NCBI GenBank assembly: GCA_018702955.1
Contig: JABJEK010000038.1
Location: 128,002-192,001 of the forward strand
Source: Rhodospirillaceae bacterium
GTDB lineage: Bacteria; Pseudomonadota; Alphaproteobacteria; UBA6615
Direction: 5' to 3'
Length of the DNA: 64,000 nt
Position 1 is the first letter of the stretch, and the number at the start of each line of letters is the position of its first letter. The notes under the pieces are model-generated. The model had not been told where the DNA came from. It saw nothing but the letters and a program-made list of their open reading frames with translations, and searched no databases. The position numbers and the translations under genes were made by a program. This document shows positions 1 to 64,000 of this stretch, piece by piece.

Positions 1-166
1 TCTCGCCATGCGCCACGGGAGAGCGCAGGAACACGGCATAGGCCTGTCCGTCGAGGTTTCGGTCGTCGGTGTAGACACCATCGCCACGCAGCAGGCGCGG
101 ATCTTCGGTACGGGTAACGGGCTGGCTGACGGCGTATGGGCCGGTGCCGAAAATCGTATCTTCCAC
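1..166 (-). CDS. xanthine dehydrogenase / CoxL-family molybdopterin-binding subunit, N-terminal 55 codons only (gene continues off the left edge)
   Basis: Reverse strand translates as V(GTG)EDTIFGTGPYAVSQPVTRTEDPRLLRGDGVYTDDRNLDGQAYAVFLRSPVAHGE. This is the typical N-terminus of Mo-hydroxylase large subunits, compare 47226..49541. Not in the ORF track because it is truncated by the window. Confidence 0.45.
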   Translation of the reverse strand, partial: MEDTIFGTGPYAVSQPVTRTEDPRLLRGDGVYTDDRNLDGQAYAVFLRSPVAHGE

Positions 167-311
167 GGGACGTGTTTCCCCTCACAAAATGACGTGTACG
201 CGCTTCCAACTGGCGCGCGATATTAACGGCCCGGAACACCGGCGTCCTGCGCAAACACCGGGCTACAGACCGTTATTTAATGCACGGCGTGACCACAAAG
301 TGCGGAGGTGC

Positions 312-1364
312 CTACTCGGCCGCCTTCACTGTATCGTCGTCGCGATCGGCAAAGTGCGGCATCACCTCTTCGGCGAACTGCTCAAGCGCGTCGAAGTTGC
401 CGCTCAGATCGTGCAGCGCCACGTCGCGCACCCCGATCTCGTAAAGCCGCTCGATACGTTCGATCATTTCCTCGGAATTGCCGATGATCGCACCAGCCTC
501 GGAGGTCTCGGTCGGATCGCCCCGGTTCTTGTGACGTGCGGCCGGAACGAAGGTCTTCGACTGGAAACGAGGATCCGTGGCAAGCACCTGCACTTCGGTC
601 AGGAACTTGCCGCGCAAGACATGAGCCTCCGCCCGCTCGGCATCATTGTTCGCGACCATCATGCCGCGGGTGACGGCAATCCGGTAGGGATCGAACGGTT
701 CACCCATCTGGTCGAGCTCGTCGCGGTAGAAATTCACGCTCTCGGCAATCGCCTCGAACGAAGGGACCTGGGCGAGCAGCAGGTTGTACCCGTTGCGCGC
801 CGCGCCCCGGATGGAGCCCTCGCTGGCAGCACCCACCCACATGGGCGGGTGGGGTTTCTGGACCACCGGCGGCTCGACGATAATGTCGTTGAATGTGTAG
901 CGGTCGGATTTATACGACCAGCGCTCTGTCTCGGTGAATGCGCGGCGGATGAAGTTGATCGATTCCTCGAAGATTTCCTGGCCATCGTCCATCTCGAGGC
1001 CGAACCCGTGATACTCGTTCGCCCGGTAGCCGCGCCCAACACCGAAGTCGTAGCGCCCGCGCGACAGTTGATCGATGGTCGCGACTTGCTCGGCGAGGAG
1101 CACCGGATTGTGCCAGGGCACCACCACGACCGCGCTTCCGAGGCGAATTTTCGAGGTAATGCCGGCGAGATAGGAGATGTAGTTGAGTGTCGCGGAGAGC
1201 TGCGAAAAGCCGGTGAAATGATGCTCCACCAGCCACGCGCTGCTGTATCCAAGCCGCTCGGCAGCCTGAATATATTCGCCATACTCGTGATAACCGAGGG
1301 CCGCCTCGGTAATCACTTCACCCGGCACCGCCTGCGCACCGCCAAACAAACCAAACTTCATCAT
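312..1364 (-). CDS. LLM-class flavin-dependent oxidoreductase (luciferase-like monooxygenase), tandem copy 1
   Basis: 350 aa. MMKFGLFGG...LGYSSAWLVEHHF...VVVPWHNPVLLAEQVATIDQLSRGRYDFGVGRGY is the typical LLM TIM-barrel signature. TAG stop. Confidence 0.85.
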   Translation of the reverse strand: MMKFGLFGGAQAVPGEVITEAALGYHEYGEYIQAAERLGYSSAWLVEHHFTGFSQLSATLNYISYLAGITSKIRLGSAVVVVPWHNPVLLAEQVATIDQLSRGRYDFGVGRGYRANEYHGFGLEMDDGQEIFEESINFIRRAFTETERWSYKSDRYTFNDIIVEPPVVQKPHPPMWVGAASEGSIRGAARNGYNLLLAQVPSFEAIAESVNFYRDELDQMGEPFDPYRIAVTRGMMVANNDAERAEAHVLRGKFLTEVQVLATDPRFQSKTFVPAARHKNRGDPTETSEAGAIIGNSEEMIERIERLYEIGVRDVALHDLSGNFDALEQFAEEVMPHFADRDDDTVKAAE

Positions 1365-1396
1365 ACCCCTCCGCAGCCCGCCGGTTCGGCAGGCTT

Positions 1397-2449
1397 CTAT
1401 TCCGCTGCCGCGACCACCGGGTCGTTCTTGTCGACGAAGTGCGGCATCACCTCTTCGGCGAACTGATGCAAACCCTCGAAATTGCCACTGAGATCGTGCA
1501 ACAGGATATTCCGCACCCCGAGATCGTAAAGCTTCTGAACGCGCTCGCCCATTTCATCCGAATTGCCGAGCACCGCGCCATTCTCGGACACCGAATCCGT
1601 ACCGGTGGTTTCGGCGTCGTTATCGTCGACAGGATTGAACGCCTTTGCCTGATACCTTTTGTCCGTGGACAGGACCTGAACTTCGCTGATGAACTTGCCG
1701 CGCAGGATATGCGCTTCTTTACGTTCATTGTCGTTGTTGGCGACCATAAACCCGCGCGTGACGCCGATACGGTAGGGATCGAAATCCTTACCCATTTTCT
1801 CCAGCTCGTCGCGATACTGCTGGACCCGGTCTCCAATGCCCTCAAACGGAGTCATCTGGTCGAGCAGAAGATTGAACCCGTTGCGCGCGGCCGCGCGAAT
1901 GGAATTCTCACTGCCGGCACCGACCCACATGGGCGGATGCGGCAGTTGCACCACCGGCGGTTCGACGATGATGTCATTGAACGTGTAGCGGTCAGATTTG
2001 TATGACCAGCGGTCGGTTTCGGTGAACGCGCGCCGCATAAACGCAATCGATTCCTGGAAGATGTCCTCGGCATCGGCCATGTCTATTCCGAAGCCGTTGA
2101 ACTCGTTGGCGCGATAGCCGCGGCCGATGCCGAAATCATAGCGCCCCTTGGACAGCTGATCGATCGTCGCAACCTGTTCGGCAAGCAGGACCGGGTTGTG
2201 CCAGGGCACCACAACGACCGCACTTCCAAGTCTTATTTTTGATGTAATTCCAGATAGATAGGAGATGTAGTTGAGAGTTGCGGAGAGCTGAGAAAAGCCG
2301 GTGAAATGATGTTCAACCATCCAGGCACTCTCATACCCGAGCTTCTCGGCCGTCTGGATATATTCCCCATACTCGTGATAGCCGAGCGCGGCTTCCGTCA
2401 CGACCTCACCGGGTACGGCTTGCGCGCCGCCAAACAGTCCAAATTTCAT
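1397..2449 (-). CDS. LLM-class flavin-dependent oxidoreductase, tandem copy 2 (about 80% identical to copy 1)
   Basis: 350 aa, colinear with 312..1364 along the full length. Separated from it by a 32-bp spacer. Confidence 0.85.
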   Translation of the reverse strand: MKFGLFGGAQAVPGEVVTEAALGYHEYGEYIQTAEKLGYESAWMVEHHFTGFSQLSATLNYISYLSGITSKIRLGSAVVVVPWHNPVLLAEQVATIDQLSKGRYDFGIGRGYRANEFNGFGIDMADAEDIFQESIAFMRRAFTETDRWSYKSDRYTFNDIIVEPPVVQLPHPPMWVGAGSENSIRAAARNGFNLLLDQMTPFEGIGDRVQQYRDELEKMGKDFDPYRIGVTRGFMVANNDNERKEAHILRGKFISEVQVLSTDKRYQAKAFNPVDDNDAETTGTDSVSENGAVLGNSDEMGERVQKLYDLGVRNILLHDLSGNFEGLHQFAEEVMPHFVDKNDPVVAAAE

Positions 2450-2569
2450 TGCAATCTCTCTGGGTCGTTCATCGACCGAAACCTAACGCAATAGAGCCTC
2501 TATAAGAAACTTTTGGGACCATCATCAACCCTGGCGATCACTGGATGAGACGTGAAAAGGTCAGCCGCG

Positions 2570-3421
2570 TCATCGCCGCACAAAGCCGAAACTCAGCCCC
2601 CTGACCAGATGTTTACGGATCAGCAAACCGATGACAATGAGCGGCAGTGTCGACCCGACAGATAATGCCGCCTGAAACCCGTTTGCACCGCCATTCCCCG
2701 CCCAGCGATTGAGGTGCACCGGCAGGGTCGAAACGTCTGTCTTGGACAGGATCAGGGCAAAGAAATACTCGCTCCAGTTCAAGATGAAGAGAAAGAGGAA
2801 CGTCGCGGCAAGGCCTGGGCGCAGCAGTGGAAGAACGATCTCCCAGATGATTCGCCACCGACCGGCACCGAGCATTTCGGCCGCATACTCGTATTCGCGC
2901 GGCACTTCATCGACGAAACTCTTCATGACCAGCATCGCGTAAGGCACGGTGATCAGCGTGTAGAGCATGATCAGGCCGATGAGCGTGTCCTCCAGCCCCA
3001 ACGCCGAAAACCACAGAAACACCGGCGCTGCCACGACGAATGGCGGGATCATGCGCAGCATCAGGAAATACAGCAGCTGGGAATCGGTCAGGATTCTGTA
3101 TCGCGACGCGCCATAGGCGACCACGGCACCGAAAACGGTCGCCACCGTGGATGATATCAACGCGATGATGAAGGTGTTGATCAGCGCTCCCCACGGCCCG
3201 ATCACCTCGGTCCCGTCACTGGGAATGCCTATTCCGGTCGCGAAATCGTTCACCCAGACCTGGATGTAGTTAAAGAGCGTCGGTTCAGACGGCCACCAGA
3301 CCGCAGGCCACGCATTCCAGTCCTGCGGCGGCTTGAATGAAGTCGCCACGATCCAGAACAGCGGAAACACGACAATCACCAGCCATGTCAGCAGCAGGCC
3401 ATGGCGCAGCGCAGGGTGCAT
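2570..3421 (-). CDS. carbohydrate-type ABC transporter permease (MalG/UgpE-like), no partner permease, ATPase or binding protein adjacent
   Basis: Internal ATG at 3419-3421 gives MHPALRHGLLLTWLVIVVFPLFW. EAA-loop region AAEMLGAGRWRIIWEIVLPLLRPG. Six predicted TM segments. Confidence 0.8.
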   Translation of the reverse strand: MHPALRHGLLLTWLVIVVFPLFWIVATSFKPPQDWNAWPAVWWPSEPTLFNYIQVWVNDFATGIGIPSDGTEVIGPWGALINTFIIALISSTVATVFGAVVAYGASRYRILTDSQLLYFLMLRMIPPFVVAAPVFLWFSALGLEDTLIGLIMLYTLITVPYAMLVMKSFVDEVPREYEYAAEMLGAGRWRIIWEIVLPLLRPGLAATFLFLFILNWSEYFFALILSKTDVSTLPVHLNRWAGNGGANGFQAALSVGSTLPLIVIGLLIRKHLVRGLSFGFVRR

Positions 3422-3460
3422 CCCGCGTCGTCGTTTAAAGAACGGCAAGGTTCGCGCGGA

Positions 3461-4690
3461 TCAGGGGTTCAGGCCGTCGTACCGCAGCACATAAATCCCG
3501 TGATTCTTGTCGGACACGAAGATATTGCCGCGTGCATCGACAATCACATCCTCGCTTTGGGCGACGAGCTTCGAGGCCGGCAGCAAACCGCGGCGCTCGA
3601 GCGGATCGGGCGGCAGGAAATAACCGACTTCGCGCGGCTGCTCGGCATTCGAGATGTCGTAGACCCGCAAGCCCGCATTGAAATAGGTCAGGAAGCACAG
3701 GTCCTCGCCCTGATAGAGGATGTCCTGATACTGGGGCTGATGCTGGTTGTGTGGCCCGAACCGGCCACCGCGCGCGCAGAAGGTCGGGTAAGGTGCCTCG
3801 GGTGGCGGCACCGGCAGCGGAAACAACGACATCAGGCGCGGATTCGCGTTGTCACTGACATCGACGATGCCGGCATAGCCCAGCGGTTCCTCGCAATTCT
3901 CCTTGATCGCTTCTGAATTGACGATCACCACCTCACGCTCCTGCAAGGGAACGGCGGTGTGCACGGCGATGAAAGTCTGGAAAGGTGGCGAGAAAGGTAA
4001 ATCGCCCACCAGGGTCGGATTGGTCTTGTCGGAAATATCGAGGACGACAAATCCGCCGGCGCTGTAGGGCAGATAAGCCAGGTCGCCTTTCACATAGGCG
4101 CCGCCATGCAGCATCGTGCCGGGGGCCGCACCAGCTTCCCCGCCGCCGACATGCTGGCCTTCCATCCACCAGCGCCCGACTTCGACCGGGTTGCGCGGGT
4201 CGTCTATATCGACAATCTGGAGGATGTTACCTTCATATCCTTCGGGCAGGCCTGTCGCGTAAACGTAGCGGCCACCGTCATAGTAGTTCCGATGGGTCCC
4301 GTAGCCGCCGGTCTTCCAGTGGCTTAGCTGCTCCGGGTTTTCCGGATCGGTCAAATCCCACAGCAGGAACCCCTCACCCCAGGGCTGACCATCGATATGG
4401 CCCCAGCCGTCCATGATTTTTTCCTGGGACGTGATGAGCATGTTGTCGGCAACCTGCACCTGCAATGTCCAGGTGTTCGGTGGGCCCTCGATGTAACGCA
4501 CGAAGCGCGGGTTGGCAGGGTCGGTAACCTCGATGATCGAGAAGCCGGAGCACCAGAACTGGCCCGCATAGAGGAACCAGCGATCGCCGGACTTATGCAA
4601 CGCCAGCTTGAAAGCCGGACGGCCGTCGACATCGTCATATCCGATGACGTCGATGTTTGAAGTGTAAGTGTCACCTGGTGGAAAATTCAT
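3461..4690 (-). CDS. LVIVD-repeat beta-propeller protein, function unknown
   Basis: 409 aa with recurring [LIV]x[IV][IV]D[ILV][ST][DN]xxNP units (EVTDPANP, DLTDPENP, DIDDPRNP, DISDKTNP, DVSDNANP, DISNAEQP). No signal peptide. Confidence 0.7.
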   Translation of the reverse strand: MNFPPGDTYTSNIDVIGYDDVDGRPAFKLALHKSGDRWFLYAGQFWCSGFSIIEVTDPANPRFVRYIEGPPNTWTLQVQVADNMLITSQEKIMDGWGHIDGQPWGEGFLLWDLTDPENPEQLSHWKTGGYGTHRNYYDGGRYVYATGLPEGYEGNILQIVDIDDPRNPVEVGRWWMEGQHVGGGEAGAAPGTMLHGGAYVKGDLAYLPYSAGGFVVLDISDKTNPTLVGDLPFSPPFQTFIAVHTAVPLQEREVVIVNSEAIKENCEEPLGYAGIVDVSDNANPRLMSLFPLPVPPPEAPYPTFCARGGRFGPHNQHQPQYQDILYQGEDLCFLTYFNAGLRVYDISNAEQPREVGYFLPPDPLERRGLLPASKLVAQSEDVIVDARGNIFVSDKNHGIYVLRYDGLNP

Positions 4691-4788
4691 CCTGCCCCCT
4701 TCATCACGCCTGTTTCGGCGTTGTCATTGTTCGGTTGCGAAGCTTAGGGACTTTGGCAATTCACTGTAAAGCCGGTTGACCCGCTCAG

Positions 4789-5211
4789 TCAGGCGCCTGG
4801 TTCACCATGCAGCCCGGCAATTGCGCACAACAGGGCTAGCTGCAGATCACGCAGGCTGCCTCCCAACCGCACGCTGCCGCGCACATCGAGGCCAAGCGTT
4901 TTCACTTTTGTCCTGAGCGCCCTGTCGCGGCTGATGTCCACATCGCCGGCCACGAGAAGCGGTATCCGTGGCCCCACGACGGACATGACAGCGATCACCC
5001 GGAGAGCCAGTAAATCCCCCGGGCGCAGTACGGCCAGCACCGCCGTGGGTCCGAATGTCCGGCATGCATCATGCAAGGCCTTGGGATGGGACACGGTCTG
5101 GATGGGAAGACGTATGTCATCCGCAGCGTCGATCGCACGCATGCACGAGACGGGCTGCTCGTCAAAGTAGAGCAACCGCGCGTCAGGCTGCCCGGAATTT
5201 CGATCTGACAT
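4789..5211 (-). CDS. hypothetical protein, possibly a degenerate receiver-like (pseudo-REC) domain
   Basis: ATG at 5209-5211 (MSDRNSGQPDARLLYFDEQ...). LLYFDEQ, AVLAVLRPGD and PLLVAGDV loosely recall the beta1, beta3 and beta4 strands of REC domains, but the phospho-Asp position is not conserved. Confidence 0.35.
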   Translation of the reverse strand: MSDRNSGQPDARLLYFDEQPVSCMRAIDAADDIRLPIQTVSHPKALHDACRTFGPTAVLAVLRPGDLLALRVIAVMSVVGPRIPLLVAGDVDISRDRALRTKVKTLGLDVRGSVRLGGSLRDLQLALLCAIAGLHGEPGA

Positions 5212-5361
5212 TTGGGCCTCACGACAATCCGAAAGCAATCATCTGGAGAGAATCAATATATGTGATTCTATTTTAACGTGTATATTGAATCGCCCGTCAA
5301 CTCTCCGAAAATGGCGGCACGGGTGTGCCGCACGGCCAGACCGTCTATAACCCTCCACGGC
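5212..5361. promoter_or_regulatory. AT-rich intergenic promoter/operator region upstream of the GntR regulator
   Basis: Local GC drops sharply. Sequence tgtgattctattttaacgtgtatattgaatcg lies directly upstream of the GntR start at 5362. Confidence 0.3.
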
Positions 5362-6111
5362 ATGAGTGATCTCAATTCCATCGACGGGCGACCGCTTTAT
5401 CAGGTCATTGCGGACGAACTGCGTTCGCGGATCGTCCGCGGCGAGTATCCGCTCGGCACGATGCTCCCCACGGAAAAAGAGCTGCTCACGCACCATGGCG
5501 TCAGTCGCTACACGGTGCGCGCCGCGCTGCAGCAGCTGCGTGAACAGGGTTTCGTATCGATGCGCCGCGGTTCGGGTACACGCGTCGTGTCAACGTCGCC
5601 CGGCTCGACGTATGTACAGTCCGTCACGGCGCTCTCGGAATTGCTGCAATATCCGGATACGAGCTTCGAGCTCGTGGATGCGGGCACGATTACACTCGCC
5701 CACGCACAGGCCACGCGACTCTCGCTGACAGCCGGCAGCACCTGGTTTCGTATTGCCGGTCTCCGCCGCTCGGAATTGAACGACACACCGATCTGCTGGC
5801 AGGAGATTTACGTTTTGCCGGAATTCGAAAACACCGCGAGGCGCGTGCTGACCGAGCACGGGCCCGTGCACCAGACCATCGAGAGTGCGCATAGCGAAGT
5901 GATTGCGAACGCACAGCTCGAAATGTTCGCCAGCCGTATCGACCCGCACCTTGCTGTACGTCTTGAAGTTAAACCTGGCACGGCGGCCATGACGATCAAT
6001 CGCCGATACAAGAGCCAGGACGGGCGCGTGTTCGAGACGACCGTCAGCATCCACCCGGAAGACCGGTTCGTTTATTCGCTGGAACTTTCGCGGGACTGGA
6101 ACACCAGCTAG
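5362..6111 (+). CDS. GntR-family transcriptional regulator, HutC/UTRA subfamily
   Basis: MSDLNSIDGRPLYQVIADELRSRIVRGEYPLGTMLPTEKELLTHHGVSRYTVRAALQQL is a winged-HTH GntR N-domain. The C-terminal ~150 aa look like a UTRA effector domain. Confidence 0.85.
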   Translation: MSDLNSIDGRPLYQVIADELRSRIVRGEYPLGTMLPTEKELLTHHGVSRYTVRAALQQLREQGFVSMRRGSGTRVVSTSPGSTYVQSVTALSELLQYPDTSFELVDAGTITLAHAQATRLSLTAGSTWFRIAGLRRSELNDTPICWQEIYVLPEFENTARRVLTEHGPVHQTIESAHSEVIANAQLEMFASRIDPHLAVRLEVKPGTAAMTINRRYKSQDGRVFETTVSIHPEDRFVYSLELSRDWNTS

Positions 6112-6120
6112 GCAGCGCGC

Positions 6121-7215
6121 CTAGCGGGCAAACTCGGCCAGCGCGTCTTCATCGACATCGATACCCAGCCCAGCCCCGGCAGGAACTTTCGCCCTGCCGT
6201 CGATAACCTGCACCGGGTTGCGCGCAATATCCGTCTTCAGGAACTGGCACGTGCAGCTCGTGCCCCACTCAATCGACGGTGCTGCCGCGCCGAGCTGCAG
6301 CACGGCTGAACTCGAGACGCTGGATTCAGCGATCTTGCCGGCAATATTGACGTGCATTCCCAACTCGTCGAACAACTTCGTTGCCTGATGGGCGCGCGTG
6401 ACACCGCCAAGCTTGATCATCTTGACGCTGCCGCCCTGGGCCGCCCCCATCGCATGATGCTTACGCACATCATCGAAACTATGCAGACCTTCGTCGGCAC
6501 CAATCGGGCACGCCGATGCCGCCGCGATCTCGGCCATGAGTTCCACATCATGTCCCATCACCGGCTGTTCCAGGAAGTCGAGCGCTTCGCTTGCGCCAGC
6601 AGCGAACTCGAGGGCCTCCTCGCGGGTCCAGCCCTGGTTGCAATCTGCCGAAAGCTGTACGCCGCCATTCACGGCCTTGCGGATCGCCAGGGTACGCTCG
6701 ATATCCTGCGCAACCGGCTTGCCACCGACCTTGATCTTCATGTGGCTCACACCCGCAGCGGCGCGCTCGCCGGCCTCGGACACGTCCACATCGATATTCC
6801 CCGTTGCCAGCATGGACAGAACCGGCACCTCGGTGCGGTAAACAGTGCCCAGAAGCTCGGCCACGGTTTTCTGTTGCGCCTTGCCGGCCAGGTCGTAACA
6901 GGCCATCTCAATCACTGTTTTCGCACTGGCATTGCCGTACATGCGCCAGTCCATCTCGGCCAAATTCTCTTCAAACGCCGAAGGGTCACGCCCTTCGATG
7001 AACGGCGCCAGAAAATTGACGGCGGCGACAATGCTTTCGACGGTTTCACCGGTCATCGACGGTGACGAAGACGCCTCACCCCAGCCGACAAGCCCGTCAT
7101 CGGTCTCGATGCGGGCGAATACATTCTCCGAAACGGAAATTTCGACACCCGACATCTTGAACGGCCGGACGAGCGGCAGGTCTGCGGCGATGGCTTCGAT
7201 TTTGGTGATCTTCAT
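6121..7215 (-). CDS. enolase-superfamily enzyme (mandelate racemase / muconate lactonizing enzyme family)
   Basis: 364 aa. MKITKIEAIAADLPLVRPFKMSGVEI...KIKVGG...DCNQGW...IEQP. ATG at 7213-7215. Confidence 0.85.
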   Translation of the reverse strand: MKITKIEAIAADLPLVRPFKMSGVEISVSENVFARIETDDGLVGWGEASSSPSMTGETVESIVAAVNFLAPFIEGRDPSAFEENLAEMDWRMYGNASAKTVIEMACYDLAGKAQQKTVAELLGTVYRTEVPVLSMLATGNIDVDVSEAGERAAAGVSHMKIKVGGKPVAQDIERTLAIRKAVNGGVQLSADCNQGWTREEALEFAAGASEALDFLEQPVMGHDVELMAEIAAASACPIGADEGLHSFDDVRKHHAMGAAQGGSVKMIKLGGVTRAHQATKLFDELGMHVNIAGKIAESSVSSSAVLQLGAAAPSIEWGTSCTCQFLKTDIARNPVQVIDGRAKVPAGAGLGIDVDEDALAEFAR

Positions 7216-7256
7216 CTTGTATCTCCGTTCCGTTCTTCATCCGGTCTTCGTCGGGC

Positions 7257-8186
7257 CTAGCGACCGCGTTTCAGCTCGCGCGTCTTCGGTTTCGTGCCCG
7301 GCGCGTATTCCGAAACCTCATCATCAAGGAATTTCGAGAGTTTGCGCAAGCGTTCTGACGATTGCTTGCGAACGAGATCCACGTCGCAACCGTCCCAATC
7401 ATAGAATCCCTTGCCGGCCGACAGCCCCACTTCGCCACGTGCAACCATGTCCTGGATCAGCGGGTTGGGCGTATCCACCGGGTGCAGTTCCGGCACGATC
7501 GAGCTCTGCGCCAATGCATGAATCTCCAGGCCGGACGTGTCTTTCTGCTCGATCAAACCATTCAGGCACATGCGCGGCGCCAGCATCTTGCGCGCCGCCA
7601 TATCGATATCTTCCGGGGTCGCGACGCCTTCCTCGACGAGGTAGTAGGCCTCGTGGAGAATGATGTGCTGCAGGCGGTTGATCAGGAAGCCGACGATCGG
7701 CTTGTATAGGGTCACGATCTCCTTGCCCGTGCGGCGGACGGCATCGGCGACAGCATCCACAACTTCTTCGGGCGCTCCGGGTCCGGCCATCACCTCGGCG
7801 ACGGCCGTCGTGTCCGCCGGCATGAAATAGTGAACGCCGGTGAAAAGTTCCGGTTTCGCGAGTGGTTCGGCCAGCGTCTCCAGCGACATGCCCGATGTAC
7901 CGGTCGCGATGATGACGTCGTCATTCGGCCAGGCGGCCTCAATTCCCGCAAATACCTGCTGCTTGATCGTCACATCCTCGGGGACAAACTCAATGACCAG
8001 ATCCGGCGCATCGGCTGGAAAATCTACGGTCGCGGTCACACCCGGCGGCAAATCATCAAGTTCTGCCGCGCGGCTGCTCTTGATCATGGTGTCGAAGCCG
8101 GCGGCCGCGAAGGTCGCCGAAACCCCTTTTCCCATCACGCCATAGCCGACGATCAGTACCGATTGGATAGGTGCCTTGTCGTTCAT
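7257..8186 (-). CDS. 3-hydroxyacyl-CoA dehydrogenase family, NAD-binding
   Basis: ATG at 8184-8186 (MNDKAPIQSVLIVGYGVMGKGVSATFAAAG is a Rossmann motif), followed by the C-terminal 3HCDH domain. Confidence 0.8.
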   Translation of the reverse strand: MNDKAPIQSVLIVGYGVMGKGVSATFAAAGFDTMIKSSRAAELDDLPPGVTATVDFPADAPDLVIEFVPEDVTIKQQVFAGIEAAWPNDDVIIATGTSGMSLETLAEPLAKPELFTGVHYFMPADTTAVAEVMAGPGAPEEVVDAVADAVRRTGKEIVTLYKPIVGFLINRLQHIILHEAYYLVEEGVATPEDIDMAARKMLAPRMCLNGLIEQKDTSGLEIHALAQSSIVPELHPVDTPNPLIQDMVARGEVGLSAGKGFYDWDGCDVDLVRKQSSERLRKLSKFLDDEVSEYAPGTKPKTRELKRGR

Positions 8187-8385
8187 AGTTTTCCGTTTCG
8201 CAGTGATGTTCCCACTCGACAAACCCGCCGGTTCGCATGTGCGACCGTTGTGATTGTCGATATTCGCGCGACTGTATATATGTCCGGACAAACCGGCCAG
8301 TACTGCAACTGTGGACGCTTCATGCGTTGCGCGTGCGGTGCAGACCGATTAGGGAAACGAGAACGGATATTGAGGGGAGCCAACC

Positions 8386-9261
8386 ATGTCCAATATGCCC
8401 ACTTCGGATGACTTCGAAGACATCCTCTTCGAGGTCAAAGACAATGTCGCCTGGGTCACGATCAACCGACCCAAGTCACGCAACGCCTTTCGCGAACACA
8501 CGCTGGACGAACTGGTCCATGCGCTGAAATCGACCCGTAACGACGCCTCGATTGCCTGCGCCGTTGTCACAGGTGCGGGCGATCAATCCTTTTCGGCCGG
8601 TGGCGATTTCGGCGCCATGATGAAGCTGAACTGGACCAACGCCTATCACTGGAACGACCGGATGCTCGCCACCGCGATGACGATCCGCGGCCTGCCGATC
8701 CCGGTTATCGCCATGGTCAACGGCTGGTGCATGGGCGGCGGCCACGAGTTGGCACTGTGGTGCGACATGGTTATCGCGTCCGACCGCGCCCATTTCGGGC
8801 AATCGGGTGCGAAAGTTGGCGCCTGCCCGACCGTGGGTGCTACCCAGTACATCCCGCGCATCATCGGCGAGCGTCTGGCCCGCGAGATGATCTTCCTCGC
8901 CCGCACCTTCACCGCCGACGAAGCCGTCGATATCGGCCTGATCAACAAGGTCGTGCCGCATGACGAACTGCGCGCCGAGACCGAAAAATGGTGCGAGACC
9001 ATCAAGAGCCATAGCGGCCAGACGCTTCGCATGACGAAGAAGTCGCTCAATCATGAGTCCGACGAGCTGTACGCCTCGTGGCAGCACGGCATGGAGCTGC
9101 TGGCCCATGTCTGGGGCAGCGAAGAATCGATCGAGGGCATGCAGGCCTTCCTCGACAAGCGCAAGCCCGACTTCATGAAGTTCCGCATGAAGAACAAGGA
9201 GATCGTCGACCAGTATCTCGACGACCTGAACAACAACCGCAACCAGCTCAAGTCTGGCTGA
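8386..9261 (+). CDS. enoyl-CoA hydratase/isomerase (crotonase) family protein
   Basis: 291 aa. VAWVTINRPKSRNAF...GAGDQSFSAGGDFGAMM...MVNGWCMGGGHELALWCD. GAGGGGAG SD upstream. Confidence 0.85.
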   Translation: MSNMPTSDDFEDILFEVKDNVAWVTINRPKSRNAFREHTLDELVHALKSTRNDASIACAVVTGAGDQSFSAGGDFGAMMKLNWTNAYHWNDRMLATAMTIRGLPIPVIAMVNGWCMGGGHELALWCDMVIASDRAHFGQSGAKVGACPTVGATQYIPRIIGERLAREMIFLARTFTADEAVDIGLINKVVPHDELRAETEKWCETIKSHSGQTLRMTKKSLNHESDELYASWQHGMELLAHVWGSEESIEGMQAFLDKRKPDFMKFRMKNKEIVDQYLDDLNNNRNQLKSG

Positions 9262-9268
9262 GGCTGAT

Positions 9269-10471
9269 ATGACCGAGAACGCCGCTCCCGGCGCGCTCGA
9301 CGGAATTCGGGTCATCGATTTGACCCGGGTTCTCGCCGGGCCGTTCTGCGCCATGTCGCTGGGCGATATGGGTGCCGACGTGATCAAGGTGGAACAGCCC
9401 GGACGCGGTGACGATACCCGCGCCTGGGGCCCTCCCTTTGTCGGCGAGGAATCCGCCTATTATCTGGGTGTGAACCGCAACAAGCGCGGCATCACGCTCA
9501 ATCTGAAAGAAGCCGCGGCACGCGAGGTGCTGGCGGAACTGCTGTCGGACGCAGACGTCGTCATCGACAATTTCAAACTCGGCACCCTGGCCCGGTTCGG
9601 TTTCGATGAGGCCTGGTTCGAGGAGAACGCACCCCAGATCGTGCGCGCCTCGATCCTCGGTTACGGCTCAACCGGCCCGCGCGCGGGCCTGCCGGGCTAT
9701 GATTTCCTGCTCCAGGCCGAGAGCGGCCTCATGAGTATCACCGGTGAAGCCGACGGCGATCCGATGAAACTCGGCGTCGCCATCGTCGATATCGGCACCG
9801 GTATGTACGCCCTGTCATCGATCCTGGCGGCATTGCAGGCACGTCATCGCACCGGCAAGGGCCAGTATGTCGAGGTCTCGCTCTACGACACCGGCGTTTC
9901 CCTGCTGGCCAATGTGGCGGCGAACTTCCTGGCCTCGGGCAATCCCGCCGGGCGGTACGGCAACGGCCATCCGAACATCGTGCCCTACAACGCCTACCCC
10001 ACGCGCGACGGCATGATCGCGTTGTCGATCGGCAATGACGGCCAATTCCGAACCTTTTGCGAAGCGGTCGGCAAACCCGAATGGGCCGACGACGAAAAAT
10101 TCGCCCGCAACCGCGACCGGGTGGAAAATCGCGGCGCTTGCGATGGCATGATCTCGGATCTGTTCCGCACGGACGACACCGACAAATGGATCGAGAAACT
10201 GCTGGCCGCCAAGGTCTCCTGTGCCCCGATCAACACGGTCGAGCAGGCACTGACGGCGGATCACACGATTGCGCGTGAACTCGTGACCGAGGCCGAACAT
10301 TCGACCGAGGGCACCATCAAGCTTCCCGGCATTCCATTCAGGTTCTCCGACACGGCCGCGACCATCCGGCGTGCGCCGCCGACCCTGGGTGAGCACACCA
10401 ACGAGGTGCTGACAGCGTTGGGCAAATCCGAGGACGAGATCGCGGCCCTACGCGACGCCGGGGCGATCTAA
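9269..10471 (+). CDS. CaiB/BaiF family III CoA-transferase
   Basis: 400 aa. IRVIDLTRVLAGPFCAMSLGDMGADVIKVEQPGRGDDTR is the family signature. Start overlaps the crotonase stop region. Confidence 0.9.
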   Translation: MTENAAPGALDGIRVIDLTRVLAGPFCAMSLGDMGADVIKVEQPGRGDDTRAWGPPFVGEESAYYLGVNRNKRGITLNLKEAAAREVLAELLSDADVVIDNFKLGTLARFGFDEAWFEENAPQIVRASILGYGSTGPRAGLPGYDFLLQAESGLMSITGEADGDPMKLGVAIVDIGTGMYALSSILAALQARHRTGKGQYVEVSLYDTGVSLLANVAANFLASGNPAGRYGNGHPNIVPYNAYPTRDGMIALSIGNDGQFRTFCEAVGKPEWADDEKFARNRDRVENRGACDGMISDLFRTDDTDKWIEKLLAAKVSCAPINTVEQALTADHTIARELVTEAEHSTEGTIKLPGIPFRFSDTAATIRRAPPTLGEHTNEVLTALGKSEDEIAALRDAGAI

Positions 10472-10602
10472 CGCGTGTGATCCATGAATTTTCGTCGCAA
10501 CTGCCTTTCGCCCTGAACGGATGTGCGAAACGCCTTCGTGTGGGACACTCCGCGCGCATTTGAAAATTCCGCAGGTCGCGGAACTGCCCAGGGGATTACG
10601 GA

Positions 10603-11412
10603 ATGGCCGAAAGAATCGACGTCGGACGAATCACACTCAACGTGGACCAGATGGGTGACGGCCCGCCGTTCATATTCATTCCCGGCCTCGTGGGCGTGAT
10701 GAATTCCTGGGACTATCAGCGAAAGATTTTTTCGGATCGCTATCGCTGCATCTCCTTTGATCACCGCGGCTCGGGTGACAGCGATTTCCCCGGCCCCGAC
10801 GGCTATTCGACCCAGCATATCGCCGACGACGTCATCGCGCTGATGGATACGCTGAAGATCGAGAAAGCGCATGTTCTGGGCACTTCGACCGGCGGCGCGA
10901 TCCTCCAGAATCTCGCCATCGACCACCCCGAACGGTTCCGCTGCTGCATCTTCTCGAACACCTGGACCAAGGCCGACGAATACATCCGCCGGGTGCAGAC
11001 CGCACGCCGGGAGATCGCGCTGGCCGAGGGCAAGGAGGCCTATGTGCGCGTCAGCTCGCTGTTCACCAATGGCTGCATGCAGTTCCGCCACAACCTCGAC
11101 AAGGTCATGGAGCTGGAGAAACGCTCGCTCGAGACCATCGCGGAACCGGAGATCCTGGCCGCGCGCATCGACATGACCCTGAACCATGACCGGCTCGACG
11201 AGATCACCCAGATCAAGAACCCGTCGCTGGTCGTCGGCACCCGTGACGACGCGACCGTGCCCTTCTATTTCTCCGAAGACCTGCATGAGGCGATCGAAGG
11301 CTCGGAACTGGTTCTCGTTGAAGAAGGCGGCCATTACTCGTACCGCCGCCACCCCGAACAATGGGCCGGGATCGTGGGTCCCTTCCTCGCGAAGTGGGAA
11401 GACAAAATCTGA
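10603..11412 (+). CDS. alpha/beta-fold hydrolase
   Basis: 269 aa. FIFIPGLVG...HRGSGDSD...VLGTSTGGAILQ nucleophile elbow. Stop overlaps the start of the next gene (TGATG). Confidence 0.8.
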   Translation: MAERIDVGRITLNVDQMGDGPPFIFIPGLVGVMNSWDYQRKIFSDRYRCISFDHRGSGDSDFPGPDGYSTQHIADDVIALMDTLKIEKAHVLGTSTGGAILQNLAIDHPERFRCCIFSNTWTKADEYIRRVQTARREIALAEGKEAYVRVSSLFTNGCMQFRHNLDKVMELEKRSLETIAEPEILAARIDMTLNHDRLDEITQIKNPSLVVGTRDDATVPFYFSEDLHEAIEGSELVLVEEGGHYSYRRHPEQWAGIVGPFLAKWEDKI

Positions 11413-12404
11413 TGCGCGTTGGCATCGTCGGAATCGGATGGTGGTCGGACGTCCTGGCCGGCGTCATCGCGAAGACGGAAAAGCTGGAGCTCCGCGCCTG
11501 CTATACGCGCAGCGAGGACAAGGCCGCCAAGTTCGCCGCCGAATTCGGCTGCGAAGCCATGCCCTCCTACGAGGCGATGCTCGCGCTCGATGATCTCGAT
11601 GGGGTGATCCTGACGACACCGAACTCGGCCCATTTGCCCGGCACAAAGGCCGCAGCCGCGGCGGGCAAGCATGTCTTCGTCGAGAAGCCGGTTTCGAACT
11701 CGATTGCCGACGGCCGCGCGATGATCGCGGCGTGTGAAGCCGCCGGCGTGGTTCTCGCCGTCGGGCACTCGTATCGTCGCAACGGCGCGCTGCGTCACCT
11801 CAAGCACCTGATCGACAGCGGTGATCTCGGCCGCATCAGTCTGGCCGAGGGCGTCTTCTCGAATGACAATGGGCTGAAGCTCAAGCCCGGCGTCTGGCGG
11901 ACAGACCCGGCCGAAATTCCGGGCGGCTGCCTGATGCAGATCGGCATCCACCAGATCGACAACCTGCTTTATCTGCTGGGTGATGCCGGTGAGGTCACGG
12001 CCTACTTCAACCGGCTTGAGACCGAACCCGAGATTGAGGACGTCACCGCCTTACTCATGCAATTCAAATCCGGCGCCGTCGGCTACGTGGCGGCAGACTA
12101 CATCTCACCACGGCGGTTCACGCTCGCGATCCACGGCACAAAAGCCAACGCGTTCTTCGATATGGACAATGACGGCCTGCGCATCCAGCGTACCGGCGAC
12201 GCAGCGCCGTCACCCGTCGAGTATGCCCCCGCCGATCATCTTCTCGTCGAGCTTGAAGACTTCGCCGACGCCGCCACCGAGGGCCGCAAGCCCGAGATCG
12301 ATGGCCGTGACGGGTTGCTTCCGCTGGCCGTGGTGCTCGCTGCCGCGAAATCATCGAACGAACGGCGTTCGATACCCCTGGCGGAAATTCTGGGCGACGA
12401 CTAG
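11412..12404 (+). CDS. Gfo/Idh/MocA family NAD(P)-dependent oxidoreductase
   Basis: MRVGIVGIGWWSDVLAGV...VILTTPNSAHLPGTKAAAAAGKHVFVEKP. Confidence 0.85.
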   Translation: MRVGIVGIGWWSDVLAGVIAKTEKLELRACYTRSEDKAAKFAAEFGCEAMPSYEAMLALDDLDGVILTTPNSAHLPGTKAAAAAGKHVFVEKPVSNSIADGRAMIAACEAAGVVLAVGHSYRRNGALRHLKHLIDSGDLGRISLAEGVFSNDNGLKLKPGVWRTDPAEIPGGCLMQIGIHQIDNLLYLLGDAGEVTAYFNRLETEPEIEDVTALLMQFKSGAVGYVAADYISPRRFTLAIHGTKANAFFDMDNDGLRIQRTGDAAPSPVEYAPADHLLVELEDFADAATEGRKPEIDGRDGLLPLAVVLAAAKSSNERRSIPLAEILGDD

Positions 12405-13486
12405 GCGAGGCCGGCGATCTCCAGCGCCTTCGACCGGTCAAGGCCGAGCTTCTCCCCCGCCTCCAGCAACAGCACCCATGTTCCCTCGGGAATGAAGATG
12501 CCGTTGGCACCACGTTCCTTGCGGGCAGCGCGCTCGGGATCCCCGGGCACCAACACCGGCTTGGCCGGATCGGCCGGGCGGGCGCTCTTGGTGTAGTCGA
12601 CCATCGCGTCGACCTCCTGGGCGATCAAATTTGCATCCCCCAGTCGATGGGGGTCCATGACGATCATGGTCATGGTGTTGATGATCCCGTCGAGGCGCTC
12701 ATTGCCGGGCTGGATGGTGCCGCCACCGGAAAGCGCACCGGACATCAATTCGGCCATGAGGCACAGCGCGTAGCCCTTATGCTCGGCAAACGGCTGCAAC
12801 GCGCCGAGCGGATCATTGAACATGACCGCCGGATCGCTGGTGGGCTGACCCTCGCTGTCGATCAGCCATTCCTCGGGCACGGTTTTACCGGAATCATTCG
12901 CGACCCGGACCTTACCCATGGCGACGACGCTGGTCGCCATATCGAGAATGATGGGTTCCTCGGGGTTGGTCGTCGGCATCGCCATCGTGATCGGGTTGGT
13001 CCCGAACCTTGATTCGGCACCGCGGAAGGGTGCCACCATCGTGTGGTGATCGGTGACATTCGTGAAGTGGATCGAGATGAATCCCGCCGCGGCAATCATC
13101 TCCGCATAGGTGCCGACACGCCCGATATGATGGGAGTTCTTGAGTGTCGCAACGCAGATGCCGATGGCCCGCGCGCGTGTGATCGCATGCTCCGTGACCT
13201 CGGCCGCAACACTCTGGCCGTACCCCTTCTGCCCGTCATACTGGAGGAATACGCCCTCATCGAGATAACGACGTGCCGATATATTTGGCACCAAGAGCCC
13301 GCGTTGCAGATTGTTCACATAGGCTTGGAATATGCCCACGCCGTGGCTGTCGTGGCCCGACAGATTGGCGCCAACGAGGTGCTCGGACACGATCCGGCAC
13401 TCGTCTTCGTGGCTGCCGCCCAGGCGGACCATTTCGGAAATCAGCGCCGTCAATTCCGCAGCGCGCACAGTTACATCACCGGACAC
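12401..13486 (-). CDS. Ldh2-family (malate/L-lactate dehydrogenase 2 type) oxidoreductase
   Basis: 361 aa. EHLVGANLSGHDSHGVGIFQAYVNN is the Ldh_2 signature. The family includes ureidoglycolate, sulfolactate and piperideine/pyrroline-2-carboxylate reductases. Confidence 0.8.
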   Translation of the reverse strand: MSGDVTVRAAELTALISEMVRLGGSHEDECRIVSEHLVGANLSGHDSHGVGIFQAYVNNLQRGLLVPNISARRYLDEGVFLQYDGQKGYGQSVAAEVTEHAITRARAIGICVATLKNSHHIGRVGTYAEMIAAAGFISIHFTNVTDHHTMVAPFRGAESRFGTNPITMAMPTTNPEEPIILDMATSVVAMGKVRVANDSGKTVPEEWLIDSEGQPTSDPAVMFNDPLGALQPFAEHKGYALCLMAELMSGALSGGGTIQPGNERLDGIINTMTMIVMDPHRLGDANLIAQEVDAMVDYTKSARPADPAKPVLVPGDPERAARKERGANGIFIPEGTWVLLLEAGEKLGLDRSKALEIAGLA

Positions 13487-13573
13487 AGAAGCCCCCTCGA
13501 TAAGAAATTCGCGCGGAAGCTAACCGATCAGGCGTCGTCGGTCATCACCCATGCTGTAACGATTAGTGGTGCC

Positions 13574-14365
13574 TTAGACGACGGGCGAACGCCCACCATC
13601 CACATTGATGGCACAACCCGTTACGTAAGACCCCGCATCGGAGACGAGGAAACAGGCCGTATTGGCAAATTCCTCTGCCTCGCCCGCCCGGCCCAGCGGA
13701 ATCCCGGCACCGCGCCCGGCCATATATTCCTCATAGGATTTTTCCGGCGCCTGCACCTGATGGCGGCGTTCGTGCTGGCCCGACTTTATGAGTCCGACCA
13801 GAAGCGCATTCACCAGGATATTGTCGGGTGCGCCCTCACCCGCCATGACCTTGGTCAGCGCCATACCTGCAGCGCGCGACACGGAGGTCGGCGCGCTCCC
13901 AGCGCCCGGAGCCTTCGCGCTGACCGCCAGCACATTGATGATCCGACCCCATTTGCGCGCCGCCATTCCCGGCATCGCAAGCCGGCCCAGGCGAATGGCC
14001 GCAAACAATTTAAGGTCGAGATCCGCCTGCCAACGTTCGTCATCGCATTCGAGAAACGGACCGATGGCGTGTTGGCCCGCATTGTTGATCAGAATATCGA
14101 CGTCGCCGAAACTGTCGCTCACGGTTTTCCACATCGCCGCAATCTGGCCGGTGTCGGTGACATCGCAGGGAATCGCCTCGACTTTCACCTTGTTCCCGCC
14201 AACGGCCGACATCACCTCCTGACACCCCGCCTCCAACCGGTCGGCCGAGCGCGAAACCATCGCCACGTTGGCCCCCGATTCCGCGAACTTTTTCGCCATC
14301 GCCAGACCGAGCCCTTCGCTGGCGCCGGTAATCAATGCGGTGCGTCCGTCGAGACGTACATCCAT
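13574..14365 (-). CDS. SDR-family short-chain dehydrogenase/reductase
   Basis: Internal ATG at 14363-14365 (MDVRLDGRTALITGASEGLGLAMAKKFAESGANV, TGxxxGxG). The ORF-track start is a TTG extension. Confidence 0.85.
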   Translation of the reverse strand: MDVRLDGRTALITGASEGLGLAMAKKFAESGANVAMVSRSADRLEAGCQEVMSAVGGNKVKVEAIPCDVTDTGQIAAMWKTVSDSFGDVDILINNAGQHAIGPFLECDDERWQADLDLKLFAAIRLGRLAMPGMAARKWGRIINVLAVSAKAPGAGSAPTSVSRAAGMALTKVMAGEGAPDNILVNALLVGLIKSGQHERRHQVQAPEKSYEEYMAGRGAGIPLGRAGEAEEFANTACFLVSDAGSYVTGCAINVDGGRSPVV

Positions 14366-14469
14366 GTCACTCTCCTGATGTGAAATTCCCTGCGATTGTA
14401 CGTTCTCGCGCGCGCTTTGACAGACCCCTACTTCCATGGGCAATCTCGCGGGATACTGAGGACAGCAAC

Positions 14470-16782
14470 ATGACAAACAACCTGCGCAGACATTCCTCCC
14501 ACTGGGGTGCTTTCACGGCGGAAGTCGACGAAGGCCGAATTGTCGGCGTGCGTCCTTTTGAGAAGGACCCCGACCCCTCACCGCTCATAGAATCCATGCC
14601 CGACGCGGTCTATGACGAGAGCCGCGTTGCCCGCCCGATGATCCGGAAGGGCTGGTTGGACCATGGGCCCGGTGGCAATCGCCAACAACGCGGTGCCGAG
14701 CCCTTTGTCGCGGTGCCATGGGACGAAGCGCTCGATATCGTCGCCGCCGAAGTCGACCGCGTCCGTCATGAACATGGGAACAGCGCCATATTCGGCGGCT
14801 CCTACGGCTGGTCCAGCGCGGGCCGCTTCCATCATGCAAAAACCCAATTGCACAGGTACATAAATACCGTTGGGGGCTTCACCGCCCAGAAACACACCTA
14901 TTCGATCGCCGCCGGTTACGCGATTCTGCCGCATATCCTCGGCTCCGCACGGGCCGCGATGACCGACTATACAAGCTGGGATTCGATCGCCGCCAACACC
15001 GAACTCATGGTCGCCTTCGGCGGTGTCCCCCTGAAGAACATGCAAGTTCTGTCGGGCGGCCCGGCGGAACATATTTCCGGGCCATCGCTCAAAGCGGCGG
15101 TCGACGCCGGCGTGGAAATCGTCAATGTTTCGCCGATCCGAGACGATGTCTCCGCGCATCTGGGTGCCACCTGGCTGGCACTGCGCCCCAATACCGACGT
15201 CGCCTTGATGCTCGCACTGGCGCACACCCTGGAGACGGAAGGACTGGCCGACGAACAATTCCTGAACCGTTACTGCGCTGGATATGAAAAATTCCGCCCC
15301 TATCTGCTCGGCACGGACGACGGAATTGCCAAGGACGCCGACTGGGCGGCACCAATCTGTGACATCGACGCCGACACCATCCGGCAGCTCGCCCGGCGCA
15401 TGGCCTCGAAGCGGACGTTCATCAACACCAATTGGTCTCTGCAGCGTGGCGAGTATGGCGAACAGCCCTTCTGGATGACCGTGACCCTCGCCGCAATGCT
15501 CGGCGGGATCGGCCTTCCCGGACGGGGCTTCGGCTTCGGGTACGGCAGCATGGGCAACACGGGCAACCCGCGACGCCCGGCACCGACGCCCTCGCTCTCC
15601 ACCGGCGACAATCCATGTACGGAATGGATTCCGGTCGCGCGTATTTCGGACATGTTGCTGAATCCCGGCAGCGAGTATGAGTTCGACGGGGAGACCCGCA
15701 CCTATCCCGATATCCGTCTTGTCTATTGGTGCGGCGGCAACCCGTTCCACCACCACCAGGACCTGAACCGCCTCGTGCGCGCCTGGCAGAAACCCGAAAC
15801 CATCATCGTCAACGAGCCCTGGTGGACAGCCACCGCCAAATTCTCCGATATCGTTCTGCCGTCAACGACGACGCTCGAACGCAACGACATCGGTGCCACA
15901 TCGAAAGACCGTTTCATCATGGCGATGGATCAAACCATCGATCCGGTCGGCGAAGCGCGCAACGACTTCGACATTTTTGGCGGGTTGGCCCGTCGCGCAG
16001 GCACCGAGGCCAGCTTTACCGAAGGGCGCGACGAGGCGGAATGGCTACGCCATCTCTATGATCGCACACGACAACAGGCAGCAGAGCAGGACCTGACCCT
16101 CCCCTCCTTCGATGACTTCTGGCAGGCTGGGCATGTGGAGACACCGCGGGCCGAGAAGCCAATCGTCATGATGGAATCGTTCCGCGCCGACCCCGCAGCC
16201 GCCCCCCTGACATCTCCATCGGGGAAGATTCAGATTTTCTCCGACGTCGTCGACGGGTTCGGATATGACGATTGTCCGGGCCACGCCGTTTGGCGCGAAC
16301 CCACCGAATGGCTGGGCGCGGAAACGGCGAAATCATACCCATTGCACATGATCTCAAATCAGCCGCGCACACGTTTGCACGGTCAGCTGGACAATGGGCG
16401 GGTCAGCCGGGACAGCAAGATTCAGCACCGCGAGCCGGTCTGGATTCATCCCGTCGATGCGGCGGCACGCAAACTCACCGATGGAGACATCGTGCGCGTC
16501 TTCAACACACGCGGTGCGACCCTGGCAGGGGTAACGATCACCGAGGAGGTCCGGCCCGGCGTGATTCAGCTCGCGACCGGCGCCTGGTACGACCCCGTCG
16601 AACCCGGTGCAGAGAACAGCCTCGACAAACACGGTAACCCGAATGTTCTCACACGCGACGCCGGCACGTCGCGGCTCGGCCAGGGCCCCAGTGCCCATAG
16701 CGCACTTGTCGAGGTTGAACGCTTCGACGATGAACTGCCACCGGTCACGGCACACAAGCCACCACCCACGGCATCACGCTGA
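14470..16782 (+). CDS. molybdopterin-dependent oxidoreductase of the DMSO-reductase family, cytoplasmic BisC/TorZ-like (biotin sulfoxide / N-oxide reductase-like)
   Basis: ATG at 14470 (MTNNLRRHSSHWGAFTAEVDEGRIVGVRPF...). About 770 aa with no Fe-S cysteine cluster and no Tat signal, as in BisC-type enzymes. Confidence 0.8.
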   Translation: MTNNLRRHSSHWGAFTAEVDEGRIVGVRPFEKDPDPSPLIESMPDAVYDESRVARPMIRKGWLDHGPGGNRQQRGAEPFVAVPWDEALDIVAAEVDRVRHEHGNSAIFGGSYGWSSAGRFHHAKTQLHRYINTVGGFTAQKHTYSIAAGYAILPHILGSARAAMTDYTSWDSIAANTELMVAFGGVPLKNMQVLSGGPAEHISGPSLKAAVDAGVEIVNVSPIRDDVSAHLGATWLALRPNTDVALMLALAHTLETEGLADEQFLNRYCAGYEKFRPYLLGTDDGIAKDADWAAPICDIDADTIRQLARRMASKRTFINTNWSLQRGEYGEQPFWMTVTLAAMLGGIGLPGRGFGFGYGSMGNTGNPRRPAPTPSLSTGDNPCTEWIPVARISDMLLNPGSEYEFDGETRTYPDIRLVYWCGGNPFHHHQDLNRLVRAWQKPETIIVNEPWWTATAKFSDIVLPSTTTLERNDIGATSKDRFIMAMDQTIDPVGEARNDFDIFGGLARRAGTEASFTEGRDEAEWLRHLYDRTRQQAAEQDLTLPSFDDFWQAGHVETPRAEKPIVMMESFRADPAAAPLTSPSGKIQIFSDVVDGFGYDDCPGHAVWREPTEWLGAETAKSYPLHMISNQPRTRLHGQLDNGRVSRDSKIQHREPVWIHPVDAAARKLTDGDIVRVFNTRGATLAGVTITEEVRPGVIQLATGAWYDPVEPGAENSLDKHGNPNVLTRDAGTSRLGQGPSAHSALVEVERFDDELPPVTAHKPPPTASR

Positions 16783-16894
16783 AACACGGTCGAATTACCG
16801 AACCTACTTCCTTTCGTCTGCACACAATGGTGGCGTTGATACCAACCGCGGAAGAGGTCTAGGATTCAGTATGTCGCCGTTTCGGAGAGCGTAG

Positions 16895-19778
<2,884 letters not shown>

Positions 19779-19807
<29 letters not shown>

Positions 19808-20186
19808 CAAATCGCCGCAGGACGCGAAGCGGCAGCGGCTTTTCTATAATCGTGAAGACGTCGGGTCGCCGCTTATAAGCGGCTTCCAGCGACATCGGAT
19901 CACCTGTCATCAGGATGATCTTCATGTCACTGACACGGTTCGAGAGCTCATCTACCGTCGTCACGCCGTCCATGACGGGCATCCGGATATCCATGATGAC
20001 GAGGCTGGGCGTTTGGTCATCAATGATCTCCAGCGCCTCGGCGCCGTTCCCGGCCTGAAAAATGACAACATCCAGATCGGACAAACAGTCGACCAGTTGA
20101 TTGCGTTGGAGCTCTTCGTCATCGACGATCAGGATCGCGCGTCGACGCAATGCCTCTGGTGGGCTGTTCTCGTACAACAAGGCCAT
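19779..20186 (-). CDS. single-domain response regulator (CheY-like receiver)
   Basis: ATG at 20184-20186 with GGAGGG SD. AILIVDDEELQRNQL...LVIMDIRMPVMDG...KIILMTG. The 3' end overlaps the kinase 3' end by about 29 bp (convergent). Confidence 0.85.
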
Positions 20187-20342
20187 GTCGTTCACCCTCC
20201 ACAGTGTGATTGAACCTGGATTCAACCCCCATAGATAGAACTACAGAATCATTGCATACCGAATAAAGGGAATTATGCCGTTTCGGAGTAATGTCGCACC
20301 GAAAACACTCAAAATGGTATAATCGCGTTCAAAAACAGTATG

Positions 20343-21783
<1,441 letters not shown>

Positions 21784-21902
21784 CAGAACCTCTTTTTTTT
21801 CTGCCGCCCTCGGATAGTGCAGACCACGGAAGCACAATTCGCACTGCGACTCCATGGGTGACACCCCTATGGTGTCGCCAAGCAACCATCGAGGGAAAAC
21901 AA

Positions 21903-22781
21903 TTGCACCGTGAGGTTCTGGGGATACTCGTCGTGCTGGGCGTTGGCGTTTGCTTCGCGCTGTCCAACACACTCGCGGGGCTGGCCTATACGGGCGGCGC
22001 AAACCCGCTATCCGTCTCAACCGTTCGCTATTTTCTTCCCGCCATCATTCTGATCATTGTTCTCACCACGACCGGAAACCCCCTTCTTTTGCCCAGGCGC
22101 GAGGGACTGATTGCTTGCGGACTTGGCTTTGTCACGGCGATCTATTCCTGGTCGGTACTGGCGGCCATCGAAGTCCTGCCTGTCTCGTTGGCCGTGCTGA
22201 TTTTCTATTTGTTCCCGCTGATCACCTCGTTCCTGGTCGTGGTGATGGGCTGGGAACGGTTGCGCATGACAACGATAGTGTCGGCGATTGTCGCATTCGC
22301 GGGTCTCACCCTCGCATTGGGCGTCAACGCAGACGCACTCAATCCCATCGGCATCGCATTGGCCGCTGTCGGCGCCCTCGGTCTGGCCATCGTTTCGGTG
22401 GTCAGCAGCCGGGTGATACGTGCGGGCGATGCGCGGCAAGTCACCTTGTATATCGCAACAACAGCCGCCGTGATCTTTCTTCTGGTGACACTAATCCGCG
22501 GAGAATTCCTGCTGCCCAACACCACGGCCGCATGGTGGGGGTTTGTCAGCAACAACCTATTTTTCGCTGCGGCTCTGATCGGCTATTTCGTGGGAATCCA
22601 GATGATCGGGCCGGTCAAAACCACCCTCTTTTCCTACATCGAGCCGATCGTGACGATCGGAGCCGCACTGGTCCTCCTGAACCAGCGCCTGGACCCCGTC
22701 CAGGTGGTCGGTGTGTTGATCGTGGTGGGTGCTCTGATCGTCGCCGGACGCGCCAGCACACGCGGCCGCACGGGAGATTAA
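21903..22781 (+). CDS. DMT-superfamily (EamA-like) transporter. Start uncertain (TTG 21903 or upstream GTG 21768)
   Basis: Ten hydrophobic segments, two EamA-like halves. No in-frame ATG before the first TM helix. Confidence 0.7.
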   Translation: MHREVLGILVVLGVGVCFALSNTLAGLAYTGGANPLSVSTVRYFLPAIILIIVLTTTGNPLLLPRREGLIACGLGFVTAIYSWSVLAAIEVLPVSLAVLIFYLFPLITSFLVVVMGWERLRMTTIVSAIVAFAGLTLALGVNADALNPIGIALAAVGALGLAIVSVVSSRVIRAGDARQVTLYIATTAAVIFLLVTLIRGEFLLPNTTAAWWGFVSNNLFFAAALIGYFVGIQMIGPVKTTLFSYIEPIVTIGAALVLLNQRLDPVQVVGVLIVVGALIVAGRASTRGRTGD

Positions 22782-23161
22782 CCGGTGTGGGCGGTCGATG
22801 AAATCTCGACCAGAAACTCCGGTTTCACCAACTCAGCCTTGATGCAGTAACGCGCCGGCGGATTGTCCCCGAAATATTCGCGGTACACCTCGTTCATGCC
22901 GGCATAATCGGCCAGATCCGCCAGAAAAATCTGGTTGAACGCTACATCGGCCAGAGTGCCACCGCCAGCTTCGACAACGCTGCGTATGGATTCGATCACG
23001 TGCCGGGTCTGGGCCTTGATGTCTCCAACGCCAACACTGTTCCCGTCGGCGTCCATGGCGAGAATGCCTGAAACATAGATGATGTTCCCAACCTTGACGC
23101 CCGGCGAATACGGTGCGAGCGGCGGTGGGGAACCGGGAGGGATAATCGCTTCATGGGCCAT
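22778..23161 (-). CDS. RidA/YjgF-family protein (enamine/imine deaminase; 2-aminomuconate-deaminase-like)
   Basis: 127 aa. PYSPGVKVGNIIYVSGILAMDADGN...PARYCIKAELVKPEFLVEI. Confidence 0.85.
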   Translation of the reverse strand: MAHEAIIPPGSPPPLAPYSPGVKVGNIIYVSGILAMDADGNSVGVGDIKAQTRHVIESIRSVVEAGGGTLADVAFNQIFLADLADYAGMNEVYREYFGDNPPARYCIKAELVKPEFLVEISSTAHTG

Positions 23162-23185
23162 GTCGGTCTCCTTCTAATAAACGAA

Positions 23186-23974
23186 CTAACGTGCGAAATA
23201 TTCCGCGACGATCCTGTTGAATTCGCCCGGAACGGTCCGGGAGCAAGCGTGCCCGCCATAGTCGAGCAGCTTGTATTCGGCACCCGGGATTGCCGCCGCC
23301 AACGCCGCCGAGAAATAGGCCGGTGTCTGGTGATCATCGCGTGCGCATAACACGAGAATCGGTACGTCGATGTCTGACAACTGGTCGCGCCGATCGAATG
23401 CCTGGACCGCCTCGATCCGGCTGGTCATGACCGAAACCGGCGCCAGCATGGCGACCTGTGCCGCCTGTTGCGCCTCCAGCACCTCGGAATTCTCTGCAAT
23501 CCATTCCGGCGGATAAAGCATCAGGCTCGTCATATCGCCATAGAGCTCCGACCCCTGGTTTTCCAGAATTGAACGCCGGACGCGCCAGACCTTCGAGCGG
23601 TAGGCATCGCCATGAGTGGTGCTGGCGTAGATCACCATATTGCGGAGGCGCTCGGGATTCTCGATGGCGATGATCTGCCCGATGTTGCCGCCCGTCGAAT
23701 GCCCCAGATAATCGAGTTTCTCAAAACCAAGCGCATCGAGCAGCGCCAACAAATCGTCACGCAATTGCTCGATCCCGGTCACCGGCTCATGGCTGGTCCG
23801 ACCAGTACCACGCTGGTCGTAGGAGATGACCGTATGGGTGCGCGAAAAAAACGAGACCTGCTCGGCCCAGTAATTTGCGGTTCCCCCCATGCCCGCGACC
23901 AACAACAGCGGCGGGCCGTCACCCTGGATATCGTAATACTGGGTGATCCCGTTAGCTTCGATCTGGGCCATCAT
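23186..23974 (-). CDS. alpha/beta-fold hydrolase
   Basis: 262 aa. LLLVAGMGG...GHSTGGNIG nucleophile elbow. Confidence 0.8.
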   Translation of the reverse strand: MMAQIEANGITQYYDIQGDGPPLLLVAGMGGTANYWAEQVSFFSRTHTVISYDQRGTGRTSHEPVTGIEQLRDDLLALLDALGFEKLDYLGHSTGGNIGQIIAIENPERLRNMVIYASTTHGDAYRSKVWRVRRSILENQGSELYGDMTSLMLYPPEWIAENSEVLEAQQAAQVAMLAPVSVMTSRIEAVQAFDRRDQLSDIDVPILVLCARDDHQTPAYFSAALAAAIPGAEYKLLDYGGHACSRTVPGEFNRIVAEYFAR

Positions 23975-24011
23975 TTGTCCCCGCCGACGGTCGGTTCAGA
24001 TACGCCGAAAA

Positions 24012-24584
24012 TCAGGATTTCGGCGGATCGAATGGCATGATTTCGCCAAACGCATCAGCGACCTTCGCACCATACTCGTTGGTGACGCGCTCCTTGACCG
24101 AATGGGGCATCGTCACATCGTCGCGCTCAATGGGACCCGTAAGAATAGTGAGCTGGACCGCGTCGCCCTCTCCCACATTGTTGAACTCGCGGTAAACACC
24201 GGGCGGACAGGAGAATACGTCCCACTGGTTCAGCACGCGCTTGTGTTCAATAGGATCACCCACCCGGTATTCGATCGATCCCTGTAACACCATGAACGTC
24301 TCATAGGTTTCATTATGGTCGTGCAAACACGGTCCCTGTCCCGGGGGCATGACGGAGATGAACATGGTGGTCCCGTTCGCGCCGATGATTGGCGCACGAT
24401 CACCGAACGGGCTCTTCGTATCCTCGAGAATCACCGCCATGATCTTGCGCGCAAAGAATATTTCCCAAGCATCCTGCGGTACCCAGGCAAGGTCATCCGT
24501 CGTCGACATCGGCTCGAGCTTGTCAAACCGCGCGATCCGCGCGTCCATCTCTTCGGCCGTCGGCGTGAATATTTCGGTCGGCAT
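24012..24584 (-). CDS. cupin-domain protein
   Basis: 190 aa. HDHNETYETFMVLQGSIEY...WDVFSCPPGVYREF, two-His cupin motifs. Confidence 0.7.
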   Translation of the reverse strand: MPTEIFTPTAEEMDARIARFDKLEPMSTTDDLAWVPQDAWEIFFARKIMAVILEDTKSPFGDRAPIIGANGTTMFISVMPPGQGPCLHDHNETYETFMVLQGSIEYRVGDPIEHKRVLNQWDVFSCPPGVYREFNNVGEGDAVQLTILTGPIERDDVTMPHSVKERVTNEYGAKVADAFGEIMPFDPPKS

Positions 24585-24644
24585 GTCTCCGCTCCCTTAT
24601 TCCGTTCCAGACTGGGAGAGCCTAACGGATAATCAGAGGGCCCT

Positions 24645-25544
24645 CTAGGCCGGGAAATAGAGGTCGAGCCAGCCCTTCACGGCATCGCGCGCGCGCGTGC
24701 TGTCCACGGAGAACGGGAAATGGTCCACGTCCGACGCAAGGATCAGGTCGCAGGGCTGTTTTGAATGGGCGAAGAGCTGCAATGACTGATCCGTTGGTGT
24801 GACGGAATCGTCGGCGGCGTGGAACAAGAGCACCGGGCGCGGAGAGATGTCCGCGATCACATCGTTCGCCCGGAAGTCATACATGCTCTGCGCCGTCTCG
24901 GCCGGGAACTCCATCAGCACATTCTTGCCCATATGGCCGCGCAGATGTTCGGGAATCGGGACGATATCCCATCGCCCAACCATGAGCGATTCCCCGGTCT
25001 TCTCGCGATGCGCCTTGCCCTCGGTCAGGATATTCTGGAAGTGGGCCCATTGCTCATCGGACGCATGCTGCAGGCGGAACTTGCTCTCGCCATCCCCCCA
25101 GCCGCAGGACGAAATCACCGCGGCGATCCGCTTATCAACACCACCTGCATACACAGCAACAGCAGCCCCGAAACTGTGGCCGATCACGCCAATACGGTCA
25201 CCATCCACATAGGGTTGCTCGGCGAACCACGTCACGGCGTTCTTCACATCCTCGACCTGGTCCTCGCACATCACCCATCCGGTCTCGCCTTCGCTGTCAC
25301 CGCAGCTGCGGAAATCAAACCGCATGACGACATAACCCCAGTCGCACAGCATGTTCGACAGGATCTCCGGTGTGGACCCGTCCTTACCGGTCCCGAAACC
25401 GTGCAAGACCAGAAATGCCGGCCGCGAATCTCCCGGCGCAAGGTCCGCAGGTGTGTGAACCACGCCCGCGAGCGTCAGCCCGTCGGATTTGAATGAGACG
25501 TTCTGTTCCAATTGACGTTCCCCTCTATGAATTCTCTGTTTCAT
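24645..25544 (-). CDS. alpha/beta hydrolase (dienelactone-hydrolase / peptidase-S9-like)
   Basis: ATG at 25542-25544. FLVLHGFGTGKDG...IGVIGHSFGAAVAV. Overlaps the upstream CoA-ligase stop. Confidence 0.75.
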   Translation of the reverse strand: MKQRIHRGERQLEQNVSFKSDGLTLAGVVHTPADLAPGDSRPAFLVLHGFGTGKDGSTPEILSNMLCDWGYVVMRFDFRSCGDSEGETGWVMCEDQVEDVKNAVTWFAEQPYVDGDRIGVIGHSFGAAVAVYAGGVDKRIAAVISSCGWGDGESKFRLQHASDEQWAHFQNILTEGKAHREKTGESLMVGRWDIVPIPEHLRGHMGKNVLMEFPAETAQSMYDFRANDVIADISPRPVLLFHAADDSVTPTDQSLQLFAHSKQPCDLILASDVDHFPFSVDSTRARDAVKGWLDLYFPA

Positions 25545-27180
25545 CCGCACGCAGGGCTTGCCGGTCTATCTTGCCGGTTCCCGTTTTTGGCAGATCACCG
25601 CGAAACTCAACGATGCGCGGATATTTATACGGGACAAGCTTGGTCTTCACATAGTCCTGCAGGCGTTGTGTTGTCGCATCGTCATGCCCGGCCGCCGCCT
25701 TCATCACGACCCAGGCCTTGGTTGTCATCAATCCGTTGTGCGCGGCCACGCCAAGCACGCAGCTTTCCTGCACATCGGGATGGTCGTTGAGACAACGCTC
25801 GATCTCCAGCGGATAAATCCATTGCCCGCTCACCTTGATCAGATCATCGGCTCGCCCGTCAAATTTGTAGAATCCATCCTCATCACACTGAAAACGATCG
25901 CCGGTGTAAATCCAGTCGTCACGCATCGTGTCGGCCGTCTTGTCGGGTTGATTCCAGTAGAACGGCGCCTGTGAATCCCCGCGAACCCACATGGTTCCCG
26001 GCTCACCAAGCGCGACCGGCTCGCCATCCATATCGACGAGTTTGATCTCGTAACCGGGAACACGTTTCCCCGCGGCGCCAGCACGGATGTCACCGGGAAA
26101 GTTGCTCACGTAAATATGCAAGACTTCCGTGGAGCCCAGGCCCTCGACGATTTCGAGACCGTAGCGTCGCCGCCACTCATTGAAGGTCTCTTCGGGAAGC
26201 GGTTCGGCGGCGGAGAGGCATAAACGCACACTCCCCAGATCGCGGTCCTCGCTGCCTTCGTACGCAACCAGCGCGTTGTAGAGCGTCGGCAATCCGAAGA
26301 ACACGGTCGGTTTATGTCGCTCGATTGCATCATAGATCGGCGCCGGTTCGGGCCGTCCCGCATTGAGGACGACCGCGGCGCCGGCCGAGAAGGGAAAGGT
26401 GATCGAATTTCCGAACCCGTAGGCGAAGAATATCTTGGGCACCGAGTAGATAATGTCATCTTCGGACAATTCTAGAACCGCCTGCCCGTAACTCAAATCC
26501 GTGTAGAGCATATCGTGCTGCAGGTGCACGATACCCTTGGGGCGGCCCGTGCTGCCGGAGCTGTACATCCAGAAAGCCATCTCGTCTCGATGGGTATCCG
26601 CCACATCCAGCGCCGCACCCTGGCCCCCGATAAACGCGTCCCACCCCTCTATTGGGATCGGGAAATCGGCTGACACTTCGCCATCCGCCTCGCCGTTTAC
26701 AACGATGACCCGATCAACCGCCGGACCGTCGGCCAGTGCTTCGTGCAGCGTGTCCAGCAAAGCCGCTTCACACATCACGATTGGCGCGGCGCTGTCCTCT
26801 ATGTAATAGCGGAGCAGATCGGGTGTTGAGAGGATATTGATCAACACCGGCACATAGCCCGCACGAACAGCGCCGAAGAAGGCGGCCGGATAGACGGGTG
26901 TATCGTCAAGCACCATCGCCACCCGATCGCCACGCCGAAGGCCGCAGTCGCGCAACGCATTTCCCGCCTGCCCGGCGAGATCACACAGATCCTGGTATGT
27001 GAGGCTTATGTCCGCAGCGAGTATCGCAGTACGGGCGCCACGGCCCGCATCGAGATTTCGAAACAAAATCTCGCTGGCATTGTAACGCTCGGGAACCGCA
27101 AAACCGATTTCCCGCGTGCCCGCTGTATCCGGCCCGACCGGATCGTCAATGCGCCGCTGGTGTTCGATATCCTGCGACAT
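25525..27180 (-). CDS. aryl-CoA ligase of the benzoate / 2-aminobenzoate-CoA ligase clade (AMP-dependent synthetase)
   Basis: 551 aa. ERYNASEILF, SSGSTGRPKG, YGxTE-like and GDRF...DG motifs. Confidence 0.85.
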   Translation of the reverse strand: MSQDIEHQRRIDDPVGPDTAGTREIGFAVPERYNASEILFRNLDAGRGARTAILAADISLTYQDLCDLAGQAGNALRDCGLRRGDRVAMVLDDTPVYPAAFFGAVRAGYVPVLINILSTPDLLRYYIEDSAAPIVMCEAALLDTLHEALADGPAVDRVIVVNGEADGEVSADFPIPIEGWDAFIGGQGAALDVADTHRDEMAFWMYSSGSTGRPKGIVHLQHDMLYTDLSYGQAVLELSEDDIIYSVPKIFFAYGFGNSITFPFSAGAAVVLNAGRPEPAPIYDAIERHKPTVFFGLPTLYNALVAYEGSEDRDLGSVRLCLSAAEPLPEETFNEWRRRYGLEIVEGLGSTEVLHIYVSNFPGDIRAGAAGKRVPGYEIKLVDMDGEPVALGEPGTMWVRGDSQAPFYWNQPDKTADTMRDDWIYTGDRFQCDEDGFYKFDGRADDLIKVSGQWIYPLEIERCLNDHPDVQESCVLGVAAHNGLMTTKAWVVMKAAAGHDDATTQRLQDYVKTKLVPYKYPRIVEFRGDLPKTGTGKIDRQALRADETENS

Positions 27181-27285
27181 AATGCAAACCCTCCCCCAAG
27201 ATTTTATAGCAAGCCGGGCGCTCTATCGCCGCAAGGAAAAGCCCGCCACCGGCATGGCGACGGGCTCCACTTCAATCCGCCGATG

Positions 27286-27543
27286 TCAGGCTTTCTTGCG
27301 CATAACCACCCGAAAAAGGATCAACAGAACGATCGCCCCGATCACCGCCACGATAATGCTGCCGATGTTCACGCCGTCGACCCCACCGACACCAATCAGG
27401 CTACCGACGAAACCGCCGACCACACCACCGACGATACCGACGATGATGGTCACGATGATCCCGCCCGGATCATTACCCGGAACAACAAATTTGGCGATCA
27501 GGCCCGCGATCAGACCGAGTACAATCCATGAAATAAAGTCCAT
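27286..27543 (-). CDS. GlsB/YeaQ/YmgE-family small membrane protein
   Basis: 85 aa, glycine-rich TM repeats. MDFISWIVLGLIAGLIAKFVVPG. Confidence 0.8.
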   Translation of the reverse strand: MDFISWIVLGLIAGLIAKFVVPGNDPGGIIVTIIVGIVGGVVGGFVGSLIGVGGVDGVNIGSIIVAVIGAIVLLILFRVVMRKKA

Positions 27544-27661
27544 CGAGCATTTCTCCCTTGCCCCTGCGCCCGTTCGGCACGAAGCGGCAAACTTAGAGTT
27601 CGCACTCGACTCGCGTCAAAGCGGGAGCACAATGCTAATTTGACAGTATCAGGCAGTCTTG

Positions 27662-27675
27662 TTGATCTGCGTCAA
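27662..27675. promoter_or_regulatory. FNR/FixK-type box TTGATctgcGTCAA
   Basis: Matches TTGA-N6-TCAA about 65 bp upstream of the cytochrome c start, in an intergenic region shared with the divergent glsB-like gene. Confidence 0.5.
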
Positions 27676-27737
27676 CGGCATCAGGAACGCGCATGCGCAA
27701 ACTGACCATTACCCAAAAGCGCGGAGCAACCGGTTCC

Positions 27738-28085
27738 ATGAAAACCGTTCACGCATTTATTCCGAGGCTCGCGGCAGCTCTGCTGCTCACGACGGCGTTC
27801 GCCGTGCCCGTGTCCGCGCAGGATCTGGTCGGCGACCCGGACGCTGGTGCCCGCTTCGCGCAACGCGCCTGCGCCGGATGTCATGTTGTAGGCGGGGACT
27901 GGCCGGCCAATCCCCGCAATCCGGCGCCGGCCTTCGAGCGGGTCGCCGCCGAACCATCGGTCACCCCTCTTGGCCTGCGGGTGTTTCTCAACTCCCCACA
28001 CCGCAACATGCCCAACCTCATTCTCAGCGAGAAAGAGGTGGACGATGTGATTGCCTACATCATGGCCTTGCGCCCGATGAAGTAA
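27738..28085 (+). CDS. class I c-type cytochrome (monohaem), secreted
   Basis: ATG at 27738 (MKTVHAFIPRLAAALLLTTAFAVPVSAQ signal peptide). CAGCH haem-binding motif, distal Met. Confidence 0.8.
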   Translation: MKTVHAFIPRLAAALLLTTAFAVPVSAQDLVGDPDAGARFAQRACAGCHVVGGDWPANPRNPAPAFERVAAEPSVTPLGLRVFLNSPHRNMPNLILSEKEVDDVIAYIMALRPMK

Positions 28086-28094
28086 CTTCGAGCG

Positions 28095-28259
28095 CTACTG
28101 CTCCGCCGGAGGATCCGCCGGATCATCGTCGATCAGAATGCGCCGTGCCGCGCCATCAAGATCATCATATTGACCGGTGCGTATGGACCAGATGAACGCC
28201 GCCAGCCCCAGCGCACCGAGCAGCAACGCGACCGGAATTAGGATCGCAATGATGTTCAT
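28095..28259 (-). CDS. ccoS: cbb3 oxidase maturation protein CcoS/FixS (about 54 aa; below ORF-track cutoff)
   Basis: Translated by hand: MNIIAILIPVALLLGALGLAAFIWSIRTGQYDDLDGAARRILIDDDPADPPAEQ. Start ATG overlaps the ccoI stop (ATGA). Ends are +/-2 nt. Confidence 0.6.
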   Translation of the reverse strand: MNIIAILIPVALLLGALGLAAFIWSIRTGQYDDLDGAARRILIDDDPADPPAEQ

Positions 28260-30493
28260 TGGGTCTCGCTCGGGTCTGCACGTTTGAGGCGCAACGCATT
28301 GGTCGTCACCAGCAGTGACGAGGACGACATCGCGACGGCCGCCACCAGCGGCGTAACGAACCCGGCCATCGCAAACGGCACCGCGATCGCATTGTAAAGG
28401 ATCGCCAGCCCGACATTCTGCATTGTCAGTCGGTTGGCGCGCGCGCCCACAGACAACGCTGTCATGACCGGCTCAAGCCGGTCACCCTGGAACACCAAGT
28501 CGGCCTGAATCTGACTGATATCTGCGGCAGATGCAGGTGACATCGAGGCATGCGCAGCGGCAAGTGCCGGCGCATCGTTCAGCCCATCGCCGACCATCAG
28601 GACACAGCATCCCTTGGCTTCGAGTTCACGCAGACGCGCAACCTTGTCCGTCGGCGAGACCCCACCGCGTCGTTTGGTTATTCCAAGGGCATCGCCCACA
28701 CGATCCACCACCTCGCAGCGGTCACCCGACAACAGCTCAATTCGAAACCCGCGCGCCATAAGTGCATCGATGGTCCGGGCCGCATCGGGCCGCACATCAT
28801 CGTCAAAGGCGAACCCGGCCACGGGTTTCCCGTCGCGAGACAGCCAAAGTTCCGAGCCCGTTCCCTTTGCGGGGCGTTGCGCCGCACCACACCAGTCGCG
28901 TTTGCCCAGACGCCACGTCACTCCATTGATGGTCGCCGTTACACCGCAACCGGCCACTTCGCGCGCATCGGCCGGCGGCTCGCCAGAGCCAAATGCGGTC
29001 TGCACCGCGCGCGAGAGCGGATGCAGACTTGCCGAGGCCAGGTCCCGCGCAACGGCGTGGCAGTCATCCGGAATCTCGTCATAATTGGTCAGAACCGGGC
29101 GTCCCATTGTCAGTGTGCCGGTCTTATCGAACACCACCGTATCGATCGCGGCGAGCCGTTCGAGTGCATCGCCCGACCGCAGAAGAATTCCGCGTTTGAG
29201 AAGACGGCCGCTCGCGACCACCTGCACAACCGGCACAGCCAAGCCCAAAGCGCATGGACATGTGATGATCAGCACGGCAACGGCGTGAAGCAGTGCTACC
29301 TGCCAGCCCGCGACGCTGAAGATCACCCAACCCGCGAACGTCGCCGCAGCCAGAATATGCACTGCGGGGGCGTACCAGCGCGCGACACGGTCGGCGAAAC
29401 GCACGAAACGCGCGCGTCCCTGCTCCGCATCTTCAATCAAACGAACGATTTCGGCGAGCAGTGTGTCCTCGCCTGTTCGTCCGACCCGCACAGCCACGGG
29501 TGCATTCAGGTTCATCGTTCCCGCGAATACCGAGATGCCTTGCCCCGCCGTCTGAGGTTCAGACTCACCGGTAACAAGGCTCGCATCGATATCCGTCTCG
29601 CCGCGCATAATCTTGCCGTCGACCGGGAAACGTTCTCCCGGGGCAACGCGCACAACCATGTCCGGCGACAGATCTTCGACCGCGATATAGGACAGCGATC
29701 CGTCTTCCGTCTCGACCAATGCAGAGGTCGCGCGCAGCAGCAAAAGCCGTTCCGCCGACCGTCGCGCTTCCGCACGCGCACGCAGGTCCAGATAGCGTCC
29801 GACGAGAAGGAAGAACAGCAAGGTGATCGACGCGTCAAAATAGGCGTGCACACCGCCGCCGATCGTCTCCACCAGGCTCACGGCTGCAGCCAGAATCACG
29901 GCCAGGGAGATCGGCACGTCCATATTGGTATGACCACCGCGCAACGCCGCCAGCGCCGAACGAAAAAACGGTCGTCCCGAATAGGCAATTGCCGGAAGCG
30001 CGATCACGGCCGACAGCCAGTGCAGAAAATCGCGGGTGGTCGCATCCATATCGGACCAGAGGCCGGCCCACACGGAAATCGACAAGAGCATGACGTTTGC
30101 GGCAGCGAAACCAGCGACCCCCATCGCCCGCAACAGCGCCGTACTCTCTTCCGAACCCTGGGACGCAAGAATATCGGGATCGAACGGGATGGCACCGTAA
30201 CCCAGTGCCTCGACGCTATCGACAATCTCACGTGCGACGTCAGCCACCCCCCGCCAGCGCACATAAAGGCGCCGCGTGGAAAAATTCACCCGCGCCTCTG
30301 TCACATCATCGCGGGCGTTCAACGTGCGCTCAATCCGGGCGATGCAGTTGGCACAATGAACCCCCTCGACCAGCAGGTTCAGGGCGTGCTCGTCCTCGCC
30401 CATAGGTACAGCGCGTAATGCGAGATCACTGGATAGAACCGGCGCACCGCGTTTCGACCCGGCGGTCGGCGTGTGAAGCGCTACTTCGACCAT
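28256..30493 (-). CDS. ccoI: copper-translocating P-type ATPase CcoI/FixI
   Basis: HMA domain GVHCANCIARIE, DKTGTLT phosphorylation site, CPC-type TM motif region, GDGxND. Start taken at ATG 30491-30493 (an alternative ATG at 30556 would overlap ccoH by 76 nt). Confidence 0.85.
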   Translation of the reverse strand: MVEVALHTPTAGSKRGAPVLSSDLALRAVPMGEDEHALNLLVEGVHCANCIARIERTLNARDDVTEARVNFSTRRLYVRWRGVADVAREIVDSVEALGYGAIPFDPDILASQGSEESTALLRAMGVAGFAAANVMLLSISVWAGLWSDMDATTRDFLHWLSAVIALPAIAYSGRPFFRSALAALRGGHTNMDVPISLAVILAAAVSLVETIGGGVHAYFDASITLLFFLLVGRYLDLRARAEARRSAERLLLLRATSALVETEDGSLSYIAVEDLSPDMVVRVAPGERFPVDGKIMRGETDIDASLVTGESEPQTAGQGISVFAGTMNLNAPVAVRVGRTGEDTLLAEIVRLIEDAEQGRARFVRFADRVARWYAPAVHILAAATFAGWVIFSVAGWQVALLHAVAVLIITCPCALGLAVPVVQVVASGRLLKRGILLRSGDALERLAAIDTVVFDKTGTLTMGRPVLTNYDEIPDDCHAVARDLASASLHPLSRAVQTAFGSGEPPADAREVAGCGVTATINGVTWRLGKRDWCGAAQRPAKGTGSELWLSRDGKPVAGFAFDDDVRPDAARTIDALMARGFRIELLSGDRCEVVDRVGDALGITKRRGGVSPTDKVARLRELEAKGCCVLMVGDGLNDAPALAAAHASMSPASAADISQIQADLVFQGDRLEPVMTALSVGARANRLTMQNVGLAILYNAIAVPFAMAGFVTPLVAAVAMSSSSLLVTTNALRLKRADPSETQ

Positions 30494-30972
30494 ATGCGCG
30501 TCTCGACCAGGTATGACGGCGCGCCAGGACGGCTCACTTCGATCCGGACATCCCATTGCCCCGGTGCGGGCGGCGTAATGTCCGCCACATATCGACCGCT
30601 TTCGTCGCTATTCAGCGTTGCAGAAAAATCGATACCTTCGGCAACCGGGCGCTTGAACGTCGCGGTCACAATCCGGTCCCGCACCGGCTGCCCGTCTTCC
30701 GTGCGAAGCGCAAATGTCAGGCGTCCCGTTCCCGGCATGTCGGATGCGTACCCTGTCTCGGCAGTCCAGCCGAGCAGCCGCTGGGCATCCGCGCGCGCGA
30801 GCTCGTCATTGAACGCAATGCCCTTGCGGTAGGCGTCCTCCGTCGAAAGCCCGGTCCAGCTATCGCTTGCGAACCAGAAGAAGATGCCATTGACGAGGAA
30901 GACCACGCCGAAGAACGCGATGAAACCCAGCAATACCGTGCGACCGGTTATCTCGCGCCCCCGACCAATCAT
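30481..30972 (-). CDS. ccoH: CcoH/FixH
   Basis: 163 aa with a single TM helix (VLLGFIAFFGVVFLVNGIFFWFA). Positioned between ccoG and ccoI. Confidence 0.75.
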   Translation of the reverse strand: MIGRGREITGRTVLLGFIAFFGVVFLVNGIFFWFASDSWTGLSTEDAYRKGIAFNDELARADAQRLLGWTAETGYASDMPGTGRLTFALRTEDGQPVRDRIVTATFKRPVAEGIDFSATLNSDESGRYVADITPPAPGQWDVRIEVSRPGAPSYLVETRIWSK

Positions 30973-32432
30973 CGGGTCGGCCCCTGGAAGCTGCTGTCGG
31001 TGCGCGCCACATCGCCCGAACCGGTGTCGGTCAGCACAAACTCAAGGTCACGTGCCGACACAACTCGATCGCGCGGCACCGTCACGAACACATGAAAGGC
31101 GTCAATCTTATCCGGCCCGACCGTGAACACCGGTAGGCCACCGTCACCGCCCACGCGGCTGACATCCGCCCCTTCCAGACCGATGACCATGAGCTCGAAC
31201 CGGCGATCCTCGTGTCGTTTATTGGCGATCTTGAGGGTGTAGGCGTTGCGCACAGAGCCGTCCGACATGGTGGTGAACAGCGGGCTGCGCTCATGCTGGA
31301 CGCTCGCACTGACGATCGGGCGTGAGGCCAGCGCATAGACCATGATCGCGGCGACAAGAATGATCATGCCGGAATACAGGAACGTCCGGCCGCGGAAGAG
31401 TTTGAACTTGGGTGCCTCACCCCGTGCCGTCTGATCCGCCATGCTCAGCGTGCCATAGGAGATCAAATTTGGTGGCCGCCCGACCTTGTCCATCACGTCA
31501 TTGCAGGCGTCGATACACAAGGCACAGGAAATGCATTCGAGCTGCAGGCCATCGCGAATGTCGATACCCATCGGGCAAACCGCGACACACTGGTTACAGT
31601 CGACGCAGTCACCCCGGCCTTCCCATCCCTGATTTGCCTTGTGGGAGCCGCGCGGTTCACCGCGCACGTCATCAAAATTCACGATGAGCGTGTCTTCGTC
31701 GGCAAGAGCGGCCTGAATGCGCGGCCAGGGGCACATATACGTGCAGACGGCCTCGCGGGCATGTCCGCCGAACATGTATGTGAATGCGGTGAGCAAACCG
31801 ATCCAGACATAGGTCGGTGTCGCGGCCTCGAAATTTGCGAGCTCGACGGCAAGCGCCGGCGCATCGGCGAAATAGAAGACCCAGGCACCGCCGGTCGACA
31901 CCGCGATCAAAATCCAGGAGATATGCTTGCTGATTTTCCGGCCAATTTTCCCGAGCGACCAGGAAGCGCGATCGAGCCGCATTCGCGAATTGCGATCACC
32001 CTCCCAGAAGCGTTCCACCGCGATAAACAGATCGGTCCAGACCGTTTGTGGGCAGGCGTAGCCGCACCATGCGCGCCCCACGGTTGCGGCGGTCAGAAAC
32101 AACCCCATGGCCGCCAGGATCAAAAGGCCGGTGATAAAAAACACCTCTTGCGGCCATATCTCGATGAAGAAAAAATAGAAACGGCGCGCCGGCAGGTCGA
32201 GCAGAACCGCTTGGTCCGGCGCATTCACGCCTCTGTCCCAGCGCAACCAGGGCGTCACATAGTAGATTCCCAGAGTGACGATCATGAGAATCCATTTGAA
32301 CCGCCGGAAATTTCCCCGCGCCCGCTTGGGATAGATTTTCGAACGCTTCTTGTTGAGTGTGCGACGGCCTTTCTTGTTGACCGGTTCGACGTCGACCGTT
32401 TCAACAGGTGGCGCAAGAACCGCGTCGCTCAT
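30969..32432 (-). CDS. ccoG: CcoG/FixG 4Fe-4S ferredoxin-type membrane protein
   Basis: 487 aa. CTYMCPWPRIQ and CVDCNQCVAVCPMGIDIRDG clusters. Confidence 0.9.
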   Translation of the reverse strand: MSDAVLAPPVETVDVEPVNKKGRRTLNKKRSKIYPKRARGNFRRFKWILMIVTLGIYYVTPWLRWDRGVNAPDQAVLLDLPARRFYFFFIEIWPQEVFFITGLLILAAMGLFLTAATVGRAWCGYACPQTVWTDLFIAVERFWEGDRNSRMRLDRASWSLGKIGRKISKHISWILIAVSTGGAWVFYFADAPALAVELANFEAATPTYVWIGLLTAFTYMFGGHAREAVCTYMCPWPRIQAALADEDTLIVNFDDVRGEPRGSHKANQGWEGRGDCVDCNQCVAVCPMGIDIRDGLQLECISCALCIDACNDVMDKVGRPPNLISYGTLSMADQTARGEAPKFKLFRGRTFLYSGMIILVAAIMVYALASRPIVSASVQHERSPLFTTMSDGSVRNAYTLKIANKRHEDRRFELMVIGLEGADVSRVGGDGGLPVFTVGPDKIDAFHVFVTVPRDRVVSARDLEFVLTDTGSGDVARTDSSFQGPTR

Positions 32433-32435
32433 GAC

Positions 32436-33302
32436 TTACTCTCCGCCCCCCAGTGCGTGCACATAGGTCGCCAGCTGCTTGCGCGTGACCTCGTCCAGCC
32501 GGTCTTCCCAGGCTGGCATAACGCCGTTGCGCGCAGTGGCGACGGTCTTCCTGATCTCGTCCCTGGAACCACCATAGAGCCAGATCGCGTCGGTCAAATT
32601 CGGGCCGCCCAACTCGCGGACCCCCTTGCCGCTTTCCTGATGGCAGGACGAGCATTGCTCGACGAATACCGCCTTGCCACGCCCCGCGGCATCCTCGTCA
32701 TGATCCTGCCCGGATATCTGCAAGACATGCTCGACCACATCGGACACCTCTTCACGGGTCAGCAACTCGTCCGCCAGGAACGCCGGCATCTGGTTGAAAC
32801 GTGTATCCGGGTGATCCGACCGGATTCCGACGCGGATCGTGTCAAATATCTCGTCCGGGTTTCCGCCCCAAATCCAGGCATCGTCATTCAGGTTTGGAAA
32901 GCCCGGCGCGCCCGCGCCACCCGCACCATGACACTGGGAGCAATTCACGGAGAAGGCGGACTTGCCGCCCGCGACCGCGAAGTCGAACAGGTCGGGTATG
33001 TCGCGGATTTCCTCAAGGCTCGCCTGTTCGATCCGGTCGCGGAAGCCGCTTTGGGCCGCGCGCGCATCAACGATGTCCTGGCGAACAGAATCACGTTGCG
33101 AAAACCCCAATACGCCCTTCGTATAGTCATTCACGAGCGGGATCGAAGGCATCGCGATCATGAACGCGATGCCCCAGACGATCGTGACGTAGAAGGTGTA
33201 GATCCACCAACGTGGGATCGGCGAATTCAGTTCCTTGATGCCGTCCCATTCATGTCCGGTGGTGGGCAATCCCGTCAGTTCATCAATTTCTTTTTCGGCC
33301 AC
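32436..33302 (-). CDS. ccoP: cbb3 oxidase subunit III, dihaem cytochrome c
   Basis: CSQCHG and CSSCHQ motifs. GTG start with AAGGAGGA SD; an ATG would require a longer overlap. Confidence 0.9.
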   Translation of the reverse strand: MAEKEIDELTGLPTTGHEWDGIKELNSPIPRWWIYTFYVTIVWGIAFMIAMPSIPLVNDYTKGVLGFSQRDSVRQDIVDARAAQSGFRDRIEQASLEEIRDIPDLFDFAVAGGKSAFSVNCSQCHGAGGAGAPGFPNLNDDAWIWGGNPDEIFDTIRVGIRSDHPDTRFNQMPAFLADELLTREEVSDVVEHVLQISGQDHDEDAAGRGKAVFVEQCSSCHQESGKGVRELGGPNLTDAIWLYGGSRDEIRKTVATARNGVMPAWEDRLDEVTRKQLATYVHALGGGE

Positions 33303-33306
33303 GGGA

Positions 33307-33456
33307 TCAGTCCTCCTTCAACGGAATTTTGGCGGCCTCGCGAAACCTCTCGGCATTCCGGGGCCACAAAACGAAAGCAATCACTGCAGCGAACAAGACG
33401 ACGAAATAGATCAATCCTCCTGTCTGGGCGAAGGCGGCGGCGGTCTCGTAGTTCAT
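33307..33456 (-). CDS. ccoQ: cbb3 oxidase subunit CcoQ (49 aa; below ORF-track cutoff)
   Basis: Hand translation: MNYETAAAFAQTGGLIYFVVLFAAVIAFVLWPRNAERFREAAKIPLKED. AGGAGG SD. Located between ccoO and ccoP as expected. Confidence 0.6.
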   Translation of the reverse strand: MNYETAAAFAQTGGLIYFVVLFAAVIAFVLWPRNAERFREAAKIPLKED

Positions 33457-33465
33457 CGTCCCCTC

Positions 33466-34191
33466 CTAGCGGCTATTGGCTGCAGCATCGAAGCTGTCGA
33501 AATCGACCAACGTGCCAAGCATTTGCATGTAGGCGATAAGCGCATCCAGCTCGGTGATCTTGCCGGCCTCGCCGTCGAAGACCCGCGCCTGGGCTTTCGG
33601 ATAACGGGCCAGCAACGCATCCACATCGCCCTCATCGGGGTTCGCCTGCGCTTCGACATCGGCAACTGCGTTGGCGATCATTTCGTCGGTGTAGGGCACG
33701 CCAACGGTGCGGTTGGCCTCAAGATGTCCGGCCATATTCTCGTAATCGAGGCGGTTCGTCGCGAGGAACGGATAGCCCGGCATGATAGATTCCGGCACGA
33801 TCGAACGCGGGTCGATCATGTGAGTCGCGTGCCACTCGTCGGAGTATCTGCCACCGACGCGCGCCAAGTCCGGCCCGGTGCGCTTGGACCCCCATTGGAA
33901 CGGATGGTCGTACATGGATTCCGCCGCGAGGCTGTAGTGGCCATAACGCTCCACTTCATCGCGCAAAGAACGGATCTGCTGGCTGTGACAGGCATAGCAA
34001 CCCTCGCGGATGTAGATGTTACGCCCCGCGAGTTCGAGCGGCGAATAGGGCCGCACGCCGCGGACTTTCTCGACCGTGCTGTCGAGCCAGTAGAGCGGTG
34101 CGATTTCCACCAGGCCTCCGATCGCGACGACGACGAGAATACCGATGAGCAGGACGAACGAGTTTTTCTCGATAAAGGAATGTTTGATCAT
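33466..34191 (-). CDS. ccoO: cbb3 oxidase subunit II, monohaem cytochrome c
   Basis: 241 aa, CYACHSQ. Confidence 0.9.
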
Positions 34192-34200
34192 GTTCGTCTC

Positions 34201-35811
34201 CTACGCCCGCGCTGCGGCCGTACCGGCCATGGGTGCCTCGGCGCGCACCTCGCCCCGGATCGTTCTCCAGAGGTTGTAGATCATCACCAACATCCCGATG
34301 ACGAACAACAGGCCGCCCACCGCGCGGATGACGTAGAAGGGATGCATCGCCTCGACGGTCTCGATGAACGAGAATTCAAGGAAGCCGAGATTGTCATAGG
34401 CGCGCCACATCAACCCCTGCAGGATTCCCGACACCCACATCGCGGTGATGTAGAGGACGATCCCGATGGAAGAAATCCAGAAGTGGACGTTGACCAGCCG
34501 CAGAGAATAAAGCCGCGCCTGCCCCCAAAGCGGTGGCACGAGGAAGTAGATCGCGGCGAAGCTGATATAGGCCACCCAGCCAAGAGCACCGGAATGTACA
34601 TGGCCGATTGTCCAGTCGGTGTAATGGCTCAGCGCGTTCACCGTGCGAATGGCCATCAGCGGCCCCTCGAAGGTGCTCATGCCGTAAAATGCCAGTGACA
34701 CGACCATGAAGCGGATCAGCGGATCGGTTCGGATCTTGTCCCAAGCGCCCGACAGGGTCATCAGGCCATTCACCATGCCGCCCCATGACGGCATCCAGAG
34801 CATCACCGAGAAGACCATCCCGAGGGTCTGGGCCCAGTCCGGCAGCGCTGTGAAATGCAGATGATGCGGCCCGGCCCAGATATAAAGGAAGATGAGCGAC
34901 CAGAAATGGACGATCGACAGCCGGTACGAGAAGATCGGTCGTCCTGCCTGCTTGGGCAGGAAATAGTACATCATGCCCAGAAAACCGGCGGTTAGAAAGA
35001 AACCCACGGCATTGTGCCCGTACCACCACTGGGTCAGCGCATCCTGAACGCCCGCCCAGGCAATATAGCTCTTGGAACCCATGAGGCTCACCGGCACCGT
35101 CGCATTATTAATCAGATGCAGCATCGCAACCGTGACGATGAAGGCGAGGTAGAACCAGTTGGCGACGTAAATATGCGGCTCGCGGCGCTTCCACAGCGTG
35201 GCCAGGAAGACCAACAGATAGGTCACCCAGACAATCGTTAGCCACAGATCGATATACCATTCGGGCTCGGCATATTCCTTGGACTGGGTGATCCCCAGCA
35301 GGTAGCCCGTGGCCGCCAGGACGATGAAGAGCTGGTAGCCCCAGAAAACGAACCAGGGCGCCAGCTCACCGGCCAGCCGCGCGCGGCAGGTGCGCTGCAC
35401 GACATAGAACGACGACATGATCAGGACGTTGCCGCCGAAGGCGAAGATCACTGCCGAGGTATGCAATGGGCGTAGCCGGCCGAAATTCAGCCACGCAGTG
35501 TCGAAGTTCAGGACCGGGAATGCCAGCTGCAGGGCGAGGGTCAGGCCAACAAGGAACCCGACCAGCCCCCAGAAGACGGACGCGATCGCACCGGCACGGA
35601 CAACGCCGTCATTGTAATCGATACGGTCCGACCCGCCGGCCGGGCTGACCTTAGGTTCGTAAATTCTGTTGATCAGGAAAAACACGGCGATGATGGCTGC
35701 CCCGGCGAAGAGCATCGCGTGTATCCGCATCCCTTCATCCGCTGCGCCCGCCGCAACGCCCAGTCCCAGCGCAGCCGCAATCCCGAGCCCAAAGAGTGCA
35801 AGTCCGTTCAT
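34201..35811 (-). CDS. ccoN: cbb3 oxidase subunit I
   Basis: ATG at 35809-35811 ([15 protein letters not shown]...). Twelve or more TM helices, haem-copper oxidase His ligands. Confidence 0.9.
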
Positions 35812-35898
35812 CGTGTCGCCCCTAAAATCATTCAACGTCAAACCCGCCAAACAGCACGGCTTTCACCCTGCTTGTTGCAGGCGCGAAGCCGCATCGCG

Positions 35899-35912
35899 TT
35901 GACGTATGTCAA
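35899..35912. promoter_or_regulatory. FNR/FixK box TTGACgtatGTCAA upstream of ccoN
   Basis: Perfect TTGA-N6-TCAA palindrome about 90-100 bp upstream of the ccoN ATG. This is the expected position for anaerobox control of ccoNOQP. Confidence 0.55.
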
Positions 35913-36000
35913 TCAACTATCAAAGTTAGGTTAAATGCCGGTCCGAAGCCGCCGCAACGTCTAGCCTTTGAACTCGTACATCGCCCAATTTTTATCGAGC

Positions 36001-36951
36001 CTAATTGTGACTGGGGGCTTCGAAGTTCTCGATGAAGTCGTCCGGAACTTCGGGGCCCCAAAGCGAGAATGCTCTCTCTTCGGGCCAGTCACGTGCTTCC
36101 CAGTCATAATCCGCCGGGATGTAGTCAATGTCGGAGAAAAACTCGATCAGCCCGTTCCACGGATCGCGCAGATAGTGGAAGAAGTTCGAACCGACGACAT
36201 GACGCCCGAAGCCCCAGTTGCTGCTGTGACCCTTATCGATCATGCGCAACGCATTCAGGTTGAGCTGATCCACGTTCGCCATCTCGAAACTGGCATGGTG
36301 CAGCCCCGGGGCACTCGATTTCGCGAGCGCAATGACGTGATGATCGCTGCCGCCCGCGAGATGCATGAACGCCACACCCGGCCCGATCCGATCTGAAACC
36401 CGCATACCGAGCAAGCGCGTATAGAAATCGATCTTCTTTTCCACATCCGTCGTGAATTGAAGCACATGCCCCAGACGGCGGGGATTGATCTCGACCTCGT
36501 CCCGGAAGACCGGCGCGGCGCGCGGGCCCGGGCGATCAAAATGTCCCGGCGTGTTCGTCGGCCATCCTTCCCGCCCCGCAACGGCATCGGGGCCACCGCG
36601 CGAAGATGCGGCATCGGCGATCTTGATGTTGACGTAAATTCCGTCCGGGTCCTTCACCCACAGTCCGTCATCCGGGCTTTCGCTCGGCGCGTCCATCAGG
36701 GCGCAACCATCGGCTTCGAGGTTGGCCTTGATCTCCGCGAGCCCCTCCTCGGTGGTGCCGAAGCAGACATGATGAAGCTTCTTGCGATCGCCCTGGATCA
36801 GGCGAATCTGGTCTTGGTCGCGTCCCACGCAACGAACGGCACCCATGCCGTCGCGTTCAAATGTATCCAGGCCCGCGTCCCCATAAAACGACACGCCGGT
36901 CGCGATATCGGGCACGGTCAGTCCTATATGCTGAAGATTCGTCACAGTCAT
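36001..36951 (-). CDS. two-domain VOC-family protein (glyoxalase/extradiol-dioxygenase fold)
   Basis: ATG at 36949-36951 with GGGAGG SD (MTVTNLQHIGLTVPDIATGVSFY...). Second module RLGHVLQFTTDVEKKIDFYTRLLGMRVSDR. Confidence 0.75.
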   Translation of the reverse strand: MTVTNLQHIGLTVPDIATGVSFYGDAGLDTFERDGMGAVRCVGRDQDQIRLIQGDRKKLHHVCFGTTEEGLAEIKANLEADGCALMDAPSESPDDGLWVKDPDGIYVNIKIADAASSRGGPDAVAGREGWPTNTPGHFDRPGPRAAPVFRDEVEINPRRLGHVLQFTTDVEKKIDFYTRLLGMRVSDRIGPGVAFMHLAGGSDHHVIALAKSSAPGLHHASFEMANVDQLNLNALRMIDKGHSSNWGFGRHVVGSNFFHYLRDPWNGLIEFFSDIDYIPADYDWEARDWPEERAFSLWGPEVPDDFIENFEAPSHN

Positions 36952-37062
36952 GGCAGCCTCCCACTCCATACGGTTCGGTATGGGAATACTTGCAGTCCAC
37001 CGCCGCTGACGGCATTGATGCAGGTCAACACCGCCAGCGCCTGCATAAAGGTTCGATTTCAA

Positions 37063-37698
37063 ATGAAAGCCGTCATCATCCCCGTCACCGCGTTCCAGCA
37101 AAACTGCTCTGTGCTGTGGTGTACCGAAACAAACAAGGCCGCGGTCGTCGATCCGGGCGGCGAGATCGAGCGGATTAATGCCGCGATCGAGGAACAAGGG
37201 GTCGAGGTCGAGAAGATTCTGCTGACCCATGGCCATATCGATCATGCCGGGGCGGCGGCCGACCTGTCGGAACAACTCGGGGTTCCCATCGAGGGACCGC
37301 ATATCGAGGACAAATTCTGGATCGAGCAACTCGCCGAACAGGGCGCGCGGTTTGGCGTCGAGGCCGGCCGTCCTTTCACGCCGTCACGCTGGCTCGATCA
37401 GGGTGACAGCGTCACCGTCGGCAACCTCACATTCGAGGTGCGTTTCTGCCCCGGCCACACGCCGGGCCACATCATCTTCTTCGAGCCGGTCTCGCGCATC
37501 GCCTTCGTCGGAGATGTGCTGTTTCAAGGCTCGATCGGCCGCACCGACTTACCCGGCGGCGACCAGGACACACTGCTCAACTCGATCCGTGAGCAGCTCT
37601 GGCCACTGGGTGATGACGTGACTTTTGTACCGGGACATGGCGGCGCATCGACCTTGGGCCACGAGCGGGAAACCAATCCCTTCGTCCGCGAGGCCTGA
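37063..37698 (+). CDS. MBL-fold metallo-hydrolase (glyoxalase II-like)
   Basis: ATG at 37063 (MKAVIIPVTAFQQNCSVLW...). LLTHGHIDHAG motif. Confidence 0.8.
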   Translation: MKAVIIPVTAFQQNCSVLWCTETNKAAVVDPGGEIERINAAIEEQGVEVEKILLTHGHIDHAGAAADLSEQLGVPIEGPHIEDKFWIEQLAEQGARFGVEAGRPFTPSRWLDQGDSVTVGNLTFEVRFCPGHTPGHIIFFEPVSRIAFVGDVLFQGSIGRTDLPGGDQDTLLNSIREQLWPLGDDVTFVPGHGGASTLGHERETNPFVREA

Positions 37699-37720
37699 TC
37701 TCCGCGAGACCTGATAGCCG

Positions 37721-38653
37721 CTAGCGGTTCTGGGTGATCGGCTCGGTCCGCGGCGTGAAGAAGTCCGGCAATTCGCTCTCTTCCAGACCCTCATACAGGC
37801 AGTGCTTCTTCGGATGCGCCGCATACTGTTCGTCGGGCGACGCGTCCATTGCCGGCGTAGTCGGAATGCAGCCCGCGCAATAGGCCTTGATGGTGCGCAG
37901 CGGTGGTTCACCCTTGATCGATTCATAGAGTTCGACCGCCGCGTCGATCTTGTCCTGCTCCGCCTCCGCGACCAGGACCACGGAACCCTCGGAGCCCATG
38001 GCGCCGCCGCCGCCGACATGGGTGACATCTTCTATTCCAAACAGGATCTGCAGAGCTTGGACTTCCGTCACCACGGTGGCGTTGGTCACCGGCATCATCC
38101 CCGTACGCTGGCCGGCATGATAATGGAACGTGTCCTGACCCATATGGCGGGCGGCCTCGGTCACCGACGGGATCAGCTTTTCCAACCCCAGCGGGATAAT
38201 CAGATGCCCCCCACGCGCCATCATGATCCCCATCGCAAAGCCGATCGTGCCGCAGCCCGGATGGGCACAGAACACGCCGGCATTGAATTCCGGATCGACC
38301 GCGTTCCCACCCTTGATGAAGACACTCGTGTCGTCGAAATTCTTGAGCATCTCGTCCATGCGCGGAGCCGGCGGCGTCAGCTCTCCCTTCACCAGATGGA
38401 TGATCGGCGGCTTCTCCTCGGGCTGGGTCTGGCACAGCACGTTGTTGATCACCTGGCCTGAAAGATAAAATTGCTTGTTGGGCACTTCACCCATGATCTC
38501 CTCGGCAACGAACACGTTGGTGGATCCATGGGCGATGATCATTTCACCATTGGCATGGGCATTCCGGACAACCGGAAGCGCCGCGACGGCTTTTCCGATG
38601 ATCCGGCGACCTTCCCAGGGGGTGAACACAAACGACGCGCGCACTTTGCTCAT
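37721..38653 (-). CDS. conserved hypothetical protein with a C-terminal Cys-rich tail (CAGC...C), family not recognised
   Basis: 310-aa segment from ATG 38651-38653 (MSKVRASFVFTPWEGRRIIG...) is protein-like and non-repetitive. The upstream part of the 772-aa ORF is antisense shadow of 38828..40712. Confidence 0.5.
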   Translation of the reverse strand: MSKVRASFVFTPWEGRRIIGKAVAALPVVRNAHANGEMIIAHGSTNVFVAEEIMGEVPNKQFYLSGQVINNVLCQTQPEEKPPIIHLVKGELTPPAPRMDEMLKNFDDTSVFIKGGNAVDPEFNAGVFCAHPGCGTIGFAMGIMMARGGHLIIPLGLEKLIPSVTEAARHMGQDTFHYHAGQRTGMMPVTNATVVTEVQALQILFGIEDVTHVGGGGAMGSEGSVVLVAEAEQDKIDAAVELYESIKGEPPLRTIKAYCAGCIPTTPAMDASPDEQYAAHPKKHCLYEGLEESELPDFFTPRTEPITQNR

Positions 38654-38827
38654 TCTCTTGTTCCTGCTGACGAATATGCGACCGGACCCGGCCATTGATC
38701 GGGCATAATTATTACCATGAATTGATATCGGATTCCGCGTCGAAGACTTCCTTCTCATTCCGCGAGCGCGTAACGTCACGGCCTCACCAGATAGCGGCCC
38801 TCGCGCCTTGAGTATGGAGAATTTGCA

Positions 38828-39763
38828 ATGAAAATTGGTCTTTGCGGCACCGGAAACATGGGTGCGGCCATGGGCAAACGGCTCATGGAAAAGAAACACA
38901 AGCTCACGGTCTGGAATCGGACCACGCGCAAAACCAAACCACTGGTTGACGCCGGCGCTGCTCGCGTCGGAACGCCTGCGGATCTGTTCGAAAGCAATGA
39001 CGTGGTGATCAGCATCACCATCGACGACAAGGCCGTGAAATCCATTTACGAAGGTCGCGGCGGCCTGCTTTCGGGCAACCTCAAGGGCAAGCTCGTGATC
39101 GAGATGAGCACGCTCATGCCGGAGACCACGCGCCGGCTCGAAAAACAGGTGAAAGCGGCCGGCGGCGCATTCGTGGAATGCCCGGTGGGTGGATCGACGG
39201 CCCCGGCCCTGTCCGGCAACCTGATCGGCATGGTCGGCAGCACACCCGCCGCCTTCAAACGCGCCAGGCCGATTCTCGATCATCTTTGCCGCCGGGTCGA
39301 CCGGGTAGGCACGGTCGGTGCCGGCACCACCATGAAGCTCGCCATCAACCTGCCGCTGCTGGCTTACTGGGAAGCGCTCGGAGAAGCACTTTCTCTGACA
39401 CAAACCGCCGGCATCAAGCGCGAACTGGCTGCGGATATCCTGGCGGATTCGAGCGGCGCGGCAAAAGTCGCCCCGGCACGCCTGCCCTGGATTGTCGACG
39501 CGATCGGAGGAAAATTCCCCAAGGTCGCACCGTTCGAGATGACCGGCGGTGCCAAGGATGCAGCCCAGATGGTGGCACTCGCACGCGCCAACGGTTTCGA
39601 CGTGCCGGTGATCGACGCCACGCGCAAGGCCTACAAGGAAGCCGCCAGCGGCGCCTGGGGTGCGCGTGATTTCGCACTCCTGACGGCCTGGCGTGTCGCC
39701 CAGAGCAAGAAGCGCAAACCGGCGGCATCGAAAGCCAAAACGAAAGCCAAGAAGCGACGTTGA
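38828..39763 (+). CDS. NAD(P)-binding beta-hydroxyacid dehydrogenase (3-hydroxyisobutyrate dehydrogenase family) with a Lys-rich C-terminal tail
   Basis: MKIGLCGTGNMGAAMGKRL Rossmann motif. The ~30-aa KKRKPAASKAKTKAKKRR tail is unusual. Confidence 0.85.
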   Translation: MKIGLCGTGNMGAAMGKRLMEKKHKLTVWNRTTRKTKPLVDAGAARVGTPADLFESNDVVISITIDDKAVKSIYEGRGGLLSGNLKGKLVIEMSTLMPETTRRLEKQVKAAGGAFVECPVGGSTAPALSGNLIGMVGSTPAAFKRARPILDHLCRRVDRVGTVGAGTTMKLAINLPLLAYWEALGEALSLTQTAGIKRELAADILADSSGAAKVAPARLPWIVDAIGGKFPKVAPFEMTGGAKDAAQMVALARANGFDVPVIDATRKAYKEAASGAWGARDFALLTAWRVAQSKKRKPAASKAKTKAKKRR

Positions 39764-39827
39764 TTTGGGGCCGATCCAGCATATCTCCATGACCGGATCA
39801 GCACCCCAAAAAATTGCGAGAACGAAC

Positions 39828-40712
39828 ATGACGGATGCCACCAACAACGTGATCGAACATGTGATCAAGCCGCGCACGCGTGACATCGGTGGCTTCACGG
39901 TGGCGCGCGTGTTGCCGTACGCCAAGCGGCGCTCGGTCGGCCCGTTTATCTTTTTCGACCGGATGGGACCGGCAGAGTTCGCACCGGGCGAAGGCATCGA
40001 TGTACGCCCCCATCCCCATATCGGGCTGGCCACCGTCACCTATCTGTTCGACGGCGAAATCATGCATCGCGACGACCTTGGCTACGAGCAGTCGATCCGG
40101 CCCGGCGACGTGAACTGGATGACGGCCGGCCGCGGCATCGTGCATTCCGAGCGCACCCGCGACGAGATCCGCGACGCGCACACGACCATGTTCGGAATCC
40201 AGTCCTGGATCGCCTTGCCGAAAGATCAGGAAGAGAGCGAGCCGGGCTTCTTCCATCATCCCGCCGCAACCCTGCCGGAGATTTCACGTGAAGGGGTCGA
40301 GATGCGGCTGATCGCCGGCACCGCCTATGGCGAGACCTCACCGGTCGTGACGGTATCACCGATGTTTTACCTTGATGTCCGCATGGCGACCGGGGCCAGT
40401 CTGGCGGTCACCGAAGAACACGAAGAGCGCGCGGTCTATGTGGTCGAAGGCAATATTTCGATCAACGGTGACGCCCATGACGCGGGCGAGATGCTGGTCC
40501 TCGCGCCCGACGCGAACGTGACGGTGGACGCCGACAGCCAGGCGCGCGTGATGCTACTTGGCGGCGCACCGATCGACGGTGAAAGGCACCTCTGGTGGAA
40601 CTTCGTCTCCAGCTCGAAGGAACGAATCGAGCAGGCCAAGGCGGATTGGAAAGAAGGCCGCTTCGGCAAGATTGCGGGTGATGACGAGTTCATCCCGCTG
40701 CCCGAGAAGTAA
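39828..40712 (+). CDS. pirin-family protein (bicupin)
   Basis: HPHIGLATVTYLFDGEIMHRDDLG...MTAGRGIVHSE. Alternative ATG at 39789. Confidence 0.85.
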   Translation: MTDATNNVIEHVIKPRTRDIGGFTVARVLPYAKRRSVGPFIFFDRMGPAEFAPGEGIDVRPHPHIGLATVTYLFDGEIMHRDDLGYEQSIRPGDVNWMTAGRGIVHSERTRDEIRDAHTTMFGIQSWIALPKDQEESEPGFFHHPAATLPEISREGVEMRLIAGTAYGETSPVVTVSPMFYLDVRMATGASLAVTEEHEERAVYVVEGNISINGDAHDAGEMLVLAPDANVTVDADSQARVMLLGGAPIDGERHLWWNFVSSSKERIEQAKADWKEGRFGKIAGDDEFIPLPEK

Positions 40713-40716
40713 ACAA

Positions 40717-41730
40717 ATGGCTGCTTATCCCATCGTCATCACCATGGGCGACCCCGCCGGGGTCGGCCCCGAGGTCATCTGCAAGGCACTCGCCGCGCTG
40801 CCGGAGAGCGAACGTGCGGGCATCGCGGTCATTGGTTCCCGGCCCATACTCGAACGCGCCGACGCACTATGCGAAACGGGCCTGAGATTTGCGGACGAAG
40901 ACGGCAACGAACATGCCATCCAGTTGATCGACATTCCGACCGACGGCGTCGAAGATGCGCCCGCCGCCAAAATTTCGGCCGCCGGGGGCAACGCCGCCTA
41001 CACCTACATCGTGCGCGCTGCAGAGATGGCCAAAGCGGGTGACGCGGGCTGCATAGTGACGGCCCCCATCAACAAGGCGTCCCTGAACGCCGCAGGGCAT
41101 CATTATGACGGGCACACCGGCCTGCTCAGCCATCTGGCGGGCGACATCAAGCCGTTCATGCTGTTGTCCTCCCCGACGCTTTCAACAATCCACGTCTCGG
41201 CCCATGTCTCGATGGCCGACGCCATCCGCCGCTGCACGAAGGACAACGTGCTCGACGTGATCCGCGCGGGCGACGGCCACTTCAAGCGGCTCGGGATCGC
41301 CAAACCGCGCATCGCCGTGGCCGGGCTCAACCCCCATTGCGGCGAGGGCGGCATGTTTGGCGATGAGGACGACCGTGAGGTCGCGCCTGCCGTCGCCGCC
41401 GCGCAAGCCGAGGGCATCGACGCAACCGGGCCGTTATCCGGCGACACGGTCTTTGCCCGCGCCAACCAGGGCGAGTTCGATCTGGTGGTCGCCCAATATC
41501 ACGACCAGGGGCACGCGACGGTGAAGCTTATCGCCTTCGACACCGCGATCAACGTGACGGTTGGGTTGCCGTTCGATCGCTGCTCGGTCGATCACGGCAC
41601 CGCATTCGACATCGCCTGGACGGGCGAAGTCGACCACACGAACATGCTGGCAGCGATCAGCTACGGACGGCGGCTGGCGACCGCGCGCCTCGAATTAAAT
41701 CGTCACCCCACGAACCGATTGACCGCATGA
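40717..41730 (+). CDS. PdxA-family NAD-dependent 4-hydroxythreonine-4-phosphate dehydrogenase / PdxA2-like
   Basis: ATG at 40717 (MAAYPIVITMGDPAGVGPEV...). GLNPHCGEGG, AQYHDQG. Confidence 0.85.
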   Translation: MAAYPIVITMGDPAGVGPEVICKALAALPESERAGIAVIGSRPILERADALCETGLRFADEDGNEHAIQLIDIPTDGVEDAPAAKISAAGGNAAYTYIVRAAEMAKAGDAGCIVTAPINKASLNAAGHHYDGHTGLLSHLAGDIKPFMLLSSPTLSTIHVSAHVSMADAIRRCTKDNVLDVIRAGDGHFKRLGIAKPRIAVAGLNPHCGEGGMFGDEDDREVAPAVAAAQAEGIDATGPLSGDTVFARANQGEFDLVVAQYHDQGHATVKLIAFDTAINVTVGLPFDRCSVDHGTAFDIAWTGEVDHTNMLAAISYGRRLATARLELNRHPTNRLTA

Positions 41731-43196
41731 TCCTGCGCCGCGAAGCCGGCGCAGAACGGGCCCACATGCACGGCGAGGCTCTCGACCCGCTCCCGCGCGG
41801 CCACCCGGGCCGGTTCCTGGCGCGCCACAGCCACCTCGACGTCTGCACGCAGTTTTTCCATATCCACGGTCGTCACGCGGCCGTCCTCGACGACCATGCG
41901 TCCGTCGATCATCACCTCGCGCACCCCGCCGCTGTTCTCGGCGAAGACGATCTGGTTGACCGGGTCGTTGAGGGGCACATAGCTCACATTGCCGAGGTCG
42001 AGCATGACGATGTCGGCCTTGTAGCCGGGTGCAATACGCCCGATCTCGCCCTCCCAACCCAGTGCCTTCGCGCCGGCTTCGGTTGCCATTTCAAGCGCCT
42101 GCGCGCTTTCCAGCCATTGTTCATAATCCGGGCCCTGGACCCGCGACAGGGTACAGGCGAGCCGCGTCGCCTCGAACATGTTGAGGGCGTCGGCGCAGGT
42201 GCAAGTGTCTGTGCCGATGGCGACGTTGATTCCGGCATCGCGCATCGCAACCGTCGCCGCGACCCCGGACCCCAGCCGGAGATTGCTCATCGGGTTGTGG
42301 GACACGGACACGCCCCGGTCGGCCAGCAAGTGCATGTCGTCGGTAGACAGCCAGATGGCGTGTGCGGCGACCATGTTCGGGCCGAGCACGCCTTGCGCAT
42401 CGAGAAAGGCCGTCAGGCTCATGCCGTACAGCTCCTGGCTCGCCACGGCCTGCACTTTTGATTCCGCCAGATGGGTCTGCATCAAAACGCCATACTCGCG
42501 CGCCAGGTCGCGGCACCCCTGCCAGAAGGTCTCGTCACAATGATGAGGAATGGTCGGCCCCAAACCCAGCTTTACCCGCGCCGGGTCGTGGGGCCAGTTA
42601 TGCAGCGCGTCACGGCAGGTCTCAAGCGACGTCGCACCCGGGCCCGCCTGCAGACCGTCAGCGACCGTCTTCATCTCCTCGGGCAACACATCATACAGAC
42701 CGGGGATGGCCTGCCAGAGACCGCGCGTGGACATCATCGGCGCCACGACAGCGCGCATGCCGACGTCCATGTATGCCTGACCGGCAGCCTCAAGTCCCTC
42801 GCGTGACGGGGCCGGTCCTTCCGCAAACATATCGAGACATGCGGTACACCCCCCGAGAACAAGTTCACAGGCCGTCAGCTTCGCGGCGAGACACTTGTCC
42901 TCCTGGGTAAAGCCGGCCCCGGTCCAGGGATGGGCGTTAAGCAACAGCTCAAGGGTCCAGCGGTCTCCCATGCCCTTCGCAAGACTTGAGTTGCCATGGG
43001 TGTGACCGTTCACCAATCCGGGCATGAGCAGCCGGTCGGCGGCATCGATCTCAATCGCACCTTCGGGTGCGCCAAGCCCGCCGGAAGCGATCTCGACAAT
43101 CGCGTTGCCCTTGATCAGAACGTCGGCGAATTCGGCCGTGCGGGCGTCAATGTCGAGCAACCGCCCGCCGCGGATGATTTGGAACTCGTCAGGCAT
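41703..43196 (-). CDS. amidohydrolase-family enzyme (chlorohydrolase/deaminase subfamily)
   Basis: 497 aa. LLMPGLVNGHTHGNSS metal-binding motif, HLAES, internal HxxE-D. Confidence 0.85.
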   Translation of the reverse strand: MPDEFQIIRGGRLLDIDARTAEFADVLIKGNAIVEIASGGLGAPEGAIEIDAADRLLMPGLVNGHTHGNSSLAKGMGDRWTLELLLNAHPWTGAGFTQEDKCLAAKLTACELVLGGCTACLDMFAEGPAPSREGLEAAGQAYMDVGMRAVVAPMMSTRGLWQAIPGLYDVLPEEMKTVADGLQAGPGATSLETCRDALHNWPHDPARVKLGLGPTIPHHCDETFWQGCRDLAREYGVLMQTHLAESKVQAVASQELYGMSLTAFLDAQGVLGPNMVAAHAIWLSTDDMHLLADRGVSVSHNPMSNLRLGSGVAATVAMRDAGINVAIGTDTCTCADALNMFEATRLACTLSRVQGPDYEQWLESAQALEMATEAGAKALGWEGEIGRIAPGYKADIVMLDLGNVSYVPLNDPVNQIVFAENSGGVREVMIDGRMVVEDGRVTTVDMEKLRADVEVAVARQEPARVAARERVESLAVHVGPFCAGFAAQDHAVNRFVG

Positions 43197-43241
43197 TTGC
43201 GATGTCCCTTTTGTTGATCAGGAACACAGCTTAGCGCGAAA

Positions 43242-44510
43242 TTACCCGCCGATGATGCCCGCCGGCCCCTTCTGGGCATCCGACAGTCCGCTCGGTGCGC
43301 CGATCCGCTCGGGCAGATTAAAGCCACCCTGCATCTGCGCCCCATAGGGGCCGACGCCGCCGTGCTCCGGCACCAGGATTTCACGCTGGTGATCGTCTGA
43401 AATCTTCCCGGCGAACACGTCATTGATCCAGTCGGCGAGGTAGCCATAGAAGTCGATGCCGCCGAAGTTCGGGCGGTTGCGCGGGTTATGGAAATCGTTC
43501 TCGATAACCCACAACTCTTTCGGTGCCGGGACCTTGTCGTAGATCGGCAACACGGTCTCGAGTGGCGCCAGCGGGTCATACTCGCCGGTCACCTGCAGCG
43601 CAGGGCACTTCACGTCAGCAGCCACATCGTCGAGCACCATCTTCGAGGCGAATTCGTCGAACTCGTCCTCGTCATGGATGCCGGCCATATACATGAACAC
43701 CTGTTTGAAGCGCGGCGAGGCCTGCTCGAAGATCGCGGTCTTGGGGCCGTAGCAGGCCGCCGCCGTGGCGACCGCCTTGACCCGCTTGTCGAGCGCGGCC
43801 ATGCGCATGCCCCAATAGGAGCCCATGGAGAAACCGGACACGGCGATCCGGTCGGGATCGACTTCGGGACGTTTGACCAGATAATCGATGGCCGCCGACC
43901 CGGCGCGCTCGTAATTGTCGAGGGTGACGCGAATCTTGCGGATGTTGCTCGTGCCCTGCCCCGGGCCGTCCAGATGCAGGCAGTTCAGGCCGCGCTCCAC
44001 GAAAGGGTGGCGCAGCGGGTCGACGAAGGCTTCCTTGGTCATGTCCATGCCCGGGCAGAACACAACCGTCGGCGCTTTCTCGGCGCCCGGCACCATGTGC
44101 AGGACGCCCTGGATGAAGTTGCCCTCGAACGGGATCTCGACCCGCTCGATCGGGTGGGACGAATGCTCCATCACCTTGCCGAAACATTTGAGCAGCATGT
44201 CGTGCAGGTAAATCTTCTCGGGATTGTCGTCCTCGAAGATCGTGTGCTGGGCCTCGCGGTAGTGCTCACTGGCAACCCAATACAGCTCGGCAGCGGTCTT
44301 TGTGTGGCCGGCCTTCTCGGCCTCCTCCGCGATCGCCACAACATGGCGGGCATGCTTGTCGACGACCCGGTGAATCTGTGCGTACGACTTCACCTCCGGC
44401 GGAATGACCCGGTTATCGTATGCGAAGTTCTGCACCCGGCCCGTGGTCTTGATGACCCAGTCCAGCATCCACTGCTGATTATCGCGACGACGTTCGGTTT
44501 TTTTCGACAT
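43242..44510 (-). CDS. alpha/beta hydrolase of the FrsA / 2,6-dihydroxypseudooxynicotine-hydrolase-like family, copy A
   Basis: ATG at 44508-44510. 422 aa. PIERVEIPFEG...GFSMGSYWG...DEDEFDEFAS. Paralogue of 60013..61251. Family assignment from memory, tentative. Confidence 0.7.
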   Translation of the reverse strand: MSKKTERRRDNQQWMLDWVIKTTGRVQNFAYDNRVIPPEVKSYAQIHRVVDKHARHVVAIAEEAEKAGHTKTAAELYWVASEHYREAQHTIFEDDNPEKIYLHDMLLKCFGKVMEHSSHPIERVEIPFEGNFIQGVLHMVPGAEKAPTVVFCPGMDMTKEAFVDPLRHPFVERGLNCLHLDGPGQGTSNIRKIRVTLDNYERAGSAAIDYLVKRPEVDPDRIAVSGFSMGSYWGMRMAALDKRVKAVATAAACYGPKTAIFEQASPRFKQVFMYMAGIHDEDEFDEFASKMVLDDVAADVKCPALQVTGEYDPLAPLETVLPIYDKVPAPKELWVIENDFHNPRNRPNFGGIDFYGYLADWINDVFAGKISDDHQREILVPEHGGVGPYGAQMQGGFNLPERIGAPSGLSDAQKGPAGIIGG

Positions 44511-44576
44511 CTGGCTTCCCCCATTTTTGCCCACCGACGGCACTTGTGCGGCGGTTTCCTGCGTGTCTCTATACAT

Positions 44577-44610
44577 CCGTGGTGCGTGTCTGAACAGACG
44601 CTCACCACGG
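44577..44610. promoter_or_regulatory. nested palindrome CCGTGGTG-cgtGTCTGaaCAGACgct-CACCACGG in divergent promoter
   Basis: 8-bp perfect inverted arms flanking an internal GTCTG/CAGAC palindrome. Sits between the divergently transcribed hydrolase (start 44510) and MFS gene (start 44649). Confidence 0.35.
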
Positions 44611-44648
44611 CGCACAATTCCCGCCATCCAATCCGGTTTCGCTACTGA

Positions 44649-45845
44649 ATGTCCAGCCCCCGCAACATAAAACTGGTCCTCATCCTGGCCCTGGTATCCG
44701 GGCTCGGGCCGATCACGATTCACGTTATCCTGCCGGTCCTGCCGGAAATCCAGCGGGTGTTCACAGCCAGCAGTGCCGTCACCCAATTCACGCTCACGCT
44801 CGGGGTCCTCGCCATGGCGGTATCGACCATCGGCTACGGGCCGGCGGCGGACACGTTCGGGCGCAAACCGGTACTGGTCGTTGGCCTCATACTGTTCATT
44901 GTCGGCAGCGGCATCTGCATCTGGTCGCCGACGATCGAGGCGCTGATCTTCGGTCGCATCGTACAGGCGGTCGGCGGGGCCGCAGGCATGGTTGTCGCCC
45001 GCGCTACCATCCGCGACATGTTCAGCCGCGAGGATTCCGCCCGCATGATCGGGCAAGTTATGTCGATCGTGGTGATCTCGCCCATCATCTCTCCCGTGAT
45101 CGGCGGGTTCATCGTGCAGTTCGCAGGCTGGCAATATGTTTTCATCCTCACCACGATCATGGGTGCGGTGACGCTTGTGTTTGCCCTGCCCAGCATTCCC
45201 GAGACCCGTGTCGCGAATGCGCAAACAAGTTCCCTTGCGCACACGTTTCGCGCGTTTCCGGGCTTGCTGCGCGACCCGGCCTTCCTGGCCTATGCCGGCT
45301 ATGCAGGTTGCGGCATGGGCATGTTCATGGTGGTCGCCGGCGGTGTTCCCTTCCTGATGGCGGATGTATTCGATCGCACACCGGCCGCATTCGGGCTGTT
45401 CTTCATGATGATGAGCGGCAGCTTCCTCGTCGGTACGGTCATCAGTTCGCGCATCACCGTGCGCGTGGGCCTGGACCGCATGGTCCGCATCGGCAGCACC
45501 GGGGCGATGGCCGCATCGCTGTTTGTCCCCGCGCTCTTTTTCGCCGGCATCCAGACACCATGGGCCATCTTCCTGCCCGGGATATTCGTGGGCATCTTCC
45601 ATGGGTTGGCGATGCCGAATGCCCAGGCCGGCGCGGTCAGCGTTAATCCCCAGGTGGCCGGTTCCGCATCGGGCCTCACCATGTTCTTGCAGATGTCCAT
45701 CGGCGCAGCATTCGGACAGGCCGCGGGCATGCTGCCGCACGATTCTGCACTCCCCGTTGCCATCCTGATCGGTATCGCCGGGCTGGGCGGATACCTCGCC
45801 TATAATGGGACCTTGTTTTTCGCCCGCTGGAGGAACATTCCATGA
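44649..45845 (+). CDS. MFS transporter, Bcr/CflA drug-efflux subfamily
   Basis: 398 aa, 12 TM segments, G..GRKPVL motif. Confidence 0.85.
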   Translation: MSSPRNIKLVLILALVSGLGPITIHVILPVLPEIQRVFTASSAVTQFTLTLGVLAMAVSTIGYGPAADTFGRKPVLVVGLILFIVGSGICIWSPTIEALIFGRIVQAVGGAAGMVVARATIRDMFSREDSARMIGQVMSIVVISPIISPVIGGFIVQFAGWQYVFILTTIMGAVTLVFALPSIPETRVANAQTSSLAHTFRAFPGLLRDPAFLAYAGYAGCGMGMFMVVAGGVPFLMADVFDRTPAAFGLFFMMMSGSFLVGTVISSRITVRVGLDRMVRIGSTGAMAASLFVPALFFAGIQTPWAIFLPGIFVGIFHGLAMPNAQAGAVSVNPQVAGSASGLTMFLQMSIGAAFGQAAGMLPHDSALPVAILIGIAGLGGYLAYNGTLFFARWRNIP

Positions 45846-46537
45846 AGACCCTATTCATCGCATTAGCCGGCCTTCTTCTTGCCGTCGTGGCGCCGTTGCC
45901 TGCTCACGCGCAAGTGCCGCCGGGCTAGAACGAGATCGAGGCTTATGACGGGCTGTTCCGGGCTGCCGCTAACGGTGATGTCGACGCCATCAACCGGCTG
46001 GTTACCGAGGGGGCGAAGCTAAACGCACGCGATGGCCGCAAACGCACGCCCCTGATGGTCGCCGCACACCTGCGCCAGTACGACGCCGCGCGCGCCCTGA
46101 TCGCAGCCGGTGCGAACGTCGACGCATTCGATGCCGACCGGTATGACGTGATCACGATCGCCGCAGTGGCCGATGACCCTCAAATGCTGCGCATCGCGAT
46201 CGCAGGTGGTGCCAACACCAGCCTGGTAACAAGCATCTATGACGGCACCGCGCTGATCGCCGCAGCACATCTGGGCCATGACGAAGTGGTGCGTACCCTG
46301 ATCCAGTTTGACGCGCCGCTGGACCACATCAACAATCTGGACTGGACGGCGCTGATCGAGGCGATCGTTCTGGGCGACGGCGGGCCGCGCCATGTCGCGA
46401 CCGTCAGGGCGCTCGTCGATGCCGGTGCGGATGTGGACATTGCCGACGGGCGCGGCGTCCGCCCACTCAGCCTCGCGCGCCAACGCGGCTATGCCGAAAT
46501 CATCGAAATTCTGGAGGCGGCAGGCGCCAAACCCTGA
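45842..46537 (+). pseudogene. secreted ankyrin-repeat protein interrupted by an in-frame TAG (45926-45928) between the signal peptide and the first repeat
   Basis: ATG 45842 overlaps the MFS stop (ATGA). MKTLFIALAGLLLAVVAPLPAHAQVPPG-TAG-NEIEAYDGLFRAAANGDVDAINRLVTEGAKLNARDGRKRTPLMVAAH... all in one frame. ORF track only shows the 160-aa downstream part. Confidence 0.6.
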
Positions 46538-46574
46538 TGCCCTCTCCGACTTGCATGCATAGAAGGACCCCAGC

Positions 46575-47180
46575 ATGAACACTGAACTCGAAGACCGGCT
46601 AAGCATAAGAGCCCTTGTGGAGAACTGGGTCGTGTGGCGCGATGCCGGCATGTGGGACCGGTTCCGTACGGTCTGGCACGACGACGGGGTGATGGTCGCC
46701 ACCTGGAAACAAGGCACGGCGGACGAGTTCATTGCCATGAGCCGCGCCGGTTTCGAGAACGGCATCAACGTCCATCATTTCCTCGGCGGCAATTCCATCG
46801 ACCTGGCGGGCGATCGGGCCATCTCCATGACCAAGATGACCATCGCGCAGCGCGCCGAAGTTCATGACGTGTTGGTCGACGTGGTCTGCACCGGCCGCTT
46901 CTATGACTTCTTCGAACGTCGTGACGGGCGCTGGGGCCTCGTCCTGCGCCAGCCGATCTATGAGAAGGACCGGATGGACCCGGTCGACCCCGCGGCCGAT
47001 CTCGAACTCGAGAAGGGCGTCCTCGATTCCTATCCCGAGGGCTATCGGCACCTGGCCTATCTTCAGTCGCGCAACGGCATGGATGTGAAGCGCGACCTGC
47101 CCGGCGTGCGCGGTCCCGAGGTTGAAGCTCTTTATACCAGAGGCCAAGCCTGGCTCGACGGTGCGGACTCGCCGTTTTGA
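46575..47180 (+). CDS. NTF2-like (SnoaL/limonene-epoxide-hydrolase-like) small protein
   Basis: 201 aa. Fold assignment is weak. Confidence 0.45.
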   Translation: MNTELEDRLSIRALVENWVVWRDAGMWDRFRTVWHDDGVMVATWKQGTADEFIAMSRAGFENGINVHHFLGGNSIDLAGDRAISMTKMTIAQRAEVHDVLVDVVCTGRFYDFFERRDGRWGLVLRQPIYEKDRMDPVDPAADLELEKGVLDSYPEGYRHLAYLQSRNGMDVKRDLPGVRGPEVEALYTRGQAWLDGADSPF

Positions 47181-47225
47181 ACAACACCCATTAGTCTGTC
47201 GGCGTTTTCTCGGAGGAATTTGAAT

Positions 47226-49541
47226 ATGCAGTTCGGTATTGGCCAGTCGGTCCGTCGCAAGGAAGATCCTAAGTTTCTGACCGGCCGGGGGCGTTATGTC
47301 TCCGACATGGTGTTGGCCCGCCAATCCCATGCCGTCTTCCTCTATTCCCCGTACGCGCATGCGGACATCAAATCGATCGATACGTCCGGTGCCGAAGCCG
47401 CGCCTGGCGTGATTGCCGTCCTGACGGGCGCCGACTATGTGGGCGACGGGATGGGGCCGACCGGCGGCGTCATGCCCGAAGACATGGGTGGGCCTCCCGG
47501 ACACCGGACCATGCATATGCCGCTTGCGGTTGACCGGGTGCGGTTCGTCGGTGAACGCGTGGCTGTGGTGATTGCCGAAAGCGAGGACCAGGCACGTGAT
47601 GCCGCCGAGCATGTGATCATCGACTATGCCGACCTGCCGGCTGTCGTCATGGCCGCCGACGCCGTCAAGGACGGCGCGCCGCTGGTCCATGACGAGGCGG
47701 AGAACAACGTCAGCTTCACCCTGCGCCTCGGCAACGGGGACGAGACCGACGCCGCGATCAAGGGCGCCCACCATGTGACGCGCATCAAACTCCACAACAA
47801 TCGCCTCGACGCGATGACCATGGAACCGCGCGGCTGTCTGGGTGAATTCGACACGAGCACAGGCCGCCTCACCTTTTATACAAGCACGCAAAACGTGCAT
47901 GGCATCCGCCAGGGCCTCGCGGCCCAGAATCTGAACGTGCCCGAAAGCATGATCCGCGTCGTCGCGAAGGATGTCGGCGGCGGGTTCGGCATGAAGGGTC
48001 ATGTCTATCCCGAAGAGGCTGTCGTCGCCTGGGCCTGCAAGCGTGTCGAACGCCCGGTGAAGTGGATCGCGACGCGCAGCGAAGCGATGATGGGTGACGA
48101 TCACGGGCGCGACCAGACCGTCGAGGTGGAATTGGCGCTCGACGAGAACGGCAAATTCACAGCGCTGCGCTGGCACGCCCTGCACAATGTCGGCGCCTAT
48201 ATCGAGGGCGCGGGGGCAATTCCCGTTCTGTTCGCGGTCAAGCTGGCACCGACCGTCTACAACATTCCCAACGTGGACGTGATCAACAAGGCTGTCTTCT
48301 CCAACACCTCCCCGACCGTGCCTTACCGAGGTGCGGGCCGGCCTGAGGCGGTCTACATCATGGAGCGGGTGGTCGATGCGGCCGCGCGCGAGACCGGGAT
48401 CGACCGGGCCGAGCTGCGGCGGATCAACTTCATCACACCCGAGGAAATGCCTCATTCGACCCTTACGGGCTGGACCTACGACACCGGCGATTATGCGACC
48501 GCCCTCGAAAAAGCACAGGGTATTGCCGACTGGGACGGATACAACGCACGCAAGGCTGCGACGGAAGCCAAGGGTCTAAAACGCGGCCTGGGGCTCGTCT
48601 ATTACGTCGACAACACCGGCATCTTCAACGAACGCATGGAGATCCGTTTCGACCCGAGCGGCACGGTCACGATCGTGTCCGGCGTGCTCTCGCATGGTCA
48701 GGGCCACGAGACGTCATTCTCCCAGATGCTGGCGGAATGGCTGGATATCCCGATCGAGGATGTCCGGCTGGCCCAGGCGGACACAGATGAGGTGGCCATC
48801 GGCCGCGGCACCTACGCATCGCGCTCCATGATGGTTGGCGGCAGCGCGCTCCGCGCGGCGGCGGACGAAGTTATCGAGCGCGGCAAGAAGTTCGCGGCGC
48901 ACTTCATGGAGTCCGACGCGGCCGATATCGAATTTAGCGACGGCAAATTCACGATCGCAGGCACCGACAAGGAAATGCCCCTCAAACAGGTGGCGCAGAT
49001 GTCGTTCATGCCGGTCCATGTCCCGAGCGAACTGGGTGTCGGACTGCAGGGTGTCGGCGCGTTCGCCGCGGAGGTGCCCAGCTTCCCCAACGGCTGCCAT
49101 ATCGGCGAGGTCGAGATCGATCCCGATACGGGTGCCGTACGCATCGATCGCTACACGGTCGTCGATGACATCGGCACGGTGATCAACCCGTTGCTCGCGC
49201 AGGCCCAGATCCATGGCGGCGTGGTGCAAGGCGTCGGACAGGCACTTCTTGAGGATGTCGCTTATGATCCGGAAAGTGGCCAGCTCCTTGCGGGCTCACT
49301 CATGGACTATGGCGTGCCCCGCGCGGACCTGATGCCCGAAATCAACGTCGATTTCAGTCCGGTATTCAGCAAATCGAACCCGCTCGGCGCGAAAGGCGTC
49401 GGCGAAGGTGGCACGGTCGCCGGCACGCCGACGATCGTCAACGCGATCCTCGATGCCCTGGCGGAATATGGCGTGCGGGAAATCGATACGCCGGTCACCC
49501 CGCAGCGGATCTGGCAGGCGATCCGGAAATCCGGCAGCTAG
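47226..49541 (+). CDS. xanthine dehydrogenase / aldehyde oxidase / CoxL-family molybdopterin-binding large subunit, with no small or medium subunit genes nearby
   Basis: ATG at 47226 after GGAGGA. QFGIGQSVRRKEDPKFLTGRGRYVSD...GGGFG... About 771 aa. Confidence 0.85.
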   Translation: MQFGIGQSVRRKEDPKFLTGRGRYVSDMVLARQSHAVFLYSPYAHADIKSIDTSGAEAAPGVIAVLTGADYVGDGMGPTGGVMPEDMGGPPGHRTMHMPLAVDRVRFVGERVAVVIAESEDQARDAAEHVIIDYADLPAVVMAADAVKDGAPLVHDEAENNVSFTLRLGNGDETDAAIKGAHHVTRIKLHNNRLDAMTMEPRGCLGEFDTSTGRLTFYTSTQNVHGIRQGLAAQNLNVPESMIRVVAKDVGGGFGMKGHVYPEEAVVAWACKRVERPVKWIATRSEAMMGDDHGRDQTVEVELALDENGKFTALRWHALHNVGAYIEGAGAIPVLFAVKLAPTVYNIPNVDVINKAVFSNTSPTVPYRGAGRPEAVYIMERVVDAAARETGIDRAELRRINFITPEEMPHSTLTGWTYDTGDYATALEKAQGIADWDGYNARKAATEAKGLKRGLGLVYYVDNTGIFNERMEIRFDPSGTVTIVSGVLSHGQGHETSFSQMLAEWLDIPIEDVRLAQADTDEVAIGRGTYASRSMMVGGSALRAAADEVIERGKKFAAHFMESDAADIEFSDGKFTIAGTDKEMPLKQVAQMSFMPVHVPSELGVGLQGVGAFAAEVPSFPNGCHIGEVEIDPDTGAVRIDRYTVVDDIGTVINPLLAQAQIHGGVVQGVGQALLEDVAYDPESGQLLAGSLMDYGVPRADLMPEINVDFSPVFSKSNPLGAKGVGEGGTVAGTPTIVNAILDALAEYGVREIDTPVTPQRIWQAIRKSGS

Positions 49542-49803
49542 GTCCCCCGCGCAATTGATGCGTGGCCGACACATGACACGTGCTTGGCAAGGCGAATAGG
49601 CATCGCCCGCGTGGCTGGCGTTGCCTGGAAGCCGTGCCCACCTTGCGTTCAAGCCTCACGTCATAGTGAACGGAAGGTGGGGACGAAATCGGCCCCAATT
49701 GCCCTGTTCCAGACATGAAAAGGTTGATATCGGCCATCAACCTATGGATAGTACGTGAATAATAACCGTCTTATATAAAACCAAGCCTGCCAGGGAGGGT
49801 ACC

Positions 49804-50823
49804 TTGTTCAAATCATTGAGGTATCTCGCAATTGCAGCTGCGGCGTTGCCGTTTGTTGCGACTGCCAATACGGCGAGTGCACAGGATCTCGTCGTCGCCG
49901 CCGCCGGCAATCCCGGCGGTCTTGCTGTTTTCGTGGCCCAGGAAAAGGGTTTCTTCGCGAAGAACGGCGTCGACGTGAAGGTCGAAATTCGCAACACCGG
50001 CTCGGAGCTCTCCAAGGGCCTGCGCGCGGGCGATTTTGACTTCGCACCGGCCGCCTTCACCAACCTGGGTGCCGCTCTCGAGCGTGGCCTGGATGTCCGC
50101 GGCATTGTCGGCTATGTCGGCGCGGCGTTCGAGAAATCCACCTCTGACGCAGTCGTTGCGCTCATCGCGGGCCCCAATTCCGGCATCAACTCGGTTGCGG
50201 ACCTTAAAGGCAAAAAGGTCGGCGTGACGTTCGGTTCGACCGGCGACGTTTGGCTGCTTCAGGCCCTGAAGCAAGCTGGTCTGAGCTCCAATGACGTCGA
50301 TCGCGTCAACACCCGCCCGCCGGGCCTCGTGTCCGTACTCGACACCGGTGGCGTGGATGCCATTGTTGGCTGGGAGCCGTTCAACTTCCGCGCCCTGCAA
50401 AAGGTCGCAGGTTCCAAGGAAGTCAAGCGTGGCGGCGACCTCGTTTGCTTCTGTGCTTATCTGCACGGCAACCCGGAAAGTGTCTACAAGGACGAAGCGG
50501 CAACGCAGAAGCTTGTGGACGCCATGTCCGAGGCCGCTGCGTATGTGCGCAACCCCGCTAACAAGCAGGAAGTTGCCGAGATCGGCACTCGTTTCGTCAA
50601 CATGACGAAGGAAGAAGTTCTGGCCGGCCTCGATTTCTGGGTCTACGACCCCCGGATCGGTCCGAACACGAGCGCTGCCTTCGAGAACGCCAACGCGCTT
50701 CTTCGCGAGCAGAAGAAGATGAAGAAGCCTTTCCCGGCGGCTGACTATCTGGACTCCAAGTTCATCGAATCGACGATGAAGCGGCATCCGGAGTGGTTCG
50801 CTGACCTTGGCGGCGCAAGCTAA
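49804..50823 (+). CDS. ABC transporter substrate-binding protein, NMT1/THI5-like (NitT/TauT family)
   Basis: TTG start 6 nt after GGGAGGG. Signal peptide MFKSLRYLAIAAAALPFVATANTASAQ. Confidence 0.8.
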   Translation: MFKSLRYLAIAAAALPFVATANTASAQDLVVAAAGNPGGLAVFVAQEKGFFAKNGVDVKVEIRNTGSELSKGLRAGDFDFAPAAFTNLGAALERGLDVRGIVGYVGAAFEKSTSDAVVALIAGPNSGINSVADLKGKKVGVTFGSTGDVWLLQALKQAGLSSNDVDRVNTRPPGLVSVLDTGGVDAIVGWEPFNFRALQKVAGSKEVKRGGDLVCFCAYLHGNPESVYKDEAATQKLVDAMSEAAAYVRNPANKQEVAEIGTRFVNMTKEEVLAGLDFWVYDPRIGPNTSAAFENANALLREQKKMKKPFPAADYLDSKFIESTMKRHPEWFADLGGAS

Positions 50824-50863
50824 GCCGTTAGGTATTTCAGAAGCACATCAATTTTGATGACAT

Positions 50864-50894
50864 GACGGGCGCGAAACTGTTTTTCGCGCCCGTC
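50864..50894 (+). terminator. perfect 13-bp stem-loop GACGGGCGCGAAA-loop-TTTCGCGCCCGTC between the binding-protein and ATPase genes (partial terminator/attenuator)
   Basis: Seen directly at 50864..50894. No U-tract follows, so more likely an mRNA-stabilising or partial-termination hairpin setting SBP:ATPase stoichiometry. Confidence 0.4.
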
Positions 50895-50911
50895 AAACCT
50901 TCAGGAACATC

Positions 50912-51709
50912 ATGACCACCGACGCAAAACTCATCGTTCAGGGGCTCGCCCACCACTACCCCGACGAATACACAGGTGAATCCGTTCACGCGCTGCAGGA
51001 CATCAACCTGCAGATCCACGAGAACGAGTTCGTCGCAATCGTAGGCCCCAGTGGCTGCGGAAAAACGACATTCCTCAACATCATCGCCGGCCTGCTTCCC
51101 TATCGCGAAGGCCGCGCCATGGTGGATGGTGTCGAAATTCGCGGACCGGGCCCGGACCGAGGCGTCGTGTTCCAGGAACACGCGATTCTGCCATGGCGGA
51201 CCGTAAACCGGAACATTGGTCATGGCCTCGAAATACGCAAAGTTCCCAAAGCGGAGCGCGAGCGCCGCGTGCAGGAGTATGTGGACCTGGTCGGCCTGTC
51301 CGGCTTCGAGGACCGCTACCCCCACGAACTATCCGGTGGCATGAAGCAACGTGTCGCCGTGGCCCGCACGCTCTGTGCAGATCCCGTGATTATGCTGATG
51401 GACGAGCCGTTTGCCGCCGTCGATGCACAGACCCGTATCACGCTCCAGGATGAGCTCAACCGGGTCGTCATGGCGACCAAGAAAACCATCCTGTTCATCA
51501 CTCATTCGGTCGAGGAAGCTGCCTTCCTGGGCGATCGCTGCATCGTCTTCTCGCGGCGCCCCGGCATGGTCAAATCCGAGATCAAGATCGATATTCCACG
51601 CGAAGAGCGCTTGTGGAAAGACATGGTGAACAACACCCGCTTCACCGAAGCGCGCGACGAAATCCTGAGCCTGGTGCGCTCGGAGGTCACCAGCGATGTC
51701 GACGGTTGA
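50912..51709 (+). CDS. ABC transporter ATP-binding protein (NitT/TauT family)
   Basis: Walker [23 protein letters not shown] signature, Walker B LLMDEPF. Confidence 0.9.
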
Positions 51710-52511
51710 TACCGCGCCGATCCGGCGCAAATCTTTCAAGAAAATGGTCACCGACAGCCGGGCGATCCAGCTGGTCATTCTGCTCGTCGGCGTTTTGATC
51801 CTCTGGGCCATCATCTCCGCAGTCATCGAACGCCCGGATCGATACCTTCCCTCGCCGCTCACGACGCTCTTCTCTTCCGTCGACCTGCTGCAAAAGGGCG
51901 TATTGACCAGTTTCTATGCCGACACGCTGACCCGTCTGGTAATCGGTAGCATCCTGGGAATTGGCCTCGGCATTCCGTTCGGCCTGTTGCTCGGCCTGAA
52001 TCGCAACATCGCGGACATGTTCTACCCGCTGATGAATTTCTTCCAGTCTGTGTCGGGTATCGCCATTTTCCCGGTGATCGTCATCTGGTTCGGGAATAGC
52101 AACACGACCGTGATGATCGTGATCCTGTACACGGCCTTCTTCCCGATCGCCTTCAACGTCCTATCCGGCGTTCGCTCGGTGCCAATGCGTTACATCAGCG
52201 CCGCACGCACACTTGGCGCGTCGCGGTTCCAGATCGTGAAAGACGTATTGTTGCCCGGCGCCATGCCTTCGGTCGCCATCGGGTCGCGCCTGTCTATCGG
52301 GTTCGCCTGGCGCGCCGTGATTGCCGGTGAAATGCTCGCGGGCCAGGCGGGCCTCGGCAACATGATCTTCGCGGGTCAGGAACTCGACAACACCGCACAG
52401 ATCATTCTGGGCATGATGCTCATCGGACTGACCTGGATCATGCTGGACCATTATCTACTGCGTCCGCTTGAATCCGATACCATCGAACGCTGGGGGCTCG
52501 TACAACGATGA
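51696..52511 (+). CDS. ABC transporter permease (NitT/TauT family)
   Basis: 271 aa, six TM segments, EAA-like loop. Confidence 0.85.
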
Positions 52512-53368
52512 CCGCCATTAACGAATTTTCAGTTGCCGTTCAGCGCAAATTTGGCCGTCAGCGCCTGCGCAAATTCGGCCTCGGAATCATTCCGTTCATT
52601 GTCCTGATTACCCTGTGGCACATGAACACGATCTTCGTCTGGTTCGATCCGGTGGAAATTCCGCCGATTGCAGATGTCTGGGATGCCATCTTCTGGCTCC
52701 AAAGCGATTGCCCGGGGATTCTCGCCGCTATTGAAGGCCACAATGGCTGCCAGTTGACCAACAACATCTCTTCGTCAATCGCCCGTGTGATCCTGGCGAT
52801 GGCTGTCGGTGTTCCGCTGGGTGTCGCATTCGGCATCATGGCCGGCATGAACCGCGTTGTTTCGGCTTATCTTGAGCCAATTGGCGTGTTCATGAACTCG
52901 GTCTCCGGCATTGCCTGGATCCCGCTCGCCATTGTCTGGTTCGGTGTGGGCTGGGAAACCACCCTCTTCATCATGCTGAACACGATCTTCTGGTTGCTGT
53001 TCTTCAATACGATGATGGGCGTACGCGCCGTACCAAAGGTTCTCATCCAGGGCGTATATACGCTGGGCGGAAACCGGCTCGACGCGATCCTGCAAGTCTA
53101 CCTGCCGGGGGCAATGACCTCGATTATCACCGGCCTGCGCATGTCCATGGGATTCGGCTGGCGCGCGTTGATTGCGGCCGAGATGATCGGCGGCGACAGT
53201 GGGCTGGGCTTCATGATTTTCGTATCGTCCGCAGAGTTCAAGACCGAGGAAGTCTTCCTCGGCGTGATCCTGATCTCCCTTATTTTCCTCGCGACCGACC
53301 GATGGATTCTCGTGCCACTTGAGAAGTGGACCATCGAGCGGTGGGGCCTGGTCTGGAAGCCTACTTGA
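52508..53368 (+). CDS. ABC transporter permease, second subunit
   Basis: 286 aa, paralogous to 51696..52511. Confidence 0.85.
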   Translation: MTAINEFSVAVQRKFGRQRLRKFGLGIIPFIVLITLWHMNTIFVWFDPVEIPPIADVWDAIFWLQSDCPGILAAIEGHNGCQLTNNISSSIARVILAMAVGVPLGVAFGIMAGMNRVVSAYLEPIGVFMNSVSGIAWIPLAIVWFGVGWETTLFIMLNTIFWLLFFNTMMGVRAVPKVLIQGVYTLGGNRLDAILQVYLPGAMTSIITGLRMSMGFGWRALIAAEMIGGDSGLGFMIFVSSAEFKTEEVFLGVILISLIFLATDRWILVPLEKWTIERWGLVWKPT

Positions 53369-53369
53369 T

Positions 53370-53744
53370 ATGACCTCACAAGAAATGGATGAAGTCCGCC
53401 CGGTTCGCCGGCGACGGGCTTGGTACAAACGTCGGGACATCCTGTTCATTGCGTTCGTCGCAGCCGTCTGGCTCGGCTGGGGAGGCTATGGCCTCGTGAC
53501 CGGTCCCACGCGTATCACAGATGCACTGGAAACCGCCCTCGACGCGGACCCCAAGACCGTCAATCTGCTTGTCACGGCCAAATTCAGGCCCGAACGCTTC
53601 CACTCGAACGTCTACAATAATTATGGCGTGCAGCGTGGAACCGAAGGACGGGTTACGAAACTGTTCCGGGTTCGACCATCAGGCGTCCGATGGCTCTCTC
53701 AACAGTACTGGATTGAACAGATCGACGTCATTCCACCCGAGTGA
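53370..53744 (+). CDS. hypothetical small membrane-anchored protein, translationally coupled to the permease
   Basis: ATG 53370 in TGATATG overlap with the permease stop. Arg-rich N-terminus then one TM helix (ILFIAFVAAVWLGWGGYGLV). C-terminal about 80 aa of unknown fold. Confidence 0.4.
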   Translation: MTSQEMDEVRPVRRRRAWYKRRDILFIAFVAAVWLGWGGYGLVTGPTRITDALETALDADPKTVNLLVTAKFRPERFHSNVYNNYGVQRGTEGRVTKLFRVRPSGVRWLSQQYWIEQIDVIPPE

Positions 53745-53833
53745 TCGCTAAACGGCGATTCCCTTGCCAATTGGCCGTCCGACCTTCTAAAACCCGGCTC
53801 GCATCAATTTCCAACGAGCCGGCGGCCCTACCC

Positions 53834-54724
53834 ATGAACGATGTCAGCACGCCCGACGCGCCCCAGCATTTCGACCGGCGCTATATTCTGAAACTGTCCT
53901 GTCCCGACCAACGCGGCATCGTCGCCGCTGTTGCGAGCTTCCTTGCCGAGCAGGATTGCAACATCCTGGAATCGGCGCAGTTCGACGACGAGATGTCCGG
54001 ACAATTCTTCATGCGCACCGTATTTGGTGCCGGTGTGGCAACCCCGAGCATCGACAACATCTCGGCGGCATTCGGCCCCATCGCTTCTCGTTTTGCGATG
54101 GAATGCTCGATCCATGACCTCCAGGTAAAGCCGAGGGCGCTGATTCTGGTCTCCAAACCGGGACACTGCCTGAACGATCTGCTTTACCGAACCAGTTCTG
54201 GTTCACTGGGCCTCGAGGTCGCAGGTATCGTATCCAACCACCCCGATCAGCAGCCCCTCGCCGACTTCTACAATCTCGACTATCACCACCTGCCGGTGAC
54301 GCCAGAGACCAAAGCGGGTCAGGAAGCGAAAATTCGGGATCTGATCGATGAGACCGGCGCCGACCTGATCGTCCTTGCACGTTACATGCAGATCCTGACG
54401 CCGGAGATGTGCGCGTTCCTGAGCGGCCGCTGCATCAATATCCATCATTCATTTCTGCCGGGCTTCAAGGGCGCCAAACCCTATCACCAGGCGCATGCGC
54501 GCGGGGTGAAGCTCATTGGCGCCACCGCTCACTATGTGACCCCCGATCTGGATGAAGGCCCGATCATCGAGCAGGAAACCAGCCGGGTGAGCCACGCGCA
54601 CACACCCGAGGACATGGAGCGGATCGGGCGTGATCTGGAAAGCGTCGTACTCGCCCGCGCGGTGCGCTATCACATCGAACAGCGGGTATTGCTTCGCGGC
54701 GACCGAACAGTCGTCTTTTCCTAA
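53834..54724 (+). CDS. purU: formyltetrahydrofolate deformylase
   Basis: ACT domain (YILKLSCPDQRGIVAAVASFLAEQDCNI) followed by formyltransferase core (HHSFLPGFKGAKPYHQA, GATAHYVTPDLDEGPII). Confidence 0.9.
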   Translation: MNDVSTPDAPQHFDRRYILKLSCPDQRGIVAAVASFLAEQDCNILESAQFDDEMSGQFFMRTVFGAGVATPSIDNISAAFGPIASRFAMECSIHDLQVKPRALILVSKPGHCLNDLLYRTSSGSLGLEVAGIVSNHPDQQPLADFYNLDYHHLPVTPETKAGQEAKIRDLIDETGADLIVLARYMQILTPEMCAFLSGRCINIHHSFLPGFKGAKPYHQAHARGVKLIGATAHYVTPDLDEGPIIEQETSRVSHAHTPEDMERIGRDLESVVLARAVRYHIEQRVLLRGDRTVVFS

Positions 54725-54748
54725 TTCTCTTCGCCTGGCCGTCTTCGC

Positions 54749-55267
54749 CTAGCGTTCCCGGAAGGCCTCGGACCGGGTCTTCAGTACCGGCTGAATCAAA
54801 TAATCCAGCACCCGCTTTTCGCCGGTGTGGATATCGATCGTGGCCTGCATCCCCGGAATAATCGGCAACGTCCCATCCGCCCCCAAGGTGCTATCCGTGG
54901 TCTCGACGACGACACGGAAGTAATGCTGCCCACTGCGGTCCGTATCGGCATCCGCCGCGATACTCACCACCCGTCCCTCAAGACCGCCATAGCGAACGAA
55001 ATCATAGGTGCTGACCTTCGCTACGGCCCGCTGCCCCACCTCCACATGACCGATATCGCGCGGATCCACGCGCGCCTCGATCAGAAGACGCTCGCGCGAA
55101 GGGACGATCTGCATGATTGCATCCCCCGGGCCAACAACCCCGCCAATCGTGTGATAGGACAGGTTTTGGACCACGCCCTCGATCGGACTGGCAATCACCG
55201 CGCGTGAACGTTGTTCCGTTGCTTTTACGAGGCGCTCTTGCTCGCGCGCGATTTCCAGTTCAACCAA
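54749..55267 (-). pseudogene. C-terminal fragment (~170 aa) of an HlyD-family type I secretion membrane-fusion protein
   Basis: The homologous part begins mid-domain (coiled-coil end, then ...GEKRVLDYLIQPVLKTRSEAFRER). No N-terminal TM or lipoyl region. The upstream sequence in this frame runs into the PAS ORF in a different frame. Confidence 0.6.
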
Positions 55268-57750
55268 GGTGATCTGTTCGGATGCATATCAAAGAGCAGC
55301 TCCGCAAGCTCACTGAACTCCATCCCCGGCCGCATGACATCCGCTAACTTGGGATAGAGATTCGCGTAGGCATCGTTGCTCAGAACTAACCGATCGTCCT
55401 CATCCCAAAGCAGGAAACCGTCGTGCAAGCTACCAATGGCATCTGCAAGCCGTATTTCCGCCTGCCGGATCGCGGTGATGTCCGTGCGAACGGCGACCGC
55501 TCCACCTTCTTCGGTATGACGGCGTGACACGCGCACGACACGGCCATCATCGAATCTGCGTTCAAAGTCGACTTCCTCACCGTGCATCCGGAATTGTTCT
55601 TCAATCCATTCCTCTTCACGACCGAGGGCATCCTTAACTTTCCCGCTGTATGCAAAGACACGGATCATGTCATCGAATGCCATTCCGATATGTATCTGGT
55701 CGACCGCATCGCCAAAATCTCGCGCCCAGCTGCTGTTATAGGCGGCGAGCCTGTCGTTCCCGTCGAACAACACAAAGCCATCCTGAATGGCCTCGATCGC
55801 GTCCCGCAATCGCATCTCGACCCGCTTCAGTTCGGTCGCCTCCGAGTTCAGGACAACAACACCACCATCTCGCGTATTGTTGGCCGAGACGACATAGGTG
55901 CGATCATCGGGAAAGCTAACCTCGACATCACCCTCGGGATTTCGGTGCTGCTCGACACGTTCATCGATCCACGCATCGAGATCGGAAGTATCGGGAACCA
56001 GAATACCTGTCTCGACCGCCATGCGGATCACGTCGCGGATGTTCATCCCGACTTCGATCTCGCCCCCAAGCGACTGAAACATTTCAAGATACTTGCCGTT
56101 GGCGATGACCAGACAATCATCCTTGTCGTAGAGCGCAAAGCCATCGCGCATACTTTCAATCGCATCGGTCAGGCGATATTCAGCATGCTTCATTTCGGTA
56201 ATGTCCGACCTGAGGGTCACAATGCCGCCGTCGGTGGTGCTGTGCGATGCCACCCTCAGCGTCTTCGCGCCAATCTGAAGCTCCTGCAGGGTGTGATCTA
56301 CCGCGTGCTTGGCGACCTGATTGTCTATCCACTCATCCCTGTCGATCGCATGCCCCTGCATTTCGACAAGATCAAAGGTGAACCCCATCAGCTCTCGAAA
56401 AGTGACCCCTGGCACCACCCGGTCCGCATATTCGCCAAAGTCCCGACGGTATCGCTCGTTCGCCACCACCAGACGATCATCGGCATCGTAAAGCACGAAG
56501 CCATCATTGAGGCTTTCGATCGCATCGCGCAGATGTGCCTCGGCGCGTTTGACCTCGGTGATGTCGGTACGAATACCAACGATGCAGCCATCGTGCATCC
56601 GCCGGTCCGTGATCAGAATCCAGCGACCTTCCGTTGTCTCCATTTCATGGTGCTGGCCGTTGTCTGCAGTGTGAACTACGCACATACGCTCTACCCACGC
56701 CTCCGGATCCGCAATCACCTCAGGGTCGGCGTAATGACCTGTTTCAATACCCAGGCGAAGAACATCCCTGAAATGCATGCCCGCGCCCTCCACCATCGCC
56801 GGCATGAACGGGAAAAACTCACGGTATCTGGAGTTGTAGCGAACGATCCGATCATCGGAATCATAGAGAATGAAACCATCCGAAAGAGTTTCGATCGCTT
56901 CGGCAAGAAGGCGTTCGGCCTGATCGGTTTCTGTTTTCGCCTTTTCAGCCTCGCGACGCGCCTTTCCGAGATCCTGCTCGCGCCGCCATTCCTCATCCAC
57001 ATCGCGAACCGCACAATAGAGTTGCCCCATCTGGTCAGCCGTGATGTGCCAGTCCGTCCAACGTGAGCTTCCCGAACCGTCGATCACCCGGACTTTAAAC
57101 CGTGCGGTCTCCTGCCCCGCGATCAGATTGTCGAGCGCGCGCTGAACGATTGGCTGGTCTTCCTAGAAGACCAAGTTTATCAGGGGCTCGCCAGATAATG
57201 CGGCGGCATCACGCCCCAGAATTTTTTCCCACTCCTGATTGACGGTATGAAGCCTGCCATCGCTGCCGGCCATTCCCAGAAGGTCGTCCGACAACTCGAA
57301 AAACCGCTGATAGCGCTGACGCGAGCGCGTCACATCGCGCAACGCCTCTTCATTTCGGCGCTGGTCCGTGACGTCGCGAAAACGGGTGACAAAGCCGCTT
57401 TCGATCGGTCGACCGTGAATTTCAAGAAAGGCGCCGTCCGGACGTTGGCGCGTGAGAGTATAGGCATCGCCCGGCGCGAACAATGAGATGACTTGCGTCG
57501 TTAGTTCCTCGGCATCCCCGGGTCCATAGTCTCCGCGCTCCGCCGCAAAACGTACAGACTCGATCCAATCCTGCCCCGGCTTCATGAGCTCCGCAGGTAT
57601 ATCCAGGAGTTCCTGTGCCAGCGCATTCGACGTCACGACGCGCAATTCGGAATCGAATATGATGACGCCGCCACCGAGCGTATTCAGAACACCCTGGAGC
57701 ATGCTGCTCGTATCTTGCGTCGAACCTGCCGAACTTCCGTCCATCACCAT
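55225..57750 (-). pseudogene. tandem-PAS-repeat protein (about 7 PAS modules, no output domain) split by an in-frame TAG at 57163-57165
   Basis: ORFs 57163..57795 and 55225..57087 share a frame. The 25 codons between them read EDQPIVQRALDNLIAGQETARFKVR and continue into GSGSSRWTDWH.... Repeats follow the pattern RL.DAIESL.DGF.LYD.DDRLV. The C-terminus ends abruptly against the HlyD fragment. Confidence 0.55.
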
Positions 57751-57926
57751 ACCGTCCAAGCCATCTGCACGTGGCAATTCCACTTCCCGAAACAACTCTG
57801 GGCTGTATGTTGCACAGAATTCGGGCGCGCGACGTTAACTTATTTCGCCTGGCGTCAATAAATGGTTAACAGGCGGCACAGATGCGCGGTATTCGGGTGA
57901 TTTATCAGGCTCTTAGGTGACCACTT

Positions 57927-58757
57927 CTAGTTGTTAGAGACCCACTTAACTAAACTTCCAACCCACAGTCCCTCCGCGTGACCGCAGGCATATGAGGAGC
58001 CGAGATGGTCGCAGTCCGACAGGCTAACGGTCTTAACCGTACCGCCGGCGTCTTGCAGTGCCCGCGCCATTTTTTCTGCCTGCACAATGAGGTGAGGAAA
58101 ATCCCGATCGCCCCATGCCATCAGGAATGGCGGCGTATTCGTCATCGTGTGAATCGGGCTGGCGTCGGTGTCGTTTCCAGCGTTCTCGCCCAGGAAACGG
58201 GGATTCGCAGGCATTCCATTGCCCTCGGTGAAATCATAGACACCTGAGACCGGCAGCGCGCCCCGAATGACATCGGCGGGCACGCCGGCGGCTTCCTGCC
58301 AGTCGGACCGAACGGCGAGCCACGCCGCCTGATGCCCGCCTGCAGAGTGTCCGCCCACGAAGATGCGCTCAGGGTCACCGCCATGGGCTGCGATATTGTT
58401 GTAAACCCAGGCAATCCCAGCCGCTGCATCTTCAACGCCGGCCGGCCAGATGACAGCAGGAGCCAATCGGTACCCGATACTGACGAATGTTATGCCGGCT
58501 GCCGTCAGCGCCGGGGCCATAAAGGCCATCCATTCCTTGTAGCCGTTCGTCCAGCCGCCGCCGTGCATGAACGCGACGACGGTTCCGTTCGGCTCGGGTG
58601 CGGCAAATACGGCTACTTCCTGATACGGATCATCGCCATAGGCGAAGGATTCACCACTTATGCCTGCGCCCAGTTCCTGGACACGGACATGATACTTCGC
58701 GCCGATATCGGAAAAAGGTTCCTGTGGCGGATATGAATCGAGGTCGCGAAGTCCCAT
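57927..58757 (-). CDS. alpha/beta hydrolase fold-3 (HGGG-type) esterase/deformylase, arylformamidase-like
   Basis: FMHGGGWTNGY oxyanion motif. GGHSAGGHQAAW nucleophile elbow. ATG 58755-58757 overlaps the upstream stop (ATGA). Confidence 0.8.
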   Translation of the reverse strand: MGLRDLDSYPPQEPFSDIGAKYHVRVQELGAGISGESFAYGDDPYQEVAVFAAPEPNGTVVAFMHGGGWTNGYKEWMAFMAPALTAAGITFVSIGYRLAPAVIWPAGVEDAAAGIAWVYNNIAAHGGDPERIFVGGHSAGGHQAAWLAVRSDWQEAAGVPADVIRGALPVSGVYDFTEGNGMPANPRFLGENAGNDTDASPIHTMTNTPPFLMAWGDRDFPHLIVQAEKMARALQDAGGTVKTVSLSDCDHLGSSYACGHAEGLWVGSLVKWVSNN

Positions 58758-59839
58758 CAGCGTTCCTCGCGTTCAACGATCATCTTTTCATCAACGAATT
58801 TACCGCGTTCGATCACAACTTCATTGTCGAGGAGAACGGTGCAGTCCCGCATCGGCACGTCATAGTGGCCATTCGTGCTACGGCTGCCACCGCCTTGCGT
58901 GTTCGGGCCCGTGGAGAACAGGAAATTGCCAGGGAAGGTCCGCGCTGACGCGTGGGATCGCTCGGGATTGTCTCCATGCAGGGCAATATTGTACCAACGC
59001 GACTGCGGGTTCATTCCCCAACCCAGATGAGAGACCGCGTAGGGGTCTAGGTCATCCTCGGACAGCTTGTTGTCATCGAGCCAATCGGTCATCAACTTGG
59101 CGTCGAGGCCACCCTCGACCTTACGAATAAATCCATCGCGAACCTCGAGCCTCACCTCGTCCTGCACGTAGCGGCAGTAGGGCAAAATGACGATATCGCC
59201 TGGCGACATAATGACCGTTCCATTGGCGGAACCTTCATTGGGGAATGTATGGATATGCCCCACCCCCCATTGGTCGAAATGCCCGGGCTCGTCGGAATAT
59301 CCCCACTGGCTCATCACGGGAAAATCGCCCTTCGAGTAGGTCAGATCGGTACCCGCATCACTAAGAACGCGAACTTCCTTCGTCGCGGTGTAGCGCGCGT
59401 CCGCATACTTGACCGCCTCCTTCAAACCTTTCGGTGAGAGAAGCAATTCAAGGTCATCCGGTGCATCGATGATCATCAGGAACCGGGTTCCGGTCGCCAT
59501 CACCTCGCGCAGCCAGCTCGTAAACAGTGGAATATGCAGCGCCACGACGATATCGGCGGCCTTGAGAGCATCGAGCATACCGTTGATCTGGCCGATGGTA
59601 TCAACTCCGACCTTCGTCCAGGACGGGATCATATTGACGCGCATCTCATAGCAATCCGCGCCCAGCTCGTCGGCGGCCGCGAATGCCGCCTCGACATACT
59701 CCGTGCGCGTCGTGACGTCCGACAGCAACGCGACAGTCTCGCCTTTTTTGACGTTGGACATCTGGAACTGCTTGAGAAACAGGCCGGGAATTCGCCCGGC
59801 GTTGATTTCCTGATGACGGACGGCGGCTGGCGTACGCAT
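58757..59839 (-). CDS. aminopeptidase-T-fold (COG2309) protein resembling 2,5-dihydroxypyridine 5,6-dioxygenase (NicX/Hpo type)
   Basis: 360 aa. GYSDEPGHFDQWG...GDIVILPY...VSHLGWGMNPQSRW...HGD...GNFLFSTGPNTQGGG...HYDVPMRDC matches my recollection of NicX-type Fe(II) ring-cleavage enzymes. Assigned from memory, not from a search. Confidence 0.45.
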   Translation of the reverse strand: MRTPAAVRHQEINAGRIPGLFLKQFQMSNVKKGETVALLSDVTTRTEYVEAAFAAADELGADCYEMRVNMIPSWTKVGVDTIGQINGMLDALKAADIVVALHIPLFTSWLREVMATGTRFLMIIDAPDDLELLLSPKGLKEAVKYADARYTATKEVRVLSDAGTDLTYSKGDFPVMSQWGYSDEPGHFDQWGVGHIHTFPNEGSANGTVIMSPGDIVILPYCRYVQDEVRLEVRDGFIRKVEGGLDAKLMTDWLDDNKLSEDDLDPYAVSHLGWGMNPQSRWYNIALHGDNPERSHASARTFPGNFLFSTGPNTQGGGSRSTNGHYDVPMRDCTVLLDNEVVIERGKFVDEKMIVEREER

Positions 59840-60012
59840 GGCTTTCTTCTCCGCTTCAACGGGTTGAACAATTACCTCATGCTAACCGATCCATCGGGGT
59901 GGTGCGAGACGCCACACCGATGGCTCCCCGCGACAATTCGTCAAGACATCCGCCGCCCGCTGTGCTCAGATAATTCTCTGATAATCAAAAACAGAAGTTG
60001 GGGAGAAAGACC

Positions 60013-61251
60013 ATGATGCGCGCATTCACCGAGCAAAAAATGAAGCGCTTCGCCGAGCAACGCTGGATTCTGGACGCCATCATTTCGTCGGTCGGCATGG
60101 AGTGGGATCAGCCGCGGCTAGGCTACACCATGTATCCCTGCGGCCCCGACGCCGTCGGCGATTTCCGTACTGTGGGTATGCGCACCAAGAAATTCGCGGA
60201 CATGCATCGTGAATTCGCCGGCGCAGCCAAGCGCCGCGAGATCAAGGCAAAGGCCTTCGAAGCCGAGGATCGGCTGGTCTCGGCCCGCGAGAGCTACTTC
60301 ATTGCGTCCCTGCTCTACTCCGCGGCGCGCTGGCCCATCTTCGAGGCCAATGACCTGCACAAGGACTACAACCAGCGCATGGTCGATTGCTACGACAAGT
60401 ATATCGAGTTCGCGCCGCGCCCGATCGAACGGGTGGAAATCCCCTTCGGTGACGGCGTCCTGCCGGGGTTCCTCGCGCTGCCCCACGCGCCGAAGGAGGG
60501 GGAAAAGTTCCCCTGTGCCATCGGCATCGACGGCATGGATGGATCGAAGGAGATCATGTGCTCGATGTATGGCGACAAAATGCTCGAACGCGGCATGGCG
60601 AGCTTTGTCTATGACGGTCCGGGCCAGGGCGAGTGCCCGGTCAACGGCGTGTATGTGACAAAGGATAACCATATGGAGGCCGCCCAGGCCGTCTATGACT
60701 GGCTGATCCAGCACCCGAATATCGACAAGGACCGGCTGGTCATATTCGGGATCAGCTTTGGTTCATTTTTCGGTGCCCAAGCCGCCGCCCAGTTGGGCGA
60801 CAAGGTCAAGGGTGCCGCGCTCTCCTTCGTCTGCCACGAGCCCGGCTGCTATACGATTTTCAATATGGCCGCACCGACCTTCAAATTGCGGTTCATGTTC
60901 ATGGCCAACTATGACGATGAGGCCGAGTTCGACGAATTTGCCAGCGAGTTTTCGCTGGATCCGATTGTCGACCAAATCAAATGCCCCATCCTGGTCCAGG
61001 GCGGACAGGATGAGGAACTCAGTCCGGTCGAATGTTCGGAGGACTTTGTGAACAAGCTGTCCGTTCCCAAGAAGCTGGTCTTCTATGAAGGCGAGCGCCA
61101 TGCGATCGGTGGCGGGTCTGCCGCCTATCTGGGTGAGAACTGGTACACGATGCTGGCCGACTGGTGCCTGGACAGGGTGAATGACAAACCCGCACCGAAC
61201 GAATCCGTTCTCATCAACTCGCTGGGGCAGGCCGAGGCAACGCCCTACTAG
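60013..61251 (+). CDS. alpha/beta hydrolase of the FrsA / DHPON-hydrolase-like family, copy B
   Basis: ATG 60013 after GGGAGAAAG. PIERVEIPFGDG...GISFGSFFG...DDEAEFDEFAS. Colinear with copy A (43242..44510). Confidence 0.7.
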   Translation: MMRAFTEQKMKRFAEQRWILDAIISSVGMEWDQPRLGYTMYPCGPDAVGDFRTVGMRTKKFADMHREFAGAAKRREIKAKAFEAEDRLVSARESYFIASLLYSAARWPIFEANDLHKDYNQRMVDCYDKYIEFAPRPIERVEIPFGDGVLPGFLALPHAPKEGEKFPCAIGIDGMDGSKEIMCSMYGDKMLERGMASFVYDGPGQGECPVNGVYVTKDNHMEAAQAVYDWLIQHPNIDKDRLVIFGISFGSFFGAQAAAQLGDKVKGAALSFVCHEPGCYTIFNMAAPTFKLRFMFMANYDDEAEFDEFASEFSLDPIVDQIKCPILVQGGQDEELSPVECSEDFVNKLSVPKKLVFYEGERHAIGGGSAAYLGENWYTMLADWCLDRVNDKPAPNESVLINSLGQAEATPY

Positions 61252-61267
61252 AACGCATCAACAGGCG

Positions 61268-62338
61268 TCAGAAGGCGTCGGAGAATTCCGGCGCCACGGT
61301 CGTTGCGAACCGACGCAGGGTGTCGTGGCGCACATCGCGCGGCACGCCCACGGTCGCGGGATGCACCATGATGTGATTGAAGCCGATGTCGTGCAGGCGT
61401 TCGACCTGCGCGGCAACGGTTTTCGCGCTGCCGACGAAATTATGGGCGGAGAACTTGTCGATATTCTCCGGCTTCGAGAGCGCCAGGAGATTGCCGAAAT
61501 AACGATTGAACTGTTCATAGCCCTTGATGTCGGTCCAGGGTTCGCTGTCGGCCTCGTAGTGCGCACTCTGGAGCCGAAAGAACTCGGACAGATGCTGACG
61601 GGCCAGCGCGTAGGCCTCCTCGTCGGTATCGGCCATCAGGCAATGCGCAACCACCGGACGCCGGCCGGCATCGGTGAACCCCGCGCTTTCCGCACCTTCC
61701 TTCCAACTGGCCACCATCTTTTCCAGGATGTGGAACGGGAACTGACAAATATTGAGAGGTGCGACCCCCATCGCACCCGTCAAACGCGCGCTCTCCGGGC
61801 TGCCGATGGCGCCGAATAGATGAACCCTGTCGGCTTGTGGGGTGGGCCGGATGCGAAGTGTGCGGCCGATGTTGAAATGCTCGCCCTTGTAGGTGAAGGG
61901 TTCACCCGTGAGCCCGAGACGGACAATTTCGAGGCACTCGCGCAACCGGTCGCGGGCATGCTCCATATTCACGTCAAACGCGTCATACTCCATCTTCGCC
62001 GTTCCCCGGCCGATACCGATTAACAATTCAGCCTCGGTCAGATTACTCAGCATGGAGATTTCACCCATCAGACGCAGCGGGTGATACCAAGGCGCGACCA
62101 GCACCGAACTACCAAAACTCAGGCCCGGGCAGTGGGCGGCGACATGAGACATGAACAGAAGCGGGCTGGGTGTCGGGAAATAGTCCGAGAAATGATGTTC
62201 GAGCATCCAGGCGCTATCGTAACCGAGAGACTGGCCCAGCTTGCAGTCCGTGATGACCTCCTGATACAGCGCCGCGTCATCAAGGCCGCTGGCACCGACC
62301 GGCGCCACAACGAAACCAAATTTCAGACTGTCCGACAT
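61268..62338 (-). CDS. LLM-class flavin-dependent oxidoreductase, third and more divergent copy
   Basis: ATG 62336-62338 (MSDSLKFGFVVAPVG...LGYDSAWMLEHHF...). Confidence 0.85.
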   Translation of the reverse strand: MSDSLKFGFVVAPVGASGLDDAALYQEVITDCKLGQSLGYDSAWMLEHHFSDYFPTPSPLLFMSHVAAHCPGLSFGSSVLVAPWYHPLRLMGEISMLSNLTEAELLIGIGRGTAKMEYDAFDVNMEHARDRLRECLEIVRLGLTGEPFTYKGEHFNIGRTLRIRPTPQADRVHLFGAIGSPESARLTGAMGVAPLNICQFPFHILEKMVASWKEGAESAGFTDAGRRPVVAHCLMADTDEEAYALARQHLSEFFRLQSAHYEADSEPWTDIKGYEQFNRYFGNLLALSKPENIDKFSAHNFVGSAKTVAAQVERLHDIGFNHIMVHPATVGVPRDVRHDTLRRFATTVAPEFSDAF

Positions 62339-62492
62339 GTCCTTTTTCGCGCCATGCGCGCTCCCTTGGAAAAACCGTAACACCCGTGACACACCAACCC
62401 CACCGGTTTTCCGTCGTGCCCTCTGTGTCCAAAATCATTGACGCAGGCGCTCCTGGCCCCGTTCAATACGAAGGCACAGGGGGAGCTATGCC

Positions 62493-63419
62493 ATGTATAT
62501 CGATCCGCAGATCAAAAGCTTTATCGACGGCCTCGCCGAGCTGGATATGCCGCACCCGGTCGAACTCGGCCTCGAGGAAACCCGGAACGGATTTAGTCAG
62601 CTCTGGCAGCAGGTCAATCCGCCGTCACGCGAACTGGCCAAGATCGAGGATATCCAGGTGCCCGGTCCCGCCGGAGACATCCGCACGAAAGTCTACACAC
62701 CGGCCGGGGACGGCCCCTTCCCCGTGCTCGCATTCTTTCACGGCGGCGGTTGCTGCATGATGGCGCCCGAGGATTATGACGGGACGAATACAGCGTTGGC
62801 CGAAGACGCCAGTTGTATCGTCGTCGTGCCGGCCTATCGCCGCGCGCCCGAGAACCCCTTTCCGGCACCGTTGGAAGACTGTTTTGCCGTATTCACCTGG
62901 CTGCAGGCGAATGCCGCCGACATCGGCGGTGACCCAAACCGTATCGCGATTGCGGGAGACAGCGGTGGTGGCTATCTGGCGGCGGCCGTGGCCCAGGAGG
63001 CAAAGCGCGAAAGTGCAGCCCAGCCCCTCACCCAGATCCTGATCTATCCGATGACGGACATGGGCGGCCTGCCACCGAGCCGGGTCGAGGAGACGATGTT
63101 TCTTGATGACCGCACCCTGCAATGGGTCATCGGCATGCATGTAGGCGAACACCGGCTCGATCCGCGCGCCTCACCGATTTTGGAGCCCGACGTGTCGGGC
63201 CTGGCGCCGGCGCTCGTGATTGCGGCACAGATCGACCCGCTGCGTGACGAAGGCCGGGCCTATGCCTCGAAACTTCAGAACGCGGGCGTACCTGTGCAGT
63301 ACCAGATCTACGACGGGGTGGTGCACGGCTTCTTCAGCATGGGCGGCTTTTGCGACCAGGGAAATGTCGCGGTGGCCCAGGTCGTGGACGCGCTCAAGAG
63401 CGCGTTCGCCCGCAACTAA
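62493..63419 (+). CDS. alpha/beta hydrolase fold-3 esterase/lipase (HGGG, GDSGGG)
   Basis: 308 aa. FFHGGGCCM, IAGDSGGGYLAAAV, C-terminal DPLRDEG and H triad. Confidence 0.85.
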   Translation: MYIDPQIKSFIDGLAELDMPHPVELGLEETRNGFSQLWQQVNPPSRELAKIEDIQVPGPAGDIRTKVYTPAGDGPFPVLAFFHGGGCCMMAPEDYDGTNTALAEDASCIVVVPAYRRAPENPFPAPLEDCFAVFTWLQANAADIGGDPNRIAIAGDSGGGYLAAAVAQEAKRESAAQPLTQILIYPMTDMGGLPPSRVEETMFLDDRTLQWVIGMHVGEHRLDPRASPILEPDVSGLAPALVIAAQIDPLRDEGRAYASKLQNAGVPVQYQIYDGVVHGFFSMGGFCDQGNVAVAQVVDALKSAFARN

Positions 63420-63468
63420 CATCCGTTCCCAAGGTCCGCTTCACACTCGATGCTATGCGCTGACGCGT

Positions 63469-64000
63469 CTAGAAAAGGAAATCGTCATCGTGGAGCGAAG
63501 CACGGTTGACGCCGATAAGCGTGATTTCGCTACCGGCACCCGTATCAATGATCGTGTCGGCGCCGTTCTGGCTTGAAGCATCAAGCAGTTCGGCCATGTC
63601 ATCGATGGTTGTAACGCCCGACAAGTCCAACCGGTCGTCGCTTCCCGCACCTGCAGCGAAGTCCATGACCCGGTCCGATCCGTCGCCGTCGGAGAAAACA
63701 AACAGGTCATCACCGCCATCGCCATAGAGCGTATCGTTGCCCAGATCGCCGTCGAGGATGTCGTTGCCGCCGCCACCCCGTATCAGGTTGTTCCCGACAT
63801 TGCCCGTGATCGTGTTGGCCTGGCCATCACCCGTCGCTTGAGTGTTACCGCCCCCCTGCATATCGATGATCTCGACACCGTTCGCCACGAAGATCGAACC
63901 CCACAGCTCGACCCTGTCGACACCGCTCGTGCCGCTGTCGTTGATCGTGTCGATCACGCCGACGATGTAGGTGTCACTGCCTTCGCCGCCATCCAGCAGG
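63469..64000 (-). CDS. RTX / haemolysin-type calcium-binding repeat protein, C-terminal part (gene continues beyond the right edge)
   Basis: GGGNDILDGDLGNDTLYGDGGDD nonapeptide repeats then a C-terminal secretion-signal-like tail. Stop at 63469. Confidence 0.7.
   Translation of the reverse strand, partial: LLDGGEGSDTYIVGVIDTINDSGTSGVDRVELWGSIFVANGVEIIDMQGGGNTQATGDGQANTITGNVGNNLIRGGGGNDILDGDLGNDTLYGDGGDDLFVFSDGDGSDRVMDFAAGAGSDDRLDLSGVTTIDDMAELLDASSQNGADTIIDTGAGSEITLIGVNRASLHDDDFLF

Follow-up and report, generated by a model that had tools for sequence, protein, structure and literature searches.

The stretch of 64,000 nucleotides analyzed here (the window) derives from a marine alphaproteobacterial genome encoding two paralogous serine hydrolases of the PF06500 family. 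Copy A (43242..44510, minus strand) encodes 422 aa, beginning MSKKTERRR at 44510, and forms the 3' 422 codons of an 832-codon ORF that was itself discarded as an artifact running antisense through an MFS transporter gene. Copy B (60013..61251, plus strand) encodes 412 aa and begins MMRAFTEQ at 60013. As described in an earlier note on this DNA, the two proteins are colinear yet only moderately similar, sharing 34% identity over 384 aa (BLASTP, E 2e-64; A residues 1 to 364), and both carry the PIERVEIPF and DE(D/A)EFDEFAS blocks and a G-x-S-x-G elbow (GFSMG in A, GISFG in B). This similarity, together with the alignment of their ortholog profiles (hhalign, probability 100, E 1e-61), is adequate to establish common descent. 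Gene conversion was rejected as the source of the shared blocks because nucleotide identity was low, 49% overall and 42% at third positions, and the best 12-codon windows matched at only 27 to 28 of 36 nt. Both copies are cytoplasmic serine hydrolases built of two domains, a helical cap at the N terminus and an alpha/beta core, and in both the nucleophile-acid-His triad is intact. In copy A, the predicted triad is Ser228/Asp312/His341 and the oxyanion motif G154-M155-D156; in copy B, the corresponding residues are Ser248, Asp333/Glu334, His363, and G174-M175-D176, with Glu334 occupying the aligned acid column and the neighboring Asp333 nearly invariant.

Divergent from copy A, across a 138-bp spacer, lies an ORF encoding a Bcr/CflA-family MFS efflux transporter (44649..45845, plus strand). 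The spacer contains an imperfect dyad (44577..44610, 16-nt arms, 2-nt spacer), adjoined on the copy-A side by a conserved TGTATAGAG box, in agreement with the earlier description of an MFS exporter facing A across a palindrome. The MFS ORF is followed on the plus strand by those encoding an ankyrin-repeat protein (46055..46537), a SnoaL_4 (NTF2-like) protein (46575..47180), a CoxL/QorL/KdhL-like molybdenum hydroxylase large subunit with a PYRGAGRPEA loop (47220..49541), beside which no Fe-S or FAD subunit gene was found, an NMT1/SsuA-type ABC transporter (49804..53368; binding protein 49804-50823, ATPase 50912-51709, permeases 51696-52511 and 52508-53368), and the PurU formyltetrahydrofolate deformylase (53741..54724). 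This block, from MFS to PurU, was conserved with copy A in close relatives. The synteny was lost below about 83% identity (loci L094 and L100), and beside more distant A orthologs lay genes for TctC binding proteins, TPP enzymes, or CoA-transferases, which say nothing on N-heterocycles, or no informative genes at all. Orphan CoxL-like subunits with a YRGAGRPEA loop, mutually 40 to 43% identical, occurred next to copy A in the window, next to soil B orthologs, and next to nicX in a further locus (L156).

Downstream of copy A by 45 bp, on the same strand and with no terminator found in between, is an Amidohydro_1 ORF (41703..43196) of the ATZ/TRZ/MTA-deaminase/8-oxoguanine-deaminase type (PF01979, 188 bits), whose best PDB matches were MTA/SAH deaminase, 8-oxoguanine deaminase, AtzA, and TrzN. 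It reached no NCBIfam equivalog cutoff, hence only the type of amidohydrolase, and no specific function, can be assigned. The pairing of A with this gene, previously read as an operon, stands for the window but is not conserved among relatives: the amidohydrolase was retained in only 3 of about 16 close A loci, an amidase-signature (AS) amidase being found instead in 7, and the position between A and pdxA that it occupies is a variable slot. That an apparent hydrolase-amidohydrolase operon proves to be an exchangeable slot cautions against deducing function from the gene order of a single genome. The same pairing could recall the pyridine enzymes KpiC, an Amidohydrolase_1 protein that opens 3,4-dihydroxypyridine, and KpiB, an alpha/beta-hydrolase that processes the product (PMC7356986), such that the PF01979 protein would be a non-canonical dioxygenase opening a dihydroxypyridine ring and A would hydrolyze its N-formyl product, mirroring NicX and its hydrolase at the B locus. 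Beyond this precedent and the close, uninterrupted spacing of the two genes, the comparison falters, as KpiC groups with enamidase-type proteins rather than with the deaminase relatives to which the window protein belongs, KpiB is an Abhydrolase_1 protein and not a member of PF06500, and the amidohydrolase is missing from most close A loci. We consider this scenario very improbable.

At the second locus, copy B is divergent from an ORF encoding a homolog of the 2,5-dihydroxypyridine 5,6-dioxygenase NicX (58757..59839, minus strand), with an inverted repeat (59888..59926, 15-nt arms) in the spacer. The NicX homolog matched PDB 7CN3 over residues 17-349 (E 4e-62) and keeps the SHxGWG, FSTGPN, and H-x-D (metal-ligand) motifs; it had no match in the Pfam copy searched, and PF26233 is recorded for an identical protein. 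The next ORF encodes a 276-aa Abhydrolase_3 (HSL-type) esterase (57927..58757, minus strand), a candidate N-formylmaleamate deformylase; its start shares 1 nt with the stop of nicX, and the two genes are translationally coupled. Convergent with B is a luciferase-like (LLM) flavin monooxygenase ORF (61268..62392, minus strand), which about 10 of 27 marine relatives also have, followed by a 308-aa, LipP1-like HSL-type esterase (62493..63419, plus strand; 298 bits, below the cutoff of 350) whose position downstream of B is conserved among marine relatives.

We retrieved 61 B loci from the genome collection, all in metagenome-assembled genomes. Copy B was divergent from nicX and the coupled Abhydrolase_3 gene in 26 of 27 marine loci but in none of 33 loci with more distant orthologs (B at 61 to 69% identity), where nicX was not found within 10 kb. 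The arrangement of B against a NicX-like/deformylase pair, as first reported, was thus recovered, though confined to one marine lineage, and so its adjacency probably represents one evolutionary event. Conversely, four other nicX loci lacked an A/B-type gene. Distant B orthologs adjoined HpaB-type or molybdenum hydroxylases, cyclases, and TRAP transporters, in operons that held HpaB, a molybdenum hydroxylase large subunit, Amidohydro_2, double cyclases, SDR, and Rieske and FAD monooxygenases.

Given the proximity to nicX in the marine lineage, B could catalyze a step of the maleamate pathway that follows NicX, serving as N-formylmaleamate deformylase or maleamate amidohydrolase in place of NicD or NicF. 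Alpha/beta-hydrolases, for example NicD and KpiB, do serve as deformylases of pyridine pathways (PMC7356986), and neither a NicD/NicF ortholog among the annotated window genes nor an isochorismatase-type or maleate-isomerase gene among the annotated neighbors was present to fill these roles. However, the coupled Abhydrolase_3 protein is the better deformylase candidate; its orthologs (50 to 53% identity) accompany NicX in two other lineages that have no B-type gene, and in the 33 distant loci B orthologs occur with no nicX within 10 kb. A maleamate role for B is, in our view, doubtful.

Both A and B matched the FrsA-like (DUF1100) profile PF06500 above the gathering threshold of 22 bits (A, 47.4 bits; B, 46.0 bits), albeit over profile positions of about 110-298 of 414 only, and the top-scoring family is named FrsA-like in Pfam and FrsA in NCBIfam. 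Orthology to this fermentation/respiration switch esterase was nevertheless effectively refuted by the equivalog cutoff and the trees, and is exceedingly improbable. Scores against NF003460 (A, 60.3 bits; B, 49.1 bits) were limited to the core region and far below the cutoff of 477, identity to Escherichia coli FrsA (b0239) was 22%, and the nucleophile position, Ser in A and B, is occupied by Arg in the E. coli protein, which has no elbow Ser. FrsA of Vibrio vulnificus (3MVE/3OUR/4I4C), likewise of the same Pfam family, shares the overall fold (TM about 0.65). In a 58-taxon NJ tree with FrsA assigned as outgroup, the A and B clades each received 98% bootstrap support and formed a super-clade with Bacillus/Cupriavidus proteins (81%) that joined the DHPON hydrolase/AntI assemblage at 62%; a smaller tree also placed A and B away from FrsA. 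Phylogenetically, A and B thus lie outside FrsA proper, in their own super-clade neighboring, rather than within, the C-C hydrolases with which the earlier note had associated them.

Database and structural comparisons pointed to the same neighbors. Searching 1.84 billion representative proteins recovered 643 clusters at E<=1e-30. Among the best 150 of these 643, full-length matches that belonged to none of the A, B, and Bacillus/Cupriavidus groups were closest to DHPON hydrolase (2JBW; 31 to 46% identity), and none was closest to FrsA, AntI, or Ayg1; the nearest group beyond the super-clade is therefore DHPON-hydrolase-like. Against the PDB, the A family profile matched 2JBW over nearly its full length (98 bits, E 4e-27; next match 61 bits), while the B family profile matched Wdyg1 (68 bits), 2JBW (66.5), Ayg1 (66), AntI (62), and FrsA (45). 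For A, the AF2 model (pLDDT 91.8) had 2JBW as its top Foldseek match (E 1e-22, TM 0.78-0.80). The model of B also matched 2JBW (E 2e-17, TM 0.82), but it is weak (pLDDT 78) precisely in the loops carrying the acid and His, and Foldseek did not separate FrsA (E 6e-17) from the C-C hydrolases (E 1.3e-17). The FrsA/DHPON-hydrolase-like identity proposed earlier hence holds at the level of the family, in that DHPON hydrolase, Ayg1/Wdyg1, and AntI, all C-C hydrolases, are the nearest solved relatives. Identity to any characterized enzyme is only about 21 to 26%, so C-C cleavage by A and B, as well as their N-heterocyclic substrates, are properties that we infer.

A and B are, from their sequences, anciently separated and not recent duplicates. 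Each constitutes its own widely spread ortholog group with members at 55 to 75% identity in other classes or phyla: A orthologs are 70 to 72% identical between Alphaproteobacteria and Chloroflexi, and B orthologs 61 to 74% identical in Betaproteobacteria and Myxococcota. The pair is hence not one duplicated gene that specialized locally. Strong conservation at such distances also points to a specific function, and weighs against A and B being generic hydrolases of the carboxylesterase, lactonase, or peptidase-like kind that lack a particular link to N-heterocycles and whose neighborhoods reflect shared descent in one marine lineage rather than function. In keeping with that explanation, synteny around both genes was restricted to close relatives, distant A contexts were heterogeneous, source annotations are generic (dienelactone hydrolase, pimeloyl-ACP methyl ester carboxylesterase), and PET/MHET esterases aligned to the catalytic core at 47 to 62 bits. 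Yet every one of the closest full-length relatives acts on C-C bonds, and B orthologs recur in operons with ring hydroxylases. An ordinary esterase function therefore strikes us as unlikely, though it deserves more weight than a maleamate role.

Overall, we tentatively favor, at somewhat less than even likelihood, A and B being cofactor-free hydrolases of hydroxylated (hetero)aromatic catabolic intermediates, likely acting by retro-Claisen chemistry. Modeled on DHPON hydrolase and Ayg1, the most likely reaction would cleave off an acyl side chain adjacent to a carbonyl or enol of the ring, whereby Ser attacks the ketone, the ring departs as a stabilized enolate or pyridone, and the acyl-enzyme is hydrolyzed. 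The product of B in the marine lineage, where the LLM monooxygenase and the HSL esterase perhaps assist it, would be a dihydroxypyridine, whose ring NicX would open before the coupled Abhydrolase_3 deformylates the resulting compound. Copy A would act on a different substrate, tied to the orphan molybdenum hydroxylase/transporter block, and the amidohydrolase, or the AS amidase of sister genomes, may provide an exchangeable accessory nitrogen-releasing step rather than an obligate partner. The two proteins are, then, uncharacterized, they belong to a known hydrolase family, and their settings are plausible ones for the catabolism of N-heterocycles; the original reading of two related substrates is reasonable and partly supported, albeit unproven. 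If correct, this would give a function to a large unnamed FrsA-like branch of hundreds of 50%-identity clusters, which bear only generic labels such as alpha/beta hydrolase or dienelactone hydrolase, and a handle on the breakdown of pyridine-type dissolved organic nitrogen by uncultured marine Alphaproteobacteria.

Of the characterized systems, DHPON hydrolase of Paenarthrobacter nicotinovorans pAO1 (2JBW, EC 3.7.1.19) ranks first for A by sequence, profile, and fold, and joint first for B. It has the same two-domain PF06500 fold, the positions aligned to its triad (Ser217-Asp300-His329) are filled in both copies, and the DGPGQG motif and the oxyanion motif G-[LM]-[DE] are common to all three; AntI shares DGPGQG and the oxyanion motif as G-[LM]-D. 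The DHPON hydrolase gene adjoins kdhL (PMC6122326), and copy A likewise has a CoxL-type large subunit gene close by. Unlike that locus, the window molybdenum hydroxylase has no Fe-S/FAD partner genes and is divergent, 2.7 kb from A, and nicotine-pathway genes are absent; DHPON hydrolase also belongs to a separate clade, at 22 to 26% identity to A and B. The substrate-tautomerizing acid is given in the literature as Glu248, but when Ser217, Asp300, and His329 fix the numbering, the 2JBW sequence has Trp at residue 248. Opposite the nearby acids Asp249 and Glu251, copy A has E/A and copy B has N/A, and no conserved acid was found at or around alignment position 248.

The polyketide-trimming hydrolases Ayg1p/Wdyg1p (8QD1, 8QD7) and AntI (6HXA), which employ retro-Claisen chemistry and are top sequence and fold matches for B, resemble both copies in fold, triad, and the acid following the oxyanion-hole residue. 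This acid is Asp188 in Afyg1p (PMC11165489), equivalent to M155-D156 in A and M175-D176 in B; FrsA also has L-D, hence the motif does not discriminate. These enzymes differ in identity (17 to 25%) and in serving pigment biosynthesis beside PKS genes, of which the window contains none.

The B locus resembles nic/3hpd-type maleamate modules, sharing with them the NicX homolog and its coupled hydrolase. NicX orthologs at 71 to 72% identity were found in NicX-SRPBCC-FAD-FeS-MoCo-Abhydrolase_3 operons resembling 3hpd (bioRxiv 10.1101/2020.01.08.898148), in which HpdA is a four-component 3-hydroxypyridine dehydrogenase. HpdA is absent from the marine B locus, and equivalents of NicC, NicF, and NicE were not seen there or among the annotated window genes. 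A bolder proposal, which we regard as improbable to about the same degree as a maleamate role for B, is that the A/B super-clade forms a new functional class of cofactor-free hydrolases for hydroxypyridine/pyridone catabolism, with A and the CoxL-like hydroxylase handling a second heterocycle and with B, the LLM monooxygenase, and the HSL esterase having replaced, in these abundant marine Alphaproteobacteria, the four-component HpdA-type molybdenum dehydrogenase in supplying 2,5-dihydroxypyridine to NicX. If so, the locus would define a marine pathway new to the literature, whose substrate would be a substituted pyridine, for instance one with an acyl or alkyl group or one derived from a vitamin or alkaloid. 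Where 3hpd-type modules carry the HpdA-type dehydrogenase, the marine B locus has B, the LLM monooxygenase, and the HSL esterase in its place.

Two paralogous PF06500-family serine hydrolases are encoded in the window, which has a G+C content of ~60% and finds matches in marine alphaproteobacterial MAG contigs that carry the label Rhodospirillaceae or MarineAlpha12. Copy A (422 aa; 43242 to 44510, minus strand) forms the final 422 codons of a spurious 832-codon ORF (43242 to 45740, minus), a high-G+C artefact that continues copy A antisense across the neighboring MFS gene; copy B (412 aa) is located at 60013 to 61251 on the plus strand. As the earlier note had read from the DNA, the copies are colinear and moderately similar, and the PIERVEIPF and DE(D/A)EFDEFAS blocks and GxSxG elbows were all found. 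BLASTP aligned them colinearly over 384 residues, of which 34% were identical (E 2e-64), and hhalign, comparing profiles of 43 and 41 orthologues, returned a probability of 100 (E 1e-61). DNA identity between the copies was 49% (42% at third positions) and the top 12-codon blocks shared 27 to 28 of 36 nt, so neither recent duplication nor gene conversion has taken place. Conversion was also rejected as the source of the identical EFDEFAS and PIERVEIPF blocks, where nucleotide identity equaled that expected from amino-acid conservation. In two close relatives, a third paralogue, 41 to 42% identical to A, was found ~10 kb downstream of B (L015, 19618 to 20913; L032, 20127 to 21068; both minus), and a counterpart may lie just past the window end.

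Both copies passed the Pfam threshold for PF06500 (A, 47 bits; B, 46 bits), while scores against the NCBIfam FrsA equivalog were 60 and 49 bits, respectively, versus a cut-off of 477. In single-sequence searches, the best solved relative of A, over nearly its full length, was the DHPON hydrolase of Paenarthrobacter nicotinovorans pAO1 (DHPONH; 2JBW; E 8e-18), and those of B were Ayg1, Wdyg1, 2JBW, and AntI, the polyketide-trimming hydrolases together with DHPONH. The A family profile scored 98 bits against 2JBW, the runner-up reaching 61, and the B family profile scored 68 (Wdyg1), 66.5 (2JBW), 66 (Ayg1), 62 (AntI), and 45 bits (FrsA). Foldseek placed 2JBW as the top match for the AF2 model of A (pLDDT 91.8; E 1e-22, TM 0.78 to 0.80); Ayg1, 2JBW, Wdyg1, and FrsA matched the model of B about equally (pLDDT 78, with the acid- and His-bearing loops below 50). 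Neighbor-joining trees of 23 taxa, and of 58 taxa with added representatives from a 1.84-billion-protein library, with FrsA assigned as outgroup, recovered an A clade (98%) and a B clade (98%, with a Polymorphobacter plasmid protein among its members), united with Bacillus and Cupriavidus proteins in a super-clade (81%) that joined a DHPONH- and AntI-containing assemblage at 62%, leaving out Ayg1 and Wdyg1. The representative search returned 643 clusters at E<=1e-30; among the best 150 of these, 2JBW was the best match for full-length hits outside the super-clade (31 to 46% identity), and FrsA never was. Characterized enzymes were only 21 to 26% identical to A or B. Taken together, the FrsA cut-off, trees, and homology scores indicate that the copies are not FrsA and that their common descent is secure, so neither outcome named in advance as fatal to the earlier reading, FrsA-clade placement or identity too low for common descent, was found. 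FrsA orthology, a minor alternative, is vanishingly unlikely, the curated cut-off and the trees both being against it. A and B are likewise non-orthologous to DHPON hydrolase. Annotated relatives on plasmids (Bacillus mycoides pBWB401, Cupriavidus pinatubonensis p2, and Polymorphobacter) were discarded as leads, being 35 to 37% identical and in uninformative contexts (MarR/LysR, branched-chain ABC, haloalkane dehalogenase).

The Ser, acid, and His of both copies align to DHPONH Ser217, Asp300, and His329; in B, Glu334 occupies the aligned acid column and a nearly invariant Asp333 adjoins it. A, B, and DHPONH have a G-[LM]-[DE] oxyanion motif in common, which also occurs in FrsA. A, B, DHPONH, and AntI carry a DGPGQG motif, whereas Ayg1 and FrsA do not. 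The Glu reported to tautomerize the substrate of DHPONH was not located: residue 248 is Trp in 2JBW numbering, and the literature number misfits. Invariant polar residues near the active-site loops comprised S188, N189, and R191 in the A family and C208, H220, H275, and R293 in the B family, a family-specific pattern that appears consistent with differing A and B substrates.

Divergent from copy B, across a 173-bp gap, is a homologue of NicX, the 2,5-dihydroxypyridine 5,6-dioxygenase (58757 to 59839, minus; 7CN3, E 4e-62), with conserved SHxGWG, FSTGPN, and H-x-D motifs. The Pfam-A scan assigned it no family; the precomputed annotation of an identical protein is PF26233 (NicX), which was evidently absent from the Pfam-A copy scanned. 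A 276-aa Abhydrolase_3 esterase follows on the minus strand, its start overlapping the NicX stop by one base, and an LLM flavin monooxygenase is convergent with B, with a 308-aa HSL-type esterase beyond both. Across 61 genome loci carrying B, the marine ones (n = 27; 86 to 98% identical) had NicX divergent from B in all but one (26/27), the coupled Abhydrolase_3 in ~23, the HSL esterase in ~22, and the LLM monooxygenase in ~10. None of the 33 loci at 61 to 74% identity (Xanthobacteraceae, Stellaceae, Betaproteobacteria, and Myxococcota) had NicX within 10 kb of B. There, B is the operon's last gene, and three operon types occur: Mo-hydroxylase large subunit, beta-propeller/cytochrome c, DUF1275, HpaB, B, with a divergent Amidohydro_2; double cyclase, SDR, 3HCDH, B, with FAD and Rieske oxygenases beside; and TRAP DctPQM, B, M24.

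Conversely, no A/B-type gene was found near four NicX orthologues from other lineages (70 to 72% identity), two of which sit in NicX-SRPBCC-FAD-FeS-MoCo-Abhydrolase_3 operons, which is how the genes for the 3-hydroxypyridine dehydrogenase HpdA and the maleamate pathway are arranged (bioRxiv 10.1101/2020.01.08.898148). Because the Abhydrolase_3 of those operons is 50 to 53% identical to that in the window, Abhydrolase_3, rather than B, is the conserved NicX partner. That B itself acts as a deformylase or amidase of the maleamate pathway, a main alternative suited to its marine position beside NicX, is unlikely given this partnership. Operons of this kind, with the SRPBCC gene of CoxG type, in a Rhodovibrionaceae MAG (L155, 8001 to 14123) and a Tara MAG (L158, 2185 to 8155) look like compact marine 3-hydroxypyridine (HpdA-type)-to-maleamate-pathway clusters.

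Elsewhere in the window, a multi-PAS_7 sensor gene (55225 to 57702, minus) has an in-frame stop at 57163 to 57165 (LINLVF*EDQP), where a 99%-identical contig (L003) encodes Gln in an uninterrupted 825-aa protein; the interruption reflects either a nonsense polymorphism or pseudogene, or else an error in assembly. The upstream part holds a dense catabolic region (312 to 2449, minus, and 6121 to 13486) encoding two tandem LLM monooxygenases, a GntR/UTRA regulator, an MR/MLE enolase, 3HCDH, enoyl-CoA hydratase, a family III CoA-transferase, and Ldh_2, together with a DMSO-reductase-type molybdoenzyme (14335 to 16782).

Copy A and a Bcr/CflA MFS gene are separated by a 138-bp spacer (44511 to 44648) containing a dyad with 16-nt arms (44577 to 44610), bearing out the palindrome previously noticed there; its symmetry is kept in orthologous spacers while the arm sequences vary. 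A strictly conserved TGTATAGAG box adjoins the dyad on the copy-A side, ~55 nt upstream of the A start, and no regulator gene is adjacent to the spacer. Past the MFS gene, the plus strand encodes ankyrin, SnoaL_4, a CoxL/QorL/KdhL-like Mo-hydroxylase large subunit, an NMT1/SsuA-type ABC transporter, and PurU; the ankyrin, SnoaL_4, and orphan Mo-hydroxylase trio (46055 to 49541) is kept in close relatives. On the other side, an Amidohydro_1 gene (41703 to 43196, minus) lies 45 bp downstream of A, and pdxA (40558 to 41730, plus) is convergent with the A-side genes. Nearby, a 772-codon ORF (37721 to 40039, minus) is another high-G+C artefact, antisense to the real NAD_binding_2 (38828 to 39763, plus) and pirin (39693 to 40712, plus) genes.

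Among 80 metagenome loci carrying A, those of at least 84% identity kept the MFS gene (18 loci) and, where the flank was available, the Ank-SnoaL-MoCoL-ABC-PurU block (12 loci). The proposed operon of A with an amidohydrolase held as regards adjacency and strand, but not as a conserved unit: only the window, the near-identical contig L002, and loci L075, L076, and L101 have a metal amidohydrolase gene next after A. In relatives, the slot between A and pdxA (window 41703 to 43241) holds a 480-aa AS-family amidase (7 loci; e.g., L085, 11285 to 12727) or other genes, or A runs straight to pdxA, so the "operon" is a local, exchangeable arrangement. A minor alternative, in which A and the amidohydrolase resemble KpiC/KpiB, the 3,4-dihydroxypyridine ring-opening amidohydrolase and alpha/beta-hydrolase, fits the gene adjacency and is nevertheless very unlikely, since the amidohydrolase is of a different subfamily and not conserved with A. 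Two loci with long flanks at 80 to 83% identity (L094 and L100) lacked all of the neighbors listed above. Among orthologues at 55 to 75% identity (from Chloroflexi, Actinobacteria, Xanthobacteraceae, and other groups), the commonest downstream gene encoded a TctC binding protein (13 loci), at times accompanied by TPP enzymes, CoA-transferases, or SMP-30-like genes.

Mo-hydroxylase large subunits with a YRGAGRPEA loop, 40 to 43% identical to one another, occur in three settings: beside A in the window, within soil B-orthologue operons (L034, L035, and L040), and beside NicX (L156). In none of these were Fe-S or FAD subunit genes adjacent. Identity was 28 to 31% to HpdA-like subunits and 25 to 26% to XdhB; the subunit beside A, at only 30 to 31%, was rejected as an orthologue of the HpdA-like subunit of other NicX operons. 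A recurring link between A/B-type hydrolases, the YRGAGRPEA-type hydroxylase, and dihydroxypyridine cleavage is thus modestly supported. This link recalls pAO1, on which kdhL adjoins the DHPONH gene (PMC6122326).

From the homology, clade placement, fold, triad, and neighbors of A and B, we infer their chemistry and substrates. Both would act as serine hydrolases on hydroxylated (hetero)aromatic intermediates, the likeliest reaction being retro-Claisen C-C cleavage, as in their nearest characterized relatives. In the marine lineage, B would supply or otherwise serve the NicX module, and A would take a different substrate, associated with the orphan hydroxylase and the transporters that go with it. 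We put forward this whole reading tentatively, as plausible and short of probable. The other main alternative, that A and B are generic esterases and owe their synteny to descent alone, is in keeping with their changed neighbors in distant relatives and less so with their affinity to DHPONH; we consider it rather unlikely. Homarine/trigonelline catabolism, suggested by PurU and the marine origin, was dismissed, as the homABCDER enzymes (FAD enzyme, partner protein, peptidase, and aldehyde dehydrogenase) are unrelated to the locus. We found no literature linking FrsA-like proteins to dihydroxypyridine or NicX to marine bacteria, and no cultured organism or experimental datum for either orthologue group. 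A and B add new, uncharacterized members to a known hydrolase family, in settings that are plausibly catabolic, and do not amount to a new kind of system.

Follow-up and report, generated by a model that had tools for sequence, protein, structure and literature searches.

A Probable Recent Amber Allele of a Predicted Exported Ankyrin-Repeat Gene in a Near-Clonal Marine Rhodospirillaceae Population

Introduction

A gene that opens with a predicted signal peptide, runs into an amber codon five codons past the predicted cleavage site and then continues in the same frame as an intact ankyrin-repeat domain raises the question of what that stop codon is. Such a gene lies in a 64-kb stretch of Rhodospirillaceae DNA, referred to here as the window and providing all coordinates given below. 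Translation from the ATG at 45842 reads MKTLFIALAGLLLAVVAPLPAHAQVPPG, followed by TAG and then, in the same frame, by NEIEAYDGLFRAAANGDVDAINRLV and onward up to a TGA at 46535-46537. An earlier note on this DNA had named three options for the interruption: a recent CAG-to-TAG nonsense mutation, an assembly error, or a site of stop-codon readthrough. Our analysis of the locus, of its orthologues and of metagenomic contigs carrying it indicates that, in all likelihood, the window holds a genuine and recent nonsense allele, Q29*, that segregates in a natural near-clonal population of an uncultured marine Rhodospirillaceae bacterium.

Gene Organization

The gene immediately upstream (44649..45845, forward strand, as are all features described here) encodes a Bcr/CflA-type MFS transporter, matching Pfam MFS_1 with an E-value of 2.4e-43 and NCBIfam TIGR00710 with 248 bits against a cutoff of 200.9. 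Its TGA at 45843-45845 shares a 4-nt ATGA with the start codon of the ankyrin gene at 45842-45844. This overlap is kept in all syntenic orthologues, suggesting that translation of the ankyrin gene is coupled to that of the transporter gene. A Shine-Dalgarno sequence, GGAGGA (45829..45834), lies 7 nt 5' of the ATG, whose pairing with the anti-Shine-Dalgarno sequence (−9.3 kcal/mol) ranks among the strongest 0.9% for ATGs in the window.

The first 23 codons (45842..45910) encode a predicted Sec-type signal peptide, MKTLFIALAGLLLAVVAPLPAHA, with a lysine at position 2, a 14-residue hydrophobic core of mean Kyte-Doolittle hydropathy 2.96, and A-H-A at −3/−1, after which cleavage would probably occur. 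Judged from sequence features alone, the n, h and c regions and the AxA site are conserved across orthologues; A23, Q24 and P27, at or just past the predicted cleavage site, are nearly invariant, and the motif AQ[VT][PA]P is conserved at that site. The first five mature codons, QVPPG (45911..45925), are all that is left ahead of the stop. Beyond it, 202 codons and a TGA (45929..46537) encode an intact ankyrin domain of six repeats, and the read-through translation matches Pfam Ank_2 with an E-value of 3.2e-32. A full-length product would carry the peptide QVPPGQNEIEAYDGLFR (QVPPG-X-NEIEAYDGLFR) across the stop junction.

The architecture described in the earlier note is thus borne out: the ATG at 45842 overlaps the transporter stop, a signal peptide (predicted, and conserved in orthologues) is followed by an in-frame TAG at 45926-45928, and an ankyrin body continues in the same frame to 46537. 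Also as described there, the list of open reading frames hides the gene, reporting just a 160-aa frame from an internal ATG that lacks a Shine-Dalgarno sequence (46055..46537), which public gene callers annotate as a “hypothetical protein” (P0016).

The Ankyrin Protein and Its Genomic Context

The AlphaFold2 model of the protein consists of six helix pairs (pLDDT 97.4), corresponding to six ankyrin repeats rather than the four counted in the earlier note. Its best match in the PDB is 5d66_A (Foldseek TM 0.89/0.92, 42% identity, rmsd 1.9 Å), and phmmer aligns residues 38-230 with the same protein, ABAYE2397, at 1.7e-36, so that the Pfam assignment, the model and the structural match all indicate an ankyrin fold. 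No NCBIfam model covers the protein, and its weak matches to ankyrin effectors fall far below the cutoffs.

The earlier note had called periplasmic ankyrin proteins uncommon; this family is not rare, occupying at least 597 loci among GTDB species representatives. When a collection of 5.8 billion proteins was searched, hundreds with lengths of 225-235 aa matched over their whole extent, signal peptide through C-terminus, and the closest orthologues are uninterrupted proteins of 228-232 aa with signal peptides. The alignment with full-length orthologues spans residues 1-231 and passes over the stop position, so the arrangement of signal peptide and ankyrin body in one frame is not the product of chance. 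No paralogue that might compensate for loss of the ankyrin gene is present within the window.

Downstream of the ankyrin gene lie genes for a SnoaL_4 protein (46575-47180) and for the large subunit of a molybdenum hydroxylase (47220-49541, ending in TAG), both identified by Pfam and NCBIfam. The surrounding cluster is shared by the window and relatives of as little as 68% identity, in the order pirin, PdxA, a TRZ/ATZ-type amidohydrolase and/or an FrsA-like hydrolase, the Bcr/CflA transporter, the ankyrin protein (the ATGA overlap being present throughout), SnoaL_4, the molybdenum hydroxylase large subunit and an NMT1-type ABC transporter. More distant family members have other neighbours: Bradyrhizobium has a sulfatase and TctC, Thauera has EamA and LysE, LysE is also found in Pseudolabrys and at the locus L110, and Caenimonas and Polaromonas have an exported HbpS-like protein. 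No catalase gene flanks the ankyrin gene in the window or at any of seven distant loci (L109, L110, L019, L033, L066, L049 and L017). Since the protein combines an ankyrin fold with a predicted signal peptide and apparent translational coupling, our working model is that it would serve in the periplasm as an accessory factor that binds proteins and is expressed together with the MFS transporter.

A Polymorphic Stop Codon

The identity of the codon at which the gene is interrupted was examined in the orthologues, as the earlier note had recommended. In the closest relatives (85-100% identity) the residue at the stop position is glutamine in every case, encoded by CAG in L011, L092, L093 and L094 and by CAA in L096-L098. 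Over the family as a whole codon 29 is variable, specifying Q, T, A, K, G, F, H, D or S, and none of the aligned orthologues has a stop there. Because its nearest relatives have a glutamine codon at this site, the window differs from the ancestral state by a single C-to-T transition, the derived T at 45926 having converted codon 29 (45926-45928) to TAG. The sequence context of the mutation, inspected by eye, is GGGC[C/T]AGAAC, in which GGCC is present and CCWGG absent.

A sense codon in orthologues had been put forward as a sign of sequencing error, in which case the organism would really have a C at 45926 and an uninterrupted gene. The sense codon is indeed found, while the error it was meant to signal is not, since an intact allele co-circulates with the interrupted one and the stop is polymorphic. 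Low coverage of several TAG contigs (2.2-4.5 according to the contig names), together with the existence of an otherwise identical intact version, would fit such an error. The same T, however, is present not only in the window but in ten independently assembled contigs (L001-L010) that are 99.9-100% identical to it and come from ENA (ERZ4201028, ERZ4201009, ERZ4231638, ERZ4231642), from the HAWL17-1 project (SAMN05224528, SAMN05224429, SAMN05224522), from JGI (3300037808 and 3300004280) and from Logan (SRR3719629). These contigs represent at least three BioSamples of one project as well as other projects, and were produced by different assemblers (SPAdes-style NODE contigs, JGI and Logan), and the C is just as consistent in the other contigs. 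Random errors would not strike the same base repeatedly. The stop is therefore genuine at the DNA level, and we assign an assembly error practically no probability.

The truncated protein P0016 is recorded on 12 contigs, ten of which were read. The C is found on 11 contigs (L011 and L099-L108), giving a tally of ten T to 11 C among 21 contigs; three further, longer contigs (L111-L113) all have C. The samples with CAG include SAMN05224434, SAMN05224479, SAMN09405963, SAMN09406031 and SAMN09406061 as well as JGI 3300022931 and 3300072015. These tallies count assemblies rather than reads or within-sample frequencies, and the independent observations are fewer than 21, as several contigs end at the same coordinates and could stem from repeated assembly of one sample. 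The exact intact 231-aa protein, P0121, is encoded on 13 contigs, among them those of two NCBI Rhodospirillaceae bacterium metagenome-assembled genomes (MBT4906464.1 and MBT6403890.1, from GCA_018668895.1 and GCA_018664345.1). The alleles are distributed unevenly among projects: SCHR19-1 and the ERZ272501xx assemblies have C only, the ERZ42xxxxx assemblies T only, and HAWL17-1 both. An exact-pattern scan of metagenome contigs for the two alleles returned one contig, which was already in the collected set. One of the contigs with C, L011, carries a second variant in the gene: it lacks one asparagine of the conserved pair Asn164-Asn165, the latter residue being invariant.

Age of the Allele and Selection on the Gene

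The two alleles reside on almost identical haplotypes. Throughout its 6696 bp the C contig L099 matches the window except at 45926, and across 42842-49537 the T/C at this position is the sole polymorphism common to more than two of the 21 contigs. Over longer distances, position 45926 and three linked sites, 49745, 49789 and 49820, account for all differences of L111 (18.1 kb) and L112 (14.0 kb) from the window; L113 (12.1 kb) shows the same four differences and an additional SNP at 44555. The divergence between haplotypes is therefore about 0.02%, or four bases over 18 kb.

Comparison of the window gene with intact orthologues gave dN/dS values of 0.08-0.13 for the whole gene and of 0.056-0.082 for the part downstream of the stop, no different from the values among intact orthologues themselves. 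The family as a whole shows a dN/dS of about 0.06-0.13, with no elevation in the window lineage, indicating strong purifying selection at the protein level, and by this measure the coding sequence 3' of the stop shows no decay. Taken with the near-identity of the haplotypes, these values indicate a nonsense allele that is evolutionarily very recent, the window copy having had no time to decay. The nearest intact haplotype, with its CAG, supports the earlier suggestion of a recent CAG-to-TAG mutation.

An apparent null allele is thus present in about half of the assemblies from a near-clonal population. This is more than would be expected for a strongly deleterious change in a gene with a dN/dS of about 0.1. 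The high count may hint at hitch-hiking, at conditional dispensability, or at positive selection for loss. A refinement of our explanation, rather than a strict alternative to it, is that loss of the ankyrin protein, or attenuation of the SnoaL and molybdenum hydroxylase genes by polarity, brings an advantage, or at least no harm, in certain water masses. Such a scheme fits the observations that within about 6.7 kb the 21 contigs share no polymorphism other than the T/C, that allele presence is structured by project, and that L011 has the asparagine deletion. This deletion and the frequency of the nonsense allele, taken together, may allow for a gene that is dispensable under some conditions or whose loss is selected. 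Clonal hitch-hiking, however, explains the pattern equally well, and the contigs were fetched by exact protein identity, which biases the frequency picture and hides other non-synonymous variants. Strong purifying selection on the family also speaks against the refinement, as does the composition of the untranslated stretch, whose rut-like C>G signal (0.16) barely exceeds the 95th percentile of the background (0.154). We consider adaptive or conditionally neutral loss rather unlikely. Rho-dependent polarity was set aside as a candidate in its own right, the composition being just marginally rut-like.

A stronger claim, that Q29* is maintained by selection, either through adaptive loss of the ankyrin protein or as a leaky amber attenuator with reversible C/T toggling, seems to us very unlikely. 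In its first form, examples of the benefit would be escape from a phage or predator, or economy where the linked N-heterocycle/molybdenum hydroxylase pathway is idle. In its second form, near-cognate readthrough by tRNA-Gln would yield about 1% of the wild-type protein, creating states of high and low expression.

Fate of Translation at the Stop

Whether the stop is in fact decoded depends first on how TAG is used in this genome. Of 53 genes crudely mapped in the window, about 20 (~38%) terminate in TAG, among them ccoN, ccoO and the gene for the molybdenum hydroxylase large subunit, so that TAG is an ordinary and frequent genuine terminator here. The TAG of ccoN is in frame with the ccoO ATG and stands three codons before it, so that efficient suppression would be expected to fuse the CcoN and CcoO subunits. 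A change of genetic code or genome-wide amber suppression was rejected on the basis of this use of TAG. Pyrrolysine and selenocysteine were likewise rejected, the wild-type residue being glutamine and the codon not being conserved.

Readthrough confined to this gene would still allow a full-length periplasmic ankyrin protein to be made, perhaps at a tuned lower level. The base at +4 of the stop is A, and +4A is among the weaker contexts for termination in bacteria. A U at +4 enhances termination, as stated in PMC5289835, which also lists work in suppressor-free E. coli where glutamine was reportedly inserted at UAG (Nilsson and Ryden-Aulin 2003). By analogy, glutamine inserted at this UAG would restore the wild-type sequence; the allele, moreover, is common, and its downstream reading frame is still perfect. 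That perfection is accounted for by the youth of the allele, with four differences in 18 kb, and the features that mark recoding sites are absent at this locus. The stop is not conserved among relatives, the closest haplotype having CAG, no orthologue has a stop at this position and the residue there is variable. Within the 64-kb window there are no tRNA genes, hence no suppressor tRNA, no pyrrolysine, selenocysteine or other suppressor machinery, and no Rfam matches. A 121-nt segment spanning the stop and the sequence beyond it is less stably folded than its shuffled versions (z=+2.4), offering no stimulatory structure. Given the regular use of TAG as a terminator as well, functional readthrough, the third option of the earlier note, is highly improbable.

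The alternative to decoding the stop is to bypass it by re-initiation at the ATG at 46055, which would yield a cytoplasmic 160-aa ankyrin fragment with new or residual function. This ATG is the first in-frame start after the stop, and databases annotate its product as P0016. It lies 126 nt downstream of the stop, however, and lacks a ribosome-binding site: its anti-Shine-Dalgarno pairing of +1.9 kcal/mol puts it among the weakest 0.3% of ATGs in the window, 99.7% of which pair at least as well. In the AlphaFold2 model it falls inside helix A of repeat 2, so the fragment would lack the signal peptide and repeat 1 and begin within a helix. The earlier note had allowed that orthologues might universally start here without an upstream signal peptide; in the alignment none does, and no orthologue has such an architecture. 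The sole promoter-like match nearby is at 46308, inside the gene, with two matches counted against 1.0 in shuffled sequences, giving no sign of an internal promoter; terminator-like matches numbered one, against 2.4 expected from shuffles. We regard re-initiation as extremely unlikely, and the 160-aa frame is very probably not a real translation unit.

The possibility of other interrupted genes in the window was also considered. Three same-frame pairs of open reading frames (2570/3461, 30969/32436 and 33466/34201) were rejected as stop-split genes, each consisting of separate, complete genes, and a GC3-based scan for further stops inside coding signal was abandoned as unspecific, since shadow frames also score high.

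Conclusions and Comparison with Known Systems

Together, these observations suggest the following course of events. A C-to-T transition changed the CAG of Gln29 to TAG in the gene for a predicted Sec-exported, six-repeat periplasmic ankyrin protein. Translation would still begin normally at the ATG at 45842, coupled to the upstream MFS gene, and would terminate once 28 codons have been read, five residues beyond the signal-peptidase site, with the consequence that the ankyrin domain is probably not made. Near-cognate readthrough should contribute a small leak at most, expected to be low. Should glutamine be inserted at UAG, as in E. coli, that leak would restore the wild-type protein. The allele is then likely to be a null or strong hypomorph, a newborn pseudogene that has acquired no further damage and still segregates beside the intact version.

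For annotation, the locus recorded as the 160-aa P0016 is in reality a nonsense allele of a conserved 231-aa predicted exported ankyrin protein, and its record should become a pseudogene or an allele note. The analysis of the window and orthologues reveals no new mechanism and yields no evidence for recoding. Its interest lies in a clean and datable example of apparent gene inactivation that has reached an appreciable frequency among near-clonal marine bacteria in the wild.

The closest structural counterpart, ABAYE2397 of Acinetobacter baumannii AYE (PDB 5d66), is likewise a stand-alone bacterial protein of six ankyrin repeats and of the same size. It differs in being a structural-genomics entry with no assigned function, from a host belonging to the Gammaproteobacteria. 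The Legionella and Coxiella Dot/Icm effectors AnkY, AnkH and AnkG share generic ankyrin repeats with the present protein and account for its weak NCBIfam matches (59 bits against a cutoff of 600). They have a different architecture, lack a Sec signal peptide and are substrates of a type IV secretion system.

Small exported bacterial ankyrin proteins that serve as accessory partners of another protein provide another parallel, exemplified by the catalase partners AnkB and Cj1386 of Campylobacter. AnkB of Pseudomonas aeruginosa and Xanthomonas is a periplasmic ankyrin partner (Howell et al. 2000, as cited in PMC10294975 and PMC12754779), defined in those accounts by the katB-ankB catalase operon and by its effect on catalase activity or H2O2 resistance (PMC10294975, PMC12754779). 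Compared by genomic context alone, the two differ: AnkB belongs to a catalase operon, whereas the gene described here is coupled to an MFS gene and followed by SnoaL_4 and molybdenum hydroxylase genes. The context that defines AnkB is lacking, because no catalase is adjacent at any locus examined, and a function of the AnkB/KatB type was rejected.

In its mechanism, Q29* is no different from the classical amber mutations and newborn pseudogenes, which also arise from a single C-to-T change of a glutamine CAG to TAG in an otherwise intact gene. Like classical segregating nonsense alleles, it co-circulates with an intact allele while gene callers report the truncated downstream reading frame. 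What is noteworthy here is that such an allele is found in roughly half of the assemblies from a near-clonal wild population.

A second variant of the ankyrin gene

At the ankyrin locus, the gene calls of JGI, ENA and Logan list a "hypothetical protein" of 160 aa (P0016) that begins at an internal ATG, a record that is an annotation artefact caused by the nonsense allele. The stop is accompanied in the same population by an independent second variant of the gene, a 3-bp deletion at window 46334-46336, detected in contig L011 (L011:1241-1933; SCHR19-1, SAMN09406031). This contig carries the intact allele, with CAG at the stop site, alongside the deletion. The deletion costs the HINNLDW motif one Asn from its conserved Asn164-Asn165 pair; across the family alignment, Asn165 never varies. 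The MFS transporter gene directly upstream also differs in L011, where a change at window 45813 results in L389V.

Variation among near-identical contigs

Analysis of the three long intact-allele contigs (L111-L113) revealed a linked trio of SNPs within 76 bp, 49745 T>C, 49789 G>A and 49820 G>A, that separates the window from all three. These sites fall partly upstream of an NMT1-type ABC substrate-binding gene (start ~49804) and partly in its 5' end, and the trio could mark a short stretch exchanged by recombination or be a variant that affects regulation. The comparison covers the window and L111-L113; the TAG-allele contigs are too short to show whether these SNPs are linked to the stop. 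Over the 12-18 kb compared, the trio and the stop base are the only differences from the window, apart from an additional T>G at 44555 in L113.

A denser cluster of differences was observed in L102, an intact-allele MAG contig (GCA_018664345.1), where 53 mismatches and 6 indels are packed into ~270 bp (window 44556-44822) covering the intergenic region together with the 5' portion of the MFS gene (475 aa as called in this contig). Outside this stretch L102 is ~99.95% identical, and the divergent tract looks like either a recombination import or a chimeric assembly.

Similarity to the window ends entirely in L111 at ~36958 on the left and ~55023 on the right, while L113 remains collinear up to 56537, past the right-hand break; the first 369 nt of L011 (L011:1-369) show no alignment to the window. 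These breaks suggest that the population has variable flanks or structural variants, or that some of its contigs are chimeric. Identical end coordinates also recur in nominally different assemblies among L001-L010 (TAG allele) and L103-L107 (CAG allele), with three contigs sharing 45450 and two each sharing 45736, 47399 and 47791. They reflect either the same reads processed through different pipelines or assembly-graph breakpoints arising from strain variation, and they bear on how many observations count as independent.

Genomic context

In a crude gene map of the window, the longest stretches without a convincing ORF are 57486-58757 (1271 bp), 13486-14335 (849 bp) and 20942-21768 (826 bp), and neither an Rfam family nor a tRNA matches these three intervals. 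At the junction of the oxidase subunit genes ccoN and ccoO (34191-34203, reverse strand), the ccoN stop is a TAG lying in frame three codons 5' of the ccoO ATG, and amber readthrough of this codon at any level would generate a CcoN-CcoO fusion.

The neighbors of distant orthologous ankyrin genes may provide hints to the function of the family. In the Comamonadaceae (Caenimonas, Polaromonas), an exported HbpS-like (haem-degrading/GlcG-type) protein is encoded directly 5' of the ankyrin gene (L066:3501-3992; L049:3369-3893), and in three other lineages the gene is adjoined by a LysE-type exporter (L033:4750-5484; L017:4768-5382; L110:6613-7227).

What the first reader, a model, noticed from the sequence alone, without database searches (positions are those of the whole stretch)
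54749..57795. Decayed signalling/secretion locus: 7-PAS-repeat protein broken by an in-frame TAG and fused end-to-end with a truncated HlyD fragment
ORFs 57163..57795 and 55225..57087 are one reading frame interrupted only by TAG at 57163-57165. The combined roughly 856-aa product is nothing but about seven tandem PAS modules (RL.DAIESL.DGF.LYD.DDRLV...DITE.K.AE), with no transmitter, GGDEF/EAL or other output domain. It ends abruptly where an out-of-frame C-terminal third of an HlyD membrane-fusion gene begins (54749..55267). That pattern is what a deletion leaves when it removes the output domain of a multi-PAS sensor, the T1SS ABC exporter and the 5' two-thirds of hlyD. An RTX repeat protein still sits at 63.5 kb, so the secretion substrate has outlived its exporter. 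It is the second in-frame TAG in this window.
Basis: seen in the sequence. Interest (0 to 1): 0.65.

Follow-up and report, generated by a model that had tools for sequence, protein, structure and literature searches.

The report
Rearrangement scar joining two broken genes
The front half of a large sensor-kinase gene is joined directly to the back 41% of a secretion-adaptor gene; the join is real, seen in seven other assemblies of the same marine bacterium, but it is an ordinary scar of genome rearrangement and gene decay rather than a new kind of system.

Summary
On the minus strand, one reading frame (57702..55228) holds six complete PAS domains and one cut PAS domain. It is broken only by TAG at 57163-57165, and it runs out of frame into the last 177 codons of a 432-codon type I secretion hlyD gene (54749..55283).

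- **The join is real.** The junction at 55283|55284 has at most 1 nt of microhomology. It recurs at 99.7-100% identity in seven other assemblies, including GCA_018668895.1.
- **The TAG is private.** In GCA_018668895.1 the PAS reading frame is an intact 825 codons with CAG at that position, so the TAG is a later C-to-T change found only in this MAG.
- **It is not a local deletion.** In relatives and in a strain of the same species, the kinase (about 1,700 codons: 8 PAS, HisKA, HATPase, REC, REC, Hpt) and the TolC-ABC-HlyD operon lie at separate loci, at least 626 kb apart in one closed genome.
- **The output half survives.** This MAG still carries the kinase's 3' half and its downstream neighbours on another contig. 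That favours a balanced rearrangement, most likely an inversion.

Both genes are also broken independently in sister lineages. The "second in-frame TAG" is simply the ccoN stop codon. Interest is low to moderate.

The parts
57166..57704 (-). Kinase remnant, codons 1-179: N-terminal PAS_7 domain plus the first half of a generic PAS domain. The conserved start ATG is at 57702-57704. The ORF listing extends the ORF to a TTG at 57795.
   Evidence: Pfam PAS_7 at 1.6e-26. The start matches P0323 and its orthologues, 'MLQGVLNTLGGG'.
57163..57165 (-). Private nonsense codon TAG at kinase codon 180. It derives from CAG (Gln) by a C-to-T transition.
   Evidence: L009 (99.9% identical) and L011 (same species) have CAG. 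L001 and L003 have GAA, and L002 has GAG.
55284..57162 (-). Kinase remnant, codons 181-806: second half of the generic PAS domain, four complete PAS_7 domains, and the first ~45 residues of a fifth PAS_7.
   Evidence: Pfam finds five PAS_7 matches. The last domain is cut. The DGF motifs lie at residues 275, 400, 520, 641 and 761. Identity to orthologues is 77-83% over 805 residues.
55283..55284 (.). Rearrangement junction between kinase codon 806/807 and hlyD codon 255. At most 1 nt (A) of microhomology.
   Evidence: All hlyD-side relatives lose homology at 55282/55283. Kinase-side relatives lose it at 55288 or, for L002 and L003, 55367. The junction is spanned by L009/L029 and L030-L034.
55225..55283 (-). 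Out-of-frame tail of the PAS ORF: 19 codons (HPNRSPWLNWKSRASKSAS) plus TAA, read from hlyD DNA in the wrong frame.
   Evidence: Translations.
54749..55283 (-). hlyD 3' remnant: residues 256-432 of 432 plus the TAG stop. It keeps the beta-barrel / membrane-proximal part only. NCBI annotates it as the 172-aa MBT6535435.1.
   Evidence: TIGR01843 positions 252-422 of 422. 100% identical to the C-terminal part of the intact P0321.
53741..54724 (+). purU (formyltetrahydrofolate deformylase), convergent with hlyD. It is the conserved right-hand neighbour of the T1SS locus in all relatives.
   Evidence: Pfam Formyl_trans_N and ACT. Synteny is shown.
57927..63419 (.). Conserved block upstream of the kinase: alpha/beta hydrolase, NicX-like, FrsA-like, luciferase-like and Abhydrolase_3 genes.
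   Evidence: Colinear with L001-L003 and L011.
63469..64000 (-). 3' end of an RTX repeat protein gene that runs off the window. It is 1142 aa on a JGI contig that carries the identical Abhydrolase_3 protein, where a 670-aa serralysin-like protease gene follows it.
   Evidence: Pfam HemolysinCabind, translation, and the JGI contig gene list.

Best explanation
The locus is the visible junction of a chromosomal rearrangement that cut two dispensable genes.

**What was joined (shown)**
- An illegitimate (non-homologous) join connects codon 806 of a roughly 1,700-codon multi-PAS hybrid sensor kinase to codon 255 of a 432-codon type I secretion adaptor gene (hlyD).
- The ancestral kinase architecture is PAS_7, PAS, six PAS_7, HisKA, HATPase_c, REC, REC, Hpt.
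- hlyD normally sits in a TolC-ABC-HlyD operon beside purU.

**What kind of event (inferred)**
- The event was most likely a large inversion, because the kinase's 3' half and its downstream genes remain in the genome on another contig.

**What the remnants can do (inferred)**
- The kinase promoter would still drive a PAS-only product with no phosphotransfer output.
- The hlyD piece lacks its membrane anchor, its lipoyl domain and most of its coiled-coil hairpin, so it cannot build a secretion channel.

**What happened next (shown)**
- In this MAG, a later C-to-T change (CAG to TAG, codon 180) broke the PAS-only frame as well, which is a further step of decay.
- The fusion is one of three structural alleles of the hlyD locus circulating in this marine Rhodospirillaceae species.
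For: **The junction is real and reproducible.**
- L009/L029 (GCA_018668895.1) is 99.90% identical over 11,393 bp and has the same junction.
- Five more ENA assemblies (L030-L034) span the junction at 99.7-100% identity.
- Microhomology is at most 1 nt, and the PAS gene contains no repeated k-mer of 14 nt or longer. A de Bruijn graph mis-join is therefore unlikely.

**The ancestral forms are known.**
- The orthologous kinases are full hybrid kinases.
- An intact 432-aa HlyD of the same species (L035) is 100% identical up to 55283.
- L012 has the full RTX, HK2, TolC, ABC, HlyD, purU arrangement.

**The two loci are separate.**
- Kinase-flank genes and hlyD-flank genes never co-occur within 10 kb.
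- Both loci lie on one 3,598,556-bp contig, at about 3.10 Mb and 2.47 Mb.

**The output half was not deleted.**
- P0327 (MBT6536813.1, 'response regulator, partial') lies next to the 218-aa neighbour MBT6536812.1 and GST MBT6536807.1. These fall in the same accession and locus-tag series as the window's genes.
- GCA_018668895.1 also keeps the 218-aa gene (MBT6405033.1).

**Other support.**
- GC skew has the same sign on both sides of the junction, and the sense strands of both genes are G-rich in every relative. This fits an inversion spanning the origin or terminus.
- The TAG is private to this MAG.
- TAG is an ordinary stop here, ending 20 of 51 ORF calls including ccoN and hlyD.
Against: - The reciprocal junction (hlyD 5' joined to kinase 3') was not found. 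The MAG's kinase-3' contig starts at about codon 1144, so it does not reach that junction.
- MAG bins can mix strains. The kinase-3' contig is identical in protein sequence to the corresponding part in L011, a strain of the same species with a different kinase allele. It could therefore come from a co-binned strain.
- If the ENA and NCBI copies of the closed 3.6-Mb relative contig have the same orientation, hlyD and the kinase lie on the same strand with hlyD upstream. A single inversion of that arrangement could not give this junction.
- The read-level status of the TAG is unknown.
Confidence: 0.6

Rival explanations
1. Large deletion. In the direct ancestor of this strain the kinase lay upstream of the T1SS operon on the same strand. 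One illegitimate deletion then removed the kinase 3' half, everything in between, tolC, hlyB and the hlyD 5' part. The kinase-3' contig in the bin would then come from another strain.
For: - Deletion is the commonest outcome of illegitimate recombination.
- hlyD has been cut from its 5' side by independent deletions in L015, L016, L018 and allele C.
- The kinase-3' contig protein is identical to L011's, as expected if it came from an L011-like strain.
- No hlyB or hlyD 5' sequence from a fusion-carrying MAG was seen.
Against: - In every genome examined, the kinase's 10-kb downstream flank and hlyD's 6.5-10-kb upstream flank share nothing.
- The two loci are at least 626 kb apart in the closed relative genome.
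- Two independent fusion-carrying MAGs both retain the 218-aa gene that would have been deleted.
Confidence: 0.22
2. Duplication-type junction. A tandem duplication, or a copy-and-paste transposition, of the segment running from mid-hlyD to mid-kinase creates the novel join. Intact hlyD and an intact kinase would remain at the borders.
For: - If the ENA and NCBI copies of the 3.6-Mb contig have the same orientation, hlyD (2.47 Mb, plus strand) lies upstream of the kinase (3.10 Mb, plus strand). That geometry yields a kinase-5'-to-hlyD-3' join by duplication.
- Unfused hlyD contigs 100% identical to the window exist in the same sample series (L004, L035).
- The kinase 3' half is present in the bin.
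Against: - A duplication of about 0.6 Mb is unstable and would create graph branches at the junction.
- The 192-kb contig, the 19-kb contig and five short contigs all run through the junction without a break.
- No intact kinase or intact hlyD is annotated in either fusion-carrying MAG.
Confidence: 0.08
3. Assembly or binning artefact. The junction, or the TAG, is not in any real genome.
For: - The window comes from a MAG.
- The TAG is a single-base difference from a 99.9%-identical MAG and could be a consensus error or a minority variant.
Against: - The junction appears in seven other assemblies, drawn from several sample series and contig-naming styles.
- Microhomology at the junction is at most 1 nt.
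- For the TAG alone, an artefact cannot be excluded without reads.
Confidence: 0.04
4. TAG is decoded as a sense codon in this lineage, through a suppressor tRNA or a changed genetic code. The PAS gene would then not really be interrupted.
For: In-frame TAGs at Glu or Gln positions also occur in the same kinase in L002 and L003, and in hlyD of L004.
Against: - TAG ends 20 of 51 ORF calls in the window, including ccoN, hlyD, the Abhydrolase gene and the kinase orthologues themselves.
- No tRNA gene lies in the window.
- L002 also has an in-frame TAA, and L001 and P0004 have frameshifts.
- GAG and CAG are the commonest one-step neighbours of a stop codon in a genome with high third-position GC, so TAG is the expected nonsense codon.
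Confidence: 0.03

Closest known systems
Multi-PAS hybrid sensor histidine kinases with PAS_7 (PF12860) repeats. The best-scoring curated model is NCBIfam NF041831, NahK/ErcS'.
   Same: The remnant consists of PAS_7 and PAS domains. Its orthologues (L002, L003, P0006, P0008) carry the full HisKA, HATPase_c, REC, REC, Hpt phosphorelay output.
   Different: The window copy stops inside the seventh PAS domain and has no transmitter, receiver or Hpt domain. It scores 184 bits against NF041831, whose cutoff is 1500, so it is not an equivalog of NahK.
HlyD/AprE/LapC-type type I secretion membrane-fusion proteins (TIGR01843; Pfam Beta-barrel_AprE, PF26002).
   Same: The C-terminal 177 residues are 100% identical to those of an intact 432-aa HlyD of the same species and match the end of the TIGR01843 model. 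The relative L012 has the classic TolC-ABC-HlyD operon with an RTX gene.
   Different: The N-terminal cytoplasmic/TM segment, the lipoyl domain and most of the coiled-coil hairpin are missing. No T1SS-type ABC or TolC gene was found in the 64-kb window.
Gene remnants at rearrangement breakpoints, and parallel pseudogenisation in free-living marine bacteria (general knowledge).
   Same: The junction is non-homologous, both partner genes are inactivated, and point decay followed. The same genes carry independent lesions in sister lineages.
   Different: Nothing mechanistically different was found. The unusual aspect is only how many independent lesions hit the same two genes.

Membership tests
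Hybrid sensor histidine kinase (two-component phosphorelay) | HisKA/DHp domain with the phospho-accepting His | tested here: not met
   No HisKA hit in the window ORFs. It is present in the orthologues at about residues 1040-1100.
Hybrid sensor histidine kinase (two-component phosphorelay) | HATPase_c catalytic domain | tested here: not met
   Absent from 55225..57795. It is present on a separate contig of the same MAG (P0327).
Hybrid sensor histidine kinase (two-component phosphorelay) | Receiver (REC) and Hpt domains | tested here: not met
   Absent from the window locus. Present in L003 codons 1321-1690.
Hybrid sensor histidine kinase (two-component phosphorelay) | N-terminal PAS sensor array orthologous to that of full-length kinases | tested here: met
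   77-83% identity over 805 residues to L001, L002 and L003. dN/dS is 0.11-0.13.
NahK/ErcS' (NF041831) | Score at or above the curated cutoff (1500 bits) | tested here: not met
   184.3 bits.
Type I secretion membrane-fusion protein (TIGR01843) | Full-length match including the N-terminal TM anchor, lipoyl domain and alpha-helical hairpin | tested here: not met
   Only model positions 252-422 of 422 are matched. This corresponds to residues 256-432 of the 432-aa P0321.
Type I secretion membrane-fusion protein (TIGR01843) | C-terminal beta-barrel / membrane-proximal domain | tested here: met
   HlyD_3 at 1.1e-17. PF26002 is precomputed for the hits.
Type I secretion system (operon level) | Adjacent ABC exporter and TolC-like outer-membrane protein | tested here: not met
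   tblastn with the L012 ABC and TolC proteins finds no hit of 45% identity or more in the window. Both genes are present in L012, and the 3' end of the ABC gene is present in L035.
Type I secretion system (operon level) | Another complete T1SS elsewhere in this genome | not testable with these tools
Stop-codon reassignment / amber suppression | TAG not used as a terminator; a suppressor tRNA is present | tested here: not met
   TAG ends 20 of 51 ORF calls, including ccoN and hlyD. No tRNA gene lies in the window.

The most novel reading that the evidence does not exclude
The same sensor kinase and the same purU-linked T1SS are being inactivated again and again, by different lesions, in every sampled lineage of this marine Rhodospirillaceae clade.

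- Kinase lesions: three TAGs, two frameshifts, one split ORF of unexamined cause, one internal deletion and this fusion.
- T1SS lesions: at least six different truncations, plus an orphaned hlyD and a nonsense allele.
- The kinase nevertheless shows a long history of strong purifying selection (dN/dS about 0.1).

This would be adaptive, parallel gene loss of a signalling-and-secretion pair. The intact 825-aa PAS-only ORF in the sister MAG could be a transient stand-alone PAS protein with residual (for example dominant-negative or ligand-buffering) activity.
Probability: 0.3. Interest if true: 0.5.

Novelty: new member of a known kind. Interest (0 to 1): 0.3.

Why it matters
This is a clean, reproducible example of how illegitimate recombination and later point mutation dismantle genes in an uncultured marine bacterium. 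Three structural alleles of one locus coexist at 99.8% or higher flank identity.

It matters for annotation. NCBI lists the fragments as ordinary 'PAS domain-containing protein' and 'HlyD family type I secretion periplasmic adaptor subunit' proteins, although neither can perform its family's function.

If the parallel losses are adaptive, the clade would be a natural test case for loss of a sensor kinase and a type I secretion system in the open ocean.

Tried and rejected
- **Genetic-code change or amber suppression.** I considered this because in-frame TAGs kept appearing (window, L002, L003, L004). I rejected it because TAG is a frequent genuine stop, no suppressor tRNA was seen, and TAA and frameshift lesions also occur.
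- **The 'second in-frame TAG'.** This is the ccoN/ccoO gene boundary. The TAG at 16892 simply precedes a start codon.
- **Local deletion with an ancestral HK-hlyB-hlyD order.** Synteny does not support it.
- **Assembly mis-join through PAS repeats.** There is no repeated k-mer of 14 nt or longer in the PAS gene.
- **Exact DNA pattern search of JGI metagenomes for the hlyD side of the breakpoint.** No hits.
- **JGI scan with the hlyD N-terminal part to find the reciprocal junction.** It found only a relative with an intact hlyD (L036).
- **Assigning the short kinase-3' fragments P0209 and P0210 to this species by identity pattern.** Inconclusive.
- **Relative orientation of the ENA and NCBI copies of the 3.6-Mb contig.** It could not be determined. 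GC skew shows only that both genes are on leading strands.
- **Lesions in L011.** Its N-run at 9827-9836 makes that break an assembly gap rather than a biological lesion. Its deletion of codons 268-901 is supported independently by P0328.
- **Promoter and terminator scan of 54.6-58.1 kb.** Nothing above chance.
Full report
**1.

On the minus strand, the frame from 57834 to 55228 has a single stop, TAG at 57163-57165. Pfam finds one PAS_7 and half of a generic PAS domain upstream of it. Downstream it finds the rest of that PAS domain plus five PAS_7 matches, and no output domain. The last PAS_7 is cut about 45 residues in. That gives six complete PAS domains and one partial.

The overlapping ORF 54749..55267 matches the type I secretion adaptor model TIGR01843 only at positions 252-422 of 422. 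An RTX protein gene runs off the window end at 63469..64000.

The 620-aa ORF is NCBI protein MBT6535436.1 from 'MAG: Rhodospirillaceae bacterium', on a 192-kb contig.

**2. What the PAS gene used to be**

The closest homologues are 76-83% identical and align straight across the TAG position. Their loci (L001, L002, L003) share the upstream block with the window: alpha/beta hydrolase, NicX-like, FrsA-like, luciferase-like and Abhydrolase_3 genes. They show that the gene is a hybrid kinase of about 1,690-1,707 codons.

Domain slices of L003 show what lies beyond the window's end point. These are the rest of the cut PAS_7, one more PAS_7, HisKA, HATPase_c, two REC domains and Hpt. The window keeps codons 1-806, using the numbering of P0323, the 825-aa orthologue in GCA_018668895.1.

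**3. What the hlyD piece used to be**

An ENA contig of the same species (L035) encodes an intact 432-aa HlyD, P0321. Its DNA is 100% identical to the window from 54347 to 55283 and then continues into the hlyD 5' part, with the end of an ABC exporter gene upstream. The window keeps residues 256-432.

Relatives from a genome scan place hlyD next to a convergent purU. L012 has the full set: an RTX protein, a second hybrid kinase, TolC, the ABC exporter, HlyD and purU. Every hlyD-side relative loses homology to the window at 55282/55283.

**4. The junction is real**

The breakpoint is 55283|55284, with at most one shared base. The PAS gene contains no internal repeat of 14 nt or longer.

GCA_018668895.1 (L009/L029) is 99.90% identical to the window over 11,393 bp, with 11 SNPs, and has the same junction. 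Five further assemblies (L030-L034), from several sample series and contig-naming styles, span it at 99.7-100% identity. An assembly artefact is therefore very unlikely.

**5. The TAG is a private, later mutation**

One of the 11 SNPs against L009 falls at 57165. L009 and the same-species strain L011 read CAG (Gln), and the sister species read GAA or GAG. In L009 the PAS-only frame is an intact 825-aa ORF (MBT6403900.1). The order of events was therefore truncation and fusion first, nonsense mutation second. Without reads I cannot exclude that the T is a consensus error.

I tested the idea that TAG is read as sense, because in-frame TAGs also occur in the kinase of L002 and L003 and in hlyD of L004. 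Several results argue against it.
- TAG ends 20 of 51 ORF calls in the window, including ccoN, hlyD and the kinase orthologues.
- No tRNA gene lies in the window.
- Other lesions are a TAA or frameshifts.

**6. It is not a local deletion**

Downstream of the kinase, four genomes (L001, L002, L003, L011) show the same gene order. That order is a 218-aa gene, ADH, FAA hydrolase, ACAD, glyoxalase, GST, CMD and DUF4197. None of these genes is in the 64-kb window, and none lies within 10 kb upstream of hlyD in any relative.

L001 and L014 come from the same 3,598,556-bp contig. The kinase is at about 3.10 Mb and hlyD at about 2.47 Mb.

The window's own MAG still has the kinase output half.
- P0327 (MBT6536813.1, 'response regulator, partial', 547 aa) carries HATPase_c, REC, REC and Hpt. 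It sits on a 14.3-kb contig.
- Next to it are the 218-aa neighbour (MBT6536812.1) and GST (MBT6536807.1).
- These fall in the same accession and locus-tag series as the window's genes (MBT6535431 to MBT6535439, HOK98_).
- GCA_018668895.1 also keeps the 218-aa gene.

This favours a balanced rearrangement. GC skew keeps the same sign across the junction, and both genes lie on G-rich strands in all relatives. That is what an inversion spanning the origin or terminus would leave.

I could not find the reciprocal junction, and I could not fix the relative orientation of the two database copies of the 3.6-Mb contig. I therefore give the inversion reading about 0.6. A large deletion with bin mixture gets about 0.2, and a duplication-type junction gets under 0.1.

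**7. Both genes are decaying across the clade**

Kinase lesions:

| Genome or protein | Lesion |
|---|---|
| L001 | -1 frameshift near codon 847 |
| L002 | CAG to TAG in HisKA |
| L003 | GAG to TAG in HisKA, 19 codons from the L002 site |
| P0004 | frameshift near codon 912 |
| P0007 / P0207 | split near codon 685 |
| L011 / P0328 (same species) | deletion of codons 268-901 |
| window and L009 | fusion to hlyD |

Despite these lesions, dN/dS between lineages is 0.07-0.13 at dS of about 1. The gene was therefore under purifying selection until recently.

T1SS lesions:

| Genome | State of the T1SS locus |
|---|---|
| L014 | hlyB cut at its 5' end by a phage integrase and an IS element |
| L013 | orphan full-length hlyD |
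| L015 | hlyD truncated, retained from residue 117 |
| L016 | hlyD truncated, retained from residue 157 |
| L018 | hlyD truncated, retained from residue 304 |
| L004 | in-frame TAG at codon 215 |

Within this species there is also a third allele, C, seen in L052-L056. It is 99.84-100% identical to the window below 55023. There hlyD keeps only about its last 90 codons, next to a 789-aa Fer4/cNMP-binding protein gene.

The locus therefore has three coexisting alleles.
- **A:** intact hlyB-hlyD.
- **B:** this fusion.
- **C:** the deep truncation.

**8. How it works now**

This part is inferred.
- The native kinase promoter region upstream of 57702 is intact.
- In L009 it would drive a PAS-only protein with a 19-residue frameshifted tail and no phosphotransfer capacity.
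- In the window, translation stops at codon 180. NCBI calls the downstream 620-aa ORF from a GTG.
- The hlyD remnant lacks its membrane anchor, its lipoyl domain and most of its coiled-coil hairpin, so it cannot bridge an ABC exporter to TolC.
- Whether the neighbouring RTX protein (1142 aa) and the serralysin-like protease (670 aa) still have an exporter cannot be decided from 64 kb.

**9. Verdict**

This is a real and well-documented rearrangement scar with follow-on decay. It is an instance of a known kind of event rather than a new system. The mildly interesting part is the density of independent lesions in the same two genes across lineages and within one species.

Noticed in passing
window 33466-35850 (minus strand): ccoN (COX1, 549 aa) ends with TAG at 34201-34203. 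ccoO (FixO) starts 9 nt later in the same frame.
   Followed up: yes
L001, L002, L003, L011 and proteins P0004, P0007/P0207, P0328: The orthologous hybrid kinase carries a different inactivating lesion in every close genome seen: two TAGs 19 codons apart in HisKA, two frameshifts, a split, and a 634-codon internal deletion. dN/dS between lineages is nevertheless only 0.07-0.13.
   Followed up: partly
L052-L056 (aligning to window 44761-55023): A third structural allele in the same species. hlyD is cut to about its last 90 codons at window position 55023, with a 789-aa Fer4/cNMP-binding protein gene as the new upstream neighbour. It is seen in at least five assemblies.
   Followed up: partly
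L004 positions 1-155 (ENA ERZ4201028): An unfused hlyD allele that is 100% identical to the window downstream of the breakpoint. It has its own in-frame TAG (GAG to TAG, codon 215). The otherwise near-identical L035 is intact.
   Followed up: partly
window ~58000 (compared with L011): Divergence changes sharply here. Only 1 SNP separates the window and L011 across 56901-57999, and it is the TAG site. Beyond 58000 there are 4-40 SNPs per 500 bp. This suggests a recombination boundary near the kinase start.
   Followed up: no
right of window 63419 (JGI 3300072015 contig; L001-L003, L011): A JGI contig carrying the identical Abhydrolase_3 protein has an RTX protein (1142 aa), a serralysin-like M10 protease (670 aa) and a PhyH gene between Abhydrolase_3 and BLUF. 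L001 lacks them. L002 keeps a 105-aa ORF homologous to the RTX C-terminus, and L011 has a 108-aa ORF at the same position that was not compared.
   Followed up: partly
L014 5434-9815: In the closed relative genome, a phage-type integrase and an rve-family IS transposase sit directly upstream of a 5'-truncated T1SS ABC exporter gene. This is a separate route by which the same operon has decayed.
   Followed up: partly
whole window: TAG ends 20 of 51 crude ORF calls (TGA 20, TAA 11).
   Followed up: no
window 16895-19807 (plus strand): A second, apparently intact multi-PAS/GAF histidine kinase (970 aa) lies directly after a molybdopterin oxidoreductase gene (14335-16782).
   Followed up: no
L030-L034 contig ends (window 55374-55408 and 54634-54712): Five short fusion-bearing contigs all end 91-125 nt beyond the junction on the PAS side. 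Two end at exactly 54712, beside a hairpin at 54698-54715. The clustering on the PAS side is unexplained and may reflect strain branching in the assembly graphs.
   Followed up: partly

Follow-up and report, generated by a model that had tools for sequence, protein, structure and literature searches.

Results

Five open reading frames, here termed A to E, were confirmed at the coordinates given below in the window, the whole 64-kb stretch of marine alphaproteobacterial DNA that we analyzed. Gene B (58757–59839, minus strand) encodes a 360-residue protein predicted, from phmmer searches of the PDB and residue mapping, to be a NicX-family Fe(II) ring-cleavage dioxygenase. The NicX structure 7cn3 aligned with B residues 17–349 at E = 4.4e-62, homology to P. 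putida NicX is full-length at 35% identity (BLASTP), and the precomputed Pfam entry for a protein identical to B is PF26233 (NicX); B had no match in our local Pfam and NCBIfam libraries. The predicted Fe(II) ligands His271, Ser309, His325, and Asp327 correspond to NicX His265, Ser302, His318, and Asp320, and this His/Ser/His/Asp site is invariant (121/121 B homologues). Two motifs on which the initial annotation had based the same family assignment, SHLGWG and GNFLFSTGPNT, are present, while the HGD that it also listed is not a metal site.

An M29/COG2309-fold aminopeptidase in a peptide or ester locus, with A, C, and E as chance esterase neighbours, is effectively refuted as a reading of B. 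No M29 structure matched at E up to 1, nor did Pfam Peptidase_M29; the NicX iron site is invariant; and reciprocal synteny joins B to A in relatives, which place the pair with Mo hydroxylases, TetR regulators, and LIV-type transporters, peptide transporters and peptidases not being conserved nearby. The 'leucyl aminopeptidase' label that some database records give to distant family members, and weak Pfam matches of C and A to peptidase S9/S15 families, leave this reading with very little weight.

Residue roles described for NicX (PMC7910607) were mapped onto the predicted pocket of B, which carries Leu105, Phe106, Met176, Gln178, Gln190, and Gln315 at the substrate-site positions. NicX Leu104 and Arg293 are kept. 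Glu177, which faces the ring nitrogen of the substrate in NicX (PMC7910607), and Glu308 are replaced by Gln across all, or nearly all, of the B subfamily, whereas four of four checked homologues from a canonical context or solved structure have Glu at both positions. His189 is likewise Gln in the marine clade to which the window belongs. The Phe at NicX position 105 is also found in homologues from canonical nic clusters, and NicX H105F retains activity (PMC7910607).

Gene A (57927–58757, minus strand) encodes a 276-residue α/β hydrolase fold-3 serine hydrolase, as judged by Pfam (Abhydrolase_3, 7e-25; BD-FAE, 2.5e-21), invariant alignment columns, AlphaFold, and Foldseek. An HGGG oxyanion motif spans residues 65–68 and GHSAGG residues 136–141; the latter holds the predicted nucleophile Ser138, whose partners Asp219 and His251 are invariant across 42 orthologues. 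For the AlphaFold model (pLDDT 94.6), short esterases were the best Foldseek matches (TM 0.81), feruloyl and carboxyl esterases among them. Drosophila kynurenine formamidase ranked only 33–41 (TM 0.76–0.78), and the 'arylformamidase type' initially assigned to A is not borne out: the modelled structure does not separate A from ordinary carboxylesterases or generic short fold-3 esterases. IMG applies the label 'arylformamidase' to A homologues automatically.

At the B/A junction (58755–58768, minus strand) the sequence reads ...CGC TGATG GGA, the TGA stop of B (58759–58757) sharing one base with the ATG of A (58757–58755), and a GAGGA Shine-Dalgarno sequence (58768–58764) lies 6 nt upstream. 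The translational coupling proposed in the initial annotation is upheld, although the overlap is TGATG and not ATGA. Spacing in orthologous loci is 0–10 nt. An A orthologue occurs in 26/30 informative B-anchored genome loci, as direct neighbour in 20 of those 26, and B occurs in 32 of the 36 informative A-anchored metagenome loci. The pair persists in Binataceae, Burkholderiales, and soil/compost contigs at 49–70% identity for B and 47–60% for A. Because the arrangement recurs in dozens of independent loci, the adjacency is not due to chance; B/A is a conserved two-gene module of many uncultured marine and soil bacteria. Plasmids of cultured strains yielded no close B/A homologues, all being below 40% identity, and we know of no characterised member of either subfamily.

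Gene C (60013–61251, plus strand) encodes a 412-residue FrsA-like α/β hydrolase, identified from PDB matches, Pfam FrsA-like families, and synteny. Translation could begin at 59998 or 60013; the ATG at 60013 is likely and reproduces the 412-residue call in an identical contig (L001). Its PDB matches are Ayg1 (6e-15), an Ayg1-like protein (4e-13), DHPON hydrolase 2jbw (5e-12), and AntI (3e-11), with FrsA and peptidases ranked behind, and its nucleophile elbow is GISFG. By sequence, C falls in the DHPON-hydrolase/Ayg1/AntI group of retro-Claisen C-C hydrolases, as initially suggested. It is the best-conserved gene of the marine cluster (85–98% identity), and a distant C-like gene lies within a Mo-hydroxylase operon in two other loci (L106 and L124).

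Gene D (61268–62392, minus strand; start probably 62338, giving 356 residues as in L001) encodes a predicted flavin-dependent luciferase-like monooxygenase (Pfam Bac_luciferase, 1.2e-48; all NCBIfam subfamilies below cut-off). This flanking monooxygenase of the initial annotation is present but optional, part of the marine loci having D and others a flavin reductase at its position or neither gene. The second esterase that had been noted is E (62493–63419, plus strand; 308 residues), of the hormone-sensitive-lipase type (fold-3; Pfam Abhydrolase_3, 2.5e-62). It scores 298 bits against NCBIfam LipP1, under the cut-off of 350, matches Est8 (4ypv, 1e-68) best in the PDB, and is present in most marine loci of the cluster. 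C, D, and E form transcription units apart from B/A, and their link to the pair rests on synteny in one fairly narrow marine clade. A few genes downstream, marine relatives encode an FAA hydrolase, a GST, and a glyoxalase-family protein.

The divergent B/C control region (59840–60012) contains a 15-nt inverted repeat (59888–59902/59912–59926) and, ahead of C, two GATAAT hexamers (59969–59974 and 59980–59985). Unlike in many relatives, no TetR gene is found at this region of the window, and the TetR-linked motif of those relatives, TTCGNTATTGAC, was not found in it. TetR-bearing loci of the two architectures share one promoter/operator motif ahead of B.

In soil, freshwater, and compost lineages, B and A bracket a four-component Mo hydroxylase with a separate SRPBCC subunit, accompanied by TetR and an ABC transporter. 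We found the order TetR / B-CoxG/SRPBCC-FAD-2Fe2S-Mo large subunit-A-LIV transporter at over 10 loci; in the window's marine clade, C and E stand in place of the Mo hydroxylase. The closest PDB match of the sister-operon Mo large subunit is 4-hydroxybenzoyl-CoA reductase (407 bits), followed by the nicotinate dehydrogenase large chain (280 bits, covering the first half of the query only) and quinoline and ketone dehydrogenases (~268 bits). In Binataceae the loci also contain an isochorismatase (NicF family) and a PF04199 cyclase (HpoH family), and certain sister operons encode, in addition, a deaminase-type amidohydrolase and a DDAH/ADI-type enzyme. A homologues without B adjoin a formamidase/acetamidase, an Amidohydro_2 protein, and another Mo hydroxylase. 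A LIV-type transporter and TetR regulator are likewise present in the canonical Azospirillum nic cluster.

The 64-kb window contains no homologue of NicC, NicD, NicE, or NicF, and nearly all related loci likewise lack them. As initially noted, neither a maleamate amidase (NicF-like) nor a maleate isomerase (NicE-like) lies near B/A in the window, and no linked NicF or NicE was found in ~120 related loci.

Discussion

We propose, at a probability of roughly 60%, that B/A cleaves the ring of a hydroxylated compound of the pyridine type and trims the product. B, a predicted non-haem Fe(II) dioxygenase with the NicX fold, would most likely cleave a para-diol of the 2,5-dihydroxypyridine (2,5-DHP) type between a hydroxylated carbon and the carbon adjoining nitrogen, yielding an N-acyl (N-formyl) maleamate-type compound. 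Encoded immediately after B on a shared mRNA, A would most likely use its predicted Ser-Asp-His triad to remove from this product its N-formyl or N-acyl group, or to break a comparable labile acyl bond. As a proposed N-deacylase (deformylase), A would fill the NicD/Nfo role from an unrelated hydrolase lineage; deformylation of N-formylmaleamate is within reach of generic serine α/β hydrolases (PMC13230308). The initial reading of the locus is partly supported.

Supply of the diol appears to differ by lineage. Most soil and freshwater relatives would use the Mo hydroxylase encoded between B and A, whereas in the marine clade C and E, at times with D or the flavin reductase, could start from an acylated or esterified precursor and release its ring or hydroxylate it. 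Given that Gln takes the place of two acidic NicX pocket residues across the subfamily and that no amidase or isomerase is linked, the substrate may not be plain 2,5-DHP but a diol that is more acidic or carries substituents, for example a trihydroxy- or carboxy-pyridine. Downstream, the route may depart from the canonical maleamate pathway or be encoded elsewhere.

A narrow special case of this proposal is that B is a 2,5-DHP 5,6-dioxygenase producing N-formylmaleamate, that A is a non-orthologous deformylase releasing maleamate and formate, and that genes elsewhere handle the maleamate. We hold this to be possible but tentative. The sole known activity of the family is on 2,5-DHP (PMC7910607), B keeps the iron ligands, Leu104, and Arg293, its Phe has precedents in canonical clusters and in the active H105F variant, an HpdA-like hydroxylase in sister operons would yield 2,5-DHP from 3-hydroxypyridine, and IMG labels point toward a formamidase. 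Set against these are the subfamily-wide E177Q and E308Q changes at positions where canonical homologues keep Glu, H189Q in the window's clade, the lack of linked NicF/NicE, and the low identity to NicX. Because of these Gln replacements and the missing linked amidase and isomerase, 2,5-DHP is a possible, not an assured, substrate of B; since substrate-binding residues are changed across the subfamily, we treat its conversion to N-formylmaleamate as hypothetical.

It is unlikely that the substrate is instead an aromatic diol with a carbocyclic or oxygen-containing ring (for example an acyl-hydroquinone or a polyketide-derived phenol), with B acting as a hydroquinone-type dioxygenase, A hydrolyzing an ester or lactone, and C shortening an acyl chain like Ayg1 and AntI. 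The Glu177 carboxylate facing the ring nitrogen in NicX (PMC7910607) is indeed gone in B. C matches the polyketide-shortening Ayg1 (fungal) and AntI (bacterial) no less well than it matches DHPON hydrolase, the sister-operon Mo subunit is nearest 4-hydroxybenzoyl-CoA reductase, the FAA hydrolase, GST, and glyoxalase-family gene lie downstream in marine relatives, and feruloyl and carboxyl esterases head the structural matches of A. However, hydroxylases of this family with a separate SRPBCC subunit, like LIV-type transporters, characterize N-heterocycle clusters, A homologues without B sit in a nitrogen-compound context, and the deaminase-type and DDAH/ADI-type enzymes of some sister operons fit the same picture. 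To our knowledge, no NicX-family enzyme cleaves a carbocycle. We retain a pyridine-type substrate for B/A; the module probably belongs to an undescribed variant of pyridine-compound breakdown and is a good experimental lead.

Compared with NicX/NicD of P. putida KT2440 and Hpo/Nfo of P. putida S16, each a 2,5-DHP 5,6-dioxygenase with an N-formylmaleamate deformylase, B shares the iron ligands, Leu104, and Arg293 (E = 4e-62) but differs in its Gln substitutions. In canonical Azospirillum and Cupriavidus clusters, as in B/A, the dioxygenase gene adjoins a serine α/β hydrolase gene; A, however, belongs to fold-3 (HGGG/GxSAG), and BLAST found no similarity between it and the NicD-like protein of a canonical nic cluster, as the initial annotation had expected of a separate lineage. 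The window also differs in its dioxygenase-to-hydrolase order with stop/start overlap, and in lacking NicC, NicF, and NicE.

The 3hpd cluster of Ensifer adhaerens HP1 combines the 3-hydroxypyridine dehydrogenase HpdA1-A4 with the HpdBCDE maleamate pathway. HpdA is a four-component enzyme with a separate SRPBCC subunit that makes 2,5-DHP (bioRxiv 10.1101/2020.01.08.898148). Sister operons (L040, L041, L043, L078, and others) similarly place a Mo hydroxylase (large, FAD, 2Fe-2S, and SRPBCC/CoxG subunits) next to a NicX-family gene, a likeness to HpdA in described subunit arrangement. They differ from 3hpd in lacking HpdC/D/E-type genes and PEP-utilising proteins and in a Mo large subunit nearest 4-hydroxybenzoyl-CoA reductase in the PDB, and the window's cluster lacks the four-component hydroxylase.

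C shares an FrsA-like fold with DHPONH of Paenarthrobacter nicotinovorans pAO1 (2jbw), Ayg1, and AntI, its best matches among solved proteins, at weak similarity (46–58 bits). In pAO1, DHPONH splits off an acyl side chain to leave 2,6-DHP, a dihydroxypyridine that NicX does not use; we know of no NicX-family gene on pAO1.

The hpo cluster for 2-hydroxypyridine of Rhodococcus rhodochrous PY11, to which a cluster on the R. pyridinivorans YF3 plasmid is related, encodes a pyridine-diol/-triol route with hydroxylation ahead of ring opening. In PY11, 2,3,6-trihydroxypyridine is reportedly opened hydrolytically by HpoH, not by a dioxygenase. The YF3 cluster has a NicX-family protein, 36% identical to B and without a fold-3 hydrolase partner, that carries Gln at position 177 as B does; Binataceae relatives of B/A, like hpo, encode a PF04199 cyclase of the HpoH family.

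Organization of the locus

The 5.5-kb segment contains five genes in four transcription units, in the order A< B< >C D< >E. Gene A (57927-58757, minus strand) encodes an alpha/beta hydrolase fold-3 protein of 276 aa, and B (58757-59839, minus strand) a 360-aa homologue of the dioxygenase NicX. They are followed by C (412 aa, FrsA-like; plus strand, from an ATG at 60013 to 61251), D (61268-62392, minus strand), a luciferase-like flavin monooxygenase, and E (62493-63419, plus strand), a typical hormone-sensitive-lipase-type esterase. The initial annotation described an ATGA overlap between B and A; the sequence instead reads TGATG, so that the stop codon of B and the start codon of A share one base, with a GAGGA Shine-Dalgarno sequence 6 nt upstream.

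A contig of the marine MAG GCA_018668895.1 matches the window at 99.9% identity, and the identical A protein in NCBI records carries the name 'Rhodospirillaceae bacterium'. Over 14.9 kb, 14 differences separate the window from the near-identical contig L001. Five of these fall in a 52-nt stretch inside B (58997-59048) and leave the B protein unchanged, a cluster that points to a small recombination patch or strong purifying selection. Just downstream of A lies a PAS-domain sensor gene (55225-57795, minus strand), split by a stop at 57163-57165 into ORFs of 210 and 620 aa. L001 has G, not A, at the position equivalent to 57165, and its gene is intact at 825 aa; strain variation, a pseudogene or an error in sequencing may explain the split copy. 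Several relatives also have PAS and hybrid histidine kinase genes after A. The cluster is flanked by a truncated HlyD-type fragment (172 aa; 54749-55267, minus strand) and an ORF with RTX calcium-binding repeats (63469-63957, minus strand), which resemble the remains of a type I secretion locus and suggest rearrangement around the module in this genome.

Iron site and substrate pocket of B

A phmmer search of the PDB aligned residues 17-349 of B with NicX, the 2,5-dihydroxypyridine 5,6-dioxygenase (EC 1.13.11.9) of P. putida (7cn3), at an E value of 4.4e-62, the sole group of solved structures matched; BLASTP identity to NicX is 35%. Local Pfam and NCBIfam libraries gave no match to B, and the newer Pfam family PF26233 'NicX' is precomputed in public data for a protein identical to it. 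No chain of the M29 aminopeptidases (AmpS, AmpT, PepS) was matched in the PDB search at E values up to 1, nor was Pfam Peptidase_M29.

The Fe(II) ligands of NicX are His265, Ser302, His318 and Asp320, and its substrate site comprises Leu104, His105, Glu177 and His189, with Glu308 and Arg293 nearby (PMC7910607). The ligand equivalents in B (His271, Ser309, His325 and Asp327) occur without exception in the 121 close homologues, and Leu104 and Arg293 are also retained. At the positions of the substrate hydrogen-bond network of NicX (His105-Glu177-His189, together with Glu308), B has Phe106, Gln178, Gln190 and Gln315. Throughout its subfamily Glu177 is replaced by Gln (121/121), as is Glu308 in nearly all members (114/121); NicX and three homologues from canonical contexts have Glu at both positions. 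Most of the subfamily keeps His189, which is Gln in the sub-clade of the window. The change from His105 to Phe was dropped as a specificity marker: it is uninformative because Phe also occurs at this position in canonical nic cluster homologues of Azospirillum, Cupriavidus and Caballeronia, and because the H105F variant of NicX is active (PMC7910607).

With the iron ligands invariant and Glu177 and Glu308 changed to Gln, B is predicted to conserve the metal chemistry of NicX in a pocket that has two negative charges fewer. We infer that with this charge loss B has adapted to a substrate that is protonated differently, more acidic or substituted.

At E values up to 1e-5 this large subfamily numbers 1759 database clusters, many of them at least 70% identical. 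In a tblastn search of 72,556 plasmids every match to B was below 40% identity, hence no annotated orthologous cluster from cultured strains was obtained; neither the B nor the A subfamily has a characterised member, and the plasmids of cultured strains yielded no member of either. One NicX-family gene that has Gln at position 177 does lie on a Rhodococcus pyridinivorans YF3 plasmid (L127; NZ_CP040721, 5977-6990), within an hpo-like 2-hydroxypyridine dioxygenase cluster that encodes an isochorismatase, a C-N hydrolase and an Asp/Glu racemase and is without an alpha/beta hydrolase. This arrangement hints that some NicX-family members may act on a triol, cleavage of which would need no deformylase.

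The hydrolase partner A

A matches the Pfam families Abhydrolase_3 (7e-25) and BD-FAE (2.5e-21) and, at 88.5 bits against a cut-off of 25, belongs to the alpha/beta hydrolase fold-3 group (HSL family, PF07859). All 42 orthologues share the HGGG oxyanion motif (H65-G68) and a Ser/Asp/His triad made up of the nucleophile Ser138 in the GHSAGG elbow, Asp219 and His251, and the structure model is confident (pLDDT 94.6). On the basis of this model A is structurally a short fold-3 esterase. The initial annotation had called it an arylformamidase-type hydrolase; the structure search did not discriminate between this type and generic short fold-3 esterases, since Foldseek placed the Drosophila KFase 4e15 at rank 33-41 (TM 0.76-0.78, 18-19% identity) and the top esterases at TM 0.81. 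Kynurenine formamidase fell outside the best 60 sequence matches of A, and IMG automatic labels of its homologues alternate between 'arylformamidase' and 'acetyl esterase/lipase'.

No BLASTP alignment with the Azospirillum NicD-like protein was obtained at E values up to 10, which sets A apart from the NicD/Nfo type. The earlier suggestion that A is a non-orthologous replacement of NicD is consistent with this difference in sequence, and would apply provided that the two enzymes catalyse the same reaction. Homologues of A with 54-59% identity also occur in five loci without a NicX-like neighbour (L070, L075, L083, L087 and L090). Their neighbours encode an FmdA/AmdA formamidase (formamidase/acetamidase), Amidohydro_2, a CoA ligase, a small Rieske protein, an FAA hydrolase and a different Mo hydroxylase, and these loci look like another, uncharacterised cluster for the catabolism of nitrogen compounds.

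Conserved pairing and two architectures

We compared two sets of loci, one of one-genome-per-species contigs found with B and one of metagenome contigs found with A. Where B-anchored loci had enough flanking DNA, an A orthologue was present in 26 of 30 and directly adjacent in 20; among informative A-anchored loci, 32 of 36 had B. The pairing persists down to 49% identity for B and 47-53% for A, and extends to Candidatus Binataceae, a Burkholderiales MAG and contigs from soil, peat, compost and freshwater. The pairing is real.

Type I loci are marine, with B 76-100% identical to the window protein. Their order is E<, then D>, a flavin reductase gene> or nothing, then C<, an optional TetR<, B> and A>. 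Conservation is highest for C (85-98% identity). Only some of the loci have D, and in the sub-clade that keeps His189 the flavin reductase takes the position of D. Type II loci (B 61-73%) come from soil, sediment, compost and some marine contigs, and read TetR< B> SRPBCC/CoxG> FAD> 2Fe-2S> Mo large> A>, followed by a LIV-type ABC transporter. This arrangement was found in more than 10 independent contigs, with A often overlapping the end of the Mo gene; the Mo large, FAD, 2Fe-2S and SRPBCC genes lie between the B and A orthologues in L040, L041, L043, L078, L080, L085, L091, L092, L100, L101 and L105. Shorter forms, TetR< B> A> transporter, occur in L098, L114 and L121. The window cluster itself has no Mo large, FAD, 2Fe-2S or SRPBCC genes, and the lone Mo large subunit elsewhere in the window (47220-49541) is without partner subunits and 31% identical to those of the sister operons.

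The top five PDB matches of C are Ayg1, an Ayg1-like protein, 2,6-dihydroxypseudooxynicotine (DHPON) hydrolase and two AntI sequences (E values 6e-15 to 3e-11), ahead of FrsA, and its sequence has a GISFG nucleophile elbow. C thus belongs with the DHPON hydrolase/Ayg1/AntI retro-Claisen C-C hydrolases, and C-C cleavage is its predicted reaction. D reached no specific subfamily cut-off. The putative roles of C, D and E are drawn from synteny in one marine clade, except for C-like genes in two type II operons, where SRPBCC/CoxG has given way to a FrsA-type hydrolase distantly related to C (26% identity), encoded after the NicX-like gene and before the subunits of the Mo hydroxylase (L106, 2223-3419; L124, 3192-4424). 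With these, a C-type hydrolase is a partner that recurs outside the marine clade as well.

The conserved neighbours of B and A include none that suggest peptide utilisation. The initial annotation had held that synteny of that kind would count against its proposal; Mo hydroxylase, TetR and LIV-type transporter genes are found instead. A peptidase role for the module, with no M29 structure match and no peptide-type neighbours, is therefore extremely improbable. Because the conserved neighbours (Mo hydroxylase, transporter and enzymes of nitrogen compounds) are of this other type, the synteny supports an N-heteroaromatic catabolic role for the pair, and an aromatic substrate without nitrogen seems improbable. 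Two other neighbourhoods were discounted. Xanthine dehydrogenase and TypA genes upstream of many marine loci were attributed to shared ancestry of closely related genomes rather than function, and PurU (53741-54724), a candidate pathway member by analogy with pAO1, is not conserved beside the module elsewhere and was treated as coincidental.

Putative regulatory sequences

The element TTCGNTATTGAC occurs in 16 loci of both architectures (L004, L013-L015, L019, L040, L042, L043, L052, L078, L085, L100, L101, L105/L106 and L121), all with a TetR-type gene, and in most of them 73-93 nt upstream of B. There are only 21 occurrences in 1.9 Mb of locus sequence. It resembles half an operator joined to a -35 box, and is likely a TetR operator overlapping the -35 box, which suggests a regulatory logic common to these loci. 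Both the TetR gene and TTCGNTATTGAC have been lost from the window. Its B/C intergenic region carries a 15-nt inverted repeat (59888-59926; 87% complementary, 9-nt spacer) and, just upstream of C, two GATAAT hexamers 5 nt apart (59969-59985); a GATTATC...ATTATC element in this region is conserved in the closest marine loci. An Rfam scan of 57000-64000 found no riboswitch that would name a ligand, and a scan for sigma-70 consensus promoters found none.

Pathway context

Searches by tblastn with Azospirillum NicC, NicD, NicE and NicF found none of the four in the 64-kb window, and weak matches only in 3 of about 120 related loci. B is accordingly not linked to the maleamate pathway genes (NicD, NicF and NicE, with a NicC/HspB/HpaM hydroxylase). 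The canonical Azospirillum cluster is also flanked by LIV-type transporters and TetR regulators. Against the PDB, the type II Mo large subunit scored 407 bits with 4-hydroxybenzoyl-CoA reductase and about 268 bits with quinoline/ketone dehydrogenases; the nicotinate dehydrogenase large chain scored 280 bits over the first half of the query only. Relatives in Binataceae have an extra isochorismatase (NicF family) and a PF04199 cyclase of the HpoH family, and HpoH opens 2,3,6-trihydroxypyridine.

Elsewhere in the window, a 3-hydroxyanthranilate 3,4-dioxygenase gene of the kynurenine/quinolinate branch (20343-21179, minus strand) suggests that the organism handles tryptophan-derived pyridine precursors. 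A candidate second catabolic island spans 41703-53368. It comprises an amidohydrolase (41703-43196, minus strand), a C paralogue of 34% identity (43242 to about 44510, minus strand), an MFS transporter (44649-45845, plus strand), a SnoaL_4 protein (46575-47180, plus strand), the Mo-hydroxylase large subunit at 47220-49541 (plus strand), without FAD and 2Fe-2S partners, and an NMT1-type ABC transporter (49804-53368). The C paralogue is hidden in an 832-aa ORF (43242-45740), an over-extended frame of which only the last ~420 codons are the gene.

Proposed function and significance

NAD, vitamin B6, alkaloids and picolinates steadily supply pyridine rings as a source of nitrogen and carbon. We propose that B, through its NicX-type Fe(II) site, would cleave the ring of a 2,5-dihydroxypyridine-type diol at a position next to the nitrogen, and that A, translationally coupled on the same transcript, would hydrolyse the N-formyl or N-acyl group formed in this way. 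The diol itself would in most lineages be produced by a Mo hydroxylase from a hydroxypyridine-type compound that has been imported. In the marine lineage C, acting as a DHPON-hydrolase-type retro-Claisen enzyme, and the esterase E would probably free the diol from a precursor that is acylated or esterified, and a flavin monooxygenase would sometimes take part. Catabolism of homarine or trigonelline was considered as the marine function and rejected, as the hom operon, in its published form, relies on flavin enzymes of the TgnAB-like type and has no NicX-family gene (PMC13236597). We give the general model, ring cleavage by B and deacylation by A of a pyridine-type diol, a probability of about 0.6, with all of its chemistry inferred.

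A narrower version, with plain 2,5-dihydroxypyridine (2,5-DHP) as substrate and N-formylmaleamate as product, has in its favour that 2,5-DHP is the only substrate reported for the NicX family (PMC7910607); set beside the altered pocket of B, we regard it as doubtful. A tentative extension of the general model is that the B subfamily, whose pocket reads VLFMQ[H/Q]...Q, cleaves not 2,5-DHP but some other diol or triol of the N-heteroaromatic kind, with 2,3,6-trihydroxypyridine or a carboxylated dihydroxypyridine as candidates. B, A and the four-component Mo hydroxylase resembling 4-hydroxybenzoyl-CoA reductase could then form a widespread, undescribed three-enzyme operon for pyridine mineralisation in soil and freshwater bacteria, and the marine alphaproteobacterial version might reach the same intermediate from an acylated natural product, through the action of a retro-Claisen C-C hydrolase.

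Nothing in the B/A locus overturns current understanding. What it exposes is a large uncharacterised NicX subfamily with a fixed pocket change, an obligate hydrolase partner from outside the NicD lineage and two alternative 'feeder' modules, and its size and environmental spread make the subfamily a worthwhile biochemical target. Identification of the substrate would add a new branch to the catabolism of N-heterocycles in marine and soil bacteria that are abundant but uncultured, and would provide a natural experiment on NicX pocket specificity in which the Glu-to-Gln swaps are directly testable.

Among known systems, the type II sister operons resemble the 3hpd cluster of Ensifer adhaerens HP1 in having, next to a NicX-family gene, the genes of a Mo hydroxylase whose SRPBCC subunit is separate; there the 3-hydroxypyridine dehydrogenase HpdA, a Mo hydroxylase of this composition, yields 2,5-DHP for a NicX-type dioxygenase (bioRxiv 10.1101/2020.01.08.898148). 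The window cluster does not have the 3hpd-type arrangement. Unlike bona fide 2,5-DHP dioxygenase loci, the B/A locus has neither the Glu177/Glu308 pocket nor linkage to NicD, NicF and NicE. It would nonetheless function like the NicX/NicD step of the maleamate pathway, with a hydrolase partner whose lineage differs from that of NicD.
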